Made by a program: the position numbers and the translations under genes. A stretch of DNA of 64,000 nucleotides, from the IMG/VR virus record IMGVR_UViG_3300028864_000014, positions 124,001-188,000 of that record. One strand, given 5' to 3'. This document shows, piece after piece, positions 1-64,000 of the stretch. How positions within the stretch are numbered: position 1 is the first letter of the stretch; every line of letters begins with the position of its first letter. Under the pieces are notes generated by a model. The model was not told the DNA's origin and did no database searches. It saw nothing but the letters and a program-made list of their open reading frames with translations.

Positions 1-2
1 TT

Positions 3-251
3 AGAAAAAGGAAAATAGTAACTAATATTTTAATTAGTGAGAAATTAAAAGATAATGATGATTATTCAACTGTTTGGAATATATTGGGAGAGTTAAAGAA
101 AGATGACAACTCAGAAATAACTGAATATATAAACTCACATGATATTCAATTATTTAAAATTGATAAAGAATTTCTTGATACTGAATTATTAAAACCTAAA
201 ACAGAACTTGATGAGTATATAAAAACTCATAATATTGAATTAAAAAAATAA
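3..251 (+). CDS. hypothetical protein, 5'-truncated by the window edge
   Basis: Open frame from base 3 to TAA at 249-251, followed by a hairpin terminator. Confidence 0.6.
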   Translation, partial: RKRKIVTNILISEKLKDNDDYSTVWNILGELKKDDNSEITEYINSHDIQLFKIDKEFLDTELLKPKTELDEYIKTHNIELKK

Positions 252-257
252 CAATTT

Positions 258-286
258 AAATCCATCTATTTAAGATGGATTTTTTT
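258..286 (+). terminator. intrinsic terminator
   Basis: aaatccatct/agatggattt 10-bp stem, 5-nt loop, T-run. Confidence 0.75.
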
Positions 287-293
287 ATATATA
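285..293 (+). promoter_or_regulatory. candidate late-promoter motif TTATATATA
   Basis: Same motif recurs about 20-35 nt upstream of late-type ORFs (see findings). Confidence 0.4.
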
Positions 294-317
294 ATAATAA
301 ATAAAAAATAATTTATT

Positions 318-647
318 ATGACAGTATATAGTTTTGATGAATATTATGGCAAGAAATATCAAGTAGATAGATATTATGATAATATGATGAGAGTAGTTGA
401 TGATTATGTAAATACTAATGATGAATTTAGAAAAAACCACAAAGTTCAAAATTCACCTTATTTTGTTATAAAATCAGATAGTATACATAAAAGTTCACTT
501 AAACCAGGAGGATATAATATAAATTACACTTTGAAAAAAAATTATCAAAAGGGAACAATAAATATAACTGATGAAGAATATAATGATTTAGTTGAATATA
601 TGAAAGATACAGAATTATATAAATCTACAAAAAAATTCAATTTATAA
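318..647 (+). CDS. hypothetical protein with CTS-like N-terminus and KFNL C-terminal tag
   Basis: MTVYSFDEY...STKKFNL*. Confidence 0.8.
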   Translation: MTVYSFDEYYGKKYQVDRYYDNMMRVVDDYVNTNDEFRKNHKVQNSPYFVIKSDSIHKSSLKPGGYNINYTLKKNYQKGTINITDEEYNDLVEYMKDTELYKSTKKFNL

Positions 648-1447
648 TGAGCAAAAAAGTCAAAGATTGGAATTCATTTATTTTAGAACAACAGAGTATA
701 GAAAACTCTATATATTCAATATTTGATATTGATGATAATTTACTTATCATGAATACTCCTTTACACTTTCAACATTTTGAAAATGGTAAATGGATAAATA
801 AAGATATATCAATTCAAGATTTTTCTAAAATAAGACTTGAATATCCAGATAATTATATTGATAATAATGAATGGAAATCAGACACTAAATATACATTTTC
901 TGAATTTGGAGACAACGGTCCAAGATTAGATAATTCACTTGTTGATGATATTAAAAAATCAATAAAGAATAAAAATTTTGGTCCATCATGGGAGTCATTT
1001 TTAACAACTCTAAAAGAAGGTAGATTATTTGCTATCATTACCACAAGAGGACATGAACCTAATACTATACATTCATCAGTAAGATATATAATAGATAATG
1101 TATTAGACATAGATGATAAAAATATAATGATAACAAATATAGAAAAATATAATAAATTATTCAAATTTGAATCAACTGATAAAATAGAAAATTATTTAGA
1201 CTGCTGTTATTTTATTGGATTAATGTCTCAAGCATTCAAAGATGAGTTTTATTTTACTCCAACAATGAAAACAAGACATTTAGCTATACAAGATGCAACT
1301 AACAAATTTTCAAATTACGTTAAAGAAATTTCTCCTGGTACAATAGATTCATTCATTAGTAATGAGAAATCATTAGACTTTCCTGAATTTTATAGCATTT
1401 CTAATTCTGTCACCAATAAAACAGAACAAGTAAAAGTTAAAATATAA
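647..1447 (+). CDS. putative HAD-superfamily hydrolase with CTS-like leader
   Basis: FDIDDNL (DxD motif I), FAIITTRGHEP (motif II-like); N-terminus MSKKVKDWNSFILE. Confidence 0.45.
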   Translation: MSKKVKDWNSFILEQQSIENSIYSIFDIDDNLLIMNTPLHFQHFENGKWINKDISIQDFSKIRLEYPDNYIDNNEWKSDTKYTFSEFGDNGPRLDNSLVDDIKKSIKNKNFGPSWESFLTTLKEGRLFAIITTRGHEPNTIHSSVRYIIDNVLDIDDKNIMITNIEKYNKLFKFESTDKIENYLDCCYFIGLMSQAFKDEFYFTPTMKTRHLAIQDATNKFSNYVKEISPGTIDSFISNEKSLDFPEFYSISNSVTNKTEQVKVKI

Positions 1448-1470
1448 TAAATATCAAATATTTAATAAAT

Positions 1471-1515
1471 ATATCTTGAATAATTTTTTTATTCAAGATA
1501 TTTTTTTTATCTTTG
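1471..1515 (+). promoter_or_regulatory. terminator hairpin fused to a Bacteroidota-type -7 promoter element
   Basis: atatcttgaata/tattcaagatat stem plus T-run running into TATCTTTG at 1508-1515, upstream of ligA. Confidence 0.65.
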
Positions 1516-1541
1516 TACTTCATAAACAAAAAATATAAAAA

Positions 1542-3425
1542 ATGAAAATATCAGAAATTTATCAATTATTAGAATATGGTATGTTTAAATCTGCTTCAGT
1601 TGAAGTTAAGAAACTAAATCAGAAATATCGTGATGGAGAACCTGAAATAAGTGATCCAGAATATGATAAATTGATTTCAACATTTCAAAATTTGGATCCA
1701 GACAATGAAATATTTGAATCTGGTGTAATTGAAGATAGTGGAACTGTCAATCCAGACAGAAAAGAAAATTTAAAATTTCCAATGTATTCATTGAATAAAT
1801 TTCATACTATTGAGGAAATTCACAAATGGTTATCAAACAAAGGAATATCATTAGAAATAGAATTGGTTTGTACATCGAAATATGATGGAATGTCAATTCT
1901 TAAAGATGAATATAAACAACTTGCTTGGTCAAGAGGTGATGGCATAATTGGAGAAACTATGCATAAGCATTATGAAATGATAAATGATAATAGTAAAAAA
2001 ATTAATTTATTTACTATTGGGGAATTCATTATACCAAAGCCTGTTTTTAATAGTAGATTGTTTTATAGAGACAATGGAGAAGCATTTAAAAATGCTCGTA
2101 ATATGGTTGCTGGACTTAAAAATTCTGATACAGTATCAAAAGATTTAAAGAATGCTAAACATATTCGTTATGGTTATGCAAGTGAAGATTTCACCCAAGA
2201 TAAATCTGAACAACTAGAATTCATCTGCAAAAATTTCTCTAATGTACCATACAAAATATTCAAAGCAATTGATTTGAATTTTGATGAATTAAATGATATT
2301 TATATTGAATGGAACAAAGAATATGATATTGATGGACTTGTTTTTGATATAAATGATAAAGACATTAGAAAAAAACTTGGGCGTGAAACTAATAATAATC
2401 CTGCATATTCAAGAGCATATAAGAACCCAGAATGGGCAGAATCAAAGGAAACTAAAATTTTAGAAATTGTAAAAGAAGTCTCTAAAAACGGCTTACTTAA
2501 ACCAGTAGCTTTAATTGTACCTATCCTATTAGATGGAGCCACAGTATCACGTGTTACATTAAATAACTATAAATTTGTTAGAATAAATGATTTAGGAGTT
2601 GGTTCTGTAATTGGAGTGATGCGTAGTGGAGGAGTAATACCAAAGATTGTAAAAATTATTAAGGCGACTGGATTTGAAATGCCTACATTTGGTAGTTCAA
2701 AAGTTTTCTGGAATGAAAATGAAGTAGAATTGATGGTAGAAGGAACTGAAGAACAAGAAATAAAAAAACTTATTTCATTCTTTGAAATTCTTGAAGCTGA
2801 ATATGTATCAGAAGGTACTATTAATCAATTATATAATTCTGGTTACAAAACAATTAAACAGATATTAGATTTGACACCAGATGAATTAGAAAGACTTGAT
2901 AGATTTGGTGAAAGAAAATCATCAATAGTTTATGAGTCAATTCATAAATCTGTCACAAACGTTAAACTATCAAAACTGATGCACGCTACATGTATATTCA
3001 CAAACTTAGGAAGTAAGAAAATTGAGTTACTAATGCATTTTGATGGTAAGCCTACATTTGAACAAATACTTGAAGTAAAAGGATTCTCTGATAAGTCAGC
3101 AAAATCATATCTTGAAGGTTATGATAAGTTCTATGATTTTATTAAAGATTTACCTATCAAAATACAATCAAATGATGTTCCTGATGTAGAAATAGTTGGT
3201 GATGATTTGGAAAATATATCATTTTGCTTCACTGGAATAAGAAGAAAAGATTTAGAAGAAATTATAATTTCAAAATCAGGAAAAATTGCATCTGGTGTAT
3301 CAAAAAATTTGACATATTTAGTATGTAAAGACAAAAATGCTGGAACATCAAAATTAGTAAAAGCAGAAGAGATTGGTGTGAAATTGTTAAGTGTTGAAGA
3401 TTTAGAAAAAATGTTGAATAATTAA
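1542..3425 (+). CDS. ligA: NAD-dependent DNA ligase
   Basis: Domain Ia Y..G.PEISDPEYD; adenylation motif SKYDG; DIDGLV; VSKNGLLKPVA; RSGGVIP; HhH repeats; C-terminal BRCT (FCFTG...VSKNLTYLV...GTSKL.KA). Confidence 0.97.
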   Translation: MKISEIYQLLEYGMFKSASVEVKKLNQKYRDGEPEISDPEYDKLISTFQNLDPDNEIFESGVIEDSGTVNPDRKENLKFPMYSLNKFHTIEEIHKWLSNKGISLEIELVCTSKYDGMSILKDEYKQLAWSRGDGIIGETMHKHYEMINDNSKKINLFTIGEFIIPKPVFNSRLFYRDNGEAFKNARNMVAGLKNSDTVSKDLKNAKHIRYGYASEDFTQDKSEQLEFICKNFSNVPYKIFKAIDLNFDELNDIYIEWNKEYDIDGLVFDINDKDIRKKLGRETNNNPAYSRAYKNPEWAESKETKILEIVKEVSKNGLLKPVALIVPILLDGATVSRVTLNNYKFVRINDLGVGSVIGVMRSGGVIPKIVKIIKATGFEMPTFGSSKVFWNENEVELMVEGTEEQEIKKLISFFEILEAEYVSEGTINQLYNSGYKTIKQILDLTPDELERLDRFGERKSSIVYESIHKSVTNVKLSKLMHATCIFTNLGSKKIELLMHFDGKPTFEQILEVKGFSDKSAKSYLEGYDKFYDFIKDLPIKIQSNDVPDVEIVGDDLENISFCFTGIRRKDLEEIIISKSGKIASGVSKNLTYLVCKDKNAGTSKLVKAEEIGVKLLSVEDLEKMLNN

Positions 3426-3474
3426 TTTGGCAATTAGAAATAAATACACTATCTTTATAAGATAAAAATAAATA

Positions 3475-6229
3475 ATGACAGCATTAGAAGTATATAATTT
3501 TTTAAAAAATTCAGGAAAATTTTCAGATTTAATTTTTGGAGAACCAAATTCTAACGTAAGATATTCTCCATTTGCAGAAATAAAGTATGTTATAAACAAA
3601 TCAGAATATATTATAGAAGTCACTAATGAATATCAATACTCTTTTTTTAGTTGTCATCCATTTACAGATATTAAAGGATTAGAATTTGTTATTCTTAATG
3701 ATTTTTGTGAAGAAAAAACAATTATATCTAATTTCAAAAGATTATTAAAAAAAATAATAAAATTGGATATTTACATCCAAAATAGAGAAATTGATAAAAT
3801 TGTGATAAAAGATATAATAAATAATCATATTAAAAAAACATATAATTTAAATGTTGATTTGACATACGGATATTTAAGTAAATTATTCAAAAATTACATG
3901 ACTATTAAATTTTCACCAAAAAATATCACGTCAAGAATAAAAAGAAAGCCATCATACCACCAAGTATCATATAATAAAAAATTATTTGATACTTCATTAG
4001 AACATTATTCGAAATATGATATTTGGGTATTTTTTAATAATAATAACTCTCATGTCGCATTAAATTTATATTATGACGGAGAATCAAAAAAATTATTATC
4101 AATTGCAAAAAATGAATCATATCAGCCTTTTAGCAATGATATAACTAAAATAATAAGAAAAGAAAAACTTATTAAACTTATGAATGATGACTGATATTGA
4201 GACAATAGAAATAATTAAAAAATACATATTAAAAAAGAAATTTGAAATTGAAATTGGTAGTGTTGATAAAAATTATATATCATTTTATTATAACTTAAAT
4301 GATTCAGATTATTGTATTAATATATTCATTGAAAAAAACAAAAATAATCAGTCAGTTATAAAATATTATTCAAATTGTAATATTTTTAATATAAATAGAT
4401 TGAGAACTTCTGTATCAAGCAAAAATTATTTACGTAGTATTTATGATAATTTGATTTATATTAAAACTGAGTTGAATAAAATATCAAGATATGAAAAAGA
4501 AAGATATGATAATAATAAAAAATATTGCACAGAGTTAGAAAGTCATTATAAAAAAATTCATGATAATGTTAATATTGAAGTTTTTTTTCCTAATGACGAT
4601 AATATTAATATTAAAATAACTGGTTATAATAATAACAAAATTACTATTTATAGCATAAATTATACTGACAATAAATATTACCTTAATAGTCTTGAAGAAA
4701 AATATTCACCAAATAAAACAATATGAAAGCACTACACATCACATCAGAATCTAATGGTTACGAAGAAGTAGAATTACTTGCAAACAGAGTATCAAGAACA
4801 AATGGACTTGCTGTAATTGAGATAAACGGAGAAATATTAATGACTGGAGGTTTTTTAATTCAAGATACGCCTGAAATAAGAATTATATTGGATAACACAT
4901 CAAAAGATAAGCAATTTGATTTAATAAAATCAATAAAAATGGATCCATTTGCTGCATTCTATTATGAAGAATAATTATGATATTTTCAGATAAAAAATAT
5001 TCACATTTAGAAGATGTTGAAGGTAATAAAATATATGATATTATTACTTACCCTTATCTATTCGGATTTGATGGGTCTTATGATGATATTGTATTAGAAT
5101 TAAAAATAAATTCTGATAATACAATGGATTTGAAGTTTGATAATAATACATTGTCAGGATTTAATAATACTTCAAATAAACAATTTTCTGTTTGTAAAAC
5201 AAAGCAAGATAGTATGCTTAAAATATTTAAAAAACAATTATTGAAGTACCCTTATCCAACTGATGAACTAACTTTAATATTTAGTAAATAATATAAACTT
5301 ATTGGTTTTCTTGTAGTATATAAGAAAAAATTAAATTTATGAATTATAATATAACGGTGTTTCTTGACGATAGTAGTATAATAACTATACCTGCTGAGTA
5401 TGAAAATGAATATACACTAAAACAAAACGTGACTGCAATAGGAAATAATGGTGTATGGGAAAGTACGGGAAGTGATTATATATTTACTCCTTCTCATAGA
5501 ATATTCAAAATTGATGTATGGAAAGACAAAAAATAAATTTCTAAAAATAAAATAAAATAAAATAAAATATGAAAATAAAAGAATACAAAATTCAAATGAC
5601 ATTATCAATTGAATCAGAAGAAGCGGATTATGAAAGAGTAGAACAATTTGCTCAAGAACTTGCAGAGAGTCTTATTCAAGATAATCCAGTATCATACGAT
5701 GATATTGATATCGTTGAAACTGTAGTTACCGAAGTTCAAGATCTTAATGATGATGAAGATTTCACAAATTTAGATAAAAATGGTGATGAAATTGAAGAAG
5801 AAGAATATTAATTAAAAAATAATTAAATAAATTATAAAAGTAAAACTTTATATATTATTAAAACTAAACAATAAACAAATTATTAAATAAAAAATTATGA
5901 ACATTACCGAACAATTATCAGAAATGGTTAATCCATCTACTGAAATCCAACAAAATTTTCTTGAAGAAGTTAAAAAAGTTAAAATCTTTGATCTTAATGA
6001 AACTGATAAATTAGCTTTGATTGATTTTCTTTGTGATAAAGCTGAACAAGATTTAGCTTTCGATTATCTTTATCATGTATTGGATAATGAAATTTCATAT
6101 CCTATTGATGATGAAAAAGTAAAAACACTTTTTGCTGACGAAAGAATGCAAAAAATGAAAGATTTAATGTTAGCTCAACTTAACGATGAAGATTCTGAAG
6201 ATTCAACTGACGAACCAGTAGAAGATTAA
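3475..6229 (+). other. run of 7 co-oriented hypothetical ORFs (3475-4194, 4184-4726, 4723-4974, 4977-5291, 5339-5536, 5569-5811, 5897-6229)
   Basis: Overlapping or abutting ORFs with A-rich initiation regions; no recognisable domains; the last two are highly acidic. Confidence 0.75.
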
Positions 6230-6246
6230 TTTTCAAATTAACTTTC

Positions 6247-6307
6247 TAATAAACCTATAATTTTACAATAAATCATATTAGTTTATTGTTAAATTATAGG
6301 TTTATTA
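6247..6307. repeat. 26-bp inverted repeat with 1 mismatch and a 9-nt loop
   Basis: taataaacctataattttacaataaa / tttattgttaaattataggtttatta. Confidence 0.85.
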
Positions 6308-6340
6308 TTAATATTATATTGTTTATTAAAAAATTTTCAG

Positions 6341-6348
6341 TATCTTTG
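6341..6348 (+). promoter_or_regulatory. Bacteroidota sigma-A -7 element
   Basis: TATCTTTG, 41 nt upstream of clpP. Confidence 0.65.
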
Positions 6349-6389
6349 TATCTAATCAATTAATCAAATAATAATTAAAATATTAAATT

Positions 6390-7145
6390 ATGAACAAAAA
6401 CGCATTTAGAAATTATGCTACTAAGCATTTAGGTATTAATGGAACATTGGTAGATGATGTGACAAAATATCAAGTCAAGAATTTTGGTTTATCTCCTCAT
6501 GTTTTAGAAGAAAGACAACTTAATGTAACCCAATTGTCCGTATTTGATAGACTTATGATGGATAGAATTCTATGGGTGTCTGGTGAAGTGGATGATACAA
6601 TGTCTGATATTATTCAAGCACAATTATTATATTTAGAGGATTCTGATCCTAAAAAAGATATTACAATGCAAATATCAACACCAGGAGGATCAGTTATTCA
6701 TGGGTTAGGTATAATTGATGTTATGGATTATATTAAGCCTGATGTAGCCACAGTTAATTTAGGAATGTGTGCTTCAATGGGTAGCGTTCTTCTATCATCT
6801 GGTGCAAAAGGCAAACGTTCATCTTTAATTAATTCTACTGTTATGTTACATCACGTTGCTGCAGGAAATAGTGGGAAAGTAGATGATACTCGTATTAGTC
6901 AAATGGAGACTGAAAAATATAATTTTTTACTATTCAAAATTCTGGCAAAAAATTCTGGAAAATCATTTGAAGAAATTCATGATTTCTGTCAAAGAGACAT
7001 GTGGCTAAATTCTGATGAAGCATTAAATTATGGTTTGATTGATTCTATTATCGGATTAACTGATAACAAATCAAATTCTATTACAACTATGATGGATGGT
7101 TTTGATGAATATTATATGAAATATGTATTTAAACAAGTAAAATAA
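6390..7145 (+). CDS. clpP: ATP-dependent Clp protease proteolytic subunit
   Basis: VFDRLMMDRIL, ISTPGGSV, GMCASMG (catalytic Ser), VMLHH, RDMWLNSDEALNYGLID; long N-terminal extension. Confidence 0.95.
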   Translation: MNKNAFRNYATKHLGINGTLVDDVTKYQVKNFGLSPHVLEERQLNVTQLSVFDRLMMDRILWVSGEVDDTMSDIIQAQLLYLEDSDPKKDITMQISTPGGSVIHGLGIIDVMDYIKPDVATVNLGMCASMGSVLLSSGAKGKRSSLINSTVMLHHVAAGNSGKVDDTRISQMETEKYNFLLFKILAKNSGKSFEEIHDFCQRDMWLNSDEALNYGLIDSIIGLTDNKSNSITTMMDGFDEYYMKYVFKQVK

Positions 7146-7146
7146 T

Positions 7147-7665
7147 ATGACTGGAAAATTAGATAATTATTTAGTTGAAAAATATCCTAAAATTTTCATA
7201 AATCGTTATGGTGATATGAAATCTACTGCAATGTGTTGGGGATTTGAACATGGAGATGGTTGGTTTTGGATATTAGATCAACTATGTTATTCTATTCAAA
7301 GTTATATTGATATGAGTAATGAATATTTATCTGATGATAAGAAAATTCCTCAATTAGTTGCATCACAAATAAAAGAGAAATTTGGAACTCTTAATTTTTA
7401 TTATGATGGAGGAAATTCTGAAATTGATGGAATGGTTAGATTTGCTGAAAATATGTCAGCAGGAGTATGTGAGTTTTGTGGATCAACTGAAAACATTGGA
7501 GGAACAAAAGGATGGATTTCAATTATATGCAAGTCATGTTATGATAATTCATCAGATAATGTCAAAAATAGAGTATGGACAGAACGCAAAAATAATCTTT
7601 CATATAGTAACACAATGAAAGAAGTTAGAAAAATAAAACTTGATAAATTAAATAGAGATTTATAA
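7147..7665 (+). CDS. conserved-looking phage protein with Cys pairs and RKxKL tag
   Basis: GFEHGDGWF, QIKEKFGTLNFY, CEFC...CKSC; ends VRKIKLDKLNRDL. Confidence 0.7.
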   Translation: MTGKLDNYLVEKYPKIFINRYGDMKSTAMCWGFEHGDGWFWILDQLCYSIQSYIDMSNEYLSDDKKIPQLVASQIKEKFGTLNFYYDGGNSEIDGMVRFAENMSAGVCEFCGSTENIGGTKGWISIICKSCYDNSSDNVKNRVWTERKNNLSYSNTMKEVRKIKLDKLNRDL

Positions 7666-7666
7666 T

Positions 7667-7701
7667 AAAAAATAGTTAGATTTATATCTAACTATTTTTT
7701 T
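7667..7701 (+). terminator. intrinsic terminator
   Basis: aaaaatagttaga/tctaactattttt stem plus T-run. Confidence 0.75.
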
Positions 7702-7703
7702 AT

Positions 7704-8671
7704 ATGAAATATTTTACTTATATTTGTATTTCAAGAATTGAAAATATGGAATACAAAGATTTAATAAAAACGATTAAAAAATACGAAGGTTCATATATAG
7801 AGTTTATAATGGATTTAAGTCATAATAATAAATGGTTTTTGATGACGATCAAAGAAGATTTATTTAAAATGAATTATAAAATAATAATTCTGAATAATAT
7901 ATTTAGTTTTTATGAATTACAAAAAATTACAAAAAATATAGAAGAAAAAACAATAATTTTTGTAAATAATAAAATAGATAATAATAATTTTAAAGATCCG
8001 TATAGATATTTCAATGAAAATTGTACTATAATATTTTTATGTGAATATTATAAGCATAAAAATAATAACTCAGTAAATAATATACTTAGTGACTTTAATA
8101 ACATAAGATTAACATATTCATCAGGTTTAATAGTTTCTGTAATATCAGATAAAGTAAAAATCGAAAAATCAAGAATTGAAAGAATTGATTGTGATAGTTA
8201 TTTCTATACATATACTGCAGTAAGAAAATTAAAATTAAAAATAATAAATTATAAAATTGAAAATAATATAATATGAAAGATGTAAAAGAATTTGTAGAAC
8301 AATTAGTCAATATTGATTTAATTGAAAATGAAGATTGTTATGGTCATTATCCATTTCAATTATTTGTAGAAACAAGTGATGGTAAATTCGAAATGAATTC
8401 ATTGGCATTGGGTGGTGATGTTGAATCATGCTACAGTAGAGTAAAGAATTATTTTAAAGATGGCGCAAAGAGAATGTTCATGTCATTAGATTTTCCTGGC
8501 TCTCAAGATATTGAAAATGATTTTGTGTGTATTTACTCAATTGTGGATGGTGATTTTGATGTATATGCAATTCCATATGACACAGAAACTGGAGAAGTAT
8601 ATGAAGAGATTCATAAAAGTGTTTTATTAGATAAAATTCTTGATGATTTCAAAACTCTTTGCTTGAAATAA
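7704..8671 (+). other. two hypothetical ORFs (7704-8276 with RKxKL tag; 8273-8671 acidic)
   Basis: ORF track; ATGA-type overlap. Confidence 0.7.
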
Positions 8672-8701
8672 AAATAATTATATAAACTGAAATTCCTGAA
8701 A

Positions 8702-9493
8702 TTATAAAATTTCAGGAATTTCTCTTTTTAGTACATTGTAAATGTGAAAATTTTTAATTCTCATCATTGCAATTGTTTTTAATTCTTTTTTCCAGTTTGT
8801 TGTTGATAAAACTTCAATGATTCTACTTTTCAATTTATCGTTGTGAATGAAAATCTTATATTCTCCTGCATATCTCTTATCATCTTTTGCTAATATCTTT
8901 CCTGCACATCCTGACCCCCAATAAACCATTCTCAAATCAAAATCATCAATCTCATTATATCCTTTGAATGTTTCTCTTACAATAGTCAAATCTTTCATCT
9001 TAAAATCAGGTTTAGTGTTTAATCCTTTTTCTGGCCTTTTATAAATATTAAAAGAACAATGTACATTTCTATCTGAATAAAATTGTAAGCCTAAATCTTC
9101 ACTATATATTAAATCAAATTCATATAAGCTTGATACATTATCAAATTGAGAAATAGGCAAAATAAAAGAAATATAATCACCCAGTTCTACAGATTTTTTA
9201 AAAAATTTATTAACTAAGTGCATTTTTGTTCCATATGGAGGATTTCCAATAATCAATCTACCTTTCTTATACGGTATGTTTAATTGTAAATAATCCTGTT
9301 TAATAATATTTTCATATTCTGGCTCAATATCATACGACGTACAATTTAATTGATTGGAAAAAGATCCATTACCAGCACTTGGCTCAATAATATCTGTAAT
9401 GTTCTTATTATCAACTAATTCAAAAGTTTTATCAATACAATATTTTGAAAGTTCTATCGGAGTATAGTATTTATCATTTTCTATTTTAGCCAT
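8702..9493 (-). CDS. N6-adenine (or N4-cytosine) DNA methyltransferase
   Basis: SAM-binding IEPSAGNGSF, catalytic GNPPYG, ISFILP. Confidence 0.88.
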   Translation of the reverse strand: MAKIENDKYYTPIELSKYCIDKTFELVDNKNITDIIEPSAGNGSFSNQLNCTSYDIEPEYENIIKQDYLQLNIPYKKGRLIIGNPPYGTKMHLVNKFFKKSVELGDYISFILPISQFDNVSSLYEFDLIYSEDLGLQFYSDRNVHCSFNIYKRPEKGLNTKPDFKMKDLTIVRETFKGYNEIDDFDLRMVYWGSGCAGKILAKDDKRYAGEYKIFIHNDKLKSRIIEVLSTTNWKKELKTIAMMRIKNFHIYNVLKREIPEIL

Positions 9494-9537
9494 TAAATAA
9501 TTTATTTTTTATTTTATATAAAATAATTGATGATAAG

Positions 9538-9569
9538 TTTGGTAAATACAAATAAACGAATTATCTTTG
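9538..9569 (+). promoter_or_regulatory. Bacteroidota sigma-A promoter
   Basis: TTTG (9538-9541), 20 nt, TATCTTTG (9562-9569). Confidence 0.8.
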
Positions 9570-9623
9570 TATCTCAATTAAAAACAAATAATAATTATTA
9601 TTAAAAACAAAAACAAAAAAAGT

Positions 9624-10586
9624 ATGAAAAAACAATTGATTTTAGTATGTGTGATTGTATTGGCAGTAATGTCATCTTGTATGAAACCTTATCAGGTACA
9701 AAAGTATCAGGAGATTAAACCAAATGAAACTGCTTATGTAATTCCATTAGAAAATGGAACTCAAGTTAATCAAAGTAAATTAAAATCCCAAACTTATCTC
9801 GAACAAAACAAAGTAGTTGCAAAACGTATTTACATTCCAACACAATGGCACAAGACAGGCAGGATGTCAAATAGTGGTGAATGGATTCCATCTGTTAGAG
9901 TTATTATTGTAGATCGTACTCCTGTTACACGTGAATGGAATGGTGCAGGTGGTGGATCAAATAAAGCATCAAATGACGCAATTGAAGTAGAATCTAAAGA
10001 ATCAATTGGATTTGCAGTTTGTATAACAGTAACAGCATCTATTCCAGAAGATTGGTCCACATTATTCTTATATTCATATAGTGGAAGATCTTTAGCTGAC
10101 TTGATGGACACTGATGTTCGAGGATATGTTCAAAAAAGTTTAACTACACAATTTGGTGATAGAAACTTAACAGGAGGACAGAACGATAGAAGTATTATTT
10201 TCTCTCAAATGTCAAAAGATGTAACAGAACACTTTGCATTATATGGTATCAAAATTATGAACATTGGTTCTGCTGGACAATTTACTTATTCTAATCCTAG
10301 TATTCAAGCAGCAATTAATGAAAAGTATTCATCTGAAATGAACATTAAAACTGCTGAGAATAAAGTAATTGCAGCTAATAAGTTTGCCAAAGCAAAAGCA
10401 TCAATTGAAGCACAGAGTCATCTTGATGCAGACATTGCTATAAAATTAGCATTTGCAGATGCAGTAAAAAATGGTAAGCTTCAAATCCCAAACAATCTTA
10501 CAATCGCTGGTGGAAATTTTTCAATGCTTGAATTATATGGATTGAAGAGTATGAATGCTATCACTTCAACAAAATCAAAACGATAA
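9624..10586 (+). CDS. SPFH/band-7 family lipoprotein
   Basis: Signal peptide with lipobox (VMSS-C), VESKESIGFAVCITV, C-terminal Ala-rich coiled coil. Confidence 0.7.
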   Translation: MKKQLILVCVIVLAVMSSCMKPYQVQKYQEIKPNETAYVIPLENGTQVNQSKLKSQTYLEQNKVVAKRIYIPTQWHKTGRMSNSGEWIPSVRVIIVDRTPVTREWNGAGGGSNKASNDAIEVESKESIGFAVCITVTASIPEDWSTLFLYSYSGRSLADLMDTDVRGYVQKSLTTQFGDRNLTGGQNDRSIIFSQMSKDVTEHFALYGIKIMNIGSAGQFTYSNPSIQAAINEKYSSEMNIKTAENKVIAANKFAKAKASIEAQSHLDADIAIKLAFADAVKNGKLQIPNNLTIAGGNFSMLELYGLKSMNAITSTKSKR

Positions 10587-10906
10587 TGAGAAACAAAATA
10601 ATCAAATCATTGTTAGTTGTTCTTCTATTAATTTCTATTGGATTATCATACAAATTAGTTGTTTATAAAACAACACAAGATTATTCTGCAGTAGCAGCTA
10701 ATCAACTCACTGATGATAATTCATATTATACATTAAAAACACAAAAAACAGCATTCAATTTTATTGATGTTATATATGGTGTTTCTATCCTTGGCTCTTT
10801 AAGCTTATTCTACTTAATTTGGAAACCAAAAAAAGAAGTTGAATTAGATAATGTCATGGAAGATGATTCAAATGAATTAAAAGAAGATGTAAAAGAAGAA
10901 GTCTAA
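10586..10906 (+). CDS. small membrane protein, likely SPFH partner
   Basis: Two hydrophobic segments; coupled to the upstream stop. Confidence 0.6.
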   Translation: MRNKIIKSLLVVLLLISIGLSYKLVVYKTTQDYSAVAANQLTDDNSYYTLKTQKTAFNFIDVIYGVSILGSLSLFYLIWKPKKEVELDNVMEDDSNELKEDVKEEV

Positions 10907-10929
10907 AAAATAATATTAAAATAAATTGA

Positions 10930-10967
10930 AAAATCCTTGCACACGCAAGGATTTTTTTTTATCTTTG
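10930..10967 (+). promoter_or_regulatory. terminator/promoter module
   Basis: aaaatccttgc/gcaaggatttt hairpin; CTTG, 20 nt, TATCTTTG (10960-10967). Confidence 0.7.
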
Positions 10968-11013
10968 TATTTAATATAATCATATAAAAACAATTTTTAA
11001 AAACTTATAAATT

Positions 11014-11187
11014 ATGGATTTTCAAACTGGTATATATGTAGGATTACTTATTATTTTTGTTATAGTTGTATTAATATCACAATTATATAAAATCTCTAAT
11101 GACGGAAAGAAAGATATTCTTGATGAAATGTTTAATAACGGTGACATTTCAACAGAATCATACAAAAAATATAAAAATAAATTATGA
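11014..11187 (+). CDS. 57-aa membrane protein with SHOCT-like tail (not in ORF track)
   Basis: MDFQTGIYVGLLIIFVIVVLISQLY...LDEMFNNGDISTESYKKYK. Confidence 0.55.
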   Translation: MDFQTGIYVGLLIIFVIVVLISQLYKISNDGKKDILDEMFNNGDISTESYKKYKNKL

Positions 11188-13252
11188 AAGTAAAAAAATG
11201 TGATTTTACGCTCAAAGTATCAAATACAGTAGAGTGGTTGAAAGATATGGATGAATGGACATGTCCATTAAGTATATCAGTTTGGATAAAAAAAGATGAA
11301 TGTATGTATGATCAACATTTTACTGAGGATTTTCCAATATTAGATGATTTGGAAATTGAAGAACCTGGTGAAGGCGATATGTACTACTACGGAGAAACCC
11401 CAGTCACACCAGAAGAAATGGTAATAAAATTACAGAAATTAGGATTTGAAGCAGAAATATTCACAAAACCAAATTTTGATTAAATTTATCATGGAAGAAG
11501 AAATCGTAAAATCATATAATTTTATGTGATTTTACCGAACTATATTATGATATCAGAATAAATTAAAAATTAAAAATATGAGTAAATATAAAATAACACA
11601 AGAATTATTAGTTAAAGTAAAATTACTTTATCCTGATTGTGATGTTTTTGAATCTAAAATAAAAAAAGACTTTATTGGAGTACGTAGGTTTCTTGGTAAA
11701 TCAAAATACTACAGAGATGATAAAACAACATTTGAAGTTGATATGACATCAGTTGATTATTTTCATGTAGCAGAAGCTATTTTAGACACTAATAACTTAT
11801 AATATGATAACTAAAACTTTGAACAATAAAACCTTTATATTCAAAGACTATGAAGAGCCAGACTATAAAGAAATTTCATATGAAGGCAAAACATACAAAT
11901 ATAAACAAGGTGAAAACCAATACGGAAATAAAACATATTTTTACTATGGCACTACTCATAATAAATATAATAAATATTTATTTTTTGGACCTATAATAGT
12001 AGAAACTGAGCCAAAATTATTATTTGAAATATATGGTCATATTGAATCTGAAATATTCACTAAGAATGAAGTACGAAATAACATTAAAGAAAAAGTAGAT
12101 TTGATAAATAGAAGAGCAGAAATAAAAAGAGGAGAAATAATTTGAGATGAATAAAAATTATGATGATGGAAATTGGAATTGGAAATATGAATGCATATAT
12201 GCAAATGAGACAAATGATCCAAATGATTATTATTATGTAATAGAATTTGATTCTTCAAATGATTATGATTTCAACCCAGTTGATATTACATGTTTTTATA
12301 AACCTCTTGAAAATGTATTAGAAATACACAAAGAAAATACATTAATTAATTTTTTTGTTGAAAATTTTTCTGATATTAAGAATATACTAAATCCAATGAT
12401 TAAATCATATAACGCAATCACATATCCAATATACGTAAGCAAAAAATCAATAAGAAGAGATAAATTAAATAATCTATCATGACATCAAAAGATATATGCA
12501 ATAGAATATTATTCATTGATAATAGAATCTTCGGATTGAAAATACTTATGAATCGTTATTCACTTAGTAATGATGAATATTTGGAATCATATAATAGCAA
12601 AGTTGAATTTGAAGAGGAAATAAAAAAACTTGAAAAAAACTTAAAATTAAATAGAATAAGAAAAGAAAAATTAAAAGAATTAAATGACATCAAAAGATAT
12701 TTACAATAGAATAATTAAAATAGAAACTTCATTATTCGGACTTAAAATTATTGTCAATAGCAATTATGGAATTAATTGTAATCATATAGAAGCTATTAAT
12801 GAAATTATTGAGTTAAAAAGAGAATTGTATATATTGAAAGATAAATTAATTAATATTAATATAAGAAAAGAAAAATTAAAAAATCTCAATAACATATGAT
12901 TGATTATAGCAAAGATATAATATTATCAAGAGAAATGAAAACTGTACATGAACAAATGTCTGACAAATTATACGAAAATGTGAGATTGCTATGTAACGTA
13001 GAAACAAGAAATAAACAAATATACGTCTCATTATTTAATTACAATTATTTTAATTATGAGTATCCTTATTTTGATGATCATGACGTAATATATAAAGTAG
13101 ATAATGAAGATTTCTATAAAAACTTTAAAAAAATAAGAAAAATCAAAGGAGATTATAATAATTCATACAAACCAATAAAATTTAAAACTGAACTTGAATG
13201 CCTAATATATTTGAAATCAATAGGTATTGATGAAGTTAGCCTAAATAATTAA
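11184..13252 (+). other. run of 7 hypothetical ORFs; 12479-12709 and 12684-12899 are tandem paralogues
   Basis: The paralogues both start MTSKDI.NRI...GLKI and end IRKEKLK.L. Confidence 0.75.
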
Positions 13253-13269
13253 AAATAATTACATGAAAG

Positions 13270-13301
13270 TTTGGTAAATTGAAAACTTTTTTGTACTTTT
13301 G
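13270..13301 (+). promoter_or_regulatory. Bacteroidota sigma-A promoter of the tRNA-Leu operon
   Basis: TTTG (13270-13273), 20 nt, TACTTTTG (13294-13301). Confidence 0.8.
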
Positions 13302-13355
13302 TACTACATAATAAAAATAGAAAAAAATCACATTTTTAAGATAATATATACTGAT

Positions 13356-13448
13356 ATGAAAAACTACAATAACATAATGAACTTGCTACTCTCAAACCTA
13401 TTATTACAGAATAATCGGACTGAGAATATTATGTCATATCTATTGTAA
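13356..13448 (+). CDS. Leu-rich attenuator leader peptide, MKNYNNIMNLLLSNLLLQNNRTENIMSYLL (30 aa, below the ORF-track cutoff)
   Basis: 8 of 30 residues are Leu, in two LLL runs and one LL; codons TTG CTA CTC / CTA TTA TTA / CTA TTG. Confidence 0.8.
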   Translation: MKNYNNIMNLLLSNLLLQNNRTENIMSYLL

Positions 13449-13508
13449 CAAATAATATAAGCATATTTAAAAACCTCAGTCATTTATTTGACTGAGGTTT
13501 TTTCTTTT
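13383..13508 (+). promoter_or_regulatory. ribosome-mediated transcription attenuator (1:2 protector, 2:3 antiterminator, 3:4 terminator)
   Basis: 1:2 = 13390-13425 (tctca..cc.attatt-acag-aataat.gg..tgaga); 2:3 = gactgag 13418-13424 with ctcagtc 13475-13481; 3:4 = aaaaacctcagtca 13469-13482 with tgactgaggttttt 13489-13502, then a U-run. Confidence 0.82.
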
Positions 13509-13518
13509 ATAATAAAAT

Positions 13519-13603
13519 GCTCTGATGGTGGAATTGGCGATACACGAAGGTCTTAAAAACCTTTACATTAGAAACGATGCGGGTCCGAATCCCGCTCAGA
13601 GTA
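13519..13603 (+). tRNA. tRNA-Leu(TAA) #1
   Basis: Acceptor GCTCTGA/TCAGAGT, anticodon arm AAGGT-CTTAAAA-ACCTT, long variable arm, T-arm GCGGG-TCCGAAT-CCCGC, A73. Confidence 0.92.
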
Positions 13604-13608
13604 CAAAT

Positions 13609-13695
13609 GTTCCTGTGATGAAATTGGTAGCACATGCAAGACTTAAAATTTTGTGGATAGTAATATCCGTGTCGGTTCAAGTCCGACCAGGAATA
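13609..13695 (+). tRNA. tRNA-Leu(TAA) #2
   Basis: Acceptor GTTCCTG/CAGGAAT, CAAGA-CTTAAAA-TTTTG, long variable arm, T-loop TTCAAGT, A73. Confidence 0.92.
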
Positions 13696-13705
13696 CAAAA
13701 AAAAT

Positions 13706-13791
13706 GCTGATGTGGCGAAATGAATACGCGGCAGTCTAAGAAACTGTTTCTGAACAAAGTAAGAATGTGGGTTCAAGTCCCACCATCAGTA
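13706..13791 (+). tRNA. tRNA-Leu(AAG)
   Basis: Acceptor GCTGATG/CATCAGT, GCAGT-CTAAGAA-ACTGT, long variable arm, T-loop TTCAAGT, A73. Confidence 0.88.
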
Positions 13792-13798
13792 CAATAAT

Positions 13799-13872
13799 GA
13801 CTGAGTGATGTAATTGGTAACCATGTCATCCTCAAAAGGTGAATTTTGTGGGTCCGAATCCCATCTCAGTTA
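13799..13872 (+). tRNA. tRNA with Leu anticodon CAA and a short variable loop
   Basis: Acceptor GACTGAG/CTCAGTT, TCATC-CTCAAAA-GGTGA, 5-nt variable loop, T-loop TCCGAAT, A73. Confidence 0.85.
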
Positions 13873-13880
13873 CAAAAAAT

Positions 13881-13970
13881 GTTCCAGTGGCGAAACTTGG
13901 TTGAGACGCGTTAGATTTAGGATCTAATACAGTTAATGACACACTGCGGGTCCAAATCCCGCCTGGAATA
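13881..13970 (+). tRNA. tRNA-Leu(TAG)
   Basis: Acceptor GTTCCAG/CTGGAAT, TTAGA-TTTAGGA-TCTAA, long variable arm, T-loop TCCAAAT, A73. Confidence 0.92.
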
Positions 13971-13971
13971 C

Positions 13972-14014
13972 AAAGTGTGAGTCAATTTTATTATAAAAAT
14001 TGACTCACACTTTT
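13972..14014. terminator. bidirectional intrinsic terminator between the tRNA operon and the convergent late-type operon
   Basis: 18-bp arms aaagtgtgagtcaatttt/aaaattgactcacacttt. Confidence 0.88.
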
Positions 14015-14021
14015 AAATATA

Positions 14022-14450
14022 TCATAGATTAAATTTCTTTGTAGTATCTACTATATTTTTTCTATATAGATAATCTTTCATTTCTTCGTCTGTTAGGTGT
14101 CTAATATATCCTGTTGGAACCCATGCAAAGAAATCGTGTTCATCTATATCAGATAGTGAATTTCTTAATGCATACCCATAATACCATTCATAATTAACTA
14201 GCACATATTCTTTACTATAATCATTATCAGTAAATTTGTCAGTCGTCTTTTTTTCATTATGTCTATTATATAATACTGAGTCTAATTTTTCAATATATTC
14301 TTTATCTAATTTAACTATATCACCATCATAAACACCAGTATGAAATTCTGGCCTTTTTATATAAAAAATCTCACCATATGTTTCATCTTTTGTTGGTTCT
14401 CTTTGCCATATATCTTTTGATTCATTTATGAATTGGTCATATTTTTTCAT
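14022..14450 (-). CDS. hypothetical protein, CTS-like leader plus KFNL tag
   Basis: MKKYDQFINE|SK...TTKKFNL*. Confidence 0.8.
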   Translation of the reverse strand: MKKYDQFINESKDIWQREPTKDETYGEIFYIKRPEFHTGVYDGDIVKLDKEYIEKLDSVLYNRHNEKKTTDKFTDNDYSKEYVLVNYEWYYGYALRNSLSDIDEHDFFAWVPTGYIRHLTDEEMKDYLYRKNIVDTTKKFNL

Positions 14451-14878
14451 ATATTAAATTTATTTGCGTCTTTTTTTATTTTAAATAATTCTTCTGCACC
14501 TTTTAATCCAATTTTCAAAAATTCATCTAATGGAATAATAACATTATCATGACTACGAATATCAAATGATCTCATTTTAACTAAATCTATTGTATCTCTT
14601 AGATTTTCTGAATCACTCCAACTTTCATATACTTTAATATACCATATCCATTTGATATCAGAATCTTTATAATATTCAATATCGGATTTATTTATCAATA
14701 AATTTTTTATAGTATGTTGATCTAAATTTGCATATTTATTAAATTCATCAAATGCTTCATATTGTTTTTCTTCTGTTACATTTTCTAATAATATAAAAAA
14801 ATTAAAATCCATACCATTAGATTTGCCTATTTTTCCATATGCTCTATTTTCATTAATATATTGATCAAAACTTTTCAT
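14447..14878 (-). CDS. hypothetical protein, CTS-like leader plus KFNI tag
   Basis: MKSFDQYINE|NR...DANKFNI*. Confidence 0.8.
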   Translation of the reverse strand: MKSFDQYINENRAYGKIGKSNGMDFNFFILLENVTEEKQYEAFDEFNKYANLDQHTIKNLLINKSDIEYYKDSDIKWIWYIKVYESWSDSENLRDTIDLVKMRSFDIRSHDNVIIPLDEFLKIGLKGAEELFKIKKDANKFNI

Positions 14879-15321
14879 AGATTAAATTTTTCTGAATTTT
14901 TTATTGATAGATATTTTTCATATTGTTCTGTATATTCAGACATTATCATATCCATGTAAACTTTGGTATTTTTAATATAGAATAAAAAATCCTCGTCATT
15001 ATCGTCTTTTAAGTTCCAATTTGACCCTGCTTCTATTAATATTTTAATGATATTAATATTCTTTCTCATAGCAGCATAATGTAATGCTGTTCTTTCATAG
15101 GCATCTTGATAGTTAACATCAGCACCTTTTTCAATTAAATATTTAACTATATCTATTCTATTATTATCTGCAGCTAATATTAATGATGAATATCCATATT
15201 TATTTATATTATTCACATCAACTTTTTTATTTTCTATGAATTCTATTACTACATTCAAATCTCCTTCACGACAAGCATCAGATAATTTTTCATATGATTC
15301 AAACATTTTTATATATTTCAC
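14875..15321 (-). CDS. ankyrin-repeat protein, CTS-like leader plus KFNL tag
   Basis: GYSSLILAA...IVKYLIEKGADVN, ERTALHYAA...IIKILIEAGSN. Confidence 0.9.
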   Translation of the reverse strand: MKYIKMFESYEKLSDACREGDLNVVIEFIENKKVDVNNINKYGYSSLILAADNNRIDIVKYLIEKGADVNYQDAYERTALHYAAMRKNINIIKILIEAGSNWNLKDDNDEDFLFYIKNTKVYMDMIMSEYTEQYEKYLSIKNSEKFNL

Positions 15322-15935
15322 ACCGTAGTTTTATTTTTTAATTTTGAAATTGCTTTTTTCATTATATCAATTGTCAAATTACTAATTTCCATTATATTAA
15401 AATCTCCTTCAATTTCTGTGTTATGAGGATGTTCAATTTTAATTGACACTTTACTTAATGGTTTGCTTCCAATTACTTTTTGAGAATCATCTACTAATAT
15501 ATCAGCATACTTCCATTTATCCATTGATGAGTTAGCAAAAATAATATCATCATATTTGAATCCATAATGATCTAACCATTTTTTAGCTGATTCTTTTGAT
15601 TCTTCTGTAGGTTGTTTAGTTACAATATTTAAAGTAAATCCATAAGTTTTTACGAAGTCGTATATATTATTAATTGTATCAACTGCTCCTTTATATGGTT
15701 GTGCAATATCAAAAACTTCGGATTTTTTATTATCAAACCAAGTTTTAGATGATTCACCATTATAGTCCATTGTTTCATACCAATGCCAATTTTGATCCTG
15801 AGTTATTTCTTTATCTGGAAAGTATTTTTTATATAAGGTGTTGTATGCATTGACAAAATCACATATTGTACCATCAATATCAATTCCAATTGTTATTTTA
15901 TTTGTAAATGTTTCAAACATTTTTAGATGTTTCAT
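15318..15935 (-). CDS. 5'(3')-deoxyribonucleotidase (NT5C-like HAD) with CTS-like leader
   Basis: IGIDIDGTICD, PYKGAVD, IVTKQP, ILVDDS. Confidence 0.8.
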   Translation of the reverse strand: MKHLKMFETFTNKITIGIDIDGTICDFVNAYNTLYKKYFPDKEITQDQNWHWYETMDYNGESSKTWFDNKKSEVFDIAQPYKGAVDTINNIYDFVKTYGFTLNIVTKQPTEESKESAKKWLDHYGFKYDDIIFANSSMDKWKYADILVDDSQKVIGSKPLSKVSIKIEHPHNTEIEGDFNIMEISNLTIDIMKKAISKLKNKTTV

Positions 15936-16201
15936 ATATTAAATTTATCTGTATTTTTTTTAATTTTAACAAATTGCTGTAATCTTTTTTTGCTACCTGA
16001 AAAATCTAACAGATAAGATTTATTTATCCTAAATCCAAGATTTGTTTCATATGAATCCCAATATACATTTATAATTTTATGAACAGTATAATTATATAGA
16101 TTGTGCATTTTTCCATCAAATGTTATAGGGCAGTCAAAAATAGCGTAATCTCCTACTTTTGGCTCATTTGGTTTATTTTCAAATGTTTTCAGATGTTTCA
16201 T
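15932..16201 (-). CDS. hypothetical protein, CTS-like leader plus KFNI tag
   Basis: MKHLKTFE|NK...NTDKFNI*. Confidence 0.8.
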   Translation of the reverse strand: MKHLKTFENKPNEPKVGDYAIFDCPITFDGKMHNLYNYTVHKIINVYWDSYETNLGFRINKSYLLDFSGSKKRLQQFVKIKKNTDKFNI

Positions 16202-16214
16202 ATTGTTGATTTTA

Positions 16215-16275
16215 TTTATATATAAATTATTTGAATATTATTTATTAAAAATGTGTTAATTTATTTTTATATATA
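16215..16275. promoter_or_regulatory. divergent pair of candidate late promoters
   Basis: Palindrome TTTATATATAAA at 16215-16226 (minus strand reads TATATAAATA, containing the T4 late consensus TATAAATA); TTATATATA at 16267-16275. Confidence 0.5.
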
Positions 16276-16300
16276 ACATAATAAAAATAAATTAATAATC

Positions 16301-16483
16301 ATGAAAACAAAATTAGAAAACTTATTAAGTTTTACTGATTTTACTGGCAATTATAATCCAAAACAAACCACTAAAACCAAACGAACAGAAACAGGAGTAG
16401 ATGTAATAAAAGAAAATATAGAAGACAAAGAAGAAGATAAAGATTTTTCTCATGTATTTGACTCTGAGCTTGATAAAGAATAA
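16301..16483 (+). CDS. small hypothetical protein
   Basis: MKTKLENLLSFTDF...; followed by a hairpin at about 16494-16522. Confidence 0.6.
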   Translation: MKTKLENLLSFTDFTGNYNPKQTTKTKRTETGVDVIKENIEDKEEDKDFSHVFDSELDKE

Positions 16484-16693
16484 CATAAAAATAAAAAAGA
16501 GAATCACATTGATTCTCTTTTTTATATTAAAGTTTTTTATTTTTCATACAATTCACATATAGCTATACCAGTTGTTACATCATAAGATGTTATTTCACCT
16601 ATAATATTAGAATAATCATCTTCTGATACTAGTGTACTCACAACATCTTCAATTATTAATTCTTTTTCAAGTTGAATTTTTATTTCCATTTAC

Positions 16694-16888
16694 TTAATAT
16701 TTATTTTCTATTTTCTTCAATTTCATTTTTCTCAATTCTAATTTATCATAATATAAAAATGTAATTGTTATATAATCACTTTCTTGAGTTTGAACAACAT
16801 TAAATATTTCAAAATTCTCATTCACAAGCCAATCATTAATTTTCTCTTCCAATGTTGATTTATTGGAATTTATAACTTTACATTTCAT
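16694..16888 (-). CDS. small hypothetical protein with RKxKL tag
   Basis: Ends LRKMKLKKIENKY. Confidence 0.65.
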   Translation of the reverse strand: MKCKVINSNKSTLEEKINDWLVNENFEIFNVVQTQESDYITITFLYYDKLELRKMKLKKIENKY

Positions 16889-17015
16889 AGATTAAAAATA
16901 TTTTTATAACCTATATATTATATCTTATTGAGTCATTCAAAAAGTTTATTAAAATTACTCAAATTTATCGTAATAAAAAAATTATATATAATAAAAAATC
17001 ATAAACTTTTTAATA

Positions 17016-18407
17016 ATGAATAAAAATAAACTCGTTTTAAAATCTAAATATAATACAAATAGATATTATATTAATTTTTCAAAAACAAATGGAAAAATAA
17101 TATTGGGTCCAAATTCAATTTTAAATCCAACCAATTATACTCTAAATGAATCTAATAATGACTTGACTATGGAAAATAATAATTATGAACCAAAAGACAA
17201 TTCTTCATTAGTAAAAAACTTAAAAATGAGTACAAACTTATTTAATAATACTATAATAGAAAATAATAATCATATATATCCAAAAAATGCAATTTTTATA
17301 AGTGCATCAGAAACTACTACAACTACATTTACAACTCTTGTACCTACAACCACAACAACTACAACTCTTGTACCTACAACCACAACAACTACAACTCTTG
17401 TACCTACAACTACCACAACAACTCTTGTACCTACAACTACCACAACAACTCTTGTACCTACAACTACCACAACAACTCTTGTACCTACAACCACAACCAC
17501 TACAACTCTTGTACCTACAACCACAACAACTACAACTCTTGTACCTACAACCACAACAACTACAACTCTTGTACCTACAACTACCACAACAACTACTACT
17601 ATAGTTCCTGAAACAACAACCACAACATCAACAACCACAGTTATTATTTCGACTTTTTCTGAATCAATAGAAAATAGCATTTCAACTACAACATCAACAA
17701 CTAAAAAAGAATTAAAAGCAGAATTGAGTATGATTAATAATCATACACTAAAACTAATTATATCTGGTGGTTCTCCTAACTATAATTATTCATTTACATC
17801 AACAATCACAAGTGGAAGTTGTGTCGGCTGTTTTGTCACTAATCCGTCAGAAGGAATTATTTCTATTGATGGAGGCTCAACAATTAAAATATTTAACTAT
17901 GCAGAAATTTCTGGAATGAATTATGGCATATCATCTACTGTAACAGATAGTAATGGGAACACAGTAGAATCAAATATTATATCTCCATTAATATGCTTAG
18001 TACCAGAAACATTAATAACAATGTTTGATAATACCACAAAAAAATTAAAAGATATTATAATAGGAGATGAATTATTAACAATTGATAATAATAAATTAGT
18101 TATGACAAAAGTAATTGGAAAAAGCTTACATGTTGCAAATGAAACAATTAGTATAAATAATGAATTATTAGAGTCATCTTTATCACACAATCATTTAATA
18201 AGAAAAAATGGATTAATTGAAAAAGTTAATGGTTATAATTTAAAATTAGGTGATAAATTAATAGACATAAACAATAATGATGTAATTATTGAAAAAATAA
18301 AACTTAATAATTCGCCTCATGATGTAATTAATATATCTACTGAATTAGGTACATATATAGCAAATAACATTCTTACTCACAACAAATCAGAATGTCAACA
18401 AATATAA
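17016..18407 (+). CDS. Thr-rich repeat protein with C-terminal Hint (BIL-like) autoprocessing domain
   Basis: Hint 17994-18383: CLVPETLITM...KDIIIGDEL...SLSHNHLI...LKLGDKL...INISTELGTYIANNILTHN; 7-aa C-tail. Confidence 0.8.
   Translation: MNKNKLVLKSKYNTNRYYINFSKTNGKIILGPNSILNPTNYTLNESNNDLTMENNNYEPKDNSSLVKNLKMSTNLFNNTIIENNNHIYPKNAIFISASETTTTTFTTLVPTTTTTTTLVPTTTTTTTLVPTTTTTTLVPTTTTTTLVPTTTTTTLVPTTTTTTTLVPTTTTTTTLVPTTTTTTTLVPTTTTTTTTIVPETTTTTSTTTVIISTFSESIENSISTTTSTTKKELKAELSMINNHTLKLIISGGSPNYNYSFTSTITSGSCVGCFVTNPSEGIISIDGGSTIKIFNYAEISGMNYGISSTVTDSNGNTVESNIISPLICLVPETLITMFDNTTKKLKDIIIGDELLTIDNNKLVMTKVIGKSLHVANETISINNELLESSLSHNHLIRKNGLIEKVNGYNLKLGDKLIDINNNDVIIEKIKLNNSPHDVINISTELGTYIANNILTHNKSECQQI
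17334..17609 (+). repeat. coding tandem repeat, 9 x LVP-T(6-8) (27/30-bp units) plus IVP
   Basis: actcttgtacct at 17334, 17364, 17394, 17421, 17448, 17475, 17505, 17535, 17565. Confidence 0.95.
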
Positions 18408-18502
18408 TTAATAATTATTAACTATTAAATAAATTTCTGATGATATGTTAGTTACTTATTTAGTTATTTATTTTTATATATAATAAAAAATAATTTATAA
18501 AC

Positions 18503-19332
18503 ATGAATAATATCGAAAAACATGCAAAAGTTTGGATAAATAATAATTGGGTAAATTTTAAAATAAAAACAGGAGTACATACCAATATTGTAACATTTTT
18601 AGATAATAATAATTTATCTTTTATTAAAGAAAATCCTATTGATTTTAATAAAATTCCATTACCAATCCGTGGAAACGGAAAAAGTACAAATTTATTAGAT
18701 TATTTATCTAAGAATAAGAATAATATGAATTTAATACATTCTTTTTTATTTTATTTTATAAACAGTTTAGATTTTAGATATGAAAATGGAAATAAAATAA
18801 AAATAAAAGTAATAAATAATCCAGATTGGAAGAAATCTAATATTATAGTAGAACCTCAATATAGTAATACATTAACAGTAGATTCAACAATGATAACTGT
18901 AGATTCAACATTAATTGTGGCAAATTCAACAATAACAGCAGATTCTATAGTTTAATATTAGAATTATATAATATTTATATATACAAAAAAAAATAAAATA
19001 AAATGACAAATTTAATATCCCTAAGTGAAGGTGTTTGGATGCCAAAAGATAGAGTATTTCCAACAGAAGATCAGAAAAAAATATTATCAAGTACTAACAG
19101 TGGAGACACCGCAGCTAAAAATGATATCTTAGCTTTAATAAAATCTGGCAACACTGCAAATCAAGTTGATGTTGATAAAGCTAAAGAAGCTTACAATTTG
19201 AAGAAACCTGCATTAGTAAATCCAACTGATGTTTATAAATTTATCGCATCTGCAGTAACTATCGAAGGTGATACAGTAACTGGATTTATAAATTATTCAA
19301 TGAATGGTGTTATAAATAAAATAAATTTTTAA
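18503..19332 (+). other. two hypothetical ORFs in the structural block (18503-18955, 19003-19332)
   Basis: Each preceded by TTATATATA; the first ends in TVDST-type repeats. Confidence 0.7.
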
Positions 19333-19363
19333 CTTATTTCACACATAAAAATAACAATTATGA

Positions 19364-21794
<2,431 letters not shown>

Positions 21795-21829
21795 TAAAAA
21801 AGAGTAGATTAAAATCTACTCTTTTTTTA
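21795..21829. terminator. bidirectional terminator
   Basis: aaaaaagagtagatt/aatctactctttttt. Confidence 0.85.
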
Positions 21830-22405
21830 TAAATTAAATTTTTTAGAATCTCTATATAAAGGATAATATTTAGTATTAATTTCATCATATTCTTTCCAAG
21901 TGGTTTGAAAAATATATCCAAAGTTTTCTACATATTCATTATTTTTAGCCATATCAGCAAATAGTTTGTGATTATTTATACATCTCTTAATAAAAAATTC
22001 TCCTTTTCCTATAACAGAACTTATTAAGTCAAAATATCCGTCATCTGATGGCATAAAGGTTGAATATTTATTATCTAACCAAGTAGGTTTAAAATATAAA
22101 TAAAGTTCTTCTGTTAACTTATCATATTCCTTTCTAAAATTTATAATGGTATCGTATTCAAAATTTTTGAATACTCTTATTTTCAATTTTAATTCTTCTT
22201 CTTTATCTTTATTTTCAAATTCATCCTTAGTTTTAATTATTTTATTCCAATTAGCGACAGTTATAAATTTCCAAAATTCATCACTATAATTATTAACATT
22301 CGGTTTATTAGATCTAATAACATCACCATTATTATTCGAATATATAAGGTTACCATTATTATCATAATAATCAATTTTTTCAAAAATATTAAAATTTGTT
22401 ATCAT
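21827..22405 (-). CDS. hypothetical protein, CTS-like leader plus KFNL tag
   Basis: MITNFNIFE...DSKKFNL*; contains SDDGYFDLISSVIGKGE. Confidence 0.8.
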   Translation of the reverse strand: MITNFNIFEKIDYYDNNGNLIYSNNNGDVIRSNKPNVNNYSDEFWKFITVANWNKIIKTKDEFENKDKEEELKLKIRVFKNFEYDTIINFRKEYDKLTEELYLYFKPTWLDNKYSTFMPSDDGYFDLISSVIGKGEFFIKRCINNHKLFADMAKNNEYVENFGYIFQTTWKEYDEINTKYYPLYRDSKKFNL

Positions 22406-22407
22406 AT

Positions 22408-23565
22408 TTACATATTAAATTTATCAGAATCTACAATAAACATATATTTATTAAATTCTGTTTTTATTTGAGAATCTAATACAAAATTGGAGTTCAAATC
22501 TTTTAAAGCTTCAGCTATCAAATCTCCTTTTTCATCTTCTGTACTATCATCATATCCATTTTCCTTTATATATTCTTCTATATATCTTTTTTGAAATTCA
22601 TACTCATCTGATATATCATCTGAGTGATCACCTTTATCTTCAAATATTTCAAATAGCAGCAAAGTAAGATTATTTGAATCCTTAGAATTGTCCATCAGAT
22701 AATGTTGAATTTCTATACTATCTGGAATTTTAGACTCCACCCAATCATATTTACTATCAGAATCTTCATATTTTTTATAATTTTTTACAAGTTTATCAAT
22801 ATCAATAAAAGAGCTATAATATTCATAAAATTTTTTAGGAGTCATATTATCAATTAATTCTTCATAAGAATCTACACTTTTCTCTTCTTCCATTATTTCT
22901 ATGAAAGTTTTATCCTCATATCTTTTTGTAATAGTTTCTTCTAAAAACTCACCTTCTTCATTTTCATCTGTTATTATATCTTTTAATTGATCAGAATCTA
23001 AGTCATCTATCATATCAGAATCATATTCAATATCATCATTTCTTGCAATAATAGTATTATAATTAATTTCATCACCTTCTTCAACTACTATATTAAAATT
23101 ATCAGGAATTTCATATTCCTCAGTAGTATCATCTTCAGTAATCATAACCGTTTTTACTCCGTCTTCGTCTGAAATCGATACTATACCATCATATTCTGTT
23201 TTAATAATCATATTTTCATCATCATTATTATCATAATATAACTCAATTATTTTGTTTTCTTTTTCTCTTGTTAAATGATTATTAATATATTCTTTATATT
23301 CATATGCATCGAAATCTCCAATATTTTGATTATTCATACTATCTCTAATAATACTTTTTATATATTTATCATTATCAAAAACACCTGATATTATATTTGG
23401 ATTAGATTCTATTATATCTACGACATCACTTTGATCATAATCACTCAAATAATGTTCATCATAATAATCATATATATAGCTATCATCTAAAAAATCATGA
23501 ATCAAATCATATTTTGCACTATCTGAGCTTTCAAATAATTTAAATTTTTCAAACTTTGTTATCAT
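22408..23565 (-). CDS. very acidic protein with barrel-sandwich-hybrid-like insert, CTS-like leader plus KFNM tag
   Basis: MITKFEKFKLFE|SS; EEYEIPDNFNIVVEEGDEINYNTIIA; ends DSDKFNM*. Confidence 0.75.
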   Translation of the reverse strand: MITKFEKFKLFESSDSAKYDLIHDFLDDSYIYDYYDEHYLSDYDQSDVVDIIESNPNIISGVFDNDKYIKSIIRDSMNNQNIGDFDAYEYKEYINNHLTREKENKIIELYYDNNDDENMIIKTEYDGIVSISDEDGVKTVMITEDDTTEEYEIPDNFNIVVEEGDEINYNTIIARNDDIEYDSDMIDDLDSDQLKDIITDENEEGEFLEETITKRYEDKTFIEIMEEEKSVDSYEELIDNMTPKKFYEYYSSFIDIDKLVKNYKKYEDSDSKYDWVESKIPDSIEIQHYLMDNSKDSNNLTLLLFEIFEDKGDHSDDISDEYEFQKRYIEEYIKENGYDDSTEDEKGDLIAEALKDLNSNFVLDSQIKTEFNKYMFIVDSDKFNM

Positions 23566-23668
23566 ACTCTTTTCTTTATTTTATTTACTATTTTTAATGA
23601 TGACCATTCAATTTAATTATAATTCATAATGAGTTAGTCATTTTAATTGTTAAGTCTCTTAAATCTCT

Positions 23669-24487
23669 TTATATATTATATTTGCTAGTATCATTTATAA
23701 CTTTCCAATCATTATAATATTTATCACTTAGCATATTTGAATATTTACCTAGTGTTTCATAAACCATATCAATATCAATTCTAGTGTATTTACTTAGTTT
23801 ATTGATATTTGAATTTCTATAATTTATAAATTTTGGATTTTTAGATTTATCTATATTTGGTGTATAATACTCATCAATTATATCAGTATCAAAATGTATT
23901 GAATATTTTAATTCTTTTGTACTTAAATTGTAATACTGATGAATTTTCAATATCCAAGTATTTTTATTATAAATATTTATTTTATTTAGTTCATATAATA
24001 TAGTATCAGTGTGAAAAAATTCCCATAATTCATAGCCTAAATTACTTGGAGATTTTAACAACTTATCAAAATCATTAGAATTCTTAGTTTTTATATTAGA
24101 ATCATTAAAGTATTTTGATATATTTTTATCATTATAAATATAAGAATCAACATTATATAATTCAGATGAATAAATAATTTCTTCAATTTCTTCAATTTCA
24201 GATTTATATTCATTTAATATTCTTTCATTCTCTTTTTCTTTATATTTCTTATTATCTATTTTTTTAAGATTTTTATTTATTTCTTTCTCTATTTCATTCA
24301 TCCTTTTTTTGTATTCAGGATCAAATTCTTCATATTTTTGCTTAGCTACATCAAGTCCTTTATTACCAATTAAATTTAAAAATTTTGTATATAATTCAAA
24401 ATTTTCTTTTTTTACTTTATCTAAAAACTTAACATTTTCTTTGTCTTGTAGTATATCAAAAACTTTAAATTCAAATATTTTTCTCAT
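23669..24487 (-). CDS. hypothetical protein, CTS-like leader plus KYNI tag
   Basis: MRKIFEFKVFD...DTSKYNI*. Confidence 0.8.
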   Translation of the reverse strand: MRKIFEFKVFDILQDKENVKFLDKVKKENFELYTKFLNLIGNKGLDVAKQKYEEFDPEYKKRMNEIEKEINKNLKKIDNKKYKEKENERILNEYKSEIEEIEEIIYSSELYNVDSYIYNDKNISKYFNDSNIKTKNSNDFDKLLKSPSNLGYELWEFFHTDTILYELNKINIYNKNTWILKIHQYYNLSTKELKYSIHFDTDIIDEYYTPNIDKSKNPKFINYRNSNINKLSKYTRIDIDMVYETLGKYSNMLSDKYYNDWKVINDTSKYNI

Positions 24488-24490
24488 TAA

Positions 24491-24826
24491 TTATATATTA
24501 TATTTGTGTGTATCATTTGTAAATTCTGGAACATAAAAATAATCTAAAAAATCTGGTAAGTGATTATAATAACTATTCACATTAAACTCTATTTTATTTT
24601 TTTTATCATCAAACATAACGACTTTATCAATGCATTCAATTGGTAAATAATCTAAAATATTATATTTTTCTATTGCATCTTGTGGACTACCATAAAAACC
24701 GCAAACTTTATAACTTTTGTCTTTTTCAAAATTTATAACTTTACCTTTATAATTTTTTATGCACATCAAAATATCATCAACTCTTCTTAAATCTGGTGTA
24801 TTATATTTTTCAAATATAGTTATCAT
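24491..24826 (-). CDS. hypothetical protein, CTS-like leader plus KYNI tag
   Basis: MITIFEKY...DTHKYNI*. Confidence 0.8.
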   Translation of the reverse strand: MITIFEKYNTPDLRRVDDILMCIKNYKGKVINFEKDKSYKVCGFYGSPQDAIEKYNILDYLPIECIDKVVMFDDKKNKIEFNVNSYYNHLPDFLDYFYVPEFTNDTHKYNI

Positions 24827-25164
24827 ACATTGAATTTTTTTGTGTCTAATAATAATACATACGAATTTTTAGCATTTTCTAATCTATCATATGATGATAC
24901 CACATTAATTTCATTAATTGTTAATATATCAGTCCTTTTTGTGCTAAAAATAAAATTAGTGAAATCATATTCATAAATTTCAAGAACAACACGATCAAAC
25001 ACATCAATTAAAATAAATTTAGCAAGATAAAAATCCTTCTGATATTCAAATATAACATACTTATCATAATATTTTTTATAATCTAATATCTTTCTAGCCA
25101 TATCTTCATGAATTTTTTTTATTGAATCTTCAATGTTAATTTCAAATTTTTTAATATATTTCAT
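24823..25164 (-). CDS. hypothetical protein, CTS-like leader plus KFNV tag
   Basis: MKYIKKFE...DTKKFNV*. Confidence 0.8.
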   Translation of the reverse strand: MKYIKKFEINIEDSIKKIHEDMARKILDYKKYYDKYVIFEYQKDFYLAKFILIDVFDRVVLEIYEYDFTNFIFSTKRTDILTINEINVVSSYDRLENAKNSYVLLLDTKKFNV

Positions 25165-25244
25165 TTATATGATGAATTTTCAATATATATAAAAAAAAAT
25201 AATTACAAAACTTTTATTTTTTATTTTTATATAAAAAATAAAAA

Positions 25245-25490
25245 ATGCAAACATTAATATTCAATACATCGGAAAAAACAACAACTTTATATAACGGATT
25301 ATCAATTGATAAAGAACTTATAATATCAGAATATTCTTTTATTGATATTAGTACAGTTTCTGTAAGAGAAGGTTATTATGAATTTATGCAAAAAAAGGAA
25401 ATAAACACTGCAACAAGTGGTAGATATTCAGTTGTTCCTGTTGCTAGATTACCTATTTCTCAAACTAATATGATTATTATAAACGAATAA
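25245..25490 (+). CDS. hypothetical protein
   Basis: ORF followed by a convergent terminator (aaaacctgta/tacaggcttt). Confidence 0.65.
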   Translation: MQTLIFNTSEKTTTLYNGLSIDKELIISEYSFIDISTVSVREGYYEFMQKKEINTATSGRYSVVPVARLPISQTNMIIINE

Positions 25491-25522
25491 AACCTGTATT
25501 TTTTACAGGCTTTATTTAATAA

Positions 25523-26107
25523 TTAAACATTGAATTTATTTATATCAGTTTTTAAATCAAAATCTTTTTTATATTTTGGAAATTTATTGTTTATGTATAT
25601 TTCAATATCATTTATATAATCTTGTTTATGACTATTATATTCCTTAAATCCCATCATTAAATCATAAAAATTCTCACCTTCATTATTCTTAATATCAAGA
25701 TTTAATCCAGATTTTAAAAATTTTTCTAATATTGAAATAAATGTACCAGAATCATAAAAGCAAGACAAATATCTCATTATTGCAGTTTCACCATTTATAT
25801 CTTGCATATTTACATCTGCTTTAGCATTTAATAATTTATTTATAACTGTTGGGGTAGAAGCCATCATCAATGCAGTAATACCATTTCTATCTTTCTCATT
25901 AACATCTGCTTTACCTTCAATCAATGCATCAACAACAAATGGAAATTTTACAGCGTGCATCAATGCTGTTTTTTCATCTGAATCTTTCATATTAACATCT
26001 TCACCATCTTTTAATGCTTGTTTTACTGCATTAGTACTTCCTTTTCTTGCTGATGATATAAATGGTGGTTCTTTTACCAATCTTTCAAATAATCTTAAAT
26101 ATTTCAT
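25523..26107 (-). CDS. ankyrin-repeat protein (start moved from 26173 to 26107), CTS-like leader plus KFNV tag
   Basis: MKYLRLFE; KTALMHAV, GITALMMA, GETAIMRY repeats; ends DINKFNV*. Confidence 0.88.
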   Translation of the reverse strand: MKYLRLFERLVKEPPFISSARKGSTNAVKQALKDGEDVNMKDSDEKTALMHAVKFPFVVDALIEGKADVNEKDRNGITALMMASTPTVINKLLNAKADVNMQDINGETAIMRYLSCFYDSGTFISILEKFLKSGLNLDIKNNEGENFYDLMMGFKEYNSHKQDYINDIEIYINNKFPKYKKDFDLKTDINKFNV

Positions 26108-26173
26108 TTTAAATTTTAAATTTTTATTATAACTATATATAATTTTCATAAATATAAAATTATATATAATCAT

Positions 26174-26704
26174 ATGAAATATTTAAAACAATATGAAACA
26201 TACATAGAGATGTTTTTAGATGATGATGATCAATTATTTTTAATGCTAGAATATATTAACAATAATGATTCAGATAAGATAAAAAAATTATTTATTAAAG
26301 AATTCGATCCAAACACAAAGCAAGGAAGAGAACCAATAGTAATGAATCTTATAAATAAGATAGAAAACATAAATATAAATATATTAAATTTATTCATTGA
26401 ATTTGGACTAACTGTTGATATAATAACATCATTTTTATATAATAGTATAAATTGGTATAATAAAAAAACAGATAAACTAAATTTATTAGAATCATCAAGA
26501 ATATGCATAAAATCAGGAGCAAATTTATTTTATGAATATGGTAGAAATGAAAATATATTTGATGTAATAGATGATAATGATAGAATATCAGATAAATTTA
26601 GAAAGGAATTATATAAAATGATACAATATGAATTACCAAATGAATATAATAAATATATTACTGATAAAGAAATTAAAGACAATTCATCTAAATTTAACAT
26701 ATAA
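26174..26704 (+). CDS. degenerate ankyrin-like protein, CTS-like leader plus KFNI tag
   Basis: MKYLKQYE; FDPNTK, CIKSGANLF, GRNENIFD; ends NSSKFNI*. Confidence 0.6.
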   Translation: MKYLKQYETYIEMFLDDDDQLFLMLEYINNNDSDKIKKLFIKEFDPNTKQGREPIVMNLINKIENININILNLFIEFGLTVDIITSFLYNSINWYNKKTDKLNLLESSRICIKSGANLFYEYGRNENIFDVIDDNDRISDKFRKELYKMIQYELPNEYNKYITDKEIKDNSSKFNI

Positions 26705-26733
26705 AAAAATCCTGATTTCTCAGGATTTTTTTT
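26705..26733. terminator. bidirectional terminator
   Basis: aaaaaatcctga/tcaggatttttt. Confidence 0.85.
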
Positions 26734-28241
26734 TATTTATCAATAAATAATTTATTATCAGGAGGCCATTTTATATGTGGTGCTTCTTGAGTATCAGTAA
26801 TCACCCATAATATTTTATCAAAATACTTAGGAATACTAAATTTAAATTTGTCTGGAGCAGTACCCATAGCATCAGTAAAATATATAACAAATGATGGAAC
26901 AGTTCCTTTAGATATTAAATTTTTCTCTATCCATTGAAACGGTGGGATAAAACTTGTACCACCACCACCTTTTGCTTTAAAGTGTTTACCAAGAATTTCT
27001 TTAAATTTACTTTCATTCATTGAATCACCACTCTTTGTTTTAAGATTAATCCTTTCAATTCCTGCCACTGCGTCATCACACCAAATAATTATAGCTTCTT
27101 CTATTTTCTTTGTACCGAAAATACCATAAATTTCAGTTGCAAATCTACCAAGTGTCTCATCACCAATAGAACCTGATGTATCAATACATAATACGACAGT
27201 TCTAAATCCACTATCTTTAGGATATTTTAATCCTGGTAAATACAATGGGTCATCTTGTCCAATAAATCTTTTATTAAAATAACCATATTTAGGATTACTT
27301 GAAAAACATTTATTCATAAATTTAACCAATGCTGATCTCCAATTAACTTTTGGTTTTCCAATTTTATTAAACCATCTATTTAATGATTGTGATCCAGTTC
27401 CTTGATTATTACTTTTTGCATTATTTAATATTTGTCCCCACTTTTTAGCCAAATCCCCTGGATCTTTAATATCTGAAAGTTCATCACTACCTTCAAATAA
27501 CGTTGCACCTTTTTTGTCATCTAAACTACCTGGCGCTCTTAAATCTCCTACTCCTGGAACTGAATTGTCTGGTTGTCCTTGTCCAGGCTGTCCTTGTCCA
27601 GGTTGTCCTTGTCCAGGTTGTCCTTGTCCAGGCTGTCCTTGTCCAGGCTGTCCTTGTCCAGGCTGTCCCTGTCCAGGTTGTCCCTGTCCAGGTTTTCCTG
27701 GTTTTTTTGGTTTTGCATTTTCTTCTTTTTCAAGAACTACATAAATTTGTTCAGCACTCATATCACGATATTTTTCATCCAATAAAATATTAGATGGTAC
27801 TCTCAATATATCAGGCTTACTGGTTGCATTATCTGGTGTTTCTTTACTCATATCAGATATTTGAAGATTAATAGCATAATCAGCAGCTTGATTCCACAAA
27901 TCATGATTTCTATCCCCTTGTCTTATAAAGTGAAGATTCGCATTGTGCATAACTTCGTGTATCAACACAAATGCTACTTCTTCAGTATTTTTTAATACAT
28001 TATTAACAAAATTCGTATTATATAAAATATTTTTACCATCAGTTGCCATAGTGTCTATTCCACTTCCAGGTGCAGCTTCCGCAATATTCAATTGAAAAAA
28101 CAAATCTGCAAAGAAATTATAGTAAGCCATCACAGATGTTAATGCTGCTCTGACTTTACCTTTAGCTAATTTATTTAATTTTGGATCAGTAAAATCTTCA
28201 TTTATACTCAAAAAATTAAATGCATTGAATTTTTTTATCAT
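26733..28241 (-). CDS. DUF2201-type metallopeptidase-like plus vWA domain protein (AAA partner)
   Basis: MATDGKNILYN, FVLIHEVMH (HExxH), LWNQAADYAIN, CIDTSGSI (MIDAS), GGGGTSF, IYFTD. Confidence 0.88.
   Translation of the reverse strand: MIKKFNAFNFLSINEDFTDPKLNKLAKGKVRAALTSVMAYYNFFADLFFQLNIAEAAPGSGIDTMATDGKNILYNTNFVNNVLKNTEEVAFVLIHEVMHNANLHFIRQGDRNHDLWNQAADYAINLQISDMSKETPDNATSKPDILRVPSNILLDEKYRDMSAEQIYVVLEKEENAKPKKPGKPGQGQPGQGQPGQGQPGQGQPGQGQPGQGQPGQGQPGQGQPDNSVPGVGDLRAPGSLDDKKGATLFEGSDELSDIKDPGDLAKKWGQILNNAKSNNQGTGSQSLNRWFNKIGKPKVNWRSALVKFMNKCFSSNPKYGYFNKRFIGQDDPLYLPGLKYPKDSGFRTVVLCIDTSGSIGDETLGRFATEIYGIFGTKKIEEAIIIWCDDAVAGIERINLKTKSGDSMNESKFKEILGKHFKAKGGGGTSFIPPFQWIEKNLISKGTVPSFVIYFTDAMGTAPDKFKFSIPKYFDKILWVITDTQEAPHIKWPPDNKLFIDK
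27571..27690 (-). repeat. coding tandem repeat, 8 x 15 bp (PGQGQ linker)
   Basis: gg(t/c)tgtcc(t/c)tgtcca x8. Confidence 0.95.
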
Positions 28242-28262
28242 TTTAAAATTTTATTTTTTTAA

Positions 28263-29798
28263 TTATTCTCCTGCCATAGTTTTTTGTAGTACTACATGCC
28301 ATCTTTTAGCAAAATCTAACCACACGTCTTGATATTCAGTTTTAATATATGGATGAGCTTTTACAAAATAAGATGCTATTGCAACAATTGCTTCATTTTC
28401 TTTTCCTCTTGTAGCAAATTCATATACATTTTTAACTTCTTCTTTTGAAATATGTTTACCTTGTTTAAATGTGGCAATTGCAATAGAGCAAGCTCTAATT
28501 TGATCTTGTCTAGTTGGCCATTTAACATTTTTAGATCTTTCATTACCATCATATATATCTTGAATATCTTTTTCACTGAAGAATTCCTGTAATTTCATAT
28601 AATTAACAAAATCCATAGCTGCTTCTAATCCTACATATTTAGTATAAATATTTTGAATTTCTGGATATGATAATTTATTAGCCCAATCTTCACTTCTTTC
28701 ATTAAATTCATCTTGTGATGCCATTTCCCATGTTCTTGGAGATGCCCAACCTGGACTTTTAGATTCCTTATCCAATCTATGAAAGTAATTAGGATGATAT
28801 TGTAAATATGAAATAAGAAACGGATTTATATCTTTTCTTGATAATGCATATTTAACCCAATCATCAACAGATGGAGAATAATTAACATGAGCAAAACGAT
28901 TCCATAAAATTGGATCATCAGTCAAATCAGTAGTATCGATATCATCTTTTCTATTACCTGCTGCAATAATAATCCACCTTGGAGGTAAATCATAATCACC
29001 ATGACTACCACTCAATGCCAATGCCAATGATGCACTAAGAACCATTTGTGGTGCTCTATTCATTTCATCAAAAAACATTATACCACCTTTTCCATTTCCA
29101 TCACTTGTAGGAAATATAGCAGGTAATTTAGATACTGTTTTATCATTTTCTATTTTAGGAACACCTCTAAAGTCAGTAGGCTCAATTTGTGATAAATGCC
29201 ATTCTTGAACAACAATATCTAAATCTTTAGCAACTTGATGTAAAATCTCAGTTTTACCAATTCCAGGAGCACCCCAAATAAACAATGCATGAGTTTTTTT
29301 TCTAGCAAATTCTGATCCTTTATCATAATTCTCTTGCTCATGTTTTCCTGCTCTATGTAAATTCATATTATAAACTCTTTTAACCCTTTCTCTAAGCTTC
29401 TCTACATTAACATTTCTCATCACTTCTTCATCACCACTTGGATAATTCAAAGTTACCATTGCTTCATCTACACTATTTCCTTTTTCAATTTTTTCACCTT
29501 TATCATTGAATCTTGAACGTATTTCAGATTCAATTTCTTCTGCTGTTGGAGATTTATCACCTTTTAAATTATTAAGATAATTGTCAGGAATAATTATTTC
29601 AACAACATCTCTAGTTTTTCCATCCTCATCTACATAGGTTGGAATTTCACCTTTATCTTTTAAATATTTTGAATAATACAACCATGCATTTTTACCAAAT
29701 TTGGATTTGAAATAACTATTTAACTTGTTCCACGCATTTGTTAATATATTCTCATTTAATTTATATTCTTCAGAATAACTATCGTATTTCTTTATCAT
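28263..29798 (-). CDS. MoxR/dynein-related AAA+ ATPase with N-terminal extension
   Basis: Walker A WGAPGIGKTE, Walker B MFFDE, AAGNR, sensor SPRTW. Confidence 0.9.
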   Translation of the reverse strand: MIKKYDSYSEEYKLNENILTNAWNKLNSYFKSKFGKNAWLYYSKYLKDKGEIPTYVDEDGKTRDVVEIIIPDNYLNNLKGDKSPTAEEIESEIRSRFNDKGEKIEKGNSVDEAMVTLNYPSGDEEVMRNVNVEKLRERVKRVYNMNLHRAGKHEQENYDKGSEFARKKTHALFIWGAPGIGKTEILHQVAKDLDIVVQEWHLSQIEPTDFRGVPKIENDKTVSKLPAIFPTSDGNGKGGIMFFDEMNRAPQMVLSASLALALSGSHGDYDLPPRWIIIAAGNRKDDIDTTDLTDDPILWNRFAHVNYSPSVDDWVKYALSRKDINPFLISYLQYHPNYFHRLDKESKSPGWASPRTWEMASQDEFNERSEDWANKLSYPEIQNIYTKYVGLEAAMDFVNYMKLQEFFSEKDIQDIYDGNERSKNVKWPTRQDQIRACSIAIATFKQGKHISKEEVKNVYEFATRGKENEAIVAIASYFVKAHPYIKTEYQDVWLDFAKRWHVVLQKTMAGE

Positions 29799-29818
29799 TT
29801 TATTATATTTTTATTTTT

Positions 29819-31255
29819 TTATAACATATCGTTTTCACGAGCATCTCCTCTTTTTGATTTACCTTCTGGATTTTTCTTTCTTTCTTCCTCACGTTCTTTT
29901 TCATCTAATTTTTTAAGAAAATTTACAAATGCAACTGCACTAGCGTATCCAACAAAATCTTCATATATATCTTTTACTTCTTCATATGATAATCTATTTT
30001 TCCAATCAAATCCTCTTTCAAAATAATCTTCTTCTGATGCCATTTCCCAAGTTCTTGGTGATGTCCAATTAGGAGCTTGATCAACAGTTTTTAATCTGTG
30101 ATAATATTCTGGATTTTCTTTAATAAATTGTATAAGTTTAGGATTAATTGATTTTATGTTTTTTGCATATCCAATCCAATCTGAAGGTTTTGGAGAAAAA
30201 TTGATATGTTGAAATCTATTCCATAAAATTTTATCTTCTGTTAAATCACCTGAACTCAAATCAGAACCTCTATTACCTGCTGCAATAACTATCCAATGTG
30301 GAGGTAATTCATAACTACCATGTTTACCACTTAATGCTAATGACAATGAAGCATCAAGAACCATTTGTGGTGCTCTATTCATTTCGTCAAAAAACATAAT
30401 ACCACCTTTTCCATTTTTTCCATCACTTGTAGGAAATATTGTTGGTAACTTCCAAACTGTTCTTTCATCTTTTGGATCATCAGTTCCCATTACATTTTCA
30501 ATTCTAGGAATACCTCTAAAGTCAGTTGGTTCAATTTGTGATAGATGCCATTCAATTACCGCAATTTCTAGTTCTCTCGCAACTTGATGCAAAATTTCAG
30601 TTTTACCAATTCCAGGAGCACCCCAAATAAATATTGCATTAGTCTTTCTTCTTACATATTCTGTTCCTTTATCACCTTCTGCTTGATGTCTTCCTGCCCT
30701 AAGTGAATTCATATTATAAAGTTTAATTACTTCATGTTTTAATTCAGCAACATCTTCATTACGTACAGTTGGATCTGGATGATCTAATCCAACAAAATCT
30801 TCATTATCATCAAGAACTCCTTCATTTAAATATAAATTTTTTAAGCTTTCTTTGACTTTTTCCAATTCTTCAATTTCATCATTAACTACTTTTTCCTCTT
30901 CATCATTATTTCCAGGAGTTTCATCAGATCCTTTAAGTCCAGGAATTTCTTCTGTTTTCTCATCTTCTACTGTTTCTAATTCTGTTTCTACTCCTGACTC
31001 TTCAATTTCTTTATCAGAAGGTAAATCTGATGTACTCGCATACGCTGTTGGACATATAAATTCTATGCCTCTTGGTAATTTTCCCTTTTTCTGTAAATAC
31101 AAAGCATAATATACCCAAGCATGTTTCCCAAAATGTTGTTTGAAGAATCCAACAACCTTGTTTAAAATATCAGAAAATACATTTTCATTTATTTTTACAC
31201 TTTCATTTTCTCTATATTCTTTAGAAAAATGATCATAATTTTTTAATGTTTTCAT
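29819..31255 (-). CDS. second MoxR/dynein-related AAA+ ATPase, tandem paralogue
   Basis: Same Walker A/B, AAGNR and SPRTWEMAS; shorter C-terminal lobe. Confidence 0.9.
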   Translation of the reverse strand: MKTLKNYDHFSKEYRENESVKINENVFSDILNKVVGFFKQHFGKHAWVYYALYLQKKGKLPRGIEFICPTAYASTSDLPSDKEIEESGVETELETVEDEKTEEIPGLKGSDETPGNNDEEEKVVNDEIEELEKVKESLKNLYLNEGVLDDNEDFVGLDHPDPTVRNEDVAELKHEVIKLYNMNSLRAGRHQAEGDKGTEYVRRKTNAIFIWGAPGIGKTEILHQVARELEIAVIEWHLSQIEPTDFRGIPRIENVMGTDDPKDERTVWKLPTIFPTSDGKNGKGGIMFFDEMNRAPQMVLDASLSLALSGKHGSYELPPHWIVIAAGNRGSDLSSGDLTEDKILWNRFQHINFSPKPSDWIGYAKNIKSINPKLIQFIKENPEYYHRLKTVDQAPNWTSPRTWEMASEEDYFERGFDWKNRLSYEEVKDIYEDFVGYASAVAFVNFLKKLDEKEREEERKKNPEGKSKRGDARENDML

Positions 31256-31315
31256 TCTACGAAATTATTTTTGTTTTTATATATAAAATTTTAGATTTCC
31301 TTTTTTAATAATAAA

Positions 31316-32202
31316 TTATTTATAATGTTTTCCCTCAGATGAATATTTTGCTTGTCTCCATCTAATGTCATTCATTGTACCCCAAGCTGTTTTATAAGAA
31401 CCACCATATATTTGAGGACGATTACCTGATGCTATTTTATCTGATTTTTCCTTTGCATTCATTAAATGCCACAATTTTTCTCTTTCTGGTACATTTTCTG
31501 AACCTGAATAATTATCAATAGAAATTAAATCTTCCATATCAAAATCTACATCAGAATTATAATAATCATCGTTATCTTCACTGTACTCAGTATTTACTAT
31601 TTCACCATTCATTCTAACTACTTCTATTCTCCAACCATTATTAAAAATTTTAATTTTTAATTCACTCTCTATTTTTTTAATTATAGATTTAAACAATTCC
31701 ACATTAGGATATGTCCAAAAAGAAATTATTTTACTTTTTGTCCATAATCTTCCAGGATAACTTGGATTATCTATTTCAGAACCTGCATTAAAATGAGAAT
31801 CTTTAAACTCACCAAAATACACATTTAATACATTTGTGTGTTTATCATTTACATCGCAATAAAAAGGTTTAGAATCTAAATCATCCATATCACATAGCTT
31901 ATCACCATTTTCATCACGTATATAACTTGGATTTTCTTTCAATAATTTAAAATTTGAAAATTTTTTAATCATAATTGTTTTTTATTTTATACTTTAACTG
32001 GTTTGTTATATTTAACTGTTCTTGGATCAAAACTTGTATAAACACCACATGGATAATATTCTTGAACAAAAAATGTTAATGCCTGTAAAACTGCATACTT
32101 ACTTTTTACGTACGTATATATAACAGGAGCTACACCTTTTTCACCATGTTTTGAATCAACTGGATTTGAATAAATAAAAGTAACATTGGTATATTTCCAC
32201 AT
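31316..32202 (-). other. two hypothetical ORFs (31987-32202; 31316-31972 with CTS-like leader MIKKFSNFKLLKE)
   Basis: ORF track; TTATATATA on the minus strand at 32223-32231 and 31278-31286. Confidence 0.7.
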
Positions 32203-32267
32203 GATAAATATTTTGTTTTTCCTATATATAATTTTATAAAATATTTTTTTATATGGAATATTATTAT

Positions 32268-32275
32268 TATCTTTG
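32268..32275 (+). promoter_or_regulatory. Bacteroidota -7 element starting the long plus-strand accessory region
   Basis: TATCTTTG. Confidence 0.6.
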
Positions 32276-32295
32276 ATAAATAAAAAACAAATTAT

Positions 32296-32907
32296 ATGAT
32301 TAAAAAAATTGGAAAATTTAATACTGAAAGTGATATATTAAGAATTACTGATCCATGCTATGATAAAACTGTTTGGTGTAGTGGAATTCTACAAAATTGT
32401 AATATAGGAAAATGGACATCATTTATAAAATATAGTGATGAAAAAAAATTTGGTAATAGAGTATCTGAAAATATTGCAATATTTGGAGATGAATCAATTG
32501 AAAATGTTTTAGATATAATAAATAACAATAGCTGGAAAGATTCAGGTATTGATGTTGGAGTTGATTCAGGTCAATGCGGAATTTTTGATGATTCTAAATA
32601 TCCAAAAACTAAGGATGAAATTGGTGAATGGGGTGATAAATCATCTTTTTATGGTAATTGTTGTGATATTACTGATACTAATGAATTAGGAGGTAATTTA
32701 GTTTTTGGAGTAGTTTCAAGAACAGGATTTGGAGATGGTTCATATGTATGCTTATACTCTACTAAAGATGATAAAATAAATGCAGTAAGAATAATATTTA
32801 TTCAAGAAGATGAAGAAGAAGATGATGATTTCATTGAAGAAGATATTATAGAAGATTATATTCCTGAAGGATTTAACCCCGATGATATTACATTTTTAAA
32901 AATTTAA
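32296..32907 (+). CDS. DUF4241-like hypothetical protein
   Basis: ITDPCY, GVDSGQCGIFD, SRTGFGDGSYVC. Confidence 0.5.
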   Translation: MIKKIGKFNTESDILRITDPCYDKTVWCSGILQNCNIGKWTSFIKYSDEKKFGNRVSENIAIFGDESIENVLDIINNNSWKDSGIDVGVDSGQCGIFDDSKYPKTKDEIGEWGDKSSFYGNCCDITDTNELGGNLVFGVVSRTGFGDGSYVCLYSTKDDKINAVRIIFIQEDEEEDDDFIEEDIIEDYIPEGFNPDDITFLKI

Positions 32908-33029
32908 CATCTTTGTAACACGGATTTCCTTATAAAAAATGTTTTACAATAAGTTTTTTTAATATATAATGTCTCAATATATTTTAAACTATTTAAACAG
33001 TTTTTAATACAAAAAAATAAAAATAACTC

Positions 33030-33365
33030 ATGATAGAACATTTAACATTAGAAACATTCAAGGAAAAAATTATGGATTTTGAAACTCAAAAATTCAAAAA
33101 TGATAAACCTATTGCGTTGAAATTCAGTGCCTTATGGTGCGGTCCATGTAAGTCTTATACTCCAATATTTGAAAATGTTTCAAATGAAATTAAAGATATG
33201 ACATTTTATTCAGTAGACGTAGAAGATGAAATTGAAATTTCAGAAATATTTTCAATAAAGAGTATACCAACTACTATTATCATAAATACTAAAGGAGAAA
33301 AAGTAACTTTTACTGGAATGACTCAAAAAAATAAATTAATTGAACAAATAAATAGCAATTTGTAA
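33030..33365 (+). CDS. trxA: thioredoxin
   Basis: FSALWCGPCK, IKSIPT. Confidence 0.92.
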   Translation: MIEHLTLETFKEKIMDFETQKFKNDKPIALKFSALWCGPCKSYTPIFENVSNEIKDMTFYSVDVEDEIEISEIFSIKSIPTTIIINTKGEKVTFTGMTQKNKLIEQINSNL

Positions 33366-33455
33366 TATTTATTATAATAATTAAAAAAAAGTTAAAAGAT
33401 TGTTTTATACAATCTTTTTTTTTGTATCTTTACACTCTAATTAATACATAAACAT

Positions 33456-34073
33456 ATGAACAATATTATTTCATGTAAAAAAGATGTTGATTATAAAATT
33501 GATATCTTTACTATTAAAGAAGCTAGTGATTTTTATAGTAAATTTATTAACAAAAATGACTATCATAATTATGAATTTGGATATGAAAGGTATAATTTAA
33601 AGAAAAAAATACAATATTTCGATTATATTGATATGCAATCTTATGGAGGATCAAAGAAATATAATGATACATGTAGATTAATAATAGCTCATAGTGATAC
33701 TGATATATTAGGAATATGTAAATTTGCACATTGGGATTCTAGTAATTCATATTCAATTAGTTACTTATCTACAAATAAAGATTTTTTTGAAATAGGAGTT
33801 TCAAAAAAATTACTTGAAAAAATGTTTGATTATTTTTCGAAAACCTATTCAAATGATGTTTTAGCATTTTCTGGCTATTCCGTAGAAGGATGGAAATATT
33901 TAAGAAAATCTATTTTAGATTTTTCTAATAAATATAAAGTCGCAATAAAAGAAAAAAGCATACAATATCCAGGAATAAGTGGTAGATTTACCGAAGAAGA
34001 ATATGAATTAATGGACAAAAGCAAAGAGGAAATTAAAAATAAATATGGATATAAAGACTCTTATGATTATTAA
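33456..34073 (+). CDS. putative GNAT-fold protein
   Basis: LIIAHSDTDILGICK, ISYLSTNKDFFEIGVSKKLLEKMF (motif A-like). Confidence 0.45.
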   Translation: MNNIISCKKDVDYKIDIFTIKEASDFYSKFINKNDYHNYEFGYERYNLKKKIQYFDYIDMQSYGGSKKYNDTCRLIIAHSDTDILGICKFAHWDSSNSYSISYLSTNKDFFEIGVSKKLLEKMFDYFSKTYSNDVLAFSGYSVEGWKYLRKSILDFSNKYKVAIKEKSIQYPGISGRFTEEEYELMDKSKEEIKNKYGYKDSYDY

Positions 34074-34147
34074 GAATATATATATTTATAGTATATATCA
34101 TGATCTTGCATCTTTTTAAATCATTTATTGAAAAATAAGTGATTTTT

Positions 34148-34179
34148 TTTGTTTATATCAAAAATTATTATTATCTTTG
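34148..34179 (+). promoter_or_regulatory. Bacteroidota sigma-A promoter
   Basis: TTTG, 20 nt, TATCTTTG (34172-34179). Confidence 0.75.
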
Positions 34180-35624
34180 ATAAAATTATTTATAATATAC
34201 AAATGAAAATAAAAGATTTTATATCAAGAAGCATTCAAAATTATCCAACATTATACAAAAGTGATAATTATTTTAATTCAAAACTTAAAGTGTTGAGTCA
34301 TATTTTTTTCTCAATTGGTAATGGTTATGAAGTAGCAGAAACTAATACACCAGAAGAAGGTGGCTATGTAGTAGAGCCAAAATATAAGAGAAATAAAGAA
34401 ACTGATGACTGGGATAGAATTAAAGATAAACCATATGGTAAAGATAAATACAAAGAATTACCAAAAGACTATTTTGAATCAGTCATGTATTATGTTAGTG
34501 GAATTGAAACTCCTATTGAGGTAATTCATAATAATCATGATTATGTATATTATAGATTTGATAAAAAAATAAAAGAATGTGATTTTTTTTATAAGCCAAG
34601 TTTAGTTGAAGTTATTAACGATCGTTCATTTAGCCCATATCCATTTAGTAAAGGGTTTTCACTTATTTGTGATATGTATTATAATAATGAATTTATGCAA
34701 CTAGATTGGACAGAAGAATCAATTATATTATGTAAAGAAACATTGAAATACTTTTTTAATGAAGAATTATATAAAGACAATACATATTATCCAACTGATA
34801 ATAATATTAAATCAGATTTGAATCATTTTCTTGAATATGATAAAAAAGGTCCAAAAGCTATAAAAGATTTACGTAAAACTTGGGGATATAAAGATTCTGA
34901 AATATGTCCTGACATAGAGGAAATTACTAATAGAAAATGGGAATCATGGACTGAATTTCATAATAGACAAATAGATTTTTTAAATAATTTTTTAAAAAAA
35001 TTTGATAAAGGATTCTCTGAAGAAGATTTTAAAAATGATTATATTAATAAAAATAAAAAGAAAGAAACTTATACAAAATATCAAAAAGCATCAAAACAAT
35101 TATTTCAAAAAGTATTTGGTGATGAGATTTATGAAAAATTTGAAAATACTCAGTTAAAAGAAATTGATTGGAAAGGTGTTGAAATAAAGTCGAACGAAAT
35201 TCTATCAATTATACCAAGTATAAAAGATAGATTTAAAAAAGATTTTTTTAATGATAGAAATTACTCTATGCTGGATTTATATATCACTTCTATTTTAAAT
35301 TATGGTTATCAATCTAAAATTAATTCTATTAACAATGATGAATCTATAGATTATAACGATTATCAGAATGCTGCAAAAGAATTATTAGAAATTCTATTTT
35401 GTGAATATAATTATGAACAAATTCAAGATTCACCAATGAATGAAGTTATTTGGAATGGTGTTGATATAACAACAAATGATATACTTAAATGTGTACCAAA
35501 CATCAAAGATAGATTTGAACAATCTTCATTAGATTATTTTAAAGATAGAGATGAATCTATGCTTGATTTATATATTATGTCAGTTTTTCATTATGGTTAT
35601 CAAGATAAATGCGAAAAAATATAA
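34149..35624 (+). CDS. large hypothetical protein (true start probably 34203) with an internally duplicated C-terminal module
   Basis: W.GV.I..N.IL...P.IKDRF...F.DR..SMLDLYI.S...YGYQ occurs twice. Confidence 0.75.
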   Translation: MFISKIIIIFDKIIYNIQMKIKDFISRSIQNYPTLYKSDNYFNSKLKVLSHIFFSIGNGYEVAETNTPEEGGYVVEPKYKRNKETDDWDRIKDKPYGKDKYKELPKDYFESVMYYVSGIETPIEVIHNNHDYVYYRFDKKIKECDFFYKPSLVEVINDRSFSPYPFSKGFSLICDMYYNNEFMQLDWTEESIILCKETLKYFFNEELYKDNTYYPTDNNIKSDLNHFLEYDKKGPKAIKDLRKTWGYKDSEICPDIEEITNRKWESWTEFHNRQIDFLNNFLKKFDKGFSEEDFKNDYINKNKKKETYTKYQKASKQLFQKVFGDEIYEKFENTQLKEIDWKGVEIKSNEILSIIPSIKDRFKKDFFNDRNYSMLDLYITSILNYGYQSKINSINNDESIDYNDYQNAAKELLEILFCEYNYEQIQDSPMNEVIWNGVDITTNDILKCVPNIKDRFEQSSLDYFKDRDESMLDLYIMSVFHYGYQDKCEKI

Positions 35625-35984
35625 TAAATTATGAAAGAAGATATAGAATTTACAAAATGGTGCTTTACAAATCATAAATATATTTATGATTTGAGAGAAG
35701 ATGCATGGTTTCATATTAAATCATTTAAAACTTATACATGGGAAGAGATTCATGAACATTATGTTAAATTAACTAAATTAAAAAATGAGCAAAAACATTT
35801 ATAATAAGAGTAAATTTGGTTTTTTATCTGAAGATAATAAATCATCAGAATTAATTGAATGCGATCGTTATTATTATCGACATGAAATTCGATTTTGTAG
35901 GAAATTTCCATTTTTAAAAAAAGAATTTATAGAATATAAATTTGTAGATGAACATTGGATTGAGCAATAAAAAATATTCAATAA

Positions 35985-36536
35985 ATGAAAAATCATAAAA
36001 TAATAGGTATTGATGGAAAAGAATATTATGTACATAGAAATATTGGAGTAGCTGGCTTTATATTTAGATATTATAAAGGAAATTTGCAGGTGTTAGCTAA
36101 TCAGAGAGGTTCTGGTACATCAAATCATAAATACTTATGGAATTGCCCTTGTGGTCATTTAGATTATGGTGAAACACTTAAAATGGCATGTTCAAGAGAA
36201 ACAAAAGAAGAATGTAAATTTGTAATTGATTATAATAAATTAGTATGTTTTGATATTAATGATTCGCCATCAGCATATTTACAAAATGTGACTCATAGAT
36301 TTTACTCACTATTAGGTAAAAAAGATGATACTAATAATATTGGCATAGGAAATGAAGGGGAATTAAATGAAGTTAATAATGTAAAATGGATTAATATATT
36401 TGATATTGATAACTATCATTGGGCATTTGAACATGATGATGTAATAAAAAATCTTTGCAGAAAAAAATTCAAATTAGGTGAATTATATCAATCCTGTTAT
36501 AAAATTTTTTATAGTTTTTTCAGAGTAAATATATAA
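35985..36536 (+). CDS. NUDIX hydrolase
   Basis: Nudix box G.LDYGETLKMACSRETKEEC. Confidence 0.88.
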   Translation: MKNHKIIGIDGKEYYVHRNIGVAGFIFRYYKGNLQVLANQRGSGTSNHKYLWNCPCGHLDYGETLKMACSRETKEECKFVIDYNKLVCFDINDSPSAYLQNVTHRFYSLLGKKDDTNNIGIGNEGELNEVNNVKWINIFDIDNYHWAFEHDDVIKNLCRKKFKLGELYQSCYKIFYSFFRVNI

Positions 36537-36593
36537 AATTAATATAATTAAAAATTAATAATTTAAAAAAATATATAGTGTAAAAAACTGTAT

Positions 36594-37460
36594 ATGAGAA
36601 AGGAAAAAATGATAAACTGGATAATTGACACAAATTTGTGGGATGAATATGAAGAACGTTTAATTGATTCCATAAAAAAATCAGGAGCGAATGTATGTTT
36701 TTATGATGAGATAAAAAATTCATCATTTAAAAAATTTATTACTAGCGAATTTTCATCTAATAATAATATTAATATATTTCATGGCTCACTTGGACATGGC
36801 AGACAATTAACACATCTACCAATTTATCCAGGAGTTTTTTTGACTATTGATAATTATGAATGTTATAATTATTATGGATATTTTGGTGATTATCTTCTTA
36901 ATGAAGATTATCTGATGATGGGTCTAAATGATGTATTAAGAAATAAAGATAAAATCTTTAGTACTTTTATTAATACCCATGTGTTTATAAGGCCTTCTAA
37001 TGGATTTAAATCATTTCCAGGACAAATGTTATCATTCAATAATTTTGAATCTGAATTTAGCTTATTAACAAAATCATATTGCGGATTAGATATGAACACT
37101 TTAGTATTAATATCTGATAGACAACAATTGAAAGAAGAATATCGTTTTATTGTGGTAGATGGAATAGTAGTATCTGGCTCACAATATTTTGATGAAGAAA
37201 ATATTGGAACATTTGATCCTTATTATGATAGAATTTGTCAAGATCAAAAAGCTACAGATTTTGCAATTAAAATGTCAAAAATATATCAACCTGATTTAGC
37301 ATATACTATTGATGTATGTAAAACAATTGATGATGAGTATAAATTACTTGAACTAAATTCATTTAATTGCGCGTCAATGTATGGAAATGATTATGATAAG
37401 GTAGTAAAAGCTGTCAATGAATTATCAACAAATGAGCACAATAAATTATTTAAAATATGA
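36594..37460 (+). CDS. ATP-grasp protein (DUF4343/R2K-like)
   Basis: FIRPSNGFKSF.G, EEYRFIVVDG, YTIDV, LLELNSFNCAS. Confidence 0.78.
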   Translation: MRKEKMINWIIDTNLWDEYEERLIDSIKKSGANVCFYDEIKNSSFKKFITSEFSSNNNINIFHGSLGHGRQLTHLPIYPGVFLTIDNYECYNYYGYFGDYLLNEDYLMMGLNDVLRNKDKIFSTFINTHVFIRPSNGFKSFPGQMLSFNNFESEFSLLTKSYCGLDMNTLVLISDRQQLKEEYRFIVVDGIVVSGSQYFDEENIGTFDPYYDRICQDQKATDFAIKMSKIYQPDLAYTIDVCKTIDDEYKLLELNSFNCASMYGNDYDKVVKAVNELSTNEHNKLFKI

Positions 37461-37937
37461 AATATAAACAATGTGTAGTGTATGTATATGATGATTGCTG
37501 TAAAGCAGATGGCCCTGATTGTAATTTTGATAACTGTGAACTTAGAATAAATAGGGAAAAAGGTATAATTTATAATACAATTAAACGTCGCACAGAATTT
37601 AAAAATTTATCAAAAAAAGAAAGAGATGAATGGTGTAGTCATTGTGGTTGTGAAGGTGGTTGTGATTTATGTAAGAATATAAATGATTAAAATATGAAAA
37701 TAGGAGATGAATTATTATGTAAATGTAAATCCATTTATAAAATCACATCTGCTGGAGTATTCAAAAAAAATACAAGATACAAGATACAAGATATAATATA
37801 CAATAAAGTAATTTACAATAATTCATATACTACAAGTATATCATATATAATTAATGAGCATTATTATTCAGAATATTTTGTAAATGCTCATTTTTATTCA
37901 GAACAAGATATTAGAAAATTAAAATTAGAAAAAATAA

Positions 37938-38447
37938 ATGAATATAGAATTAGAAAAAATTCTGAATGAAATTTCAGAATTAAATCACCTTGATGGTAAA
38001 AAATTTCTTGAAAGATTTCTTAAATATAACGAAGAATATGGTGAGTTTTCCGCAGAAGTTTGTAAACTTATTGGAATAACACAAAAACCATACGATGAGG
38101 ATCATTTGATTGAAGAAATGGCTGATGCCATTCAAAATCAATTCTCAGTATATTTAAATGTTTGTGAAATAGGCAAATTTTCAATTGAAGAAGTTTTCAA
38201 AAAAATAATAGTAAAAAATCAAAAGTGGAGAGAATGTTATCCTAAATATACAAATAAACAAACAAAAATTCATTCCTTAATTTTATTGAAAATTAGAGAA
38301 TCTAATGTTGTATATGTTGATGGCTATACAGTAAAAGATAATGTAAAAAATCCTCAAATATCAAATTATACAATATTATCTGATGATAAGTATAATATAG
38401 TACTTTTAGACCCTATTACAAAAACATTAAAACTTGAAACTATATGA
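37938..38447 (+). CDS. MazG-like nucleotide pyrophosphohydrolase
   Basis: KYNEEYGEFSAEV...EEMADAI acidic metal-binding pattern. Confidence 0.7.
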   Translation: MNIELEKILNEISELNHLDGKKFLERFLKYNEEYGEFSAEVCKLIGITQKPYDEDHLIEEMADAIQNQFSVYLNVCEIGKFSIEEVFKKIIVKNQKWRECYPKYTNKQTKIHSLILLKIRESNVVYVDGYTVKDNVKNPQISNYTILSDDKYNIVLLDPITKTLKLETI

Positions 38448-39288
38448 TAGAAAATAACTATCATTCTGCAGAAGCAATCTGTATTACTTGTGGAACTACA
38501 AAGGAAAACAAAAACAATGGACATTGTATAAATGGACATGATAATTGGCTTGAAGAAATAGATGATGTTCATATGTTTTATGACGCTACAATTAAGTTAG
38601 GCGTTTCATTACAAGTTATCATGAATTCATTTGATACTAATACTGATGTTGTAATACCAAATAATCATGTCAAATAAAATAACGAAAGAAAAAAATAAAG
38701 AAATTCGTAGTAAAATAGCATTAGAAAAGGAAATTAAAGAAAATCCCGAATGGTGTTATTGCGAAGAATTATCTGAATTAGAACCTGACGTAGATTTTGA
38801 AAATGATGAAATAATAGGTTATACTGATCCTGTTGATGGATTTCCATATCATAACTCAACTGGATATACTTTACCTATTTATATTTGTAAAAGATGTGGT
38901 AAAAAAATTTCACAAAGTATAGTATATTAGTTATGAAAAGAATGAATCGCAAAAAAATAATTATTGAACTTGAATGGTTAAGAAGTGCAATGTCTCATGT
39001 AATGTTAGACGCTAAAGTTGCTGGTATTGGATGGAAAGTTAAATCATATGGTGCATATCATGATAATGCAGATAAACTAATTGTAGAATTAGGTGGTGAA
39101 AGTACCAAAGATATTCAAGATGAAATTTTAGAAGGTTGGAAAGAAATAGATAACTCTAAATTAGAAGACATAAAAAAATATGTTTCTGATGAAGTAGGAT
39201 ATACAATAATTGATTCTGAAAATAAACAATATGGCGCTAGTGATGATGAGATTATAGAGATGATATTTAAAAAATTTATATTAAAAGA

Positions 39289-39906
39289 ATGAACTATACA
39301 GCAGAAGAAATTTGTAATGAATTACATTTAGACATAAATGAGATATTGAACATATTTCCATACGGATCACAAATATATGGGACTGCAGATGAGTATTCTG
39401 ATTTTGATTATATCATAGTTTATAAGAGATCAATATTACCAAGTGGATCATTTAAAGATAATGCAATATCATCATCTGATAGAGAAATTCAAGGAACTTG
39501 TTATTCAAGAGGAGGATTTATAGATGCAATAAATAATTATCAAATGTCAGTATTAGAATGTTTATTTTTACCTGAAGATATGATAGTTAAAAAAACTTTT
39601 GATTTTAAAATTTCCAAATTTGATAAAAAAGAATTTTCTAAAAAAGTTATAACATTAGCATCATCAAGTTGGCATAATGCTATACTGTCATATAAAGATG
39701 ATAATTTTGAATATGCATCTAAAAATATTTATCATGCATTGAGAATATTAAATTTTGGTATTCAAATTAAAGAAACTGGAAAAATATATGATTTTGGCTC
39801 AATGAATATAATTAAATCAAAAATATATGATGATGAAAACATTTGCAAGCCAAAGGATTGGTATGATATGTTTATTGAATTGAGTAACAAATTAAAAAAT
39901 AATTAA
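39289..39906 (+). CDS. Pol-beta-superfamily nucleotidyltransferase
   Basis: YGSQIYGTADEYSDFDY (GS...DxD). Confidence 0.78.
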   Translation: MNYTAEEICNELHLDINEILNIFPYGSQIYGTADEYSDFDYIIVYKRSILPSGSFKDNAISSSDREIQGTCYSRGGFIDAINNYQMSVLECLFLPEDMIVKKTFDFKISKFDKKEFSKKVITLASSSWHNAILSYKDDNFEYASKNIYHALRILNFGIQIKETGKIYDFGSMNIIKSKIYDDENICKPKDWYDMFIELSNKLKNN

Positions 39907-39908
39907 AT

Positions 39909-40934
39909 ATGAAATTATTAAATAAAATTTTTGGCAAAAAAAAGGAGCCAATTATTCTAAAAGGATATTATACTGGCACTATTCAATTAAATGAAAATGA
40001 ATCAAATTCTAGTAATGATTATGATTATGTAGTTCATGTATCAGAATTAGAAAGGTATAAAGATAATTTATCAAAAATAAAACTAGAAAATGTAGAAATT
40101 AAATCTGGAATGAATATAAACCAATTTAATTGGATAAAAACTTGTGTAAGAGAACAATTTGTATCAATTTATGAAACAAATAAAATACAATGGTTAGAAA
40201 ATATTTCTACCTTAAATGATGAAAGAGCTGAAAAGCTTAAACAAATTAAAAAATCAAAATAAAATGTTTAATAAAAAACAACCAATAAAAGGACCAAGAG
40301 GTTTTTATCTTGAAACTATTTCGACAAAACAAGGATATGATAAATATACAGTTTTTTTACATGTTATAGAAGTAGAAAGGTATGAAAATAATTATTCCAG
40401 AGTAATATTAGAAAAGGTAGAAATTGAGAAAGGGGATGATCCTGATAAATATGATTGGATGAAGACATGTGCAAAAAATAAATTTGTATCAATAGTCAAA
40501 ACTGATAAAGTAGAATGGTTGATGCCTACATTAAAAAATGATAGAAGAGATAAAATTTTAGAGATAAATAAAAAATAATCATGAGTAAAAAACCAAAATT
40601 ACCTCAAGGATATTACATTCATAAAACAAATCTTAGTAAAAGTATAGGTAGTTCAGAGTCATATGAATATAAAGTGATGGTTTATGTTGAAGAAGTAGAT
40701 AAATATAATGGAGGAATATCTAAAATAAATTTAGTGAGTTTAGAAATCATTTCAGGTTTTGATCCATCACAATTTGATTATGTTAAAAGAGCGACCAAAT
40801 CAAAATTTATATCAATTAAAAATACCTCTGATATTGAATGGCTGGTAAGTGAAAATGATATAAAACAAGAAAGAAAAGAAAAACTTGATAAAATAAATAA
40901 AAAGAATTTTATACAAAGATTATTTTCAAAATGA
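39909..40934 (+). other. three tandem paralogues (39909-40262, 40264-40578, 40581-40934)
   Basis: Shared G.Y...V.V.E...Y....S.I.L...EI..G.....DW/Y.K......F.SI..T..IEWL and C-terminal R.EK[LI]. Confidence 0.85.
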
Positions 40935-41485
40935 AAAATAACTATTTTATTGTTATTTTGTTTTCTATCGTATCAGTTATGATTATTATATCATCTTGTG
41001 TATATTCATTAAATATAACATTAAGCTCAACTGTATTTGTTTCGTCAATTATAAACGTTGTTTTATTCTATATTTTATATTATACATCACATTTAATTTA
41101 TAATATTTATGAAAAAATTTGATATTAAAGAATTAGCAAAAGATTTAGTTAATGATTCAGTATTTAAAAATACTAATGTTGATAATATAATTTGTGTTGT
41201 AGAAGGATTGAGTTTTTGCCAAGATTTAGATATGATAGAATTGAGAAAGTATATAAACATTGCTCAAAGAAGTAAAAAATTAATTAAAATTAATGGAAAA
41301 ACTCATTGATATAAAAGGATTAGCAAAAAAAATTGCTAGAGAAACATTTATTTTTAAAAAATTAAATGTTTGTCAAGAATATTATGATATAGGAATATTT
41401 AATAATTTTAGTTATGATGATGTTATTGAATTAGGAAAACAATTAAATAAAGAAACAAGAAAATATAAATTAAAAAAAATAAATA

Positions 41486-41962
41486 ATGAAAAAGAATTAT
41501 AAATTTTTCCTTAAAGGTGAATTCAGCAATTGGTTTCCTTCTATTTTTACAGTAGATGATGTGACATATAATTGCGGAGAACAGTATATGATGCATCAGA
41601 AAGCTATTTGGTTTAATGATATTGAAACAGCTAGAAAAATAATGAACTCTAGTTCTCCTTCTGACCAAAAAAAGCTTGGTCGTAAAGTTAAAAACTACAT
41701 TGATGATGTTTGGAATAATGTTAGATATGATGTAGTAAAAAAAGGATTACGAGAAAAATTTTCACAAAATCCTAATTTTAAAAATCTAATGTATAAATAT
41801 AAAGATTATATTTTAGTTGAAGCAAATCCAAAAGATAGAATATGGGGTATTGGGTTTTCTGATTATGATGCATTAAGTAACATTGATGATTGGGGACAAA
41901 ATCTATTAGGTAAAATGCTGAATGAAATAAGCAAAGAATTTTTTGATGATGAGAAAAGATAA
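41486..41962 (+). CDS. NADAR (YbiA-like) family protein
   Basis: FSNWFPS, GEQYMMHQKA, KKLGRKV, EKFSQN, LVEANPKDRIWGIG, GQNLLGKML. Confidence 0.93.
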   Translation: MKKNYKFFLKGEFSNWFPSIFTVDDVTYNCGEQYMMHQKAIWFNDIETARKIMNSSSPSDQKKLGRKVKNYIDDVWNNVRYDVVKKGLREKFSQNPNFKNLMYKYKDYILVEANPKDRIWGIGFSDYDALSNIDDWGQNLLGKMLNEISKEFFDDEKR

Positions 41963-43346
41963 AATATTGTATTTGTTGAATGAATATAACGTTAAATATT
42001 CTACTGATTCTTATAGAGTTGATATTAAATATGAATATGGAGATTTCGTGTTTTATCTTAATAACTCTATGACAGGAGAAACGTGTTATGAAAAATTAAC
42101 TCCTGTATATGATATTAAAACTACAAGGAAATTGAAATTAGAAGAAATATGCAAATAGGTGATTATTTAATATGTAAAGATGATTATTATCTGGATAATG
42201 TATCAAAAAAATCTGGTGTTAAGATTGTTAATAATTTTTTTAGAAAACCATTTTTTATAAAAAACGAAAAATACAAAATAGATAATATCATTTTTGTGGA
42301 TGTGAATATAAGTTCATATACTTCTGGTACCACAAATAATTGTAGTCCAGATATTCATATTACATATAATATTAAAAATGATTATTTTGATTCCGAATTT
42401 ATTCCAAAATGGTTTTATGATATAAAAACAATTAGAAAAGAAAAAATCAATAAAATAGATAAATTATGCAAATCAAAATATGTGGTGGGTTGAATGATGT
42501 TGAATCACCATTAGATGAAATTTTGTATCAAACTATTATTCCAAGAATAGACGACATCATTTACTTTAAAAATAAAAGATATAAGGTGTATGAAATAATA
42601 ATTGATTATGATTATAATGAAATAAGTGTTTATGTCAAAGATAGTATAAAATAATATCTACTAAATTTTTAGTATTTGATTTTTTTATGTATCTTTGTTT
42701 TTAAAATAATATAATGATTAATAAAACTAAACCATATATTTTATATTCTATAGATAATGTATCAGAATTAGAAAAAATTCAAATTGAGTTATTTTCTAAA
42801 GGATATAAATGGCTAGATGGTCCTAATGTAGATATTACATTTGTAAATATGTATTCACCACCTAAATTTCCAATATATATTTCAAATTTACCAAATAATT
42901 TGATTGGTGATATTAAAAGTGATTTAGATAAAAGAAAAAATTTCAATGAATATAATAATAACATTTTATTTTTTTCTGTTATTAAAGAAGATTTTGATTT
43001 AAATTTATTAAGAAAATATAAGTTATTAAAAATAAAATCATATGATTAATGTATCATATGAATTTATAATAGAATTAGATACTATTATAAAAATAAAAAG
43101 TGTTGATGATGTACTAGATTATATCTTTTGCTACATATCTAGATTTCTGTGTTTAAAAGATGCTACAAATATTGTTAATGATATATTAAAGAATATTGAT
43201 ATTGAAAAATATGATGATACTATTTTAATAGGAATTTTAACTTCTATGATTCATCATAAAAATATATTATATTACGAAACATTTTATGAAAAAATTATGA
43301 TACTTTTAACTTCAAAATATGGAGAAGAAGAAACAACACAAATATT

Positions 43347-45213
43347 ATGGGGATTAAAAAATTAATAAAAGGAATATTTAAATTAAAAAAAACTTCAAAT
43401 AATACTGAAGTTGATGTTGAATTAGAAAATGAAGTCAAAGTTGATGTTGAAAATTCTGATGAATCAGAAGAAGAGAGTATTCTAGATGATTTTTCAATTT
43501 TACTTACAGGTGAAATATTAAAGAGTGAGGAACCTTATAAATCTCCTGAAAGTAATATTACTGAATCTGATAATTTAGCATATCAATATTATCTATTAGA
43601 TTATAAAGATATGTACAGGTGGCATGATAAGTGTCCTGCATCTCAACTTTATATTATGGATCATTATTATGGACAGAAATTTAATTCATATCATGAACAC
43701 GATGTAATAGATGATTATTATGAGAGAGCAATTAAAAATTTAAGAAAACAAAAATTAGATAAATTAGATGACAATTGATGAAATTGCTTATGGTATATTC
43801 ATAGAAGAATTTAATACATTAAAATTGTATGAATATCTTACTCCTCCTTCTAAGTCTGAATTTATAGCTGGAAAAAATCATGAGACTTCTTTTTATAAAA
43901 CAGCAAAAAATATTTTAAGAAAACAAAAATTAGAAAAACTTAATATTTTATGAAAATTGATTATACTATTGATATTGATGATATTAGTGATATTGACAAT
44001 TCTGCTTATGAATTGTATATAGAAGAATGCTGTGACAAAGAACAAATTAAAAAATTTTACATAAGTTCATCTTTTATATCTATTGAATTTTTTATATATT
44101 ATAAAGGTAGTTTTAGTGAATATTATGATAAAGCAAAAAATCATTTAAGAAAAAATAAATTAGAAAAACTTAACATTTTATGACAATAAATAATAGTGAG
44201 ATTGATAATTTAGCATATGAAATATATGAAAAAGAATATTATGAAAAGTATGAAAAAGGCGCATCAGTTTTCACTAAAAATTTTTTTATATTTCACAAAG
44301 ATTGTTTTCCTGAATATTACAATAATGTAGAAAAACATCTAAGAAAAAAGAAATTAGAAAACCTTAATATATTATGATAATTAATAATATTAGTGATATT
44401 GATAATTTAGCATATACAGAATATGAAAATTATCAATATGATACATATGGAGAGTATGTTTATATTTTAAATAAATCATATTTTATAAATAATAAAGAAA
44501 CTTTTTATGAGTATTATTATAAGTTAGAAAAATATATAAGAAAACTAAAATTAGAAAAATTAATAAATGTTCAAAATTAAGAAAAAAATTGAAAATATAG
44601 ATGACATTGCATATAAGTATTATATTTCTGATATTAAGCTTTCTTTTGGCAATGATACTGTGTATCTATGCTTTAATTCTTTCCTTATTGATAGTGTACT
44701 TGAAGAAAACTACGAAAAATATTACGAAAAATATTATATAAAAGCTATCTCAATTATTAGAAAAAGAAAAATTATAAAATTAAATGAAATTTACTAAAGA
44801 TATAGGAAAATGGTCTGATTATTCTACTATATTAGATGATATAGTTTATCAATTATATTTAAATGAAATGGAAGATGATGAATCAAGAAAAAATCCTACA
44901 GATCAAAAAATTCTTATTAATATTCATTCTAAATATAAAATTGATAAAATAACTAGAGCATATAAGATAGCTTTAAATATACTAAGAAAAGAAAAAATTG
45001 AAGAAATAAACAATGCAAGAAGTTGGAAATAAATACACCGAAATAGAAAATACTGCATATGAATTATTTTTAAATAATGAAAAATATTTAAGTATAAAAT
45101 TATTTGTTGTTTGTCATGATGTATTTGATATTTATAATGAATATTATAAAAAAGCTAACGATAGATTACGAAATAAAAAATTAAAAAAATTAAAAGATTA
45201 TGAAAATAAATAG
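43347..45213 (+). other. tandem array of 8 small D-x-[LI]-A-Y...YYxKA..LRKxKL paralogues
   Basis: ORFs starting 43347, 43768, 43950, 44180, 44374, 44567, 44784, 45013. Confidence 0.88.
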
Positions 45214-45976
45214 AGAACAATATGATGAAATATGTGAAGATGATGGTAATTTTTACATTGATGATTTTCCAATTAGTTCAAACCAAGATATTATGTTTGA
45301 ATTATTTACAAATCTACCTTCTCATGAAAAATCATTAGCAATTGAATGGGGATTCAATGATACTGTCTTCAGAGATAATGTTTTTGTTATATTATGCAAA
45401 TCTCAATTAGGAATGACATGTAAAGAATATTATAGCAGTAAAGAATTTAAAAATTATATGGATAATGGAGAATTAATAGAATTAGACTTTAATAAAATAA
45501 AATAAAATAAAATAAAATAAAATAATGGTAGGCTTAGATAATCAAGATGAAATAATTGAAAATGAAAAAAGGATATCTGATTTCATGAAAGTTGAAAATG
45601 TGTTTTCATATATTAATAGAGATGGTTTTTTAGGAATGTATATTGCAGAAGATAATGAAGGTTCAATAGATTATACTCATTCTGGTATAAATTGGTTAAA
45701 TTATAAATCTTGGAAAAATATAATGCCTGTTGTTGAAAATATTGAAAGTGTATTTGAAACTGAAAAAAATAAAGAATCAGTTGATATAACATCAAGACAC
45801 GTTATATATTCACATTATAATGACCACTATGAATGTGAATTTAGAATAATTGTAGGCTGCTTTTTAGAATCACCAGAAAAAATAAAAGTAGAATCAAAAT
45901 TAGAAGCTGTTTATATGGTTGTGACTGAATTTATTAAGTGGTATTCAAAAGCATATAATACTATCGATTTGAATAA

Positions 45977-46693
45977 TTAATATATTGTTACTCCAATTAC
46001 AAAATATAATTTTTGCGATATAGTATTTAAATATAAAACTTCATAAACAGGTATCTTATAATTGTTTGTGATTTTTATTGATTTATTTACTTTCATTCCA
46101 ATATTCATAAATCCAGTCTTATACCCAAACATACCCTGTTTCGGTGTCATTCCAGCAAATGTATTTATTGTATAATCATTTATATTAGTTGAGTATGCAA
46201 CTTCTAAATAAGTAGAATAATAATTTGAATTATTAGAATTTTTATCATTACCATAAAAATAACTTTCTACTGTAAATGACAATGGAACTTTATCACTTAT
46301 AGTGTAATTCAATATGACTTCTATTTGGTGAGTAGTTGAATTTGTATTATAATTTAAAATATTAATATTAGATGATGTTTCCTTACCATCACTACTTATT
46401 GGATTGTAATTATCACTCAATGATATCGATAATTTTTTTATTGTATATTTAACTGATAAATCTATTTCTTCATAATTATTACTAATACCATATGTAGAAA
46501 ACGCGCTAATTTGAAATGATTTATTTATATTATAATTTATTGTTGGTTCTATGTGAGCACTATTTCCGCCAGAATTATTTCCTCTGTAAATATATCTACT
46601 TACAACATCAGTTGTTATGTTAATTTGTGAATATGAAATATTAACAATAAATATTGAAAATATTAAAATTGTAATTAGTTTTTGGAATCTCAT
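45977..46693 (-). CDS. outer-membrane beta-barrel-like protein with signal peptide
   Basis: Hydrophobic signal, DVVSRYIYRG, alternating beta-strand pattern, terminal YFVIGVTIY. Confidence 0.65.
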   Translation of the reverse strand: MRFQKLITILIFSIFIVNISYSQINITTDVVSRYIYRGNNSGGNSAHIEPTINYNINKSFQISAFSTYGISNNYEEIDLSVKYTIKKLSISLSDNYNPISSDGKETSSNINILNYNTNSTTHQIEVILNYTISDKVPLSFTVESYFYGNDKNSNNSNYYSTYLEVAYSTNINDYTINTFAGMTPKQGMFGYKTGFMNIGMKVNKSIKITNNYKIPVYEVLYLNTISQKLYFVIGVTIY

Positions 46694-46745
46694 TTTATTT
46701 TTATATATTTATTCTGAAATATTTTTTTATTTCAAATATTATTAT

Positions 46746-46753
46746 TATCTTTG
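46746..46753 (+). promoter_or_regulatory. Bacteroidota -7 element
   Basis: TATCTTTG upstream of 46784. Confidence 0.6.
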
Positions 46754-48136
46754 TATATAAATACTTATTAAAACAAATACTATATGAGAAAAGTTGATTG
46801 GAATAAATTTATATTCATTTCTAAAGGTGAATGGTTTACAAAAGGAACTGAAGTTAAGTGTGTTGAAACTTATTGCGAAATTAAAATTAACGACACGGTT
46901 ATGAACACAGTAGGATTATTTAAGGGTGATTCTATTGTTGATGGAGAATCAGATGCTTGTCCTTTTTATGAGTTTGATATCTATTATAATGGAGTTATTG
47001 TAAATGAACTTAGTTATCTTGAACTTTTTGATATTATGAAAAGTGTAGATTAATATAAATCTTTAAAAAAATAAAAATGCTAATATTTTATATTCTATTG
47101 TTCATTTCAATCTTGTTGTTTTGTATTCCATTCTTCATTGAAGATACTTGGTATTTGACTTTATTTAGTATAATATTATTGATATTTAATTTGACAATTG
47201 GATTAGGTGCTATTAGATCTAGTAGCAATCCTGAAGTTAAAAAATATAACGAATTACTTGAGTTGTATAATTACACAACATCTCATGATTCTATTCCATT
47301 TAAAATGAAAACAGATTTATATGATGACTGTTCAGAATTTAATAGAATATTATCTGATTATGATGAATATCATAATAGTAATTGGGTAGGAGTGTATTAT
47401 CCTGAAATTGGAAATAAAAGAAACAAAATGAAAACTTTTGATATAAGTAAAATAAAATAAGATGATAGAATTAGAAAAATATGAAAGTTCTCTAAGAGAG
47501 TGCTTATTAAATGAAACAGGATTACCTTTTAATCAATGGATTCATGAAACCCGTTCTGAATTAGCTCAAGACTCAATTGATAAAGTTAATAGATTTAATA
47601 ATGAAATTGAATTACACAAAAACGAATTAGTTATTGACTTATCTAAAGTTGTTAGACTTGTTGATGTTGTTGATGGAGTAGAAGATTATTATTGGGTATA
47701 TGATGAGTGGGTAGGCATGATGAATAGTAAAATATATGAAGCATCATGTGTAGGTCATCACACGTATTTAAAAGGATTTTTACCTGATGATAAATATAAT
47801 GAATTAGTTAGAGTTTGGAATTTAAACCAGTCAGAAAAAGCAGTTTAATATTTTTTATAATCAATTTAAATAACTATTTGTATGGATAAATATATTGCAT
47901 TAGAAATTCCAGAAAAAGATAATAGTGGACACCGTATTGCTTGGTGGGTACCTGATATGTGCTTAAAAGTAATTGAAATATTAGAAACAGAAAATCCAGA
48001 TTATGAATTTTTTCAAATTGTAACTACAGGTAATATTTCATGCAGTAGCAAATTTGCATTGATGAAAATTAAAGATGAAAAAAAAATTAAAAATAAAGAA
48101 GTTCAGTTAATTGAAACTGTAAAAAAATAAATAAAT

Positions 48137-48568
48137 ATGATAGACTTATTATGCCTAATAAAAAAGGCAATGCTCGCAAGAAATACATTTGAATTAGGTG
48201 TATTAAGATTGATGAAAACTGAAATAGTTAATTTTGAAAATTCAGTAAATGCTACTAAACTAACAGATTCAGATGAAACAAAAATTATCATAAAAATGAT
48301 AAAACAACGTAAAGATTCAGTTGAAAAATATAATGAAGCAAATCGTAATGATTTAGCTATTAAAGAGCAAGAAGAAATTAATTTTTTGAGTAAATTTTTA
48401 CCAAAAGAATCATCAAAAGAAGATATTTTAGCATATGTAATTGAAGTTATTTCTAAGGGAGGTGGCAATATGGGCTCTTATATAAAAGAAGTCAAATTGA
48501 AATATCCTACATCTGACGGTAAATTTGTATCAGAAGAAGTTAAGAAAAATATGATAAAAAATTTATAA
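48137..48568 (+). CDS. GatB/YqeY domain protein
   Basis: LGVLRLMKTEI, IKMIKQRKDS.EKY.EANRNDLA.KE.EEI..LSKFLP, MGSYIK. Confidence 0.9.
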   Translation: MIDLLCLIKKAMLARNTFELGVLRLMKTEIVNFENSVNATKLTDSDETKIIIKMIKQRKDSVEKYNEANRNDLAIKEQEEINFLSKFLPKESSKEDILAYVIEVISKGGGNMGSYIKEVKLKYPTSDGKFVSEEVKKNMIKNL

Positions 48569-48599
48569 TATATAAGTCGAAAATAATGACTTATATAAA

Positions 48600-48794
48600 A
48601 TGGATTTAGAAAAAAAAGGAATGATTTTAAATCAAAATGAAAAATTAGTAATCTTAATAAGAACCAATTTAGAAAGAAATTTTGGATATTGTACATTTTC
48701 TCAACCTGATGTTTCATTACATGATACAATATGTCCTTGTAAAAATTTTAGATTATATGATAAGTGCTATTGTAATCTTTATGTAAAAAAATAG
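48600..48794 (+). CDS. ferredoxin-thioredoxin reductase catalytic-subunit-like Fe-S protein
   Basis: GYCT...ICPC...CYCNLY. Confidence 0.65.
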   Translation: MDLEKKGMILNQNEKLVILIRTNLERNFGYCTFSQPDVSLHDTICPCKNFRLYDKCYCNLYVKK

Positions 48795-48818
48795 AAAGTA
48801 ATTTAATTACTTTCTTTT

Positions 48819-48852
48819 TTTGTGTATAATTAAATAAATAGCGTTATCTTTG
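48819..48852 (+). promoter_or_regulatory. terminator-adjacent Bacteroidota promoter
   Basis: agaaagtaa/ttactttct hairpin upstream, TTTG, TATCTTTG (48845-48852). Confidence 0.6.
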
Positions 48853-49129
48853 TATTTATAATAATTATAAATTTATATGATATGGAAGCAATTTATAATA
48901 CAAGCGATTATATTGAAATGATATTTATGTTTGTGATGATGGTATTATTACTTATTGTTATTAAATATATACATGGAGACTATTCAGCAGAATCAATTGA
49001 AGAAATTAGTAAAGATGAATTATCAATCACAAATGATAAAGGTGATGTAATAGGAAAAAAGTATATCAATACATATAAATACACATATAAAAATGGTAGT
49101 ATTAAATATAAAACAAAAACTATTAATTT

Positions 49130-49844
49130 ATGATAACATCTCTAACCAATCTAACTAAATTGGATAATATTGCATATGAATTATATACTGATAATTATAT
49201 TTCTAAAACATATGATCCTTTATCATTATTTTCGTTTCATTATATTTATTATAAGAAATGTAGTTGGGGAGGAACATCTTATGACGATGTTAAAAAAATT
49301 TATGATAACGCAAAAATTACAATAAGAAAATTAAAATTAATTGAAATAGAAAATATTAAATTATGATAACATCAAATAAATTAGACGATATTGCATATAA
49401 ATTATATATGAATAGAATTGATTTTGATTGCGTATATAATTCAATGAGTAAAAATGAATTTAAAAATATTCTTTATGATAAAAAATTTGACATTGATTAT
49501 TATAACAGAGAAAGAACTGTTATAAAAAGTTTTTATTATAAAGCTAATATTATTTTAAGAAAAGAAAAACTTATAGAAATATCAAAAAATATAAAATGAT
49601 ATATCTTGATGATGTTATACATTATGTCAAACATAATAAAGTTCGTTTAGATATTGTATCTGATTATAAACATATTTATGATTATGATTTTCACATAGAA
49701 GAAAATACTGAAGTTTCAGTGTATTTACATTTAAATAAAAAACAATACGGCGGTGAAGTTTGTTATATTAAAATTATTAAAATTAAATTATCAGATATAA
49801 TATCTCAAATAAGAAAAGAAAAACTCAAAAAAATAAAATCATGA
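49130..49844 (+). other. three RKxKL-tagged ORFs, two of them D-x-I-A-Y family members
   Basis: DNIAYELY...IRKLKL; DDIAYKLY...LRKEKL; ...IRKEKL. Confidence 0.8.
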
Positions 49845-50248
49845 CAATCTTTAAAGGAATAAAAATAAAAATATCAGAAACCACAAGTTATCCAACTCCT
49901 TATGGATATGAGTATAACGCAAAGGGTTGTTATGTAAATAAAAAATTCTTAATTGTTGTTGGACATTTAGAACAAGACAACACAATAAGAATTAAATATC
50001 CAATGAAAGATATTATAAATATAGAAATTATATAGTAATCATGAAAACAAATAAGCAAAACACAGAAACCGTAAATGGTTTATCATTTAGACATGCTGCA
50101 CAAATTGTCAGACGTAAAATGATGACTAAGACTTATACCGAAAAAAATGAATACAACAGGAAAGATAAATCTTGGAAAAATTTACTTTAATAAATTGTAA
50201 AAAAAGTTAAATAGCTGATTTATTTATATATAAATCAGCTATTTTTAT

Positions 50249-50256
50249 TACCTTTG
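50249..50256 (+). promoter_or_regulatory. Bacteroidota -7 element after a terminator hairpin
   Basis: aatagctgattta/taaatcagctatt stem, then TACCTTTG. Confidence 0.6.
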
Positions 50257-51551
50257 CACTTGATAATTAAACATTCAAATATTATGGAAGATAACAAAAT
50301 TTACTGTCCTGTTTGTGGTTCTGAGTTAAAAGTTACTCATCGTGATAATTATGAAGATATTCAAGATCATGTATCATGTGATGGCGGAACTCCATCTCTA
50401 AAAGATGGTTATCAATGTGTAAATAAAAAATGTTTAGCATCTGAATATGGTTTGACTTGGATTCAAGATGGTGATTTATATACTAACAGAGATTTTTTTC
50501 CACCTGATGTTACTTATTCAATGGTTAATTCAAGAATAAAAGAATTGTGCGAAAATGGTAATACATTTGCAAAAAATTCATGGAATTACTATTACAAAAA
50601 AGGCTGTGATGCTGTAAAAAAGAGAACTATTATAATTAATATTTTTAAATATAAAATTGATATTATTCCAAAAAGATATGGATATAAATATCCAAATAAT
50701 AAACGTGAAATGCCAAGATTAATTGGTTGGAAATTTGAATTTTGGAAGAAAACTGGAGATTATAGCTATAGTTGTATTGTTCCAATACACACAATGGTAA
50801 AGCACGATATCAGTACTTTTAAAAATGCAATAAAAAGATTAAAGAAAAGTGAAAACCCACTTAATATGAAATCTGATATTGATGAAGTTATAAATAAAAT
50901 TAAAGGTAATAATCATTGGGGACAACCAGATGAAAGAAATTATGCTAAGATATCATCGTTTATTATAAACATTTTTTATAAGAAAGAAATTAATTTTATT
51001 TTAAATTTAAAATAAACTTCATTGTTATATTTTATATATAAATCTAAACAAATAAAATATACATGACAAAATTTGAAAAAAGATTAGACACGTCTTTAAC
51101 TATATTGAACTCATATGTGTCATCAGGTAAAATATCAATAAATTCAACGAATGAGGTTATTGATGATTATGTAGTATTTTCAGTTAAACTTGCTGATAGA
51201 CTTATTAATGAATTGACAATATTGAATCCATATAAAGAACCTGTGATAATTAATGATAAATTTGATTATTATGATTTAGGAAATATAGAAGTTGATAGAA
51301 TAATGGAGCTACCTTATGTTAATTCAGTGGTTATAAATTTAAAAGAAGAAATATTAAAACCAAATCTTAACATCAAAGAAAAATTTAAAGAAGACTATTA
51401 TAGTCATTTAAATGCTCTATTTTTGAATGTTCTTCTTAATAGATTGAATAGTTATCCAAATTATGAAAGTGCTGAAAATAGAGCATTAGACGCAAGAAAA
51501 GCTACTTCTGATATTATACAAGATATTAGAGCGAAAATACAAAATAACTAA
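50254..51551 (+). other. two hypothetical ORFs (50254 or 50284 to 51015 with N-terminal CPVC; 51063-51551)
   Basis: ORF track. Confidence 0.7.
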
Positions 51552-51568
51552 TTTAAATATTATTCTTA

Positions 51569-52351
51569 ATGATAAAAAAATTTGATAAATTTAATGATAA
51601 TTCATATTTAGATTATTTTACATATCTATATGAACTTGCTCCAAAAGAATTGAAAGATTTAATTGATGCAACAAAAGGAGTTAATCAAAGTGAATTGTGG
51701 CACAGTGAAGGTGACGCATACACTCATATCAGATTAGTTGTTAATCGCTTACATGATAAGTATCATGATATAAATTTAGATTTAGCAGGATTATATCATG
51801 ATTTAGGAAAAGCTAGTACTACTGAGTGGAGTGAGGAAAAAAATTCGTGGATTTCACCTGGACATGAATATGTTTCTTGTGAAATGTTAGATGATCAATC
51901 AAATTTTGTTAAAGAAATGGGAGGAGATTATAAATTAATTTATTATATAGTTGAGAATCATATGAAAATTAAATATTTAGATAACTTTAGAATACAAAAT
52001 AAAATTGATATTCTAAATCATAAATATTTTAATGACTTGATGAAATTTGACACAGCAGATTTTGGCGGAACAGACTTGAATTGTAAGTCTGTTCGAGATT
52101 TGTCTAATATCAGAATAGAAATAAAAGAATATGATGAAATTGAACTTGAGAATAAAGAAATTTCTAAAAAGTTCAATGGAAATATAATAATGAATAACTA
52201 TCCAGAATTAAAAGGTAAAGAGTTAGGAAACAAAATGACAAAATTTAAAGAATATATTTCAAATAAATTTAATACTAATCTTAGAATTTTTATTTTAAAA
52301 AATCATTCTAGCGATATTATGAATGAATTTGATATATTTATGAAAAATTAA
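51569..52351 (+). CDS. HD-domain phosphohydrolase resembling the HD/tail part of CCA-adding enzymes, lacking the nucleotidyltransferase head
   Basis: WHSEGDAYTH, AGLYHDLGK, PGHE, HM, D..G; C-terminal LKGKELG. Confidence 0.75.
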   Translation: MIKKFDKFNDNSYLDYFTYLYELAPKELKDLIDATKGVNQSELWHSEGDAYTHIRLVVNRLHDKYHDINLDLAGLYHDLGKASTTEWSEEKNSWISPGHEYVSCEMLDDQSNFVKEMGGDYKLIYYIVENHMKIKYLDNFRIQNKIDILNHKYFNDLMKFDTADFGGTDLNCKSVRDLSNIRIEIKEYDEIELENKEISKKFNGNIIMNNYPELKGKELGNKMTKFKEYISNKFNTNLRIFILKNHSSDIMNEFDIFMKN

Positions 52352-52396
52352 AATTGAATATTTAACTATAAAACAAACCAAATGATTGTATAATCA

Positions 52397-52428
52397 TTTG
52401 GTTTTTTCATTTATTTTTCATATATTTG
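52397..52428 (+). promoter_or_regulatory. Bacteroidota promoter whose -33 lies in a terminator arm
   Basis: aaccaaatgatt/aatcatttggtt; TTTG, 20 nt, TATATTTG. Confidence 0.7.
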
Positions 52429-52610
52429 TATAAATATAAAATATAAATGGAGTCACATATAATTATACCAATAAGAGAAATTAAAGATAGAATGGCTCAA
52501 ATAGAAAGTCAGATAGAGGTATTTAAACCCGATAGTGTATATTCATATGCATTATCTAAAATGCACTCATTATTGACAGAATTATTAGATACATCAAAAA
52601 AAATTGATTT

Positions 52611-54759
<2,149 letters not shown>

Positions 54760-54776
<17 letters not shown>

Positions 54777-55363
54777 ATATTTGCCTGATTATTGGAGTAA
54801 TGGTAATAATAAAGCGACTGAAGTATATGAAATAATAAAAAATTCTTCAAATGAAGAAATAGTAGAAGTTTTGAATATGTTTGATATTAAAGATATAGAG
54901 AAATTTTTAAGAAATAAAAAATTAAAAAAATTAAAATGAGAGAAATATCAAGAGTTTCTATGTCAGAATCAGAATTATATTCAACTATATCAAGAGCCAT
55001 TAATTATGACATTGTTGGAGAAATACCAATTAGAATTGATAATCTTATTAAATATGCATCAAAAGAAGATATAAATGATTCTTTAGAAAAATTTGAAATT
55101 AAAGATATTGAGAAATTTTTAAGAACTAAGAAATTGAAAAATTTAAATAAATAATTATGTCATTTATGTCATTTGGAATTACAAATTCAATTAGAGATTC
55201 AATTAGAGATTATCTGAATGTTCATGAAGTCTCAGATAAAATTGGAGTACTTATTGAAAATTTATCAAAAGAAGAAATTAATAATTCTTTAGATAAATTT
55301 GATATTAAGGACATTGAAAAATATTTAAGAAACAAGAAGTTAAATAAATTATTAAATGACTAA
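54760..55363 (+). other. three paralogues ending F[DE]IKDIEK[FY]LRxKKL (54760-54939 missing from the ORF track, 54936-55154, 55157-55363)
   Basis: Shared about 20-aa C-terminal block. Confidence 0.85.
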
Positions 55364-56629
55364 TTATAAAGGATATAAAGGTTATGGAAATTATGACTAT
55401 ACTATAGGAGTATGGAATTTAGAAGATAATGATTTATATAATATATCATATCAGCTATATTTATTTTCTGACGGAAATGAGAATTATGTGAATATATCTT
55501 ATGATCAAAATATATTTATTAACATGATTGAAATTGGTGATCCTTATTGTAATAAATTTTTAAAAATCGCAAAATCATTAATAAGAAAAGAAAAATTAAA
55601 TATTATAAATAACTTAATATGACAATTCAATTAGAATATGATATTGATAAAATTGCATATGGATTATATTTGATATATTGTAAAAAAAACCAAAATTGGG
55701 GTCCAACATTTATATTTGAGGATTATGTATATATCAAATCACAGATGAAAAATTATACTTCTGAATATGATAAAAAAATAATAGTCGATAACTATAATAA
55801 AGCTAATATAATTTTAAGAAAAATGAAATTAGAAAAATTAGAAAATGATAATAGATAAGACAAAAGGTAATTGGTGCAAAGAAGGTGAATCTGATTATAT
55901 AGATGACATAGCTTTTCAATTATATCTAAATTATTATTATAAAGAATATGGAGATTTTAATGATGATTCTCCTCAGAATAATTTTAAAACAGTAAGATAT
56001 ACTCATAATAGCCCGTGGTATTCATTTTATATTAAATCATTTAAAAATTTAAGAATTGAAAAATTAAAAAAATTAGAAAATGTTAATAGATAAAACAATA
56101 GGATATTGGTGTCAAAACAATGAGTCTGATTGTGTAGATGATATTGCTTTTCAATTATATCTAAATTGTCATTTTGATATATATGGTTCAGTCTCTACTT
56201 CTGACCAAAATGACTTTATGTGTTTAAGATATTATCATTCTATTTACTATTTATCTGGTTTTTATGAAAAAGCATTTAAAATTTCAAAAAATTTAATAAG
56301 AAAAGAAAAATTGAAAAAGTTGAAATATGAAATCAGTGCATGAAATTGAATATTCAAATATTCACATAGATAAATCAATAGGAAGATGGTCTAAAGATAT
56401 TCTTTATTCTGAACTTGAAGATGTGTTTTATCAGATATACGTTCATTGGTATTATAATGAATATATTATTGAAAATGATTCTGAAAATCCTTTATTGTCT
56501 CAAACATATTTCATGTCTTATATGAATACTATTAAAGAAACTAAGAATCACCATTCTTATGATGATTATTATAATAAAGCAACTCACATATTACGAAAAA
56601 TAAAATTAGAAAAATTGAAAAATGAATAG
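55356..56629 (+). other. tandem array of 5 D-x-I-A-[YF] family paralogues
   Basis: Starts 55356, 55619, 55845, 56080, 56327. Confidence 0.85.
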
Positions 56630-57503
56630 TGATTTTAAAATAGGAGATAAGGTATTTTTATGTGATGCAAGAAATTGTTTTACTGCAGAGTTGAATAAAC
56701 AATATACTATCATTAGCATAAAATATGATGATTATAACAAATATACAAAAATAGCATTTAATGAAAATATATCTGAATCAGAAGAATTGTGTTATTTGGA
56801 TTCCAGAAGATTTAAAAAAGATATAAAATATGAAAGAAAAATAAAATTAAAAGAAATATTAAATAATGATTAATAAATTTAAATCAGGAGATAAAGTTAT
56901 ATGTATAGATAATACAAATGCTTTTGAATTAATACCTTATATAAAATCATACACAATATCTCATATAAAAACTATTTTTATTTTTTTAGTTGATGAAGAA
57001 TCCAAATTTCCTTATGTTTATACTAGATTTGAATTCGATATTAAAACAATGAGAAAGGATAAATTGAAAAAAATACCTAATCATGAAAATTGAAAAAATT
57101 AAATGTAATTTAAAAATAGGAGAACAAATTGTTATAATTAAAGATACTATTGGTAATTCGGAATTAAAAATGAATAAAATTTACATAGTTGAATATATTC
57201 ATGAATATGTTAATCATATTAAGTTAGTAGGATTTGAAGAACGTATATATCAAAGTAAATTATTTAGCAATGATATTAGATTAATAAGAAAAATTAAAAT
57301 AGAAGAATTAAATGAACAATGATATTGAGAATTACGATATGTTAGTTGAATATTTTAATCAAAAATTAAGTTTAGCGTCTGGTATTCCAAAAAAATATTT
57401 ATATCCAGATCCACTTGATTCAATTGATTTTGATGTCATATTAAAATATTTAAGAAAAAAGAAATTAGAATACATAAAAAATAACAATTTAAATAATGAT
57501 TAA
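56622..57503 (+). other. three K-[IS]-G-[DE] (SH3/KOW-like) paralogues plus one further RKxKL ORF
   Basis: FKIGDKV.LCD, FKSGDKVICID, LKIGEQI. Confidence 0.7.
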
Positions 57504-57672
57504 TGAAAATGAAGAATTAGAAATTATTAAATCAGAACTATCTGAACTGAAAATAAAATATGAACAATTGAAAAATGATTATGATTTTATAAAATCTCAA
57601 AATAATAATCTTAGAAATGATATTACAGTAAATTATTGTATGGATAATCAACGTTAAATAACTATAATTTGT

Positions 57673-57703
57673 TTTGATAGTTATTTATAATTTATTACTT
57701 TTG
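57673..57703 (+). promoter_or_regulatory. Bacteroidota promoter
   Basis: TTTG, 19 nt, TACTTTTG. Confidence 0.7.
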
Positions 57704-57737
57704 TGAGTTAAATATAAACAATTTAAAAAATAAATTT

Positions 57738-58202
57738 ATGAAAAAATTTTTGTTCTCTATTCTTATTATTCTACCATTTATGCTATCTGCAAGAGGTGGC
57801 GTGTCATGCTCTTCCCATTCATCAATTTCTACCTCACATGTAAGTTCATCACATGTAAGTCCATCACATTCATTTACATCTGAATCACATTCATATCATC
57901 CAAGTTCAACAAGTAGGAATAATAGTGAAGGTAACAGAGCAGTAAGAACATTCACTCATATAAATTCAGTTAGTCCATTTCATTCATCTGAACCTATTAA
58001 TAAGATGACACCAAATACTATTAAATTCTACAGTAATAACCCAAGTTATATTAGGTACAAAAATAATTATATTCCTTTCTATCAGCACAATTCATTTTTT
58101 TGGCATTACGTAATTCTTAATAATCGTAGACATCGAAATGATACAATCAGAGCAAAAAATAAAACTGACTTAATTCAAAAAGTTAATAATCATAAACAGT
58201 AA
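57738..58202 (+). CDS. secreted Ser/His-rich protein
   Basis: Signal peptide MKKFLFSILIILPFMLSA, RGG, SSH repeats. Confidence 0.65.
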   Translation: MKKFLFSILIILPFMLSARGGVSCSSHSSISTSHVSSSHVSPSHSFTSESHSYHPSSTSRNNSEGNRAVRTFTHINSVSPFHSSEPINKMTPNTIKFYSNNPSYIRYKNNYIPFYQHNSFFWHYVILNNRRHRNDTIRAKNKTDLIQKVNNHKQ

Positions 58203-58464
58203 TTTAATATGAATGATAAAAAACTATCATTAATATATGATAAAAGACAAAAAGATTTTGTAGTTAAATATCCACTACGTTGTGATGGTGCATTAATATT
58301 AAATCATATTTGTGGTGATGTTCTTAAATATAATATCAGCAAAGATTATCCTTATAATTTTGATAATTTTAATTTAAAAGAAGAATTAGAAAAAAGAGGA
58401 TATGATTTATCAACTTTAAAATTTAGCATTGAACTAAAAAAAGATGCTTAAAATTCATAATAAA

Positions 58465-58496
58465 TTTGGTTTGTATTTAAAATTATATTATCTTTG
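58465..58496 (+). promoter_or_regulatory. Bacteroidota promoter
   Basis: TTTG, 20 nt, TATCTTTG. Confidence 0.75.
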
Positions 58497-58523
58497 TGAA
58501 TAATAATAAAACAACAAATATTT

Positions 58524-58730
58524 ATGGATTGGTTAATAATGATATTAAGTTTATCTTCGTATTACTTGATTTGTGTTAAAAAGAAAATTGGGTTTATAGT
58601 TGGCTTAATAGGAAGTATAATAGGAATAATATATTTTTTAAATTCTAGTGTTTCTCTTGTTATTATGTATTTCTCTTTTGCTGTATTAAATATAATAGGA
58701 CACTTAAAATGGAATAAATCTAAAATCTAA
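58524..58730 (+). CDS. small PnuC-like membrane protein
   Basis: Three short TM segments, DW...K.GF.VG, ends G.LKW.K. Confidence 0.45.
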   Translation: MDWLIMILSLSSYYLICVKKKIGFIVGLIGSIIGIIYFLNSSVSLVIMYFSFAVLNIIGHLKWNKSKI

Positions 58731-58963
58731 ATATAATGAAAATAGGAGATAAAATAACAATGTTTTTTCATGCTGCAGGTGTTACTTCAGAAGAAGTTTG
58801 TGAAGTTGTAGAATTCACAGAAAATAGGGTATCTATTGATGATTATAATAGTGACAATGAATGTAGAGTTTTTAGTAGATTATCAGGAGTGTGCATAAAT
58901 GATAATAATTCATTTGGTGCATCAAGGACGATTGACAGATGTGTATAAATTTAAAGAGGCTAG

Positions 58964-59138
58964 TCTTAGTTATTCAAATGAAAAATTCAATCTAATCAAT
59001 TAGATGAAGTAATTTGAATAGATACTAATAAATTAATTGTTAGGTCCTGGTTTACATAATAGCTAAGAATAATAGATGAAGAACACACCGACAAAGTATC
59101 AGGTGATTCTGAGATGATAAAGGTGTGTTTGAATCTAT
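58964..59138 (+). ncRNA. candidate structured RNA (two domains)
   Basis: Several nested complementary segments in an intergenic gap (see findings). Confidence 0.4.
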
Positions 59139-60029
59139 GAATAATTAAAAAATTAATATGATAAAAGTTAAAGCAACTCAAGACGAAAACGGACATTGGT
59201 ATGTGTTACCAAATGAAGTAGTAGAAGATTTTGATAAAGATGGACAGAATGAAGATTTTGTAGATTCTGGTAAATTTGACAATAAATACAACAAATATAG
59301 AACTGGCGGAGATTTAAATAACATACAATTATATGCTAACATCTAATTATGTTATTCTATACATAAAAATTATGATATATTTTAAAAATTAAAAATTAAA
59401 ATAAATGGGAAAAATAAAGTTAGTTAATAGTTATGAACCATCTAATTCAGATATGGTAATTGATGTTGAATATATCTTAGATAAAGGAAATTCTTTGATG
59501 GCAATTTTAAGTATTGTTTTTTCCGATGTTAGTAGAATTTGTGGTATGAAAGATAATAGTTATCAAATCAAATTTGAGTTTGAATCATATAAAGAATCAA
59601 TATCAAAAGGAATATCAATGGATTCAGATTATTTTGATAAGAAAAAATTAAGAACAATTGATTGTAATGACTTTCAGGATCCAGAATATTTGATGAGTAT
59701 TAATTTAAAAAATGTATCTTGCTCTATTAATGCAGTAAAAACATTAAGCTCGATTTTAAATAGATATAAGCAAATTTCAAATAAGGATGAATTTAAAATT
59801 GTTCTAATTGCATCAGATTTTGAAATAAATACATATATTGATATTTATGAATTGTGTAATAAATATCTACGTCTTATAGATGGAATAGATATTGTTATTG
59901 TTGGCAATGAAAAAATATTTTCAATCGCTCTTGATTCATATTTAACATATAAAAATGGTTTCAAAAATGACGGATTAGGTTCTAGTTTAGTATCTAAATT
60001 GATTAGATAAATTTTTTCAATATAAAAAT

Positions 60030-60321
60030 AAATGGTTAGTGAAACTACAGTAAAGATTGTAATTATTAGATTAATTTTTGATGTTATGATTTGTAGATAT
60101 AATCAGTGAATGGAGAGTCCATTGTGGCAAGTAAAGTTGGGGGGATGATATTAATACATAAGAAAGGATGTATTTTTAAACAAGCCCGCTACTGACAGCG
60201 GTGGAGGCATGGGTGAAAATCCAGAACCAACCTAAAACGAGGCGTTGAATATCTAGTTTATTGAGCAGTTGCAAATGTTTAAGAAAACAAAATTTAGCTA
60301 CGCCTATCCTTCATACCATTT
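60030..60321 (+). ncRNA. candidate large structured ncRNA, family unassigned
   Basis: GC-elevated ORF-free gap; end pairing aaatggt/accattt; internal stems; GNRA loop. Confidence 0.6.
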
Positions 60322-60357
60322 GTTTTTTATTTTTTTTAACTTATAATTTAAAAAGTC

Positions 60358-61420
60358 ATGGACAAAAAAACTTTATTATTATTCTCATTTTGTATTCTTC
60401 CAGGATTAGGAATGTTGTGGACACTAATTGATCCTCAATTTAGTAATGTTCAATCTACTGAATGGTTCACAACAGTTACAGCACGTATTATATTTACTAT
60501 TTTTTGTATTGCAGTTTCAATAATATCAATAGTATTAATATTACTCAAAAAATATAGCACAGTTGATTCACTTCAAGATAGTAGAGATAAAGTTGAGATT
60601 GATAAAATAACAAGTTTTATTGACAACTACTTATCAGAATCACATACGTTATCAGATAAAGAATCTATTAATGAATGGGTAACAAAGAACTTCAAAAAAT
60701 AATAATTTATGGCTGTTAATAAATATATAATAAGTGGTAAAGGTTTTTTAGAAGATGTAAAAGGGGATAAAAATTCTGAATGCGTTTGGACTAAAAGCAT
60801 AAGAACTGCAAAATCATTCACTTTTAATCAAGCTAACTCTTTTATTGAATTCATAAAAAATAATACTACTTTTCATGATGATTGTTTTATATGGTCACCG
60901 TTTGAAGAAAACTATGTAAAGGGTTTGTATGAAGTTGTTAGAAGAAGTACATATTATAGTATTTTGGATGATAATGAATGTGATGTATTAGAATGGTATG
61001 CTAAAAAAGTATCATCAGCAGATAGTGATTTTATATTCCTTAATAGTTCAAAAGAAATCAAAAAAGAGTCAAAATATTATTCTTATGAAGAAGCTACTGA
61101 AATTGCTAAATCAAAAAACATTAGAATATTAAAGGCTATATCAAAAATTGTAAATAATTAAAAATTACAAAATGAAAAATAATAATCCTAATAATATAAA
61201 CATCAATGATTATATCAGTCAGATTAGCAATGATGATTTGTTGTTATGCGTTGAAGATTATTTATATTGGCAAAAAACAGGAGAAAGAAAATTTGATCAC
61301 ACAGAATTAGATGTTATTTATGATATGTATTTTGCTTGGCTTGAAGAAAATAGAATGTTTGGTACATATGATGTTATTACAAGAGAAATTTCTAAAAGAT
61401 TATTTAATAAACAAATTTAA
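60358..61420 (+). other. three hypothetical ORFs (first is membrane-spanning)
   Basis: ORF track. Confidence 0.7.
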
Positions 61421-61465
61421 ATATATTTAACCACAAAAAATTCTACTTATGTAGAATTTTTTTTG

Positions 61466-61473
61466 TATCTTTG
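61466..61473 (+). promoter_or_regulatory. Bacteroidota -7 element after a terminator hairpin
   Basis: aaaaaattctac/gtagaatttttt, then TATCTTTG. Confidence 0.65.
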
Positions 61474-62066
61474 TATAAATAAAATATTGAAATGTGGGAG
61501 GTAGGAAATAAAATAATTAGTGATGATAAATATTCAAAAGAACAAATAGGTATTATTTGGAAAATTACTGATGAAGCTGTTCATGTTAAATTTGGTACTA
61601 ATATAGAAAATATCACATTTCAAAAATTCTTTTTTTATCCAAAACATCATATGCAATCAAACATATTAGATATAAAACCATATAATTAATATGAAAAAAG
61701 AAAATCAATATGGTCCAGCAAATTGTATGATATGCGGAAATCCATGTGATATAACAGAAATACTAAATATAAATACAGATGAAGAAGAAGGCTGGTGTTA
61801 TTGTAAAAAATGTAAAATAGATACTTTTATTAGGCCACTTACAGAAGAAGAAATTGAAGAATTAGAAAATAAAATAAAATAAAATAATAATATGACATCA
61901 TCCGTACATTTAAAATCACAATCACAACCTATCAAATTTATAGATGTTATAAATACATATACAAAAGATGGTTTATATTGTGTATATACAATTGATGAAT
62001 TAGTGTATAAATTTCCTATTTTAGATATTTTTCAAATAGTAGAATCTTATAAAAAATAATAATGTT

Positions 62067-62978
62067 ATGAATATTCAAAGTTTAAGTATTGTAGTACCAA
62101 CGAATAACAAGTGTGTAAATCATTGTCAATTTTGTGTGAGTAGAACTCACACCAATCCGTATGTTGATAAGATAAATTATGTTGTCAATGAGTACATTGA
62201 AGGAAGTGACATCATTGAAAATTCAATTGAATATAAAGATTATTTCAATCGTTTACAGTTTGCCAGAGACAATGGATGTAATGTTGTAGTTCTTACTGGA
62301 ACAGGTGAGCCAGTTCAAAATAGAGATTTCTTAGACTTTTTTTCAGAGATGAATTCTAAACTTCATACTCCTTTTAAAAGTATAGAAGTTCAAACAACTG
62401 GTGTTCTATTGACAGATGAATATCTTGGACATTTGAGAGAAATTGGAATTACAACTATTTCCTTTTCAATCTCTAATATTTTTGATAATGATAAAAATTT
62501 GAAAATTATAGGTTGTAATGAAAAATTAAAATTTGATGTTTTTGATACTATTAAATTAGTTAAAAATCATGACTTCAATTTGAGATTATCATTAAATATG
62601 GTTAATGATTATGATGAACACACAGTAGATGAGGTTCTATTGAGATGTAAAGAACTTGGTGCAGATCAAATAACTTTCAGAAAATTGTACAAATCTGAAT
62701 TAAATAATGGTATTGATAAATGGATAGAAAATAATGCAAGTAAGATTTTTTATGATAGATTGATTTCATATATGAATGTATATGAAAATCGTAACGCTAA
62801 TAAATTTTTAGGCACTCTTCCTTTTGGTCCTAAAATTTATGATGTTAATGATATGTCTGTTTCTATTGATTCTGATTGTATGAATTTAATGAAAAAAGAT
62901 ACATACAAATATCTCATTTTAAGAGAGAATGCAAAACTGTATTTTCTTTGGAATACACCATCCAGTTTGATATTTTGA
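62067..62978 (+). CDS. radical SAM enzyme
   Basis: CVNHCQFC (CxxxCxxC), LTGTGEP, EVQTTG. Confidence 0.9.
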   Translation: MNIQSLSIVVPTNNKCVNHCQFCVSRTHTNPYVDKINYVVNEYIEGSDIIENSIEYKDYFNRLQFARDNGCNVVVLTGTGEPVQNRDFLDFFSEMNSKLHTPFKSIEVQTTGVLLTDEYLGHLREIGITTISFSISNIFDNDKNLKIIGCNEKLKFDVFDTIKLVKNHDFNLRLSLNMVNDYDEHTVDEVLLRCKELGADQITFRKLYKSELNNGIDKWIENNASKIFYDRLISYMNVYENRNANKFLGTLPFGPKIYDVNDMSVSIDSDCMNLMKKDTYKYLILRENAKLYFLWNTPSSLIF

Positions 62979-63003
62979 AAAAATTAAAAATAAATTTAAA
63001 AAT

Positions 63004-63840
63004 ATGAATGAACAAGAAATTACATTACAGCATGAAATTGCAGAACAAAATAAAATTGTATTACAAATTCATGAAGCCATAGACACCGCTCAAGATAGAT
63101 TATTAGAAAGAGCAAGAACTATATTAAGTGAGAATAGTATAAAAACTTCACTTTTAGATAAAGTACTGAGGCTTAAAAGATTAGGCTTCGTCAATACTAC
63201 TGAAGTTGTTGAAACTGATAAAAAAATTGCATTTATTGATATGACTGAAAAAGAAGCAAAAATTATTCAGCATTATAAACAAACTTATATAGATCTAAAA
63301 TTCTTACCAATTGAAGAATTTGATAAAATTTGTGATAAATATAATTTGATTTATGCACCAGTTTCAAATTATAAAAATGATGTTCCAGAACAGAATTTAA
63401 TTGAAATTGAATCAGCAAAATCATTAAAGAAATCTGATTCATATGAAAATTATTATAAGTATGTCATATCATCATATTGGCGTGGAGTACCTGAAGAAGC
63501 AAAAAATTGGATAAATAATAATATGTTTGATAGTCCAGATTATAGTGAATTTGATATCGCAAAAATGTGTCCGATAAAAATAAAATCATATGTATATGAT
63601 ACAGGAGGGTTAAAAATAGTTAAAATTGGTAGTAATGAACTATTTATTGCTGCTCCTAAATCTCATTTCATTCTTGAAAATTTGGTTTTTGATAATACTA
63701 AAGGATATTATGACTCAAGAAATGCAGTAGAACCAAAGGATCCTATTGTTTTTAGATACGTTGTTGGAGGAATACAAATTTTATCTAAATGGGGAATTGA
63801 ATCTTTGGATCAAAGATTGAATATATCTAATATTAATTAA
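63004..63840 (+). CDS. hypothetical protein
   Basis: 278-aa ORF ending DPIVFRYVVGG..ILSKWG. Confidence 0.75.
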   Translation: MNEQEITLQHEIAEQNKIVLQIHEAIDTAQDRLLERARTILSENSIKTSLLDKVLRLKRLGFVNTTEVVETDKKIAFIDMTEKEAKIIQHYKQTYIDLKFLPIEEFDKICDKYNLIYAPVSNYKNDVPEQNLIEIESAKSLKKSDSYENYYKYVISSYWRGVPEEAKNWINNNMFDSPDYSEFDIAKMCPIKIKSYVYDTGGLKIVKIGSNELFIAAPKSHFILENLVFDNTKGYYDSRNAVEPKDPIVFRYVVGGIQILSKWGIESLDQRLNISNIN

Positions 63841-63841
63841 T

Positions 63842-64000
63842 ATGAATATAGTTAGACATAGCATAGGAGATAAAGTTGTTGCATTAACAAATCCATTAAA
63901 TAATTTGTGTCAAAATAGAGTGAAAGGAACAGTGTATACTGTTCTTGATTATACATATTGTTCTAAGTGTGGAATTCAATCAATTAATATTGGAGTATTT
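63842..64000 (+). CDS. SIGDKV-type small protein, 3'-truncated
   Basis: MNIVRHSIGDKVVALT..., open to the window end. Confidence 0.6.
   Translation, partial: MNIVRHSIGDKVVALTNPLNNLCQNRVKGTVYTVLDYTYCSKCGIQSINIGVF

Follow-up and report, generated by a model that had tools for sequence, protein, structure and literature searches.

A T4-like N-terminal leader paired with a conserved C-terminal tetrapeptide on unrelated proteins of an uncultured T4-like jumbo phage

Dozens of unrelated proteins from an uncultured T4-like jumbo phage from peat (genome ~235 kb) couple a T4-like N-terminal leader to an invariant C-terminal peptide, a pairing that seems to be new. The tags are modular, i.e., they are carried by unrelated cores. 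In the window (the whole 64,000-nucleotide stretch that was analysed), K-[FY]-N-[LIVM]-stop ends all twelve ORFs for which the earlier note had reported such a tail, and the twelve C-terminal sequences that it gave proved exact when reread from the translations. Its count of twelve is right for the window and too low for the genome, with 34 tailed ORFs present in the ~140 kb that were read. The tailed ORFs of the window are the following:

318..647, plus strand: tailed ORF, 109 aa, MTVYSFDEYY ... STKKFNL; own TATATATAA at 286-294
14022..14450, minus strand: double-tagged ORF, 142 aa, MKKYDQFINE ... TTKKFNL; alpha/beta 'MKKY' family, terminator next
14447..14878, minus strand: double-tagged ORF, 143 aa, MKSFDQYINE ... 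DANKFNI; MKKY family
14875..15321, minus strand: double-tagged ankyrin protein, 148 aa, MKYIKMFE ... NSEKFNL; corrected GTG start
15932..16201, minus strand: double-tagged ORF, 89 aa, MKHLKTFEN ... NTDKFNI; leads its operon, with TATATATAA upstream at 16216-16224
21827..22405, minus strand: double-tagged DUF4240 protein, 192 aa, MITNFNIFE ... DSKKFNL; terminator next
22408..23565, minus strand: double-tagged, extremely acidic protein, 385 aa, net charge -71, MITKFEKFKLFE ... DSDKFNM
23669..24487, minus strand: double-tagged ORF, 272 aa, MRKIFEFKVFD ... DTSKYNI
24491..24826, minus strand: double-tagged ORF, 111 aa, MITIFEKY ... DTHKYNI
24823..25164, minus strand: double-tagged ORF, 113 aa, MKYIKKFE ... 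DTKKFNV; leads its operon, with TATATATAT upstream at 25183-25191
25523..26107, minus strand: double-tagged ankyrin protein, 194 aa, MKYLRLFE ... DINKFNV; start at Met23, terminator at 25486-25516
26174..26704, plus strand: double-tagged ORF, 176 aa, MKYLKQYE ... NSSKFNI; weak ankyrin-like similarity, terminator at 26703-26732

Among the 142 gene calls, the twelve tails observed compare with 0.04-0.06 expected from composition (binomial P~9e-27). Six-frame translation of the window gives 33 matches to K[FY]N[LIVM], 13 of them directly before a stop; the thirteenth such match (26908-26922, minus strand) is due to chance, being out of frame within a DUF2201 gene. Inside predicted proteins, the motif is at the extreme C-terminus in 12 of its 17 occurrences. 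As a control, 208 loci (1.53 Mb) surrounding the T4-like capsid genes of other phages, taken from among the matches listed, contained a single ORF in 2631 with an [FY]N[LIVM] end. The extended motif reads Y(-12) x phi phi [KN] [DN](-7) [TSA](-6) x K [FY] N phi-COOH, with positions -10 to -17 rich in Glu and Phe or Tyr at -3; all tails place phi-x-phi at the free C-terminus, as [FY]-N-[ILVM]-COOH. The Lys, the aromatic residue, and the Asn are invariant across roughly 80 distinct proteins. A literature search found no published description of a K-[FY]-N-hydrophobic tail, in line with the earlier claim that the C-terminal tag was undescribed.

The genomic setting of the tagged genes is defined by the following elements:

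16216..16224, minus strand: promoter-like motif TATATATAA, example copy
13972..14013, minus strand: terminator hairpin after the 14022 ORF, -24.5 kcal/mol, z=-8.3, then UUU
21796..21827, minus strand: terminator hairpin after the 21827 ORF, -15.3 kcal/mol, z=-4.6, then a U-run
19364..21169, plus strand: gp10-like baseplate-wedge/tail-fibre connector, 601 aa, context gene

Further copies of the TATATATAA type are found at 286, 16983, 18475, 25183-25191, 26134, 26161, 31277-31285, 32223, 50225, and 51033. Nearly all are located 13-84 nt ahead of operon starts and avoid the coding sequences as corrected, and the motif heads both tagged operons and fibre genes. The T4 late promoter is TATAAATA, which TATATATAA appears to resemble, suggesting a late-type operon context. 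In its N-terminal part, the connector shares 67% identity over 36 aa with cyanophage baseplate-wedge connectors, and PF07880 (T4_gp9_10_N) matches three paralogues weakly; these gp10-type connectors and the late-promoter-like TATATATAA mark the phage as T4-like, the connectors indicating a T4-like virion. Tagged clusters flank the fibre island at 17016-21794; the solitary ORF 318 is not beside fibre or gp10-like genes. Outside the window, a tagged trio (L245:7375-8314) and tagged arrays in L249 and L250 lie amid at least 10 fibre-like and at least 4 gp10_N-like genes. Fibre proteins of the same phage also have conserved N- and C-termini.

Selection on the tail acts on the protein. In orthologues with 55-85% identity, K-[FY]-N is always retained, the last position alternates among I, L, V, and M, and synonymous sites in the tails differ. 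Among 50 distinct tails, Asn is encoded by AAT in 29 and AAC in 21, Phe by TTT in 40 and TTC in 6, and all three stop codons are used. The earlier note had allowed that the tag might be conserved at the DNA level only; what is seen is a peptide that is kept while synonymous sites vary. An explanation in the nucleic acid itself (DNA or RNA), with the junction of tail and leader acting in initiation or coupling, resembling a promoter, or allowing gene cassettes to be shuffled by recombination, is thus largely refuted and retains hardly any credibility. It would account for the 7 of 12 tails that abut or overlap the next ATG (often that of another leader), for the likeness of AATATATAA to the TATATATAA motif, and for the bias of the last codon to ATA, as an ATGA overlap needs. 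However, four tagged genes were correctly described as last before terminators, with hairpins and U-runs after 14022, 21827, 25523, and 26704, and a fifth tail precedes a 100-nt gap. Given these terminators, and an untagged gene within the tagged operon of a relative, the tail is not the initiation region of a following gene. Moreover, synonymous sites are free (AAT/AAC, TTT/TTC, GAT/GAC), the last residue changes via the first codon base, stop codons vary, and the peptide is conserved in distant relatives with different DNA.

At the other end, a leader shaped like the capsid-targeting sequence (CTS) of T4 is present on 11 of the 12 tailed ORFs; the claim that all twelve carry one fails for ORF 318, whose MTVYSFDEYY is a weak match, and holds for two others only after start-codon correction. 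The 14875 gene was corrected to a GTG at 15321 (giving MKYIKMFE), in agreement with its orthologues, and the 25523 gene to Met23 at coordinate 26107 (giving MKYLRLFE), where its orthologue starts. The leader is retained despite GTG or TTG start codons; e.g., the L017 orthologue of the 15932 ORF starts with TTG and keeps it. The T4 CTS, MKTYQEFIAE, is the sole common part of the T4 internal proteins (PMC8442874, PMC12373910, PMC3012670). Its proposed likeness to the leaders is borne out by MKKYDQFINE and MKSFDQYINE of the phage and MKKYKEFINE of a relative, which have 5-7 of 10 residues as in T4; other leader classes retain M-K-x-phi-x-x-[FY]-E. A leader regex, chosen after the data had been seen, matched 11 of 12 tailed versus 12 of 130 other proteins (Fisher P=2e-9), and a leave-one-out PSSM of the leader placed 10 of the 12 tailed proteins inside the top 17 of 142. 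The search for co-occurrence that the earlier note had proposed thus found the leader on 11 of 12 tailed ORFs in the window and 32 of 34 in ~140 kb.

Leader cleavage by a gp21-type protease is presumed here, and nearly all window leaders have [FY]-E or INE. The canonical T4 site, [LI]-x-E, occurs within 13 residues in 7 of the 12, and the commonest leader, MKYIKxFE, lacks it, with Ile at P5, not P3. Because the head module (portal, protease, scaffold, capsid) was not found in the ~140 kb read, the presence of a gp21-type protease in this phage is assumed; two capsid-gene DNA-motif scans did not have the clade among the matches listed. Neither a cultured relative of the phage nor a listed RNA run was found.

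Proteins with a leader only also exist and are mostly recognisable enzymes; enzymes carry the leader alone, binders both tags. Leader-only and leader-like proteins without the C-tail include the following:

15318..15935, minus strand: leader-only NT5C-type nucleotidase, 205 aa, MKHLKMFETF; inside a tagged operon
26733-28241, minus strand: leader-like DUF2201 metallopeptidase/VWA, MIKKFNAFNF; of the 26733..31255 group
28263-29798, minus strand: leader-like AAA ATPase, MIKKYDSY
29819-31255, minus strand: leader-like AAA ATPase, MKTLKNYDHF
31316..31972, minus strand: leader-like only, MIKKFSNFKLLKE, 218 aa, no Pfam match
32296..32907, plus strand: leader-like only, MIKKIGKFNTE, 203 aa
51569..52351, plus strand: leader-like only, HD-domain protein, MIKKFDKFND, 260 aa; TATATATAA at 51033, upstream of a neighbouring gene

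Leader-like N-termini on AAA ATPases and a VWA metallopeptidase would be unusual for head cargo.

The cores between the tags include, in the window, two ankyrin proteins, one DUF4240 protein, and the 385-aa acidic protein. The earlier description of the cores as unrelated stands between families, for which hhalign gave probabilities below 4% and aligned only the tail; it does not stand for 14022 and 14447, nor for the two ankyrin proteins, each of these pairs being paralogous. Pfam domains leave both protein ends uncovered, and since DUF4240 spans only residues 42-169 of the 21827 protein, both of its ends are additions. Structure prediction, which the earlier note had suggested, likewise put both tags outside the folded core: two AF2 models (pLDDT 87 and 90) show a disordered leader and a C-terminal helix beyond which the final 2-3 residues project freely. 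In the 14447 model, residues 1-10 are disordered and followed by an alpha/beta core and a helix at 117-140, with the last FNI free. Both termini are thus predicted to lie outside the folded cores, with the end of the tail exposed.

The system is larger and more widespread than the window alone indicates. The 34 tailed ORFs, of which 12 encode LRR proteins and 2 encode ankyrin proteins, fall into 18 BLAST-unrelated core groups; relative to the earlier note the set has grown about threefold, and LRR and ankyrin binders make up its largest part. Paralogue families among the tailed proteins comprise the 12 LRR proteins, four small 'VGDY' proteins, the two ankyrin proteins, and the MKKY family. When 1.84 billion cluster representatives were searched with a profile, 55 matches came up, nearly all beginning with MK.[YF]..F[IL]NE or MK[YH]IK.FE and ending in K[YF]N[LI]. 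Some 50 additional sequence clusters occur elsewhere, ending mostly in KYNL, and the leader class is exchanged inside one homologous family. Across these sequences, the double tag is conserved throughout a wide clade.

We tentatively favour, at a little under an even chance, an explanation in which the tagged ORFs are internal or 'ejection'-type virion cargo, each with a CTS-like leader, an arbitrary core, and an exposed docking C-tail; what we infer here concerns packaging, leader cleavage, the component bound by the tail, and the function of the tail. A flexible leader of ~8-10 residues (MKKYxQFINE, MKYIKxFE, or MITxFxxFE), equivalent to the T4 CTS, would insert the protein into the prohead scaffolding core and be removed after Glu by the prohead protease. 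Next would come an arbitrary folded core, with LRR/ankyrin protein-binding scaffolds as the largest groups and DUF4240, small domains rich in beta structure, and an acidic protein that may mimic DNA among the others, and then a C-terminal helix of ~12-16 residues ending in the exposed K-[FY]-N-[ILVM]-COOH. The C-tail would serve as a short linear docking motif for one conserved phage component, probably read via its free carboxyl end, aromatic residue, and Asn. Once the leader had been cut off, the mature proteins would share no address other than the tail, which may act inside the head or at the exit. It might hold or place the mostly acidic binders (median pI 5.4 in the window, where only 1 of 12 is clearly basic, at pI 9.5), raise their copy number, or order their ejection; being unlike the basic T4 internal proteins, acidic tagged proteins could not ride on the DNA by charge. 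That the tail is a second cargo address surviving maturation, one which docks >30 mostly acidic binders (LRR, ankyrin, and possible DNA mimics) on a single head, portal, or carrier component and so sets copy number, position, or ejection order, is possible though doubtful. Sequence and fold searches of the PDB gave no candidate receptor for the tail.

Against head cargo, the tagged clusters adjoin tail-fibre and gp10-like genes, not head genes, and another virion address may for this reason be considered. The tags could direct proteins to a different virion part or late assembly complex, i.e., the baseplate or a very large tail-fibre apparatus, on which the tail would dock. The position of most tagged clusters beside fibre or gp10-like genes and the conserved termini of the phage's own fibre proteins agree with this idea, which we nonetheless judge unlikely: the nearest known match of the leader is the T4 head-targeting sequence, neither tag is found on any fibre or baseplate protein, and both gene classes are hypervariable late accessory genes, such that adjacency may reflect only a shared plastic region. 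T4 ipI is likewise located near the tail-fibre chaperone genes 57A/57B, an order confirmed by the analysis. The shared ends might instead be terminal structural elements (e.g., a cap or stabiliser) or the remnants of one ancient family with diverged or replaced middles, as the several paralogue families might suggest, along with the upstream half of the tail motif, which lies in a well-modelled helix that may pack against the core. A single ancestor is impossible for LRR, ankyrin, DUF4240, and alpha/beta cores, however, and profile comparison finds the tail alone in common. With leader and last residues modelled free and unpacked, the leader class exchanged within a homologous family, and a cell-type Pfam domain (DUF4240) bearing both ends outside its boundaries, we consider this account distinctly improbable.

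Timed removal of unpackaged or delivered copies could also be the purpose of the tail, as a C-degron or processing signal for a PDZ-type tail-specific protease or for a Clp unfoldase with the phage ClpP. F-N-[ILVM]-COOH fits the phi-x-phi-COOH pattern of class II PDZ ligands, K-K-x-x-phi loosely recalls the MuA terminus (RRKKAI), a basic-plus-apolar signal for ClpX, the models leave the end of the tail exposed, and the window encodes a genuine ClpP (183 bits). On the other hand, known C-degrons tolerate much variation and use terminal apolar residues, as opposed to an invariant Lys, aromatic residue, and Asn in roughly 80 proteins, and no tail has an LAA-like end of the ssrA kind. The Pfam scan, which covered roughly 40 proteins of the window, brought up no PDZ or S41 protein; alongside ClpP, no ClpX-like unfoldase was identified, and ClpP lacks the late-type promoter motif. 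Deliberate destruction of >30 late-made binders would also make little sense, and we rate a degron as rather improbable. Ankyrin and LRR proteins are typical of the effectors that intracellular bacteria secrete. Signals of the Dot/Icm type lie at the C-terminus and combine an acidic stretch with a hydrophobic residue of importance near -3; the Glu-rich segment and the Phe/Tyr at -3 of the tail can be compared to these. Even so, an export signal for a host secretion system (e.g., type IV-like), by which eukaryote-like effectors would leave the infected cell, has a very slim likelihood; known secretion signals are not so sequence-invariant, the same proteins bear a T4-type head leader, and no secretion system is encoded or implied in the sequence read.

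The T-even internal proteins (IpI, IpII, IpIII, Alt) resemble the tagged proteins in being otherwise unrelated, non-essential-looking, and joined by a common leader of ~10 residues (MKTYQEFIAE and MKTFKEF in T4 versus MKKY.QFINE and MKYIK.FE here). Glu after an aromatic residue, genes in plastic regions, and T4-type virion genes are common to both. Host defence nucleases are inhibited stoichiometrically by T4 Ip1-3 (PMC12373910), and here binder scaffolds form the largest core groups. T4 internal proteins have no common C-terminus, unlike the phage set with its additional invariant C-tail; IPI-III are highly basic and the tagged proteins mostly acidic; and there are 3 internal proteins in T4 and about 10 described across its relatives, compared to at least 34 in this phage. 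Many phage leaders also lack the T4-type [LI]-x-E site, and packaging and cleavage are putative here. Cargo entry via the C-terminus has precedents in the HK97 protease and the P22 scaffold, in which a C-terminal segment was proposed or shown to carry the protein into the procapsid. The same applies to the C-terminal propeptide of SPN3US gp245 (PMC7411985). Those segments are longer, are found on one dedicated assembly protein, and have no sequence similarity to the phage tail, which is a terminal tetrapeptide on dozens of cargos. Encapsulin cargo-loading peptides and microcompartment encapsulation peptides are short, often C-terminal, and transferable between cargos, which they anchor to the interior surface of a protein shell (HK97-fold or other). 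The phage tail is likewise a short terminal peptide on unrelated cargo, and might bind a shell; the encapsulin and microcompartment motifs differ (e.g., GSL-rich) and belong to other organisms. Class II PDZ ligands, tail-specific protease substrates, and ClpX signals share with the tail a free phi-x-phi C-terminus after basic residues, though its invariant Lys, Phe/Tyr, and Asn are atypical of degrons.

The T4 internal proteins serve as the model both of injected anti-defence proteins and of how foreign proteins are loaded into phage heads, and they are recognised by their N-terminal leader only. The tagged proteins described here include tandem arrays of LRR and ankyrin binders, and even without a mechanism, the tag pair singles out at least 34 proteins of one genome as a candidate payload. 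Should the tail be a packaging, retention, or ejection signal, it would (i) reveal a head-cargo step that T4 does not show, (ii) allow the injected effectors of uncultured phages to be found by a simple rule of sequence, and (iii) offer a second handle for engineered protein delivery. Ultimately, if the tail is indeed a second address, the two tags would constitute a two-part code for head loading and delivery, and the C-terminal peptide may be a portable tag.

The twelve window ORFs reported to share a C-terminal K-[FY]-N-[LIVM]-COOH tail (starts at 318, 14022, 14447, 14875, 15932, 21827, 22408, 23669, 24491, 24823, 25523 and 26174) end exactly as the earlier note had read them. Six-frame translation of the window gives 33 matches to K[FY]N[LIVM], 13 of them directly before a stop, and 12 of these 13 are the reported ORFs. 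The other ('DREKFNI-stop', 26908-26922, minus strand) was rejected as a chance match, lying out of frame inside the DUF2201 gene in an open frame of 22 codons. Composition predicts 0.04-0.06 tails per 142 proteins versus the 12 observed (P~1e-26); together with the six-frame count, this rules out a chance origin. Two back-translated capsid-gene motif scans, which had other T4-like phages among the matches listed, served as a negative control only; across 208 loci (1.53 Mb) around the T4-like capsid genes of other phages, among the matches listed, 1 of 2631 ORFs has an [FY]N[LIVM] end. When 34 distinct tailed proteins (window plus three relatives) are taken together, an extended motif emerges, Y(-12) x phi phi [KN] [DN] [TSA] x K [FY] N phi-COOH. 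Among PDB sequences, no chain matched a profile built from 25 tails, and a literature text search found no related descriptions of the tail.

Both tags, i.e., the tail and an N-terminal leader shaped like the T4 capsid-targeting sequence, are kept on every orthologue in relatives at ~83% and ~65% protein identity. Orthologue pairs often differ synonymously over their final eight codons (TTT/TTC, AAT/AAC, GAT/GAC, GTA/GTG, CTA/TTA), while K-[FY]-N stays constant and the final residue shifts among I, L, V and M. All three stop codons occur among 50 distinct tails, and the leader is retained with GTG and TTG start codons. The sole clear DNA-level bias in the tails is ATA for final Ile, which is needed for the ATGA overlap with the following gene. 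Strong hairpin-plus-U terminators were found at the 3' ends of the four tagged genes said to be last before terminators, and one tagged operon of a relative contains an untagged gene. Codon analysis and terminators together rule out conservation of the tags at the DNA level, and a DNA-level junction is among the less likely readings of these ends; the leader and tail signals are peptides. As a separate observation, the Asn(-2) codon is AAT in 29 and AAC in 21 of the 50 tails (from the window and loci L004, L017, L245, L249 and L250), versus 11% AAC genome-wide; accurate decoding could be under selection here, or promoter-like AATATATAA could be avoided.

The leader was claimed for all twelve ORFs, and this holds for eleven, two of them after start correction, with ORF 318 as the weak case. 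Moving the start of ankyrin gene 14875 to GTG 15321 and that of ankyrin gene 25523 to Met23 produces a leader in each (MKYIKMFE and MKYLRLFE, respectively). Leader and tail co-occur far above chance (Fisher P=2e-9, for a leader regex picked after seeing the data), as a leave-one-out PSSM also indicates. Tails without leaders are essentially absent; leaders without tails fall mainly on recognisable enzymes, i.e., an NT5C nucleotidase, a GNAT acetyltransferase, an HD hydrolase, AAA ATPases, a DUF2201 metallopeptidase and, in a relative, a rhodanese. At window 26733-31255, all members of a module of two AAA ATPases and a DUF2201 metallopeptidase/VWA protein carry leaders of the MIKKF or MKTLKNY type; gene calls give the DUF2201 product a length of 497, 502 or 508 aa depending on the contig.

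The cores between the tags were described as unrelated, and profile comparison largely bears this out: hhalign of the MKKY family (alpha/beta tagged proteins including ORFs 14022 and 14447) against the 24823, DUF4240 and ankyrin families gave probabilities <4%, with alignments covering the C-tail alone, save for a single internal stretch, regarded as spurious, in the ankyrin comparison. Pfam places ankyrin repeats in two tagged window proteins and DUF4240 in one, with domain boundaries that exclude both ends; PHROGs and Pfam found nothing on the tagged proteins beyond ankyrin, DUF4240 and LRR. AlphaFold2 was applied to an ankyrin protein (pLDDT 90) and, with 56 sequences, to a member of the MKKY family (pLDDT 87); both models show a disordered N-terminus (residues 1 to 6-10), a long C-terminal helix holding the N-terminal half of the tail motif, and a low-confidence free end of 2-3 residues. 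The MKKY-family model had no significant fold match in the PDB (Foldseek). One candidate for a DNA mimic is the doubly tagged product of ORF 22408-23565 (385 aa, pI 4.1, net charge ~-71).

Against 1.84 billion cluster representatives, an MKKY-family profile found 55 proteins, nearly all of 115-150 aa, starting MK[KNTS][YF]..F[IL]NE and ending K[YF]N[LI], mostly KYNL. Because some homologues in this one family instead start MKYIKKFE, MKHIKTFEN or MITKFKIFEN, the leader classes amount to interchangeable versions of a single signal. In a more distant relative (29% G+C) the tails are QYNL and SYNL. A mixed-core 'double-tag detector' profile run against 5.8 billion proteins recovered nothing but orthologues of the sequences it was built from, and a class-A leader DNA pattern matched only this narrow clade in IMG/VR. 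Walking beyond the window revealed a further tagged trio at L245:7375-8314, scattered tagged genes in locus L249 and a tandem array in L250, bringing the total to 34 distinct tailed ORFs in ~140 kb, with leaders on 32 of them and 18 BLAST-unrelated core groups, the largest being leucine-rich-repeat (LRR) proteins (n=12). These twelve doubly tagged LRR paralogues lie mostly in the one L250 tandem array (L250:10001-15792), the remainder in L249 (L249:11873-20067); the row also includes a GNAT acetyltransferase with a leader only, and one member ends KFSI, not KFNI. For two unrelated tagged proteins, a protein atlas lists a cluster labelled 'IpIV internal head protein' (scores 0.57 and 0.65), which we treat as a lead only.

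The window (24% G+C) is matched by a segment of a 235,318-bp IMG/VR contig, and by near-identical contigs recovered from metagenomes of peat, fen and bog; walked loci overlap each other and the window at 100% and 99.99% identity (exact-protein look-ups). Its ~142 genes are tightly packed (93% coding), with frequent ATGA stop/start overlaps and no visible Shine-Dalgarno sequences, and include an NAD-dependent ligase, ClpP, five tRNA-Leu genes, two AAA ATPases and a DUF2201/VWA protein. The tRNA-Leu genes stand in tandem at 13519-13971 (anticodons taa twice, aag, caa and tag). The ClpP homologue (6390-7145; PF00574, 183 bits) has an N-terminal extension of ~48 aa and lies without a TATATATAA motif in an early-looking plus-strand block. 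The N-terminus of ORF 19364-21169 is 67% identical over 36 residues to a T4-like cyanophage gp10-type 'baseplate wedge tail fibre connector', and its paralogues give weak PF07880 T4_gp9_10_N matches; on these grounds we regard the phage as T4-like in a broad sense. No cultured relative was found among 50,697 phage records, DUF2201 and gp10-like queries returned distant matches only, and neither head genes (head module, prohead protease) nor a receptor for the tail were found in the ~140 kb read of the ~235-kb genome.

The TATATATAA motif, often a palindrome (TTATATATAA), is almost confined to sequence outside the corrected coding regions of the window, lying 13-84 nt 5' of tagged operons, fibre/baseplate-like genes and some leader-only genes.

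286-294, 16216-16224, 16983, 18475, 26134, 26161, 31277-31285, 32223, 50225 and 51033: window copies of the promoter-like TATATATAA motif

The T4 late promoter is TATAAATA, which the motif resembles; given this likeness and its position, TATATATAA is plausibly a late promoter and the tagged operons plausibly expressed late. Tagged clusters mostly adjoin fibre or gp10-like genes. To the right of the window lies a very large tail-fibre block (L245:1-7306, L246:1280-9986, L248:3290-9961, L250:15883-20579), with at least 10 fibre-like genes sharing an N-terminus (MINIQLASEEWV) and a C-terminus (KLIYDK..IVDANA), at least 4 gp10_N-like genes, and, 3' of the fibre genes, small ORFs ending IEYQFN. In the same genome (L247:3368-9620 and L248/L249), a tandem set of at least 14 paralogues (116-168 aa) shares the N-terminal block M.KEELS.WF..KFNSCYPV and has neither tag. 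In 37 of 142 window ORFs, a second motif, [IL]RKxKLxK[LI], occurs close to the C-terminus (2-8 residues before the stop); these are mainly small, plus-strand, early-looking genes at 3475-13252 and 37694-57503 (e.g., 43768-43953, 43950-44183 and 55619-55858), none with the KFN-tail; it could be an RNA-level feature, since it sits at the expected initiation region of the next overlapping gene.

In T4, the leader MKTYQEFIAE targets internal proteins to the scaffolding core; gp21 removes it, and ~1000 copies stay in the head and are then injected (PMC8442874, PMC7411985, PMC3012670); the leader is the sole common feature of Ip1-3, each of which blocks a different GmrSD nuclease (PMC12373910). In the T4 record, IpI, IpII and IpIII start MKTFKEF or MKTYQEFIAE and have unrelated C-termini, and none of gp20, gp67, gp68, gp21, gp22, gp23, gp24 and Hoc has a similar tail. 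T4 internal proteins thus have a leader of the same kind and lack the common C-tail present here, so by comparison the leader is a signal of known type and the tail an addition to it.

We infer that the tagged proteins are virion cargo akin to internal proteins and that the exposed tail acts as a peptide by which they dock on a single conserved partner of the phage. The main rival holds that the tags address another part of the virion, as the fibre-gene neighbourhood of the tagged clusters would favour. We judge it less likely that the tail is a degron recognised by ClpP or by a PDZ protease, that it is a secretion signal, or that the shared ends have a purely structural role.

Under the internal-protein reading, the leader would act as the T4 head address; since it is expected to be cut off, the mature proteins would share nothing but the tail. 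The tagged proteins are mostly acidic, so that, unlike in T4 internal proteins, holding on DNA by charge would be impossible. The tail may raise or fix the copy number of stoichiometric inhibitors; the division into doubly tagged binders and leader-only enzymes would fit this. Late-made ankyrin, LRR and acidic binders would be useful to a lytic phage mainly when carried into the next cell.

Follow-up and report, generated by a model that had tools for sequence, protein, structure and literature searches.

Why should dozens of small phage proteins with dissimilar bodies end in the same short basic motif? In the 64-kb stretch of viral DNA analyzed here (the window), the pattern R-[K]-x-K-[LI]-x-x-[LI], termed the tag, lies at 8-26 residues from the C-terminus (position of the Arg; mode, 12) of 41 called ORFs. 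ORF 39909-40262, which carries the variant RAEKLKQI, was absent from the greedy set of 141 genes behind the counts as a result of the overlap filter and brings the total to 42, the number given in the initial annotation, whose positions are those of ORF starts and not of tags. The tag is real and occurs well beyond chance. Within the greedy set, the strict form RK.K[LI]..[LI] was found in the last 20 residues of 32 ORFs and the loose form R-[KNTIRS]-x-K-[LIVM]-x-x-[LIVM] in the last 26 residues of 41. Shuffles of each protein's C-terminal 40 residues gave mean counts of 0.08 (strict) and 0.37 (loose), with maxima of 2 and 4; the observed frequencies are ∼400- and ∼100-fold higher, respectively, and do not match those of random Lys-rich C-termini. 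Just 2 non-terminal matches were present in 19,765 residues.

The tagged proteins comprise seven families and ∼10 singletons. The bodies are without mutual similarity, and HMM-HMM comparison of the tag-trimmed bodies gave a maximum probability of 4.7%; the initial figure of at least five unrelated families was therefore right as to unrelatedness and conservative as to number. Tandem paralogue arrays predominate. All tags lie on the plus strand apart from RKMKLKKI (16709-16732; ORF 16694-16888), the sole minus-strand copy, and are given here with tag and then ORF coordinates. Family A has ∼15 copies: RKQKLDKL (43743-43766; 43347-43778, with a long N-terminal extension), RKQKLEKL (43918-43941; 43768-43953, all-alpha), RKNKLEKL (44148-44171; 43950-44183), RKKKLENL (44342-44365; 44180-44377), RKLKLEKL (44539-44562; 44374-44580), RKRKIIKL (44759-44782; 44567-44797), RKEKIEEI (44985-45008; 44784-45032), variant RNKKLKKL (45169-45192; 45013-45213), RKLKLIEI (49325-49348; 49130-49366), RKEKLIEI (49558-49581; 49363-49599), RKEKLNII (55584-55607; 55356-55622), RKMKLEKL (55817-55840; 55619-55858), variant RIEKLKKL (56052-56075; 55845-56093), RKEKLKKL (56299-56322; 56080-56343) and RKIKLEKL (56594-56617; 56327-56629). 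Family B has six: RKLKLEKI (37913-37936; 37694-37969, small beta-barrel), RKEKINKI (42434-42457; 42149-42493), RKYKLEKI (54729-54752; 54531-54776), RKIKLKEI (56835-56858; 56622-56873), RKDKLKKI (57052-57075; 56866-57093) and RKIKIEEL (57287-57310; 57083-57322). Family C ends in the variants RNKKLKKL (54910-54933; 54760-54939), RTKKLKNL (55122-55145; 54936-55154) and RNKKLNKL (55328-55351; 55157-55363), and family D in RKEKLKEL (12659-12682; 12479-12709) and RKEKLKNL (12864-12887; 12684-12899). Family E includes ORF 39909-40262 (tag at 40224-40247), variant RRDKILEI (40543-40566; 40216-40578) and RKEKLDKI (40872-40895; 40581-40934), and family F variant RSKKLIKI (41268-41291; 41109-41309) and RKYKLKKI (41458-41481; 41293-41502).

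The other tags are RKEKLIKL (4156-4179; 3475-4194), on a clade-restricted ORFan of 239 aa adjoining DNA ligase, RKLKLKII (8223-8246; 7704-8276), variant RRDKLNNL (12453-12476; 12147-12482), RKLKLEEI (42126-42149; 41946-42158), RKYKLLKI (43011-43034; 42714-43049), RKEKLKKI (49812-49835; 49596-49844), variant RRRKLKNI (53007-53030; 52611-53072, 153 aa), RKTKLENL (54222-54245; 53991-54260), RKKKLEYI (57453-57476; 57312-57503) and RKIKLDKL (7627-7650; 7147-7665, 172 aa), the last in a Zn-ribbon protein. Matches to a Bacteroidota-type promoter (TTTG-N17-23-TAnnTTTG) lie ahead of the tagged array at 52.4-57.6 kb (52397-52428, plus strand) and of that at 49.1-49.8 kb (48819-48852). Expression signals appear to be of Bacteroidota type in the tag-bearing phages, an AT-rich (∼24% GC) clade of peat phages of ∼235-243 kb. 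Hundreds of database protein clusters bear the tag, none of them characterized.

The tag consensus is hydrophobic-R-K-x-K-[LI]-x-K-[LI]-N, followed by ∼3-5 free residues. The least variable positions, R0, K3, L4 and L7, share one helix face (i, i+3, i+4, i+7); where K1 is lost, a basic residue at position 2 is commoner (29% versus 6%, p 2e-5). Single-chain AF2 models were made for one family A protein (ORF 55619-55858), predicted as an all-alpha fold (pLDDT 88.8), and one family B protein (ORF 56866-57093), predicted as a small beta-barrel plus helix (pLDDT 73); in both, the tag is placed inside the terminal helix. With its basic and aliphatic residues, such a C-terminal helix might be thought to target proteins to the membrane in the manner of the C-termini of MinD or FtsA, and the membrane was among the hubs initially suggested. 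However, hydrophobicity on the Eisenberg scale averages −0.45, with a hydrophobic moment of 0.19 (12 residues, 410 tags), the motif has no aromatic residues and Glu is frequent, values that disfavor the membrane and leave this reading scarcely credible.

Alternatively, as a basic helix that binds nucleic acid, the tag could recruit the domains attached to it to the DNA or RNA of phage or host. Over 12 residues (−3 to +8), the tag and its surroundings carry a net charge of ∼+3.2, and the bodies of family B show a weak resemblance to Tudor/Sm/ProQ-C-like small barrels. The initial view that no recognizable enzyme bears the tag stands for the window, where the tagged proteins have no convincing Pfam match and no PHROGs match below E 0.003 (nor, as also noted then, does any of them have the KFN tail), but a relative does encode a recognizable tagged protein, of gp32-like ssDNA-binding type (PF08804, 30.5 bits). 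Nevertheless, phosphate contacts would not need two invariant aliphatics on the R0/K3 face, x2 and x5 are often acidic (Glu, 26-35%) and the motif has just 3-4 basic residues, such that a nucleic acid-binding role is distinctly improbable.

The history of the tag is most readily followed in the Zn-ribbon family of gene 7147, which has 1,734 homologues, including untagged ones elsewhere. Among the best 120 of these, 76 have a variable linker that leads into ELRKIKLDKLN, and the remainder end just past the Zn ribbon; along the family, a well-conserved body gives way to a poorly conserved linker, and conservation rises again in the tag. In IMG/VR, tagging of the homologue was restricted to 10 loci (24-27% GC), every one of which has 3-8 further tagged ORFs nearby, whereas in those loci of 30-57% GC where a homologue could be called it was untagged, with 0-1 tagged neighbors. 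Given that tagged homologues are confined to AT-rich relatives with other tagged genes, the tag is a portable, clade-specific add-on, and this distribution indicates that an otherwise untagged family gained it secondarily, only in this phage clade. The portability initially proposed is thus borne out by this family and by the different predicted folds of the tagged bodies, although its direct demonstration is limited to the 7147 family, families A and B always being found tagged (149/150 family A cluster representatives and 70/70 family B relatives).

That constancy, together with the predominance of paralogue arrays and the confident prediction of the family A terminal helix as part of the fold, would suit an explanation with no common partner, in which a generic terminal helix serving solubility, helix capping, self-association or protease resistance goes back to a small number of ancestral genes, with bodies that have since diverged past recognition. 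We consider this unlikely given that the folds differ (all-alpha bundle, small beta-barrel, and Zn ribbon plus linker) and that the 7147 family acquired its tag secondarily. Moreover, an invariant Arg and Lys on a two-Leu face would be unusual for self-packing or a coiled-coil seam, and stabilization would need no invariant R...KL..L across 400+ proteins.

Whether selection acts on the peptide or on the underlying DNA was apparent from reading frame and codon use. The DNA pattern AGAAAANNNAAAYTN occurs 24 times, each time on the sense strand of an ORF, in its frame 0 and 32-62 nt short of the end of the gene, and never antisense, intergenic or out of frame, and the peptide-level matches are likewise in one reading frame (41/41); the conservation is therefore not frame-independent. 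The codon variety initially described was recovered. The tag Arg is encoded in the window by AGA, by CGA (ORFs 45013-45213, where the ortholog has AGA, and 56327-56629) and by AGG (ORF 41946-42158), and in relatives by CGT and CGG too; replacement by AAA-Lys was never seen, though AAA is more A-rich. Leu is encoded by TTA, CTT, TTG or CTC, and codon use at Leu4, Ile codons included, approximates genome-wide proportions. In 16 ortholog pairs of 45-81% identity, non-synonymous differences per codon were 0.14 in the tag, 0.37 in the bodies and 0.32-0.37 in the flanks (p 3e-8), and R0 and K3 were unchanged throughout, R0 with two synonymous AGA/CGA switches. This substitution pattern indicates that the tag is maintained by selection on the protein.

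Synonymous change in the tag was nonetheless ∼40% under expectation (13 observed versus 22.5 expected, p 0.013), and some selection at the nucleotide level therefore acts on it as well. Among synonymous codons, those ending in G are under-represented in the tag, neither AAA-to-AAG nor GAA-to-GAG changes were seen, and at position 7 ATA is preferred to ATT (19:1 in the window and 26:9 in relatives). As first described, the next ATG commonly lies 23-32 nt from the first Arg base (28/40 cases; range, 23-77), and tag DNA spans about −38 to −2 relative to that ATG. Overlap with the next start was seen for 32/34 tagged small genes versus 8/21 of the untagged genes in those arrays (p 1e-5) and, in relatives, for 48/64 versus 42/151 (p 2e-10). 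These data support the earlier suggestion that the A-rich tag DNA doubles as the initiation region of the next gene, and the resulting nucleotide-level constraint is weak and added to that on the protein. Docking alone would not lead one to expect so strong an association of the tag with an overlapping downstream start.

The same observations could be taken to mean that the tag is a DNA or RNA element only, acting in translation initiation, as the operator of a RegA-like repressor or as a cassette for recombination at gene junctions, with the peptide as by-product. This is very improbable: besides the frame and codon evidence, G reaches 28% at some tag positions as against 1-7% in the start regions of other genes, AGAAAA precedes just 6/101 genes that lack a preceding tag, and the tag is kept where no gene follows. 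A sole role at the DNA or RNA level is largely refuted by frame restriction and codon variety. A further explanation accommodates protein-level conservation. Here, the nascent tag in the ribosome exit tunnel would act in cis at termination, modulating termination or re-initiation for efficient translation of the overlapping next gene in a host without Shine-Dalgarno pairing. The fairly fixed distance to the stop, the frequency of overlap and the finding of no SD-like motif upstream of the ATGs are consistent with this proposal. Yet gene 7147, of the best conserved tag family, is followed after its stop by a terminator-like 15-bp hairpin and U7 (7667-7701, plus strand; dG −14.9, z −6.2), in agreement with the initial annotation, and its tag is retained before a terminator or a 38-140-nt gap in 4/5 distinct orthologs. 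In addition, the stop distance does vary, from 8 to 26 residues, and the i, i+3, i+4, i+7 spacing lies in a helix that AF2 predicts with confidence. Action in cis is thus quite unlikely.

We infer instead a docking or address function: through the tag, a helical motif under selection at the protein level, many unrelated small accessory proteins, probably early ones, would be addressed to one partner, a proposal held with about as much doubt as confidence. The tag would form the last turns of the C-terminal helix, its R0/K3/L4/L7 face being suited to docking of the peptide into a groove of another protein, and would act in trans as a common address, tethering dozens of different effector domains to a single phage or host partner. 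The DNA encoding the tag serves in addition to initiate the overlapping next gene, which superimposes a weaker constraint at the nucleotide level, avoidance of G-ending codons, and this role may account for the near-constant overlap of tagged genes with their downstream neighbors.

As to the partner, the most concrete candidate, on circumstantial evidence, is a Clp-type unfoldase that would work with the cellular-type ClpP encoded by the phage itself and might subject early proteins to timed turnover or tether them. The clpP gene (6390-7145, plus strand; 249 bits as the cellular type versus 67 bits for the head-maturation ClpP model) lies directly upstream of gene 7147 and is syntenic in all tagged relatives. 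Gene 7147 is itself the best conserved of the tagged genes. However, ClpP also lies within 10 kb of an untagged 7147 homologue, if in only 13/70 other phage loci, and linkage is therefore no peculiarity of tagged genomes. The initial suggestion of ClpP among the possible hubs thus gains circumstantial support. If a degron, as also suggested initially, the tag differs from those of ssrA or MuA type in that its Arg is set back from a C-terminus whose last residues are variable. With the ClpX C motif-2, of published consensus R/H-x-K/R-K-hydrophobic (PMC3983244), it shares a partial resemblance, in line with the compensation of K1 loss by a basic position 2, the literal match being confined to 35/424 tags.

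A C-terminal R-K-x-K-[LI]-x-x-[LI] helix (the RK tag; residues R0, K1, x2, K3, L4, x5, x6 and L7, numbered from the Arg) was sought in a greedy set of 141 window ORFs, named here by their starts; the positions quoted for tagged proteins in the initial annotation are also ORF starts, not tag sites. The strict pattern RK.K[LI]..[LI] was found at the end of 32 of the 141 ORFs, and a looser pattern, in which position 1 may also be N, T, I, R or S, at the end of 41. With ORF 39909, which carries the variant tag RAEKLKQI, the total reaches 42, as originally counted. When the 40 C-terminal residues of each protein were shuffled, strict matches averaged 0.08 and loose ones 0.37, against which the ~40 tagged proteins of the initial annotation are real. 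Internal matches numbered only two in 19,765 residues of window proteins, and the tag was present on 36 of the 92 ORFs of ≤130 aa. Several finer remarks made at that stage were also borne out: CGA, AGG and several Leu codons are all seen in tags, the next ATG usually lies 23-32 nt from the Arg codon, and a terminator follows the tagged gene 7147.

The proteins that carry the tag were also said to belong to unrelated families, and the tag-trimmed bodies indeed showed no HMM-HMM similarity. hhalign runs on the trimmed profiles, which covered ten singletons and seven families (A-F and that of 7147), gave a maximum probability of 4.7%. Given this value, the differing predicted folds and the occurrence of untagged 7147 homologues, the tagged proteins do not qualify as a single paralogous family. 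AF2 predicted an all-alpha structure for family A (pLDDT 88.8) and a four-stranded small barrel with a terminal helix for family B (pLDDT 73), with the tag lying within the last helix of each. Foldseek searches of the PDB returned nothing below E 3 for the family A model and nothing below E 0.6 for the family B model, for which only generic Tudor/SH3/Sm-like barrels were retrieved. No convincing Pfam or PHROGs match was obtained for any of the 41 tagged proteins, and NCBIfam and PDB sequence searches with 7147 and others gave no match.

The product of 7147 (7147-7665, + strand) is a Zn-ribbon protein with 1,734 database homologues; ORF 3475 had only 2. The 7147 body family spans many phyla, where phages, prophages and megaplasmids encode it (loci L129-L198 and L279-L358 among them), and it matched no entry in Pfam, NCBIfam or the PDB. 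Among the best 120 of the 1,734 homologues, 76 ended in ...ELRKIKLDKLN after a variable linker, and the rest ended just past the Zn ribbon. By column, body and tag are both well conserved and the linker between them poorly. Tagged homologues were found at only ten of 80 IMG/VR loci, all of 24-27% GC and each with 3-8 more tagged ORFs within 10 kb. At loci of 30-57% GC the homologue was untagged wherever it could be called, with 0-1 tagged neighbours. A scan of contigs in genome bins of many phyla recovered untagged body homologues only and gave no clue to the host, and the 7147 relatives in cultured phages were distant and likewise untagged. This distribution of sequences is the decisive one: the tag is a clade-specific add-on to an older family.

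Other tagged families showed the motif almost without exception. All 70 database relatives of family B were tagged, and family A comprised 398 cluster representatives at E ≤0.001, with the tag on 149 of the best 150 (138 strict). In two double-length family A members, P0191 and P0314 (141 aa), the profile fits the second half (P0191 in two stretches), and these may be tandem copies that have fused. In IMG/VR, a degenerate DNA scan gave, among the matches listed, many further low-GC contigs whose ORFs carry in-frame tags close to their ends. At one locus of 13.9 kb (L024), in a related 41.5-kb contig, 22 of 43 ORFs were tagged, and a gp32-like ssDNA-binding protein with an RK tag is encoded there at L024:5514-6092 (+ strand; PF08804, 30.5 bits). 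A tblastn search of cultured phages with a family B member gave no match, the ESM Atlas returned unnamed viral clusters only, and literature searches found no paper on the RK motif or on shared C-terminal motifs of phage small proteins. The tag is undescribed in the sources searched.

The window (GC 20-29%) maps to ~124,001-188,000 of the 235,318-bp IMGVR_UViG_3300028864_000014; a 242,497-bp version of the same phage was present in another sample, and the same phage sequence was found in at least 12 peat metagenomes. For the larger window proteins, the nearest database relatives belong to uncultured huge phages. With the standard genetic code, coding sequence takes up 92% of the window, and the stops are 94 TAA, 40 TGA and 7 TAG. 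No Shine-Dalgarno motif was found upstream of window start codons, and positions -20 to -1 were rich in A and poor in G. The sequence TTTG-N17-23-TAnnTTTG, which is the Bacteroidota housekeeping promoter type, had seven intergenic matches, all on the + strand: six at 9538-9569, 34148-34179, 48819-48852, 52397-52428, 57673-57703 and 58465-58496, and one at 13270-13301 ahead of a tRNA-Leu array. They lie 19-55 nt before gene starts and 224 nt before the array. Together, these promoter matches and the absence of Shine-Dalgarno motifs suggest that the host is Bacteroidota-like and that host RNA polymerase transcribes the tagged arrays early. The array itself (13519-13971, + strand) consists of five tRNA-Leu genes with anticodons UAA (twice), AAG, CAA and UAG and serves essentially all Leu codons the phage uses. 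Elsewhere, a DUF2201 metallopeptidase/VWA protein and two AAA+ ATPases form an operon (26733-31255, - strand) that is kept in the related locus L359. Relatives also carry LAGLIDADG/HTH and GIY-YIG homing-endonuclease-like genes (L116 16490-17587 and L359 5339-6085) where the window differs or has none, which suggests mobile insertions between strains.

The initial annotation had set frame-independent conservation of the tag DNA against its proposal of a protein tag. The strict DNA pattern occurred in 24 copies in the window. Each lay close to the end of a sense ORF, in its frame 0; no antisense, intergenic or out-of-frame copy was present. Within tags, Arg was encoded by AGA (38), CGA (2) and AGG (1), and in relatives also by CGT and CGG; Leu4 was encoded by TTA (27), CTT (4), TTG (4) and CTC (1), with five Ile codons in addition. 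Codon choice at the conserved residues therefore tracks the genome and not one fixed sequence, and the Arg never becomes AAA-Lys, though AAA is more A-rich. Comparison of synonymous and nonsynonymous change, as had been proposed, indicated protein-level selection: orthologs in two related phages gave 16 pairs (45-81% identity), in which nonsynonymous differences per codon were 0.14 in the tag, compared with 0.37 in the bodies and with 0.37 and 0.32 in the stretches that precede and follow the tag (p = 3e-8). Throughout these pairs R0 and K3 were unchanged, with AGA/CGA switches at R0. The tag also brings G into start regions that otherwise avoid it, and AGAAAA was found upstream of only 6 of 101 genes without a preceding tag. 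In four of five distinct orthologs of 7147, whose tag is the best conserved of all, the tag is followed by a terminator hairpin or a gap of 38-140 nt. The single frame, the varied codons, the low nonsynonymous change, the G in start regions and the position of the 7147 tag before a terminator or gap together argue that the tag is conserved as protein. A non-coding junction repeat of the promoter-early stem-loop (PeSL) type, or an RNA operator, was rejected on the single frame and by a dN 2.7-fold below that of the bodies while codons vary. The tag finding is real, and neither composition nor DNA-only conservation explains it.

A weaker constraint was evident at the nucleotide level. The tag DNA sits at approximately -38 to -2 of the next ATG, and 13 synonymous differences were observed in it where 22.5 would be expected if its amino acids varied as they do in bodies (p = 0.013), a deficit confined to AAA and GAA codons. 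This fits the earlier suggestion that the A-rich DNA could double as an initiation region. At position 7, Ile was encoded by ATA 19 times and by ATT once in the window, and in a ratio of 26:9 in relatives, against ~44:51 genome-wide. Codon-pair context does not account for this bias, which may reflect frequent TTA/ATA (Leu/Ile) toggling. The simplest reading of these sequence patterns is a dual constraint, in which a selected peptide would be written in codons that must also remain tolerable as a G-poor start region.

Tagged genes also overlap the next gene unusually often. Between 37400 and 57700, the next start overlapped 32 of 34 tagged small genes compared with 8 of 21 untagged genes in the same arrays (p = 1e-5), and this bias was repeated in relatives (48 of 64 tagged versus 42 of 151 untagged, p = 2e-10). 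Free residues after the motif could let the next start move in, or gene cassettes could be swapped at tag junctions; both are possible. A genuine rival to a docking role is that the nascent tag acts in cis, aiding termination-reinitiation in a host without Shine-Dalgarno pairing. This explanation is weakened by the retention of the 7147 tag before a terminator or gap and by the helical periodicity of the motif. Frameshift fusion with the next gene was rejected, since in 37 of 40 cases a stop interrupts that gene's frame inside the tag or shortly behind it.

The periodicity is evident in the pooled consensus of 410 proteins, [LIY]-R-K-x-K-[LI]-x-K-[LI]-N, after which come 3-5 variable residues. 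R0, K3, L4 and L7 are spaced i, i+3, i+4 and i+7 and would therefore lie on one helical face. In a check of coiled-coil a/d positions, this conserved stripe places Arg and Lys in the seam. Position 2 was basic in 29% of tags without K1 versus 6% of the others (p = 2e-5). The distance of the Arg from the C-terminus is 8-26 residues (mode 12; ≤10 in 31 of 424 tags), and the 0-18 residues after L7 are variable and mostly N, K, E or I. Over 410 tags the segment is polar, with a mean hydrophobicity of -0.45, a moment of 0.19 and a net charge of approximately +3. These values argue against the membrane, one of the partners originally proposed; the high moment and broad non-polar face of a membrane amphipathic helix of the MinD/FtsA type were not found.

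What the sequences establish is a portable helical motif at the C-terminus, kept by selection on the protein and confined to one phage clade. That it serves as a helical address docking to one common partner is a reading we hold at about even odds. Within this docking model, a route through a Clp unfoldase and ClpP is the most concrete candidate, but an unlikely one. In its favor, the phage ClpP (6390-7145, + strand) is of cellular type, scoring 249 bits against the NCBIfam ClpP equivalog and 67 bits against the head-maturation ClpP model. Its gene lies 1 nt upstream of tagged 7147, an arrangement syntenic in all tagged relatives, and is found among ligase and small-gene operons with no capsid module around it. 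The ClpX C motif-2 (MuA-like) consensus, R/H-x-K/R-K-hydrophobic (PMC3983244), overlaps R-K-x-K-L of the tag in part: both are basic, C-terminal and run from Arg through Lys to an aliphatic residue, with R0, K3 and L4 aligning with R, K and hydrophobic. The more frequent K/R at position 2 of tags that lack K1 is a further likeness. Literal membership was rejected, given that K/R occupies the third position in only 35 of 424 tags (8%). The tag differs further in lying 8-26 residues from the end within a predicted helix, in its second invariant Leu at +7 and in its variable last residues. ClpP was near the untagged 7147 homologue at 13 of 70 loci only, and synteny by itself is therefore not enough to link the tag with ClpP. 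The low literal fit, the distance of the tag from the extreme end and the loose ClpP synteny in untagged phages underlie our lower estimate for the Clp route than for docking in general. An ssrA-like C motif-1 degron was rejected, because its non-polar extreme C-terminus (LAA-COOH) is not conserved in the tagged proteins.

A second C-terminal signature, an exact K-[FY]-N-[LIVM]-COOH end (the KFN tail), is carried by twelve window ORFs: 318-647 and 26174-26704 on the + strand, and 14022-14450, 14447-14878, 14875-15306, 15932-16201, 21827-22405, 22408-23565, 23669-24487, 24491-24826, 24823-25164 and 25523-26173 on the - strand. The RK tag and the KFN tail never occur together in the window, in agreement with the initial annotation. 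The counterpart of 14875-15306 in relatives is an ankyrin-repeat protein, so the KFN set is not only structural. A speculative and rather doubtful extension is that these phages use an addressing code of their own. The RK helix would mark about one-third of the small early proteins for a single receptor, most specifically a Clp unfoldase feeding the phage ClpP, such that the whole host-takeover cohort is tethered or destroyed on schedule. The unrelated KFN[LIVM]-COOH code would mark another set, and a new gene would need only to land upstream of a resident tag to become functional.

In large phage genomes, no part is understood less well than the small accessory genes, and here ~40% of the small ORFs in 64 kb, together with hundreds of metagenome protein clusters, carry one motif under purifying selection. 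Dozens of uncharacterised proteins could thereby be approached at once, with one peptide in one pull-down. Should the partner be a protease or unfoldase, the phage would encode a programme that turns over its early proteome; were it a compartment or machine, the tag would serve to sort proteins in a phage whose hosts are Bacteroidota-like. The tag is also a clean case of a linear motif spread over unrelated families in a bacterial virus. That its codons also form the next gene's start region suggests how new genes plug in at gene junctions, and the portable 12-residue tag is possibly useful as a tool.

Several known systems invite comparison. The tail of SspB (the XB peptide) tethers SspB to the ClpX N-domain, and the 7147 family has a similar layout of folded body, weakly conserved linker and short conserved basic-hydrophobic C-terminal peptide. 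The XB peptide, RGGRPALRVVK (PMC3983244), shares L-R-x-x-K spacing with the tag, a resemblance that covers 3 residues and is a lead only. Unlike the tag, it lies at the extreme C-terminus and is not known across dozens of families in one genome. Unrelated proteins are likewise sent to one shell by a single short terminal peptide in the case of encapsulin cargo-loading peptides and of the T4 capsid-targeting sequence. The former are C-terminal and Gly/Ser/Leu-rich and the latter is an N-terminal leader, and the tag differs in sequence from both. Unlike such cargo, the tagged genes stand outside any capsid module, in arrays of small genes preceded by host-type promoters, and no capsid gene was identified in the window. 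PeSL elements of T4-type phages are repeats of non-coding DNA that flank small ORFs. They and the tag both recur at small accessory-gene junctions in hyperplastic regions and could both promote shuffling, but the tag keeps to one reading frame, is written in varying codons and shows its conservation at the peptide level. Poxvirus PRANC/F-box tails and, in effectors of eukaryotic pathogens, RxLR and PEXEL are small portable motifs that plug many fast-evolving effector families of a single genome into one host machine or route. They share the logic of the tag and differ in domain of life, sequence and size (PRANC is a ~50-aa domain, and RxLR and PEXEL are N-terminal). A member of no family testable here, the tag nevertheless resembles known portable address and degron peptides in its logic.

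Follow-up and report, generated by a model that had tools for sequence, protein, structure and literature searches.

We found that a giant phage of Bacteroidota carries a small leucine-rich reading frame and a predicted switchable terminator in front of five tRNA genes with Leu anticodons. Related megaphages, including the human-gut Prevotella phage Lak-A1, repeat this design, with the small frame enriched in the amino acids of the tRNAs behind it. Based on computational evidence alone, we consider it likely that the locus is a ribosome-mediated (leader-peptide) transcription attenuator whose regulated product is the tRNA array itself, which suggests that these viruses make tRNAs only when decoding runs short.

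Anatomy of the leader and the tRNA array

The window analyzed here is a stretch of 64,000 nucleotides of viral DNA with 24% GC. It carries phage-type genes, namely an NAD ligase, a ClpP-like head protease, phage ATPases and an HNH endonuclease. The initial annotation, made from the sequence alone, described a promoter, a Leu-rich leader ORF, three mutually exclusive helices, five tRNA-Leu genes and an end terminator, and every one of these elements was confirmed. The features are as follows.

13270-13301 (+): promoter, with -33 TTTG (13270-13273), a 20-nt spacer and -7 TACTTTTG (13294-13301); it includes the extended element TTTGGTAAATTGAAAACTT (13270-13288)
13312-13338 (+): 5'-UTR A/U hairpin (TAAAAAT / ATTTTTA), the counterpart of a stronger GAAAAAAA..TTTTTTTC hairpin followed by ATATATA in the other families
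13356-13448 (+): leader ORF of 30 codons, eight of them Leu, with the core NLLLSNLLLQ and the stop codon TAA at 13446-13448
13383-13406 (+): control codons TTG CTA CTC (13383-13391) and CTA TTA TTA (13398-13406), overlapping region 1 (13387-13405), the 5' arm of the 1:2 hairpin
13410-13428 (+): region 2, core GACTGAG at 13418-13424, which pairs either with region 1 or with region 3
13469-13482 (+): region 3, the 5' arm of the terminator, core CTCAGTC at 13475-13481
13489-13508 (+): region 4, the 3' arm of the terminator (13489-13502), followed by the T tract
13519-13604 (+): tRNA-Leu (UAA), copy 1, 51.6 bits
13609-13696 (+): tRNA-Leu (UAA), copy 2, 49.1 bits
13706-13792 (+): tRNA-Leu (AAG), 52.6 bits
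13799-13873 (+): tRNA with anticodon CAA, 75 nt, 51.4 bits, with a 5-nt variable region and no long variable arm; called Leu from the anticodon only
13881-13971 (+): tRNA-Leu (UAG), 47.4 bits
13972-14013 (no strand given): end terminator of the array, an 18-bp perfect inverted repeat usable in both directions against the convergent minus-strand genes

The tRNA genes and their anticodons were identified with ARAGORN, and their Rfam tRNA scores of 47-53 bits lie well above the threshold of 29. The 14-bp terminator stem with its T tract lies 16 nt before the first tRNA and is one of three terminator-like sites in 4 kb, where shuffled sequences gave 0.5. No other TAnnTTTG motif was found between 13302 and 14100. 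The initial annotation called the promoter a consensus host promoter, which is only partly right: the -33/-7 motifs fit the Bacteroidota type, but the extended 17-nt element is absent from representatives of 185,579 bacterial species and looks specific to this phage lineage. We also noticed that region 4 is identical to the 5' acceptor strand of the fourth tRNA (TGACTGAG; 10-nt complement at 13796-13805). However, this identity is absent from the closest relative and from the other families, so it is probably due to chance.

Next, we examined the composition of the leader ORF. Taken alone, its Leu richness is only mildly unusual for this genome, because 6.75% of 252 comparable sORFs reach it, although only 2 of 252 have two LLL runs. 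The codon choice is more unusual: CTA appears three times and CTC once, although they make up only 7% and 0.4%, respectively, of the Leu codons in the long ORFs of the phage. With these rare codons, each anticodon class of the array has a codon to report on, and all eight Leu codons are readable by the anticodons of the array. The window leader is also rich in Asn with no tRNA-Asn behind it, which is partly explained by a shared MK(N/T)xNxN start module and by the 24% GC content.

Recurrence of the module in related megaphages

To investigate whether the leader is conserved, we searched IMG/VR with the two flanking proteins. These matched a 235-kb viral contig at 100% and a second phage, here called L011, at 81-83% identity. 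The array of L011 has been rearranged: four tRNAs were found, a LAGLIDADG-type endonuclease gene is inserted, and two extra ORFs lie upstream. Nevertheless, the block from promoter to terminator is 249/252 identical (98.8%), whereas the upstream gene is 85% identical and the tRNAs 71-77%. The one change inside the ORF turns the Ser codon between the Leu runs into a ninth Leu and keeps the helix pair as G-U. A gapped DNA pattern of the GACTGAG/CTCAGTC segments found only the window phage, one relative and two chance hits in IMG/VR.

BLAST analysis of the locus against phage records hit only the promoter and 5'-UTR, in the huge phages LR756501-3. Downstream of those hits the layout is the same, with a short ORF, a strong terminator and a tRNA array. 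We then used the shared 17-nt promoter element to scan IMG/VR and metagenomes. Where the element is followed within about 300 nt by a strong terminator (14 of the 50 unique promoter segments), a short ORF and tRNAs follow too. Otherwise it precedes GOLLD RNA or protein-coding ORFs, or nothing was identified downstream. BLAST analysis of the leader preceding the Lys/Phe/Trp array found nothing.

The window's ClpP-like protein places this phage in the clade of these huge phages and the Prevotella Lak phages. A piecewise scan of Lak-A1 found two units of a differently spelled version of the module, with terminator loops of 12 and 18 nt that were recognized by reading the sequence. One has a leader core with G, M, H, P, C and R before His, Pro, Arg, Arg, Gly, Cys and Met tRNAs, and the other is a broad leader before an 18-tRNA region. 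Together they cover 25 of the 32 tRNAs of this phage.

Leader composition tracks the array in these phages. Leader cores with Q, D and P precede Pro/Asp/Gln arrays, in two diverged versions; S, K, F, W and H precede Lys/Phe/Trp/Ser/His; N, Y and D precede Asn/Tyr/Asp; and L and N precede Leu/Leu/Asn. The leader in LR756501 contains RRGTGTGTGT, and its Gly and Thr tRNAs were predicted from the leader when only Arg tRNAs were in hand. Extending the sequence showed Arg x3, Thr x3, Val x2, Ala x2, Gly x3, Arg and Pro, which matches the T, P, A, V, R and G of the leader. A second array, in LR756502 (Asn, Leu, Val, Ile, Thr and others), has a leader rich in N, L, T, V and I.

We then permuted the arrays among 14 leaders from IMG/VR and metagenome contigs, LR756501, LR756502 and Lak-A1. 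This gave z = 5.8 for amino acids and 6.1 for codons under standard wobble rules, and 0 of 500,000 permutations reached the observed value. Given that homologous leaders are not independent samples, we repeated the test with one representative of each of eight unrelated leaders, and obtained exact p-values of 12/40320 (amino acids) and 9/40320 (codons). Two of the 14 leaders showed little or no enrichment, and one sORF downstream of the GOLLD match was left out of the statistics as ambiguous.

Alternative pairing and the proposed attenuation mechanism

In the window, the 2:3 pairing of GACTGAG with CTCAGTC has an energy of -12.1 kcal/mol, against -5.1 +/- 1.6 for shuffled sequences (p = 0.002). 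In all 13 loci examined, a 7-10-bp segment in the last third of the ORF pairs with the 5' arm of the terminator at -10.3 to -15 kcal/mol, with p <= 0.008 against shuffles in 10 of 13. The terminator stems differ between families and region 2 changes with them, for example TTGACTGA with TCAGTCAA against TTGACTGG with CCAGTCAA. Each leader pairs best or nearly best with its own terminator rather than with foreign ones (0 of 200,000 permutations), although the families are too diverged to align for a per-column covariation count without fitting them to the structure. The few strong cross-pairings involve families that share a CTCAGT-type stem, which suggests common descent.

The geometry is consistent with attenuation. 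The cognate codons lie upstream of region 2, and in the window the last control codon ends 11 nt before it. The spacer from terminator to first tRNA is 15-32 nt in seven loci, which is too short for a promoter. The 1:2 helix of the window (13387-13405/13410-13428) is 79% complementary and forms at -9.8 kcal/mol in the fold model. However, it is not significantly better than shuffles (p = 0.1), nor is its counterpart in most families, so that a general 1:2 helix is not supported. In three of the other loci (L108, L151 and L052) the stop codon is 0-5 nt from region 2, and in other families neither feature is clear.

Next, we folded the window leader with a 28-nt ribosome mask. With the A site on any of the six internal Leu codons, the 7-bp 2:3 helix formed before region 4 was made. 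With no ribosome, or with a ribosome at the stop codon, region 2 sat in the 1:2 hairpin, region 3 was free and the terminator formed. The remaining two Leu codons lie after region 2 and would not act as sensors. The terminator (-19.8 kcal/mol) is more stable than the short antiterminator (-12.6 kcal/mol as a hairpin), so the choice can only be kinetic.

Based on these results, we propose the following model, in which translation of the leader and its coupling to RNA polymerase are inferred without expression data. A ribosome translates the leader while RNA polymerase moves on. If Leu codons are decoded fast, the ribosome leaves region 1, and region 2 is taken up by region 1 or, in other families, is covered by the ribosome at the stop codon; the 3:4 terminator then forms and transcription ends before the first tRNA. 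If charged tRNA-Leu is short, the ribosome stalls on one of the six internal Leu codons and covers region 1, region 2 pairs with region 3, and the five tRNA genes are transcribed. The new tRNAs relieve the stall, giving a negative-feedback loop that supplies tRNA on demand. In relatives with mixed arrays, the leader carries codons for each amino acid in the array and acts as an OR gate. Thus, the core interpretation of the initial annotation, a trp/leu-type attenuator whose output is the tRNA-Leu cassette, is supported by the comparative tests it had proposed. Its suggestion that a host anticodon nuclease may be the trigger remains a hypothesis, as do codon-usage mismatch with the host and shut-off of host tRNA synthesis.

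We also considered other explanations. The same hardware might report general translation or amino-acid status, with tRNA as a by-product or part of a broader stress program. A stalled ribosome probably cannot tell a missing tRNA from an uncharged one, and in three loci (L151, L110 and L052) a 65-169-codon ORF sits between the terminator and the tRNAs, so the output is not always tRNA alone. However, a general stress sensor gives no reason for the match between leaders and the specific amino acids and codons of their arrays, and more tRNA does not cure amino-acid starvation, so this coupling would not be selected. This explanation therefore seems unlikely. It seems still less likely that the terminator is simply leaky or is overcome by a phage or host protein, with the small ORF being a by-product or encoding a micropeptide. 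The promoter is shared with GOLLD RNA and some protein genes and may belong to a temporal class, and the conserved 5'-UTR hairpin could bind a factor. Nevertheless, the peptides share no sequence across families beyond the first few residues while their composition follows the tRNAs, and region 2 lies inside the ORF and covaries with the terminator. A protein antiterminator needs neither feature, although an extra protein layer is not excluded. Chance in an AT-rich genome, with the hairpin merely ending the upstream operon or a small RNA and the tRNAs made by read-through, could account for the Leu richness and the 1:2 duplex of the window alone, but is already disfavored by the recurrence in at least eight unrelated leaders with matching arrays, the GC-rich 7-mer pairing and the conservation of the leader. 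Direct sensing of uncharged tRNA, as in a T-box, would suit an output belonging to the decoding apparatus, but it is very improbable because no T-box or other riboswitch family matched at E <= 1 and leaders with codons for up to six amino acids do not fit a single specifier codon.

More tentatively, megaphages of the Lak/Mahaphage clade, from environmental jumbo phages to human-gut Prevotella phages, may run most of their tRNA arrays under multi-amino-acid attenuators of this type. The phage would then switch on exactly the tRNAs that have run short, including after attack by host tRNA-cleaving defenses, and switch them off once supply is restored. This possibility is not excluded by our data, but it is about as likely to be wrong as right, if not more so.

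Comparison with known regulatory systems

Why large phages carry dozens of tRNAs, and how they use them, is an open question. The module described here would show that the phage measures decoding of particular codons with a ribosome and answers by making the matching tRNAs, which extends a textbook mechanism to stable RNA as a new class of output. Each leader peptide would give a readable label for which tRNAs are co-regulated, and the promoter, about 90 nt of ORF and the terminator offer a simple, portable part that could report charged-tRNA levels for almost any amino acid in Bacteroidota. The phage tRNA clusters of T4, T5 and mycobacteriophages may keep translation going late in infection or after host tRNA cleavage. 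A full-text literature search, which did not cover subscription-only papers, found no report of demand-sensing control in front of such arrays, nor of leader peptides or attenuation in front of tRNA genes, in phages or elsewhere.

The logic of the locus is that of the enterobacterial leader-peptide attenuators of amino-acid biosynthesis operons (trpL, leuL, hisL and pheL, and thrL and ilvL with mixed control codons). Those attenuators likewise appear to have a promoter-proximal short ORF with runs of control codons, an intrinsic terminator and an alternative 2:3 antiterminator overlapping the 5' arm of the terminator, with the decision set by where the ribosome sits. The mixed leaders (Thr+Ile; Ile+Val+Leu) appear to be a precedent for multi-amino-acid sensing. 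Here, however, the output is tRNA genes rather than enzymes, the leaders carry up to six amino-acid types matched to a tRNA array, and the element is phage-borne and uses a Bacteroidota-type promoter. There is no sequence similarity to those attenuators, since a covariance-model search (cmscan) of 12800-14400 against Rfam at E <= 1, including Leu_leader, listed only tRNA and sub-threshold chance hits. In addition, in several families the stop codon abuts region 2 and no 1:2 helix is evident. T-box riboswitches share the aim of raising decoding capacity when a particular tRNA is not adequately charged, but they bind the tRNA directly and need no ribosome. The pheM leader of pheST (phenylalanyl-tRNA synthetase) in E. 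coli similarly appears to use cognate codons to control a component of the decoding apparatus for the same amino acid, giving feedback on aminoacyl-tRNA supply, but it regulates a synthetase rather than tRNAs, is chromosomal and senses a single amino acid.

The tRNA genes and the surroundings of the array

Among the individual tRNA genes of the array and the genes inserted in or lying beside it, the following features of the window are considered here:

13706-13792, tRNA-Leu with an A34 anticodon (AAG)
13799-13873, tRNA with a CAA anticodon
14875-15321 (minus strand), ankyrin-repeat protein
15318-15935 (minus strand), NT5C-type 5'-nucleotidase

The CAA-anticodon tRNA is only 75 nt long with a 5-nt variable region, unlike the other four tRNAs, which are 86-91 nt and have a long arm. 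A 74-nt counterpart (8581-8654) is kept in L011, the relative of the window phage, while the huge phage LR756502 has a normal 84-nt Leu(CAA). The AAG tRNA, which LR756502 and Prevotella phage Lak-A1 also have, would need inosine formation, or it reads CTT only. In L011, a 415-codon ORF with LAGLIDADG and HTH domains (7332-8579) is inserted inside the tRNA array, so that it separates the CAA tRNA from the rest. The genes for the ankyrin-repeat protein and the 5'-nucleotidase lie just downstream of the window array and are convergent with it.

We also found that Lak-A1 carries two CUA-anticodon tRNAs and one UUA-anticodon tRNA, that is, readers of stop codons, in the segments L163 (21693-22672, minus strand) and L164 (7225-7297, minus strand) of its genome. 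No strong terminator was found upstream of them.

The leader block and the genes behind it

Comparison of the window (13266-13518) with L011 (6852-7105) showed that the leader block is far more conserved (98.8%) than the tRNAs it probably controls (71-77%). This suggests either that selection on the block is very strong, or that the cassette was exchanged recently while the tRNAs turned over. A conserved 5'-UTR hairpin (GAAAAAAA-loop-TTTTTTTC), followed by ATATATA, sits between the start of the transcript and the leader ATG in the 5'-UTRs of the related loci L023, L028, L052, L151 and L020, and it is weaker in the window (13312-13338).

In L151 (2329-2790), L110 and L052, three of the related loci, a Lys/Glu-rich ORF of 65-169 codons with no Pfam match lies between the attenuator terminator and the first tRNA, so that it is probably co-regulated with the tRNAs. 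In addition, L151 has a second attenuator further down, before Tyr/Asp/Asn tRNAs.

We also noted that GACTGAG occurs three times, at window positions 13418-13424, 13490-13496 and 13799-13805, the third as the 5' acceptor strand of tRNA 4, and that AATGACTGAG is a 10/10 complement of the terminator 5' arm. However, this was not seen in the relative or in other families, and it is therefore probably due to chance or a relic.

Distribution of the extended promoter element

The same extended promoter precedes GOLLD RNA in two further contigs, L025 (1084-1491) and L063 (4455-4867, minus strand), with scores of 324 and 284 bits, respectively. L063 also carries a tmRNA and about 25 tRNAs right after GOLLD, so that in these phages it looks like a stable-RNA promoter. 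The element TTTGGTARATTGAAAACT (window 13270-13288) plus TAnnTTT occurs in many viral and metagenome contigs, but in none of the 185,579 representative bacterial genomes. It looks like a phage-lineage signature on top of the host-type -33/-7 motifs.

Follow-up and report, generated by a model that had tools for sequence, protein, structure and literature searches.

A modular C-terminal tag on unrelated small proteins of an AT-rich megaphage, encoded by DNA at which tandem gene arrays recombine

Fifteen small genes of a giant bacteriophage (megaphage) were found to be genuine members of a large unannotated family of 60-100 aa proteins from an AT-rich megaphage clade, and they share their C-terminal end with many unrelated genes of the same genome. 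This end is a modular tag, which is carried by at least two unrelated folds and shared with another megaphage lineage, and it is through the homology in its coding DNA that array units are duplicated, lost and replaced between strains. Taken together, the family, the tag and the recombination joint are probably best read as variable heads that bind targets, joined to a shared docking tag. The window, i.e., the whole stretch of 64,000 nucleotides analyzed here, belongs to a 235-kb fragment from an AT-rich myovirus, which has relatives of up to 669-711 kb.

The first-pass annotation of this DNA placed 15 ORFs in three arrays, eight at 43347-45213, two at 49130-49599 and five at 55356-56629, and all of them were found at these positions (Table 1), with the proposed sequence frame fitting every one when aligned. 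Homology by profile had been set beforehand as a condition for such a family, and leave-one-out HMM searches with the tails cut off recovered 15/15 members among 871 ORFs, at E-values from 2e-12 to 7e-3. In addition, an HMM of the heads only revealed four extra members on other parts of the contig (E between 1e-9 and 3e-6, with the next match at 0.09), which brings the contig to 19 family members. In public metagenomes, 361 clusters (50% identity) match at E<=1e-3, nearly all of them over the full length, and relatives of the family are located on contigs of 669 and 711 kb. Searches of curated families (Pfam, PHROGs, NCBIfam and PDB sequences) gave nothing better than E 0.003, and nothing consistent between members. 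The idea of a scaffold with variable regions is borne out; the middle of the proteins, described as variable, does contain variable stretches but also includes a conserved Q-x-x-F. An N-terminal G-x-W, previously ascribed to four members, is present in five (those starting at 44784, 55356, 55845, 56080 and 56327), and this long form is the norm across the world-wide family.

An AlphaFold2 model of the protein encoded at 55845..56093 (pLDDT 93.4, pTM 0.82) adopts a three-helix fold, in which an ordered N-terminal strand is followed by helices at residues 18-35, 44-52 and 57-80. For the family as a whole, the predicted fold starts with an optional N-terminal strand (I-D-K-x-x-G-x-W) and has a first helix (L-D-D-I-A-Y-x-L-Y) separated by a variable stretch from helix 2 (Q-x-x-F), which is short; after another variable stretch comes helix 3, which is long. 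The pattern of the last helix is Y-Y-x-x-A ... L-R-K-x-K-L-x-K-L, and its last two turns are the tag. Structure comparison with VIA-align found no convincing structural relative of this model (best row Z 5.0).

Table 1. Coordinates of family members, other tag-bearing genes, recombination blocks and clpP in the window (E, leave-one-out E-value unless a database is named)
Feature	Position	Strand	Remarks
Phage-encoded ClpP	6390..7145	+	PF00574 E 3.7e-55; NCBIfam ClpP E 3e-74; candidate partner system for the tag
Two larger tag-bearing genes	7147..8276	+	172 and 190 aa; directly downstream of clpP; no family match
Array A no. 1	43347..43778	+	143 aa; three-helix core preceded by a long acidic N-terminal extension, which orthologues P0037 and P0123 share; E 1.9e-5
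Array A no. 2	43768..43953	+	61 aa; short form lacking the N-terminal strand; E 1.9e-4
Tail-coding block	43915..43953	+	Ends in next ATG; 36/39 and 34/39 to sister blocks; left breakpoint of cassette swap
Array A no. 3	43950..44183	+	77 aa; E 4e-8; body (~43955-44150) is the cassette for which strain L028 has another sequence
Tail-coding block	44145..44183	+	Near-identical to sisters; right breakpoint of cassette swap
Array A no. 4	44180..44377	+	65 aa; E 6e-8
Third tail-coding block	44339..44377	+	Near-identical in block comparison
Array A no. 5	44374..44580	+	68 aa; E 1.9e-5
Array A no. 6	44567..44797	+	76 aa; E 7e-5; relative P0028 is a tandem fusion of two units
Array A no. 7	44784..45032	+	82 aa; long form with N-terminal G-x-W; E 4e-7
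Array A no. 8	45013..45213	+	66 aa; tail variant R-N-K-K-L; E 9e-4
Array B no. 1	49130..49366	+	78 aa; orthologue in relative L017, dN/dS 0.45
Array B no. 2	49363..49599	+	78 aa; missing from relative L017 as a whole-gene indel
Gene with different head, same tag	49596..49844	+	82 aa; directly after array B
SH3-like beta-barrel family member with tag	54531..54776	+	Family alignment; hhalign
Three tandem genes, third head family	54760..55363	+	Directly before array C; repeat families D3 and D4
Array C no. 1	55356..55622	+	88 aa; long form; E 2.4e-3; no aligning counterpart in L017
Array C no. 2	55619..55858	+	79 aa; dN/dS 0.60; E 7e-3
Array C no. 3	55845..56093	+	82 aa; folded by AlphaFold2; relatives P0002-P0005
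Array C no. 4	56080..56343	+	87 aa; missing from L017; E 2e-12
Array C no. 5	56327..56629	+	100 aa; missing from L017; E 2.7e-5
Three tandem SH3-like genes with tag	56622-56873, 56866-57093, 57083-57322 (span 56622..57322)	+	Alignment and model

The RKxKL ending had been taken as a feature of the family, which it is not: the tag, with the consensus R-[KN]-x-K-[LI]-x-x-[LI], also occurs on unrelated folds and closes 63 ORFs on the contig, of which 35 lie within the window, compared with 0.275 expected from residue shuffles. Its carriers comprise 61 of the 395 putative genes of the contig (~15%, or about one in six) and 22% of those encoding 150 aa or less, and it is positioned 9-20 residues before the C-terminus. 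Similarly, the distant 642-kb phage LR756502.1 has 28 C-terminal occurrences where 0.85 would be expected, and a 669-kb scaffold contains at least 28 tag-bearing ORFs and at least 16 family members inside 20 kb; the picture in L025 is similar. A second family of carriers is SH3-like; its model consists of five strands and a C-terminal helix that corresponds to the tag, it resembles KOW/Tudor/SH3 barrels, and its hhalign alignment to the three-helix family is limited to the last 24 columns. The third head family ends in F-D-I-K-D-I-E-K-[FY]-L-R-[NT]-K-K-L. This proteome-wide tag, which was overlooked in the earlier annotation, alters what needs explaining.

The tag is maintained by selection on the protein and not on the DNA, because the logo of its coding sequence is codon-periodic (in the Leu/Ile codons, position 2 is always T and positions 1 and 3 are free) and because orthologue pairs differ at the x positions and in synonymous Leu codons but retain R, K, K, L and L. 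At the same time, the tag-coding DNA is where the arrays change. The gene-end blocks ending at 43953, 44183 and 44377 were confirmed to be near-identical, at 36/39, 34/39 and 34/39 positions, compared with an average of 20/39 over all member pairs. In strain L028, which is 95.8% identical, the body of the gene at 43950-44183 has been exchanged with breakpoints in both flanking tail blocks, and the identity per 50-nt window is 21-31/50 in the cassette versus 45-50/50 in the flanks. A relative of about 80% identity gave 1 versus 2 and 2 versus 5 members, another gave about 2.5 versus 8, and 49363-49599 is a unit-length whole-gene indel in comparison with L017. These differences in copy number and the swapped cassette, obtained from the comparison of array content between strains that had been called for, support the proposal that the gene-end blocks are recombination points and that the arrays change by gain and loss of whole units. 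The members occupy blocks of small co-directional genes, most of whose junctions overlap; no terminator-like hairpins were found inside the arrays, and promoter matches there were below the shuffled expectation.

In the hyperplastic regions of T4-type phages, PeSL cassettes, i.e., intergenic promoter and stem-loop elements flanking small variable ORFs, are sites of gene insertion, deletion and replacement between closely related phages (PMC2839356, PMC4122927). Both systems place short conserved sequences beside small variable ORFs, with breakpoints between close relatives coinciding with the element; however, the homology in our arrays is coding, lies at the 3' end of the gene and encodes a C-terminal helix under protein-level selection. 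DGR variable proteins were also considered and rejected, as no RVT_1 match was detected on the contig, which is a genome fragment, and direct repeats among the members are at most 84% identical, with no near-identical pair.

On the tag helix, the invariant Arg and Lys share one face with two Leu/Ile residues, and Arg and Lys are almost never interchanged. In addition, the consensus moves in concert between lineages, being R-K in this phage and R-N in the 642-kb phage. The tag is therefore read as a helix that would dock its carriers to, or address them to, one specific receptor, which would probably be encoded by the phage itself. We propose that the heads may be binder modules that evolve fast and are expressed from tightly coupled small-gene blocks, and that recombination at the tag would provide a new head with the tag at once. 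The likeliest class of targets for such heads would be host takeover or counter-defence. The poxvirus ankyrin/PRANC (F-box-like) multigene families are a precedent, combining variable binder heads with a conserved C-terminal docking motif for the hub Skp1. They likewise form multigene arrays with strain-variable copy number, but they belong to eukaryotic viruses, have another fold and a known hub, whereas here one tag is found on several unrelated head folds. Against the modular reading, the tag could be a helix that has come down from a very ancient superfamily, in which the heads are no longer recognizably related. Moreover, in the three-helix family the tag lies in a confidently packed helix, so that its Leu/Ile residues may have a structural role and not form a binding face.

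A further-reaching form of the docking reading, to which we give perhaps one chance in a few, is a proteome-wide address code of megaphages, which would route 15-25% of the small proteins to one receptor. Candidate receptors could be the ClpC/ClpP machine of the phage, the interior of the capsid or another phage-built compartment. As the coding DNA of the tag doubles as a recombination joint, any newly acquired head would capture the address in one step. If true, this would amount to a phage-encoded system of protein sorting or timed turnover coupled to built-in gene shuffling.

The first-pass annotation had interpreted the family as a library of decoys or inhibitors of variable host defence proteins, expanded by unequal crossover. 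Such an anti-defence role is plausible as a candidate function, and the proteins are indeed small and aromatic-rich (18% F/W/Y in the heads) and encoded in blocks of small co-directional genes; as the full explanation, however, we hold the library to be possible but rather doubtful. Copy-number variation, cassette replacement and raised dN/dS are the behavior of arms-race genes: the median dN/dS is 0.505 for tag-bearing genes versus 0.205 for their neighbours (p 6e-5), i.e., about 2.5 times faster, and amino-acid identity is 57% versus 78.5%. However, dN/dS stays below 1, so the faster evolution may reflect relaxed constraint instead of an arms race, and any accessory genes for host takeover or superinfection exclusion would fit the same dynamics. 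Sequence and structure searches found no similarity of the members to known anti-defence proteins or to any other family, and the library leaves the tag on unrelated folds unexplained.

Two alternatives assign the tag a definite partner. According to the first, which we judge unlikely, the tag couples proteins to a phage ClpC-like/ClpP machine, serving as a degron for the scheduled clearance of early proteins or as a tether by which the heads become substrate adaptors. The phage has a true ClpP and a ClpA/C-type unfoldase (contig 94277-96811, outside the window) with an I-G-F ClpP-docking loop at residue 692, two tag-bearing genes directly follow clpP, and the distant 642-kb phage that uses the tag also encodes both Clp genes, although this co-occurrence comes from two related phages. 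Clp machines are known to recognize short basic-hydrophobic peptides at the C-terminus, as in the C-terminal peptide by which SspB is tethered to ClpX and the basic C-terminal degrons of the MuA type. The tag resembles them in character and has a cognate ClpC-like unfoldase and ClpP in the same phage, but it is helical and lies 9-20 residues from the C-terminus instead of at its extreme, and Clp binding is a candidate property. When the N-domain of the unfoldase (residues 1-165) was modelled together with a tag-bearing protein, the predicted complex scored 0.10, compared with a mark of 0.32, which tips the balance neither way.

The second, which seems to us similarly improbable, is that the tag is a cargo-loading or encapsulation peptide, which would direct many small proteins into the capsid, to enter the host along with the injected DNA, or into some other compartment built by the phage. 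A short terminal amphipathic helix is the shell address in encapsulin cargo-loading peptides, in the encapsulation peptides of bacterial microcompartments and in the coat-binding C-terminal helices of the P22 scaffolding protein, and here too such a helix is common to otherwise unrelated small proteins (63 carriers); the very large capsids of ~700-kb phages could also hold many proteins. However, there is no resemblance in sequence, the carriers are far more numerous (~60 on a third of a genome), and 60 or more different cargo species would be unprecedented. No capsid protein gene was identified on the 235-kb fragment.

It is very unlikely that the heads are small nucleic-acid-binding modules, HMG-box-like or KOW/Tudor-like, with the basic tag as a shared helix contacting DNA or RNA. 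HMG boxes ranked high in the structure comparison (Z 4.2, 3.7 and 3.4), and the three-helix model resembles them in having two shorter helices followed by a long third one, along which an N-terminal extended segment packs; the barrel of the second family and the charge of the tail (median +3) point in the same direction. Yet these Z scores are below the level regarded as meaningful for helical models, as a Z of 5 or less falls short of what such models attain by chance, there is no sequence similarity to HMG boxes, the heads are on average slightly acidic (median charge -2), and the strict discrimination between Arg and Lys would be unusual for generic backbone contacts. Finally, the view that the conserved gene end is only a DNA or RNA signal (for translational coupling, a promoter or recombination) with a functionless peptide is scarcely tenable: the blocks do terminate in the ATG of the next gene and coincide with breakpoints, but this view is largely refuted by the codon-periodic conservation and synonymous Leu changes described above, with replacements that are only conservative, by a distance to the stop that ranges from 9 to 20 codons, by some tag genes that precede terminator-like hairpins instead of a gene, and by the retention of the amino-acid motif in a phage with different GC content.

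Megaphages of 0.6-0.7 Mb have hundreds of entirely uncharacterized small genes, and the tag offers a simple handle on them, as one motif marks about one-sixth of the genes of this fragment and is found again in a distant 642-kb phage. Identification of a single tag receptor would place dozens of proteins per genome into one pathway. In addition, tag-coding DNA that acts as a cassette breakpoint is a concrete mechanism for building and renewing libraries of small binders in such phages, and the three-helix scaffold, with its 361 clusters and confidently predicted fold, would represent a natural, highly diversified family of mini-binders that is directly screenable.

All fifteen small ORFs that the first-pass annotation had grouped as one mini-protein family in three arrays (A to C) are present where it placed them and can be aligned in the frame it described. 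Their homology does not depend on the conserved ending: after its removal, a profile built from the other 14 heads (the protein body upstream of the ending) recovered each of the 15 in a leave-one-out search among 871 ORFs (E 2e-12 to 7e-3). The head-only profile also retrieved four more members on the contig (E 1e-9 to 3e-6), and because the next ORF followed only at E 0.09, the family is discrete, with 19 members on this fragment. Members with an N-terminal G-x-W number five, rather than the four counted earlier. Pairwise BLAST of the heads was too insensitive to cluster proteins this short.

Against 1.84 billion representative proteins, the family profile matched 361 clusters at E<=1e-3, 53 of them at E<=1e-10, and nearly all 361 comprised proteins of 60-100 aa matched over their full length; their origin is metagenomic throughout, and no named protein is among them. 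In the consensus of 146 representatives, the near-invariant features are an N-terminal M-x-I-D-K-x-x-G-x-W, L-D-D-I-A-Y-x-L-Y, a central Q-x-x-F, Y-Y-x-x-A and I-L-R-K-E-K-I-x-K-I. The middle of the protein, previously described as variable, does vary in the two stretches flanking Q-x-x-F, whereas Q-x-x-F itself is nearly invariant. An AlphaFold2 model of one member, based on a 26-sequence alignment (mean pLDDT 93.4, pTM 0.82), shows an ordered N-terminal segment followed by helices at residues 18-35, 44-52 and 57-80. With this three-helix model, Foldseek gave no row below E 1 against PDB and BFVD, and VIA-align against 48,161 chains gave no convincing structural relative (best Z 5.0); HMG boxes appeared among its rows at Z 3.4-4.2, a modelled resemblance that is only a lead. 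Similarly, the ESM Atlas contained no usable match for the family, no PDB sequence was matched by profile below E 0.5, and Pfam, PHROGs and NCBIfam hold no model for it. No family member was detected by tblastn in 50,697 deposited phage genomes.

The RKxKL ending, which had been taken as a hallmark of this family, is instead a general C-terminal tag, R-[KN]-x-K-[LI]-x-x-[LI], carried by about one sixth of the genes and by unrelated folds. In the contig ORFs, R-[KN]-x-K-[LI]-x-x-[LIVM] occurred 81 times, 63 of them within the last 22 residues, compared with 0.275 expected C-terminal occurrences when residues were shuffled within ORFs (maximum 2 in 200 shuffles). With gene totals from a greedy gene count, the tag is carried by 61 of 395 genes on the contig, 56 of the 251 genes of <=150 aa, and 35 of 143 in the window, in proteins of 45-239 aa. 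The carriers include an SH3-like tandem family and a helical family (see table), and many others are singletons. In the model of the SH3-like family (pLDDT 81.8), the tag forms a C-terminal helix behind five strands, and the structural search gave weak KOW/Tudor/SH3 rows; when the profile of this family was compared with that of the three-helix family, the alignment was confined to the last 24 columns. Pfam, PHROGs and NCBIfam scans of the members and other tag-bearing proteins gave nothing consistent.

Positions of features on the contig (window coordinates unless marked as contig)
Feature	Position	Remark
Three-helix family, array A	43347-45213	
Three-helix family, array B	49130-49599	
Three-helix family, array C	55356-56629	
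Further three-helix members	contig 44842-45042, 104284-104508, 118618-118881, 192207-192455	
Gene-end (tail) blocks	43915-43953, 44145-44183, 44339-44377	encode the tag, end in next ATG
SH3-like tandem family	54531-54776, 56622-57322; contig 190-192 kb	with tag
Helical family	54760-55363	with tag; ends F-D-I-K-D-I-E-K-F-L-R-N-K-K-L
ClpP	6390-7145	
ClpA/C-type unfoldase	contig 94277-96811 (L012:6278-8812)	844 aa
Five tandem tRNA-Leu genes	13519-13971	four anticodons: taa x2, aag, caa, tag
Two MoxR-like AAA ATPases adjoining DUF2201 metallopeptidase/VWA protein	26733-31255 (-)	
Porin-like gene	45977-46693 (-)	238 aa
Small-gene-block gene	48137-48568	L017 orthologue matches YqeY family
HD-domain protein among small genes	51569-52351	weak match to part of CCA-adding/repair enzyme
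Terminator-like hairpin and promoter match	52375-52428	
Radical SAM enzyme	62067-62978	303 aa; weak MoaA/SPASM-type matches only; kept in L017

The tag was also found in relatives. A 16-kb contig of 27% G+C (L025) contains 12 or more family members besides other ORFs with the tag, and a 20-kb stretch of a 669-kb scaffold contains 16 or more members and 28 or more ORFs with the tag. In LR756502.1, a 642-kb uncultured phage, no family member was detected by profile search, and the tag is present nonetheless, at the C-terminus of 28 ORFs (0.85 expected), usually in a lineage-specific form, R-N-x-K-L-x-x-[LI]-G-I, that closes the protein (for example at 3416-4588 and 623121-636090). The 669-kb relative also has another mini-protein family, made up of seven genes in tandem (L065:17903-19930; about 100 aa each), whose ending differs from the tag; because this family has its own conserved ending, P-[SN]-Y-x-[PR]-K-x-F-[IV]-Y, shared or family-specific C-terminal motifs are suggested to be a recurring theme in these phages. 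A shallow literature search found no account of a proteome-wide C-terminal tag in phages.

The nucleotide logo of the 61 tags is codon-periodic, with the x codons free; the Leu/Ile codons always have T at position 2, and TTA, TTG, CTT, CTA, ATA and ATT are all used. Between 9 and 20 codons separate the tag from the stop. In 14 aligned tag pairs (mostly, not all, orthologues) between the contig and a relative of about 80% identity, R, K(+3) and the two Leu/Ile were kept, with interchange only among Leu, Ile and Met, while position +1 was slightly freer (K, N, T or C), the remaining positions changed, and Leu codons switched synonymously. The codon periodicity and the residues kept despite synonymous Leu changes show that selection acts at the peptide level, and an explanation of the tag at the DNA level only was rejected on the codon-periodic logo and the retention of R, K and Leu/Ile in these pairs. 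In addition, Arg(0) and Lys(+3) are practically never swapped for each other (141 of 146 and 145 of 146), and helix geometry would place R, K, K and the two Leu/Ile on one face; together, these two features argue for a specific partner of the tag rather than generic charge.

The window was compared by reciprocal-best pairs with L017, a syntenic assembly of about 80% identity: the median dN/dS was 0.505 in tag-bearing genes (n=12) and 0.205 in neighbouring genes (n=28; Mann-Whitney p 6e-5), with median amino-acid identities of 57% and 78.5%, respectively. Whole-gene dN/dS was below 1 for every tag-bearing gene compared; therefore, these genes are constrained and hence real, yet fast-evolving.

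The proposal that the conserved gene ends serve as recombination points is supported by comparison with four other assemblies (L023, L028, L017 and L030). The three tail blocks are indeed near-identical, sharing 34-36 of 39 bases compared with an average of 20 of 39 across all pairs. At 99.99% identity, L023 represents the same genome. L028 is 95.8% identical and likewise has eight members in array A, of which the third has its body (about 43955-44150) swapped for an unrelated member, similar to one known elsewhere (P0130), between flanks that keep 90-100% identity in 50-nt windows. Both breakpoints lie in tail blocks, one in that of the preceding gene and the other in that of the swapped gene itself. 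In L017, array B has one gene versus 49130-49366 and 49363-49599 in the window, a clean whole-gene indel, and array C has two genes versus five. In L030 (about 75-80% identical), array A consists of two members and a 51-aa chimera (L030:3011-3166), in which the head comes from an array-A member and the last residues come from the homologue of 45200-45505, the gene after array A. The chimera marks where most of the array was lost by deletion. These comparisons suggest that a head that enters by recombination upstream of an existing tag block would inherit the tag, so that unrelated heads come to share one tag. Among described shuffling mechanisms, the PeSL cassettes of T4-type phages (PMC2839356, PMC4122927) come nearest; they are intergenic and regulatory, whereas the tag-coding joint here lies in coding DNA. 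A DGR is not supported, as neither a reverse transcriptase nor a template/variable repeat pair was found on this genome fragment.

Concerning function, circumstantial evidence makes a degron or an adaptor tether for the phage Clp protease a concrete candidate role of the tag: the phage encodes a bona fide ClpP and an unfoldase that combines a Clp N-domain and two AAA modules with an I-G-F ClpP-docking loop, two tag-bearing genes come after clpP, and LR756502.1, in which the tag is present, likewise carries both Clp genes. ClpP and this unfoldase make up a complete phage-encoded Clp protease. Cargo loading and nucleic-acid binding are other putative roles of the tag. As the tag consensus shifts by lineage across many unrelated genes together, from R-K on the contig to R-N in LR756502.1, a candidate receptor may co-evolve with the phage and may be phage-encoded. 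For the three-helix family, the earlier reading of its members as anti-defence proteins (decoys or inhibitors of host defence) is a reasonable guess.

The 235,318-bp contig (an IMG/VR virus record from fen/bog samples; 24% G+C; CheckV completeness 33%), of which the window covers bases 124001-188000, belongs to a tailed phage and encodes a 1200-aa tail sheath and several tail-fibre-like proteins. Its genes are densely packed, frequently overlapping and mostly co-directional, and include a ribonucleotide reductase, an SbcCD-like fusion and an NAD-dependent ligase. Family members occur on contigs of up to 711 kb for one member and on the 669-kb scaffold for others, contigs that carry one member of the arrays number at least 13, and about 47 proteins are common to the contig and LR756502.1, indicating that the contig is a piece of a megaphage genome. 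From a T9SS-type sorting-domain match in a gene of a relative, a phage ClpP nearest to the NCBIfam ClpP model PRK14514, and the signal peptide of a porin-like gene, we infer that the host is likely a member of Bacteroidota. The porin-like gene, which lies on the opposite strand amid the small-gene block and is kept in L028 and L030, has a weak TorF-family porin match and a signal peptide that is Bacteroidota-style as judged by eye. Sigma-70-type promoter matches were fewer than by chance, and Bacteroidota-type matches were only marginally enriched (10 versus 5.8). The transcription unit holding array C may begin at a bidirectional terminator-like hairpin that has a Bacteroidota-type promoter match (TTTG ... 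TAnnTTTG) immediately behind it.

The main new result is thus a short C-terminal helix motif that is present on about one sixth of the genes, recurs in unrelated folds and in different megaphage lineages, and whose coding DNA doubles as the joint at which these genes are shuffled.
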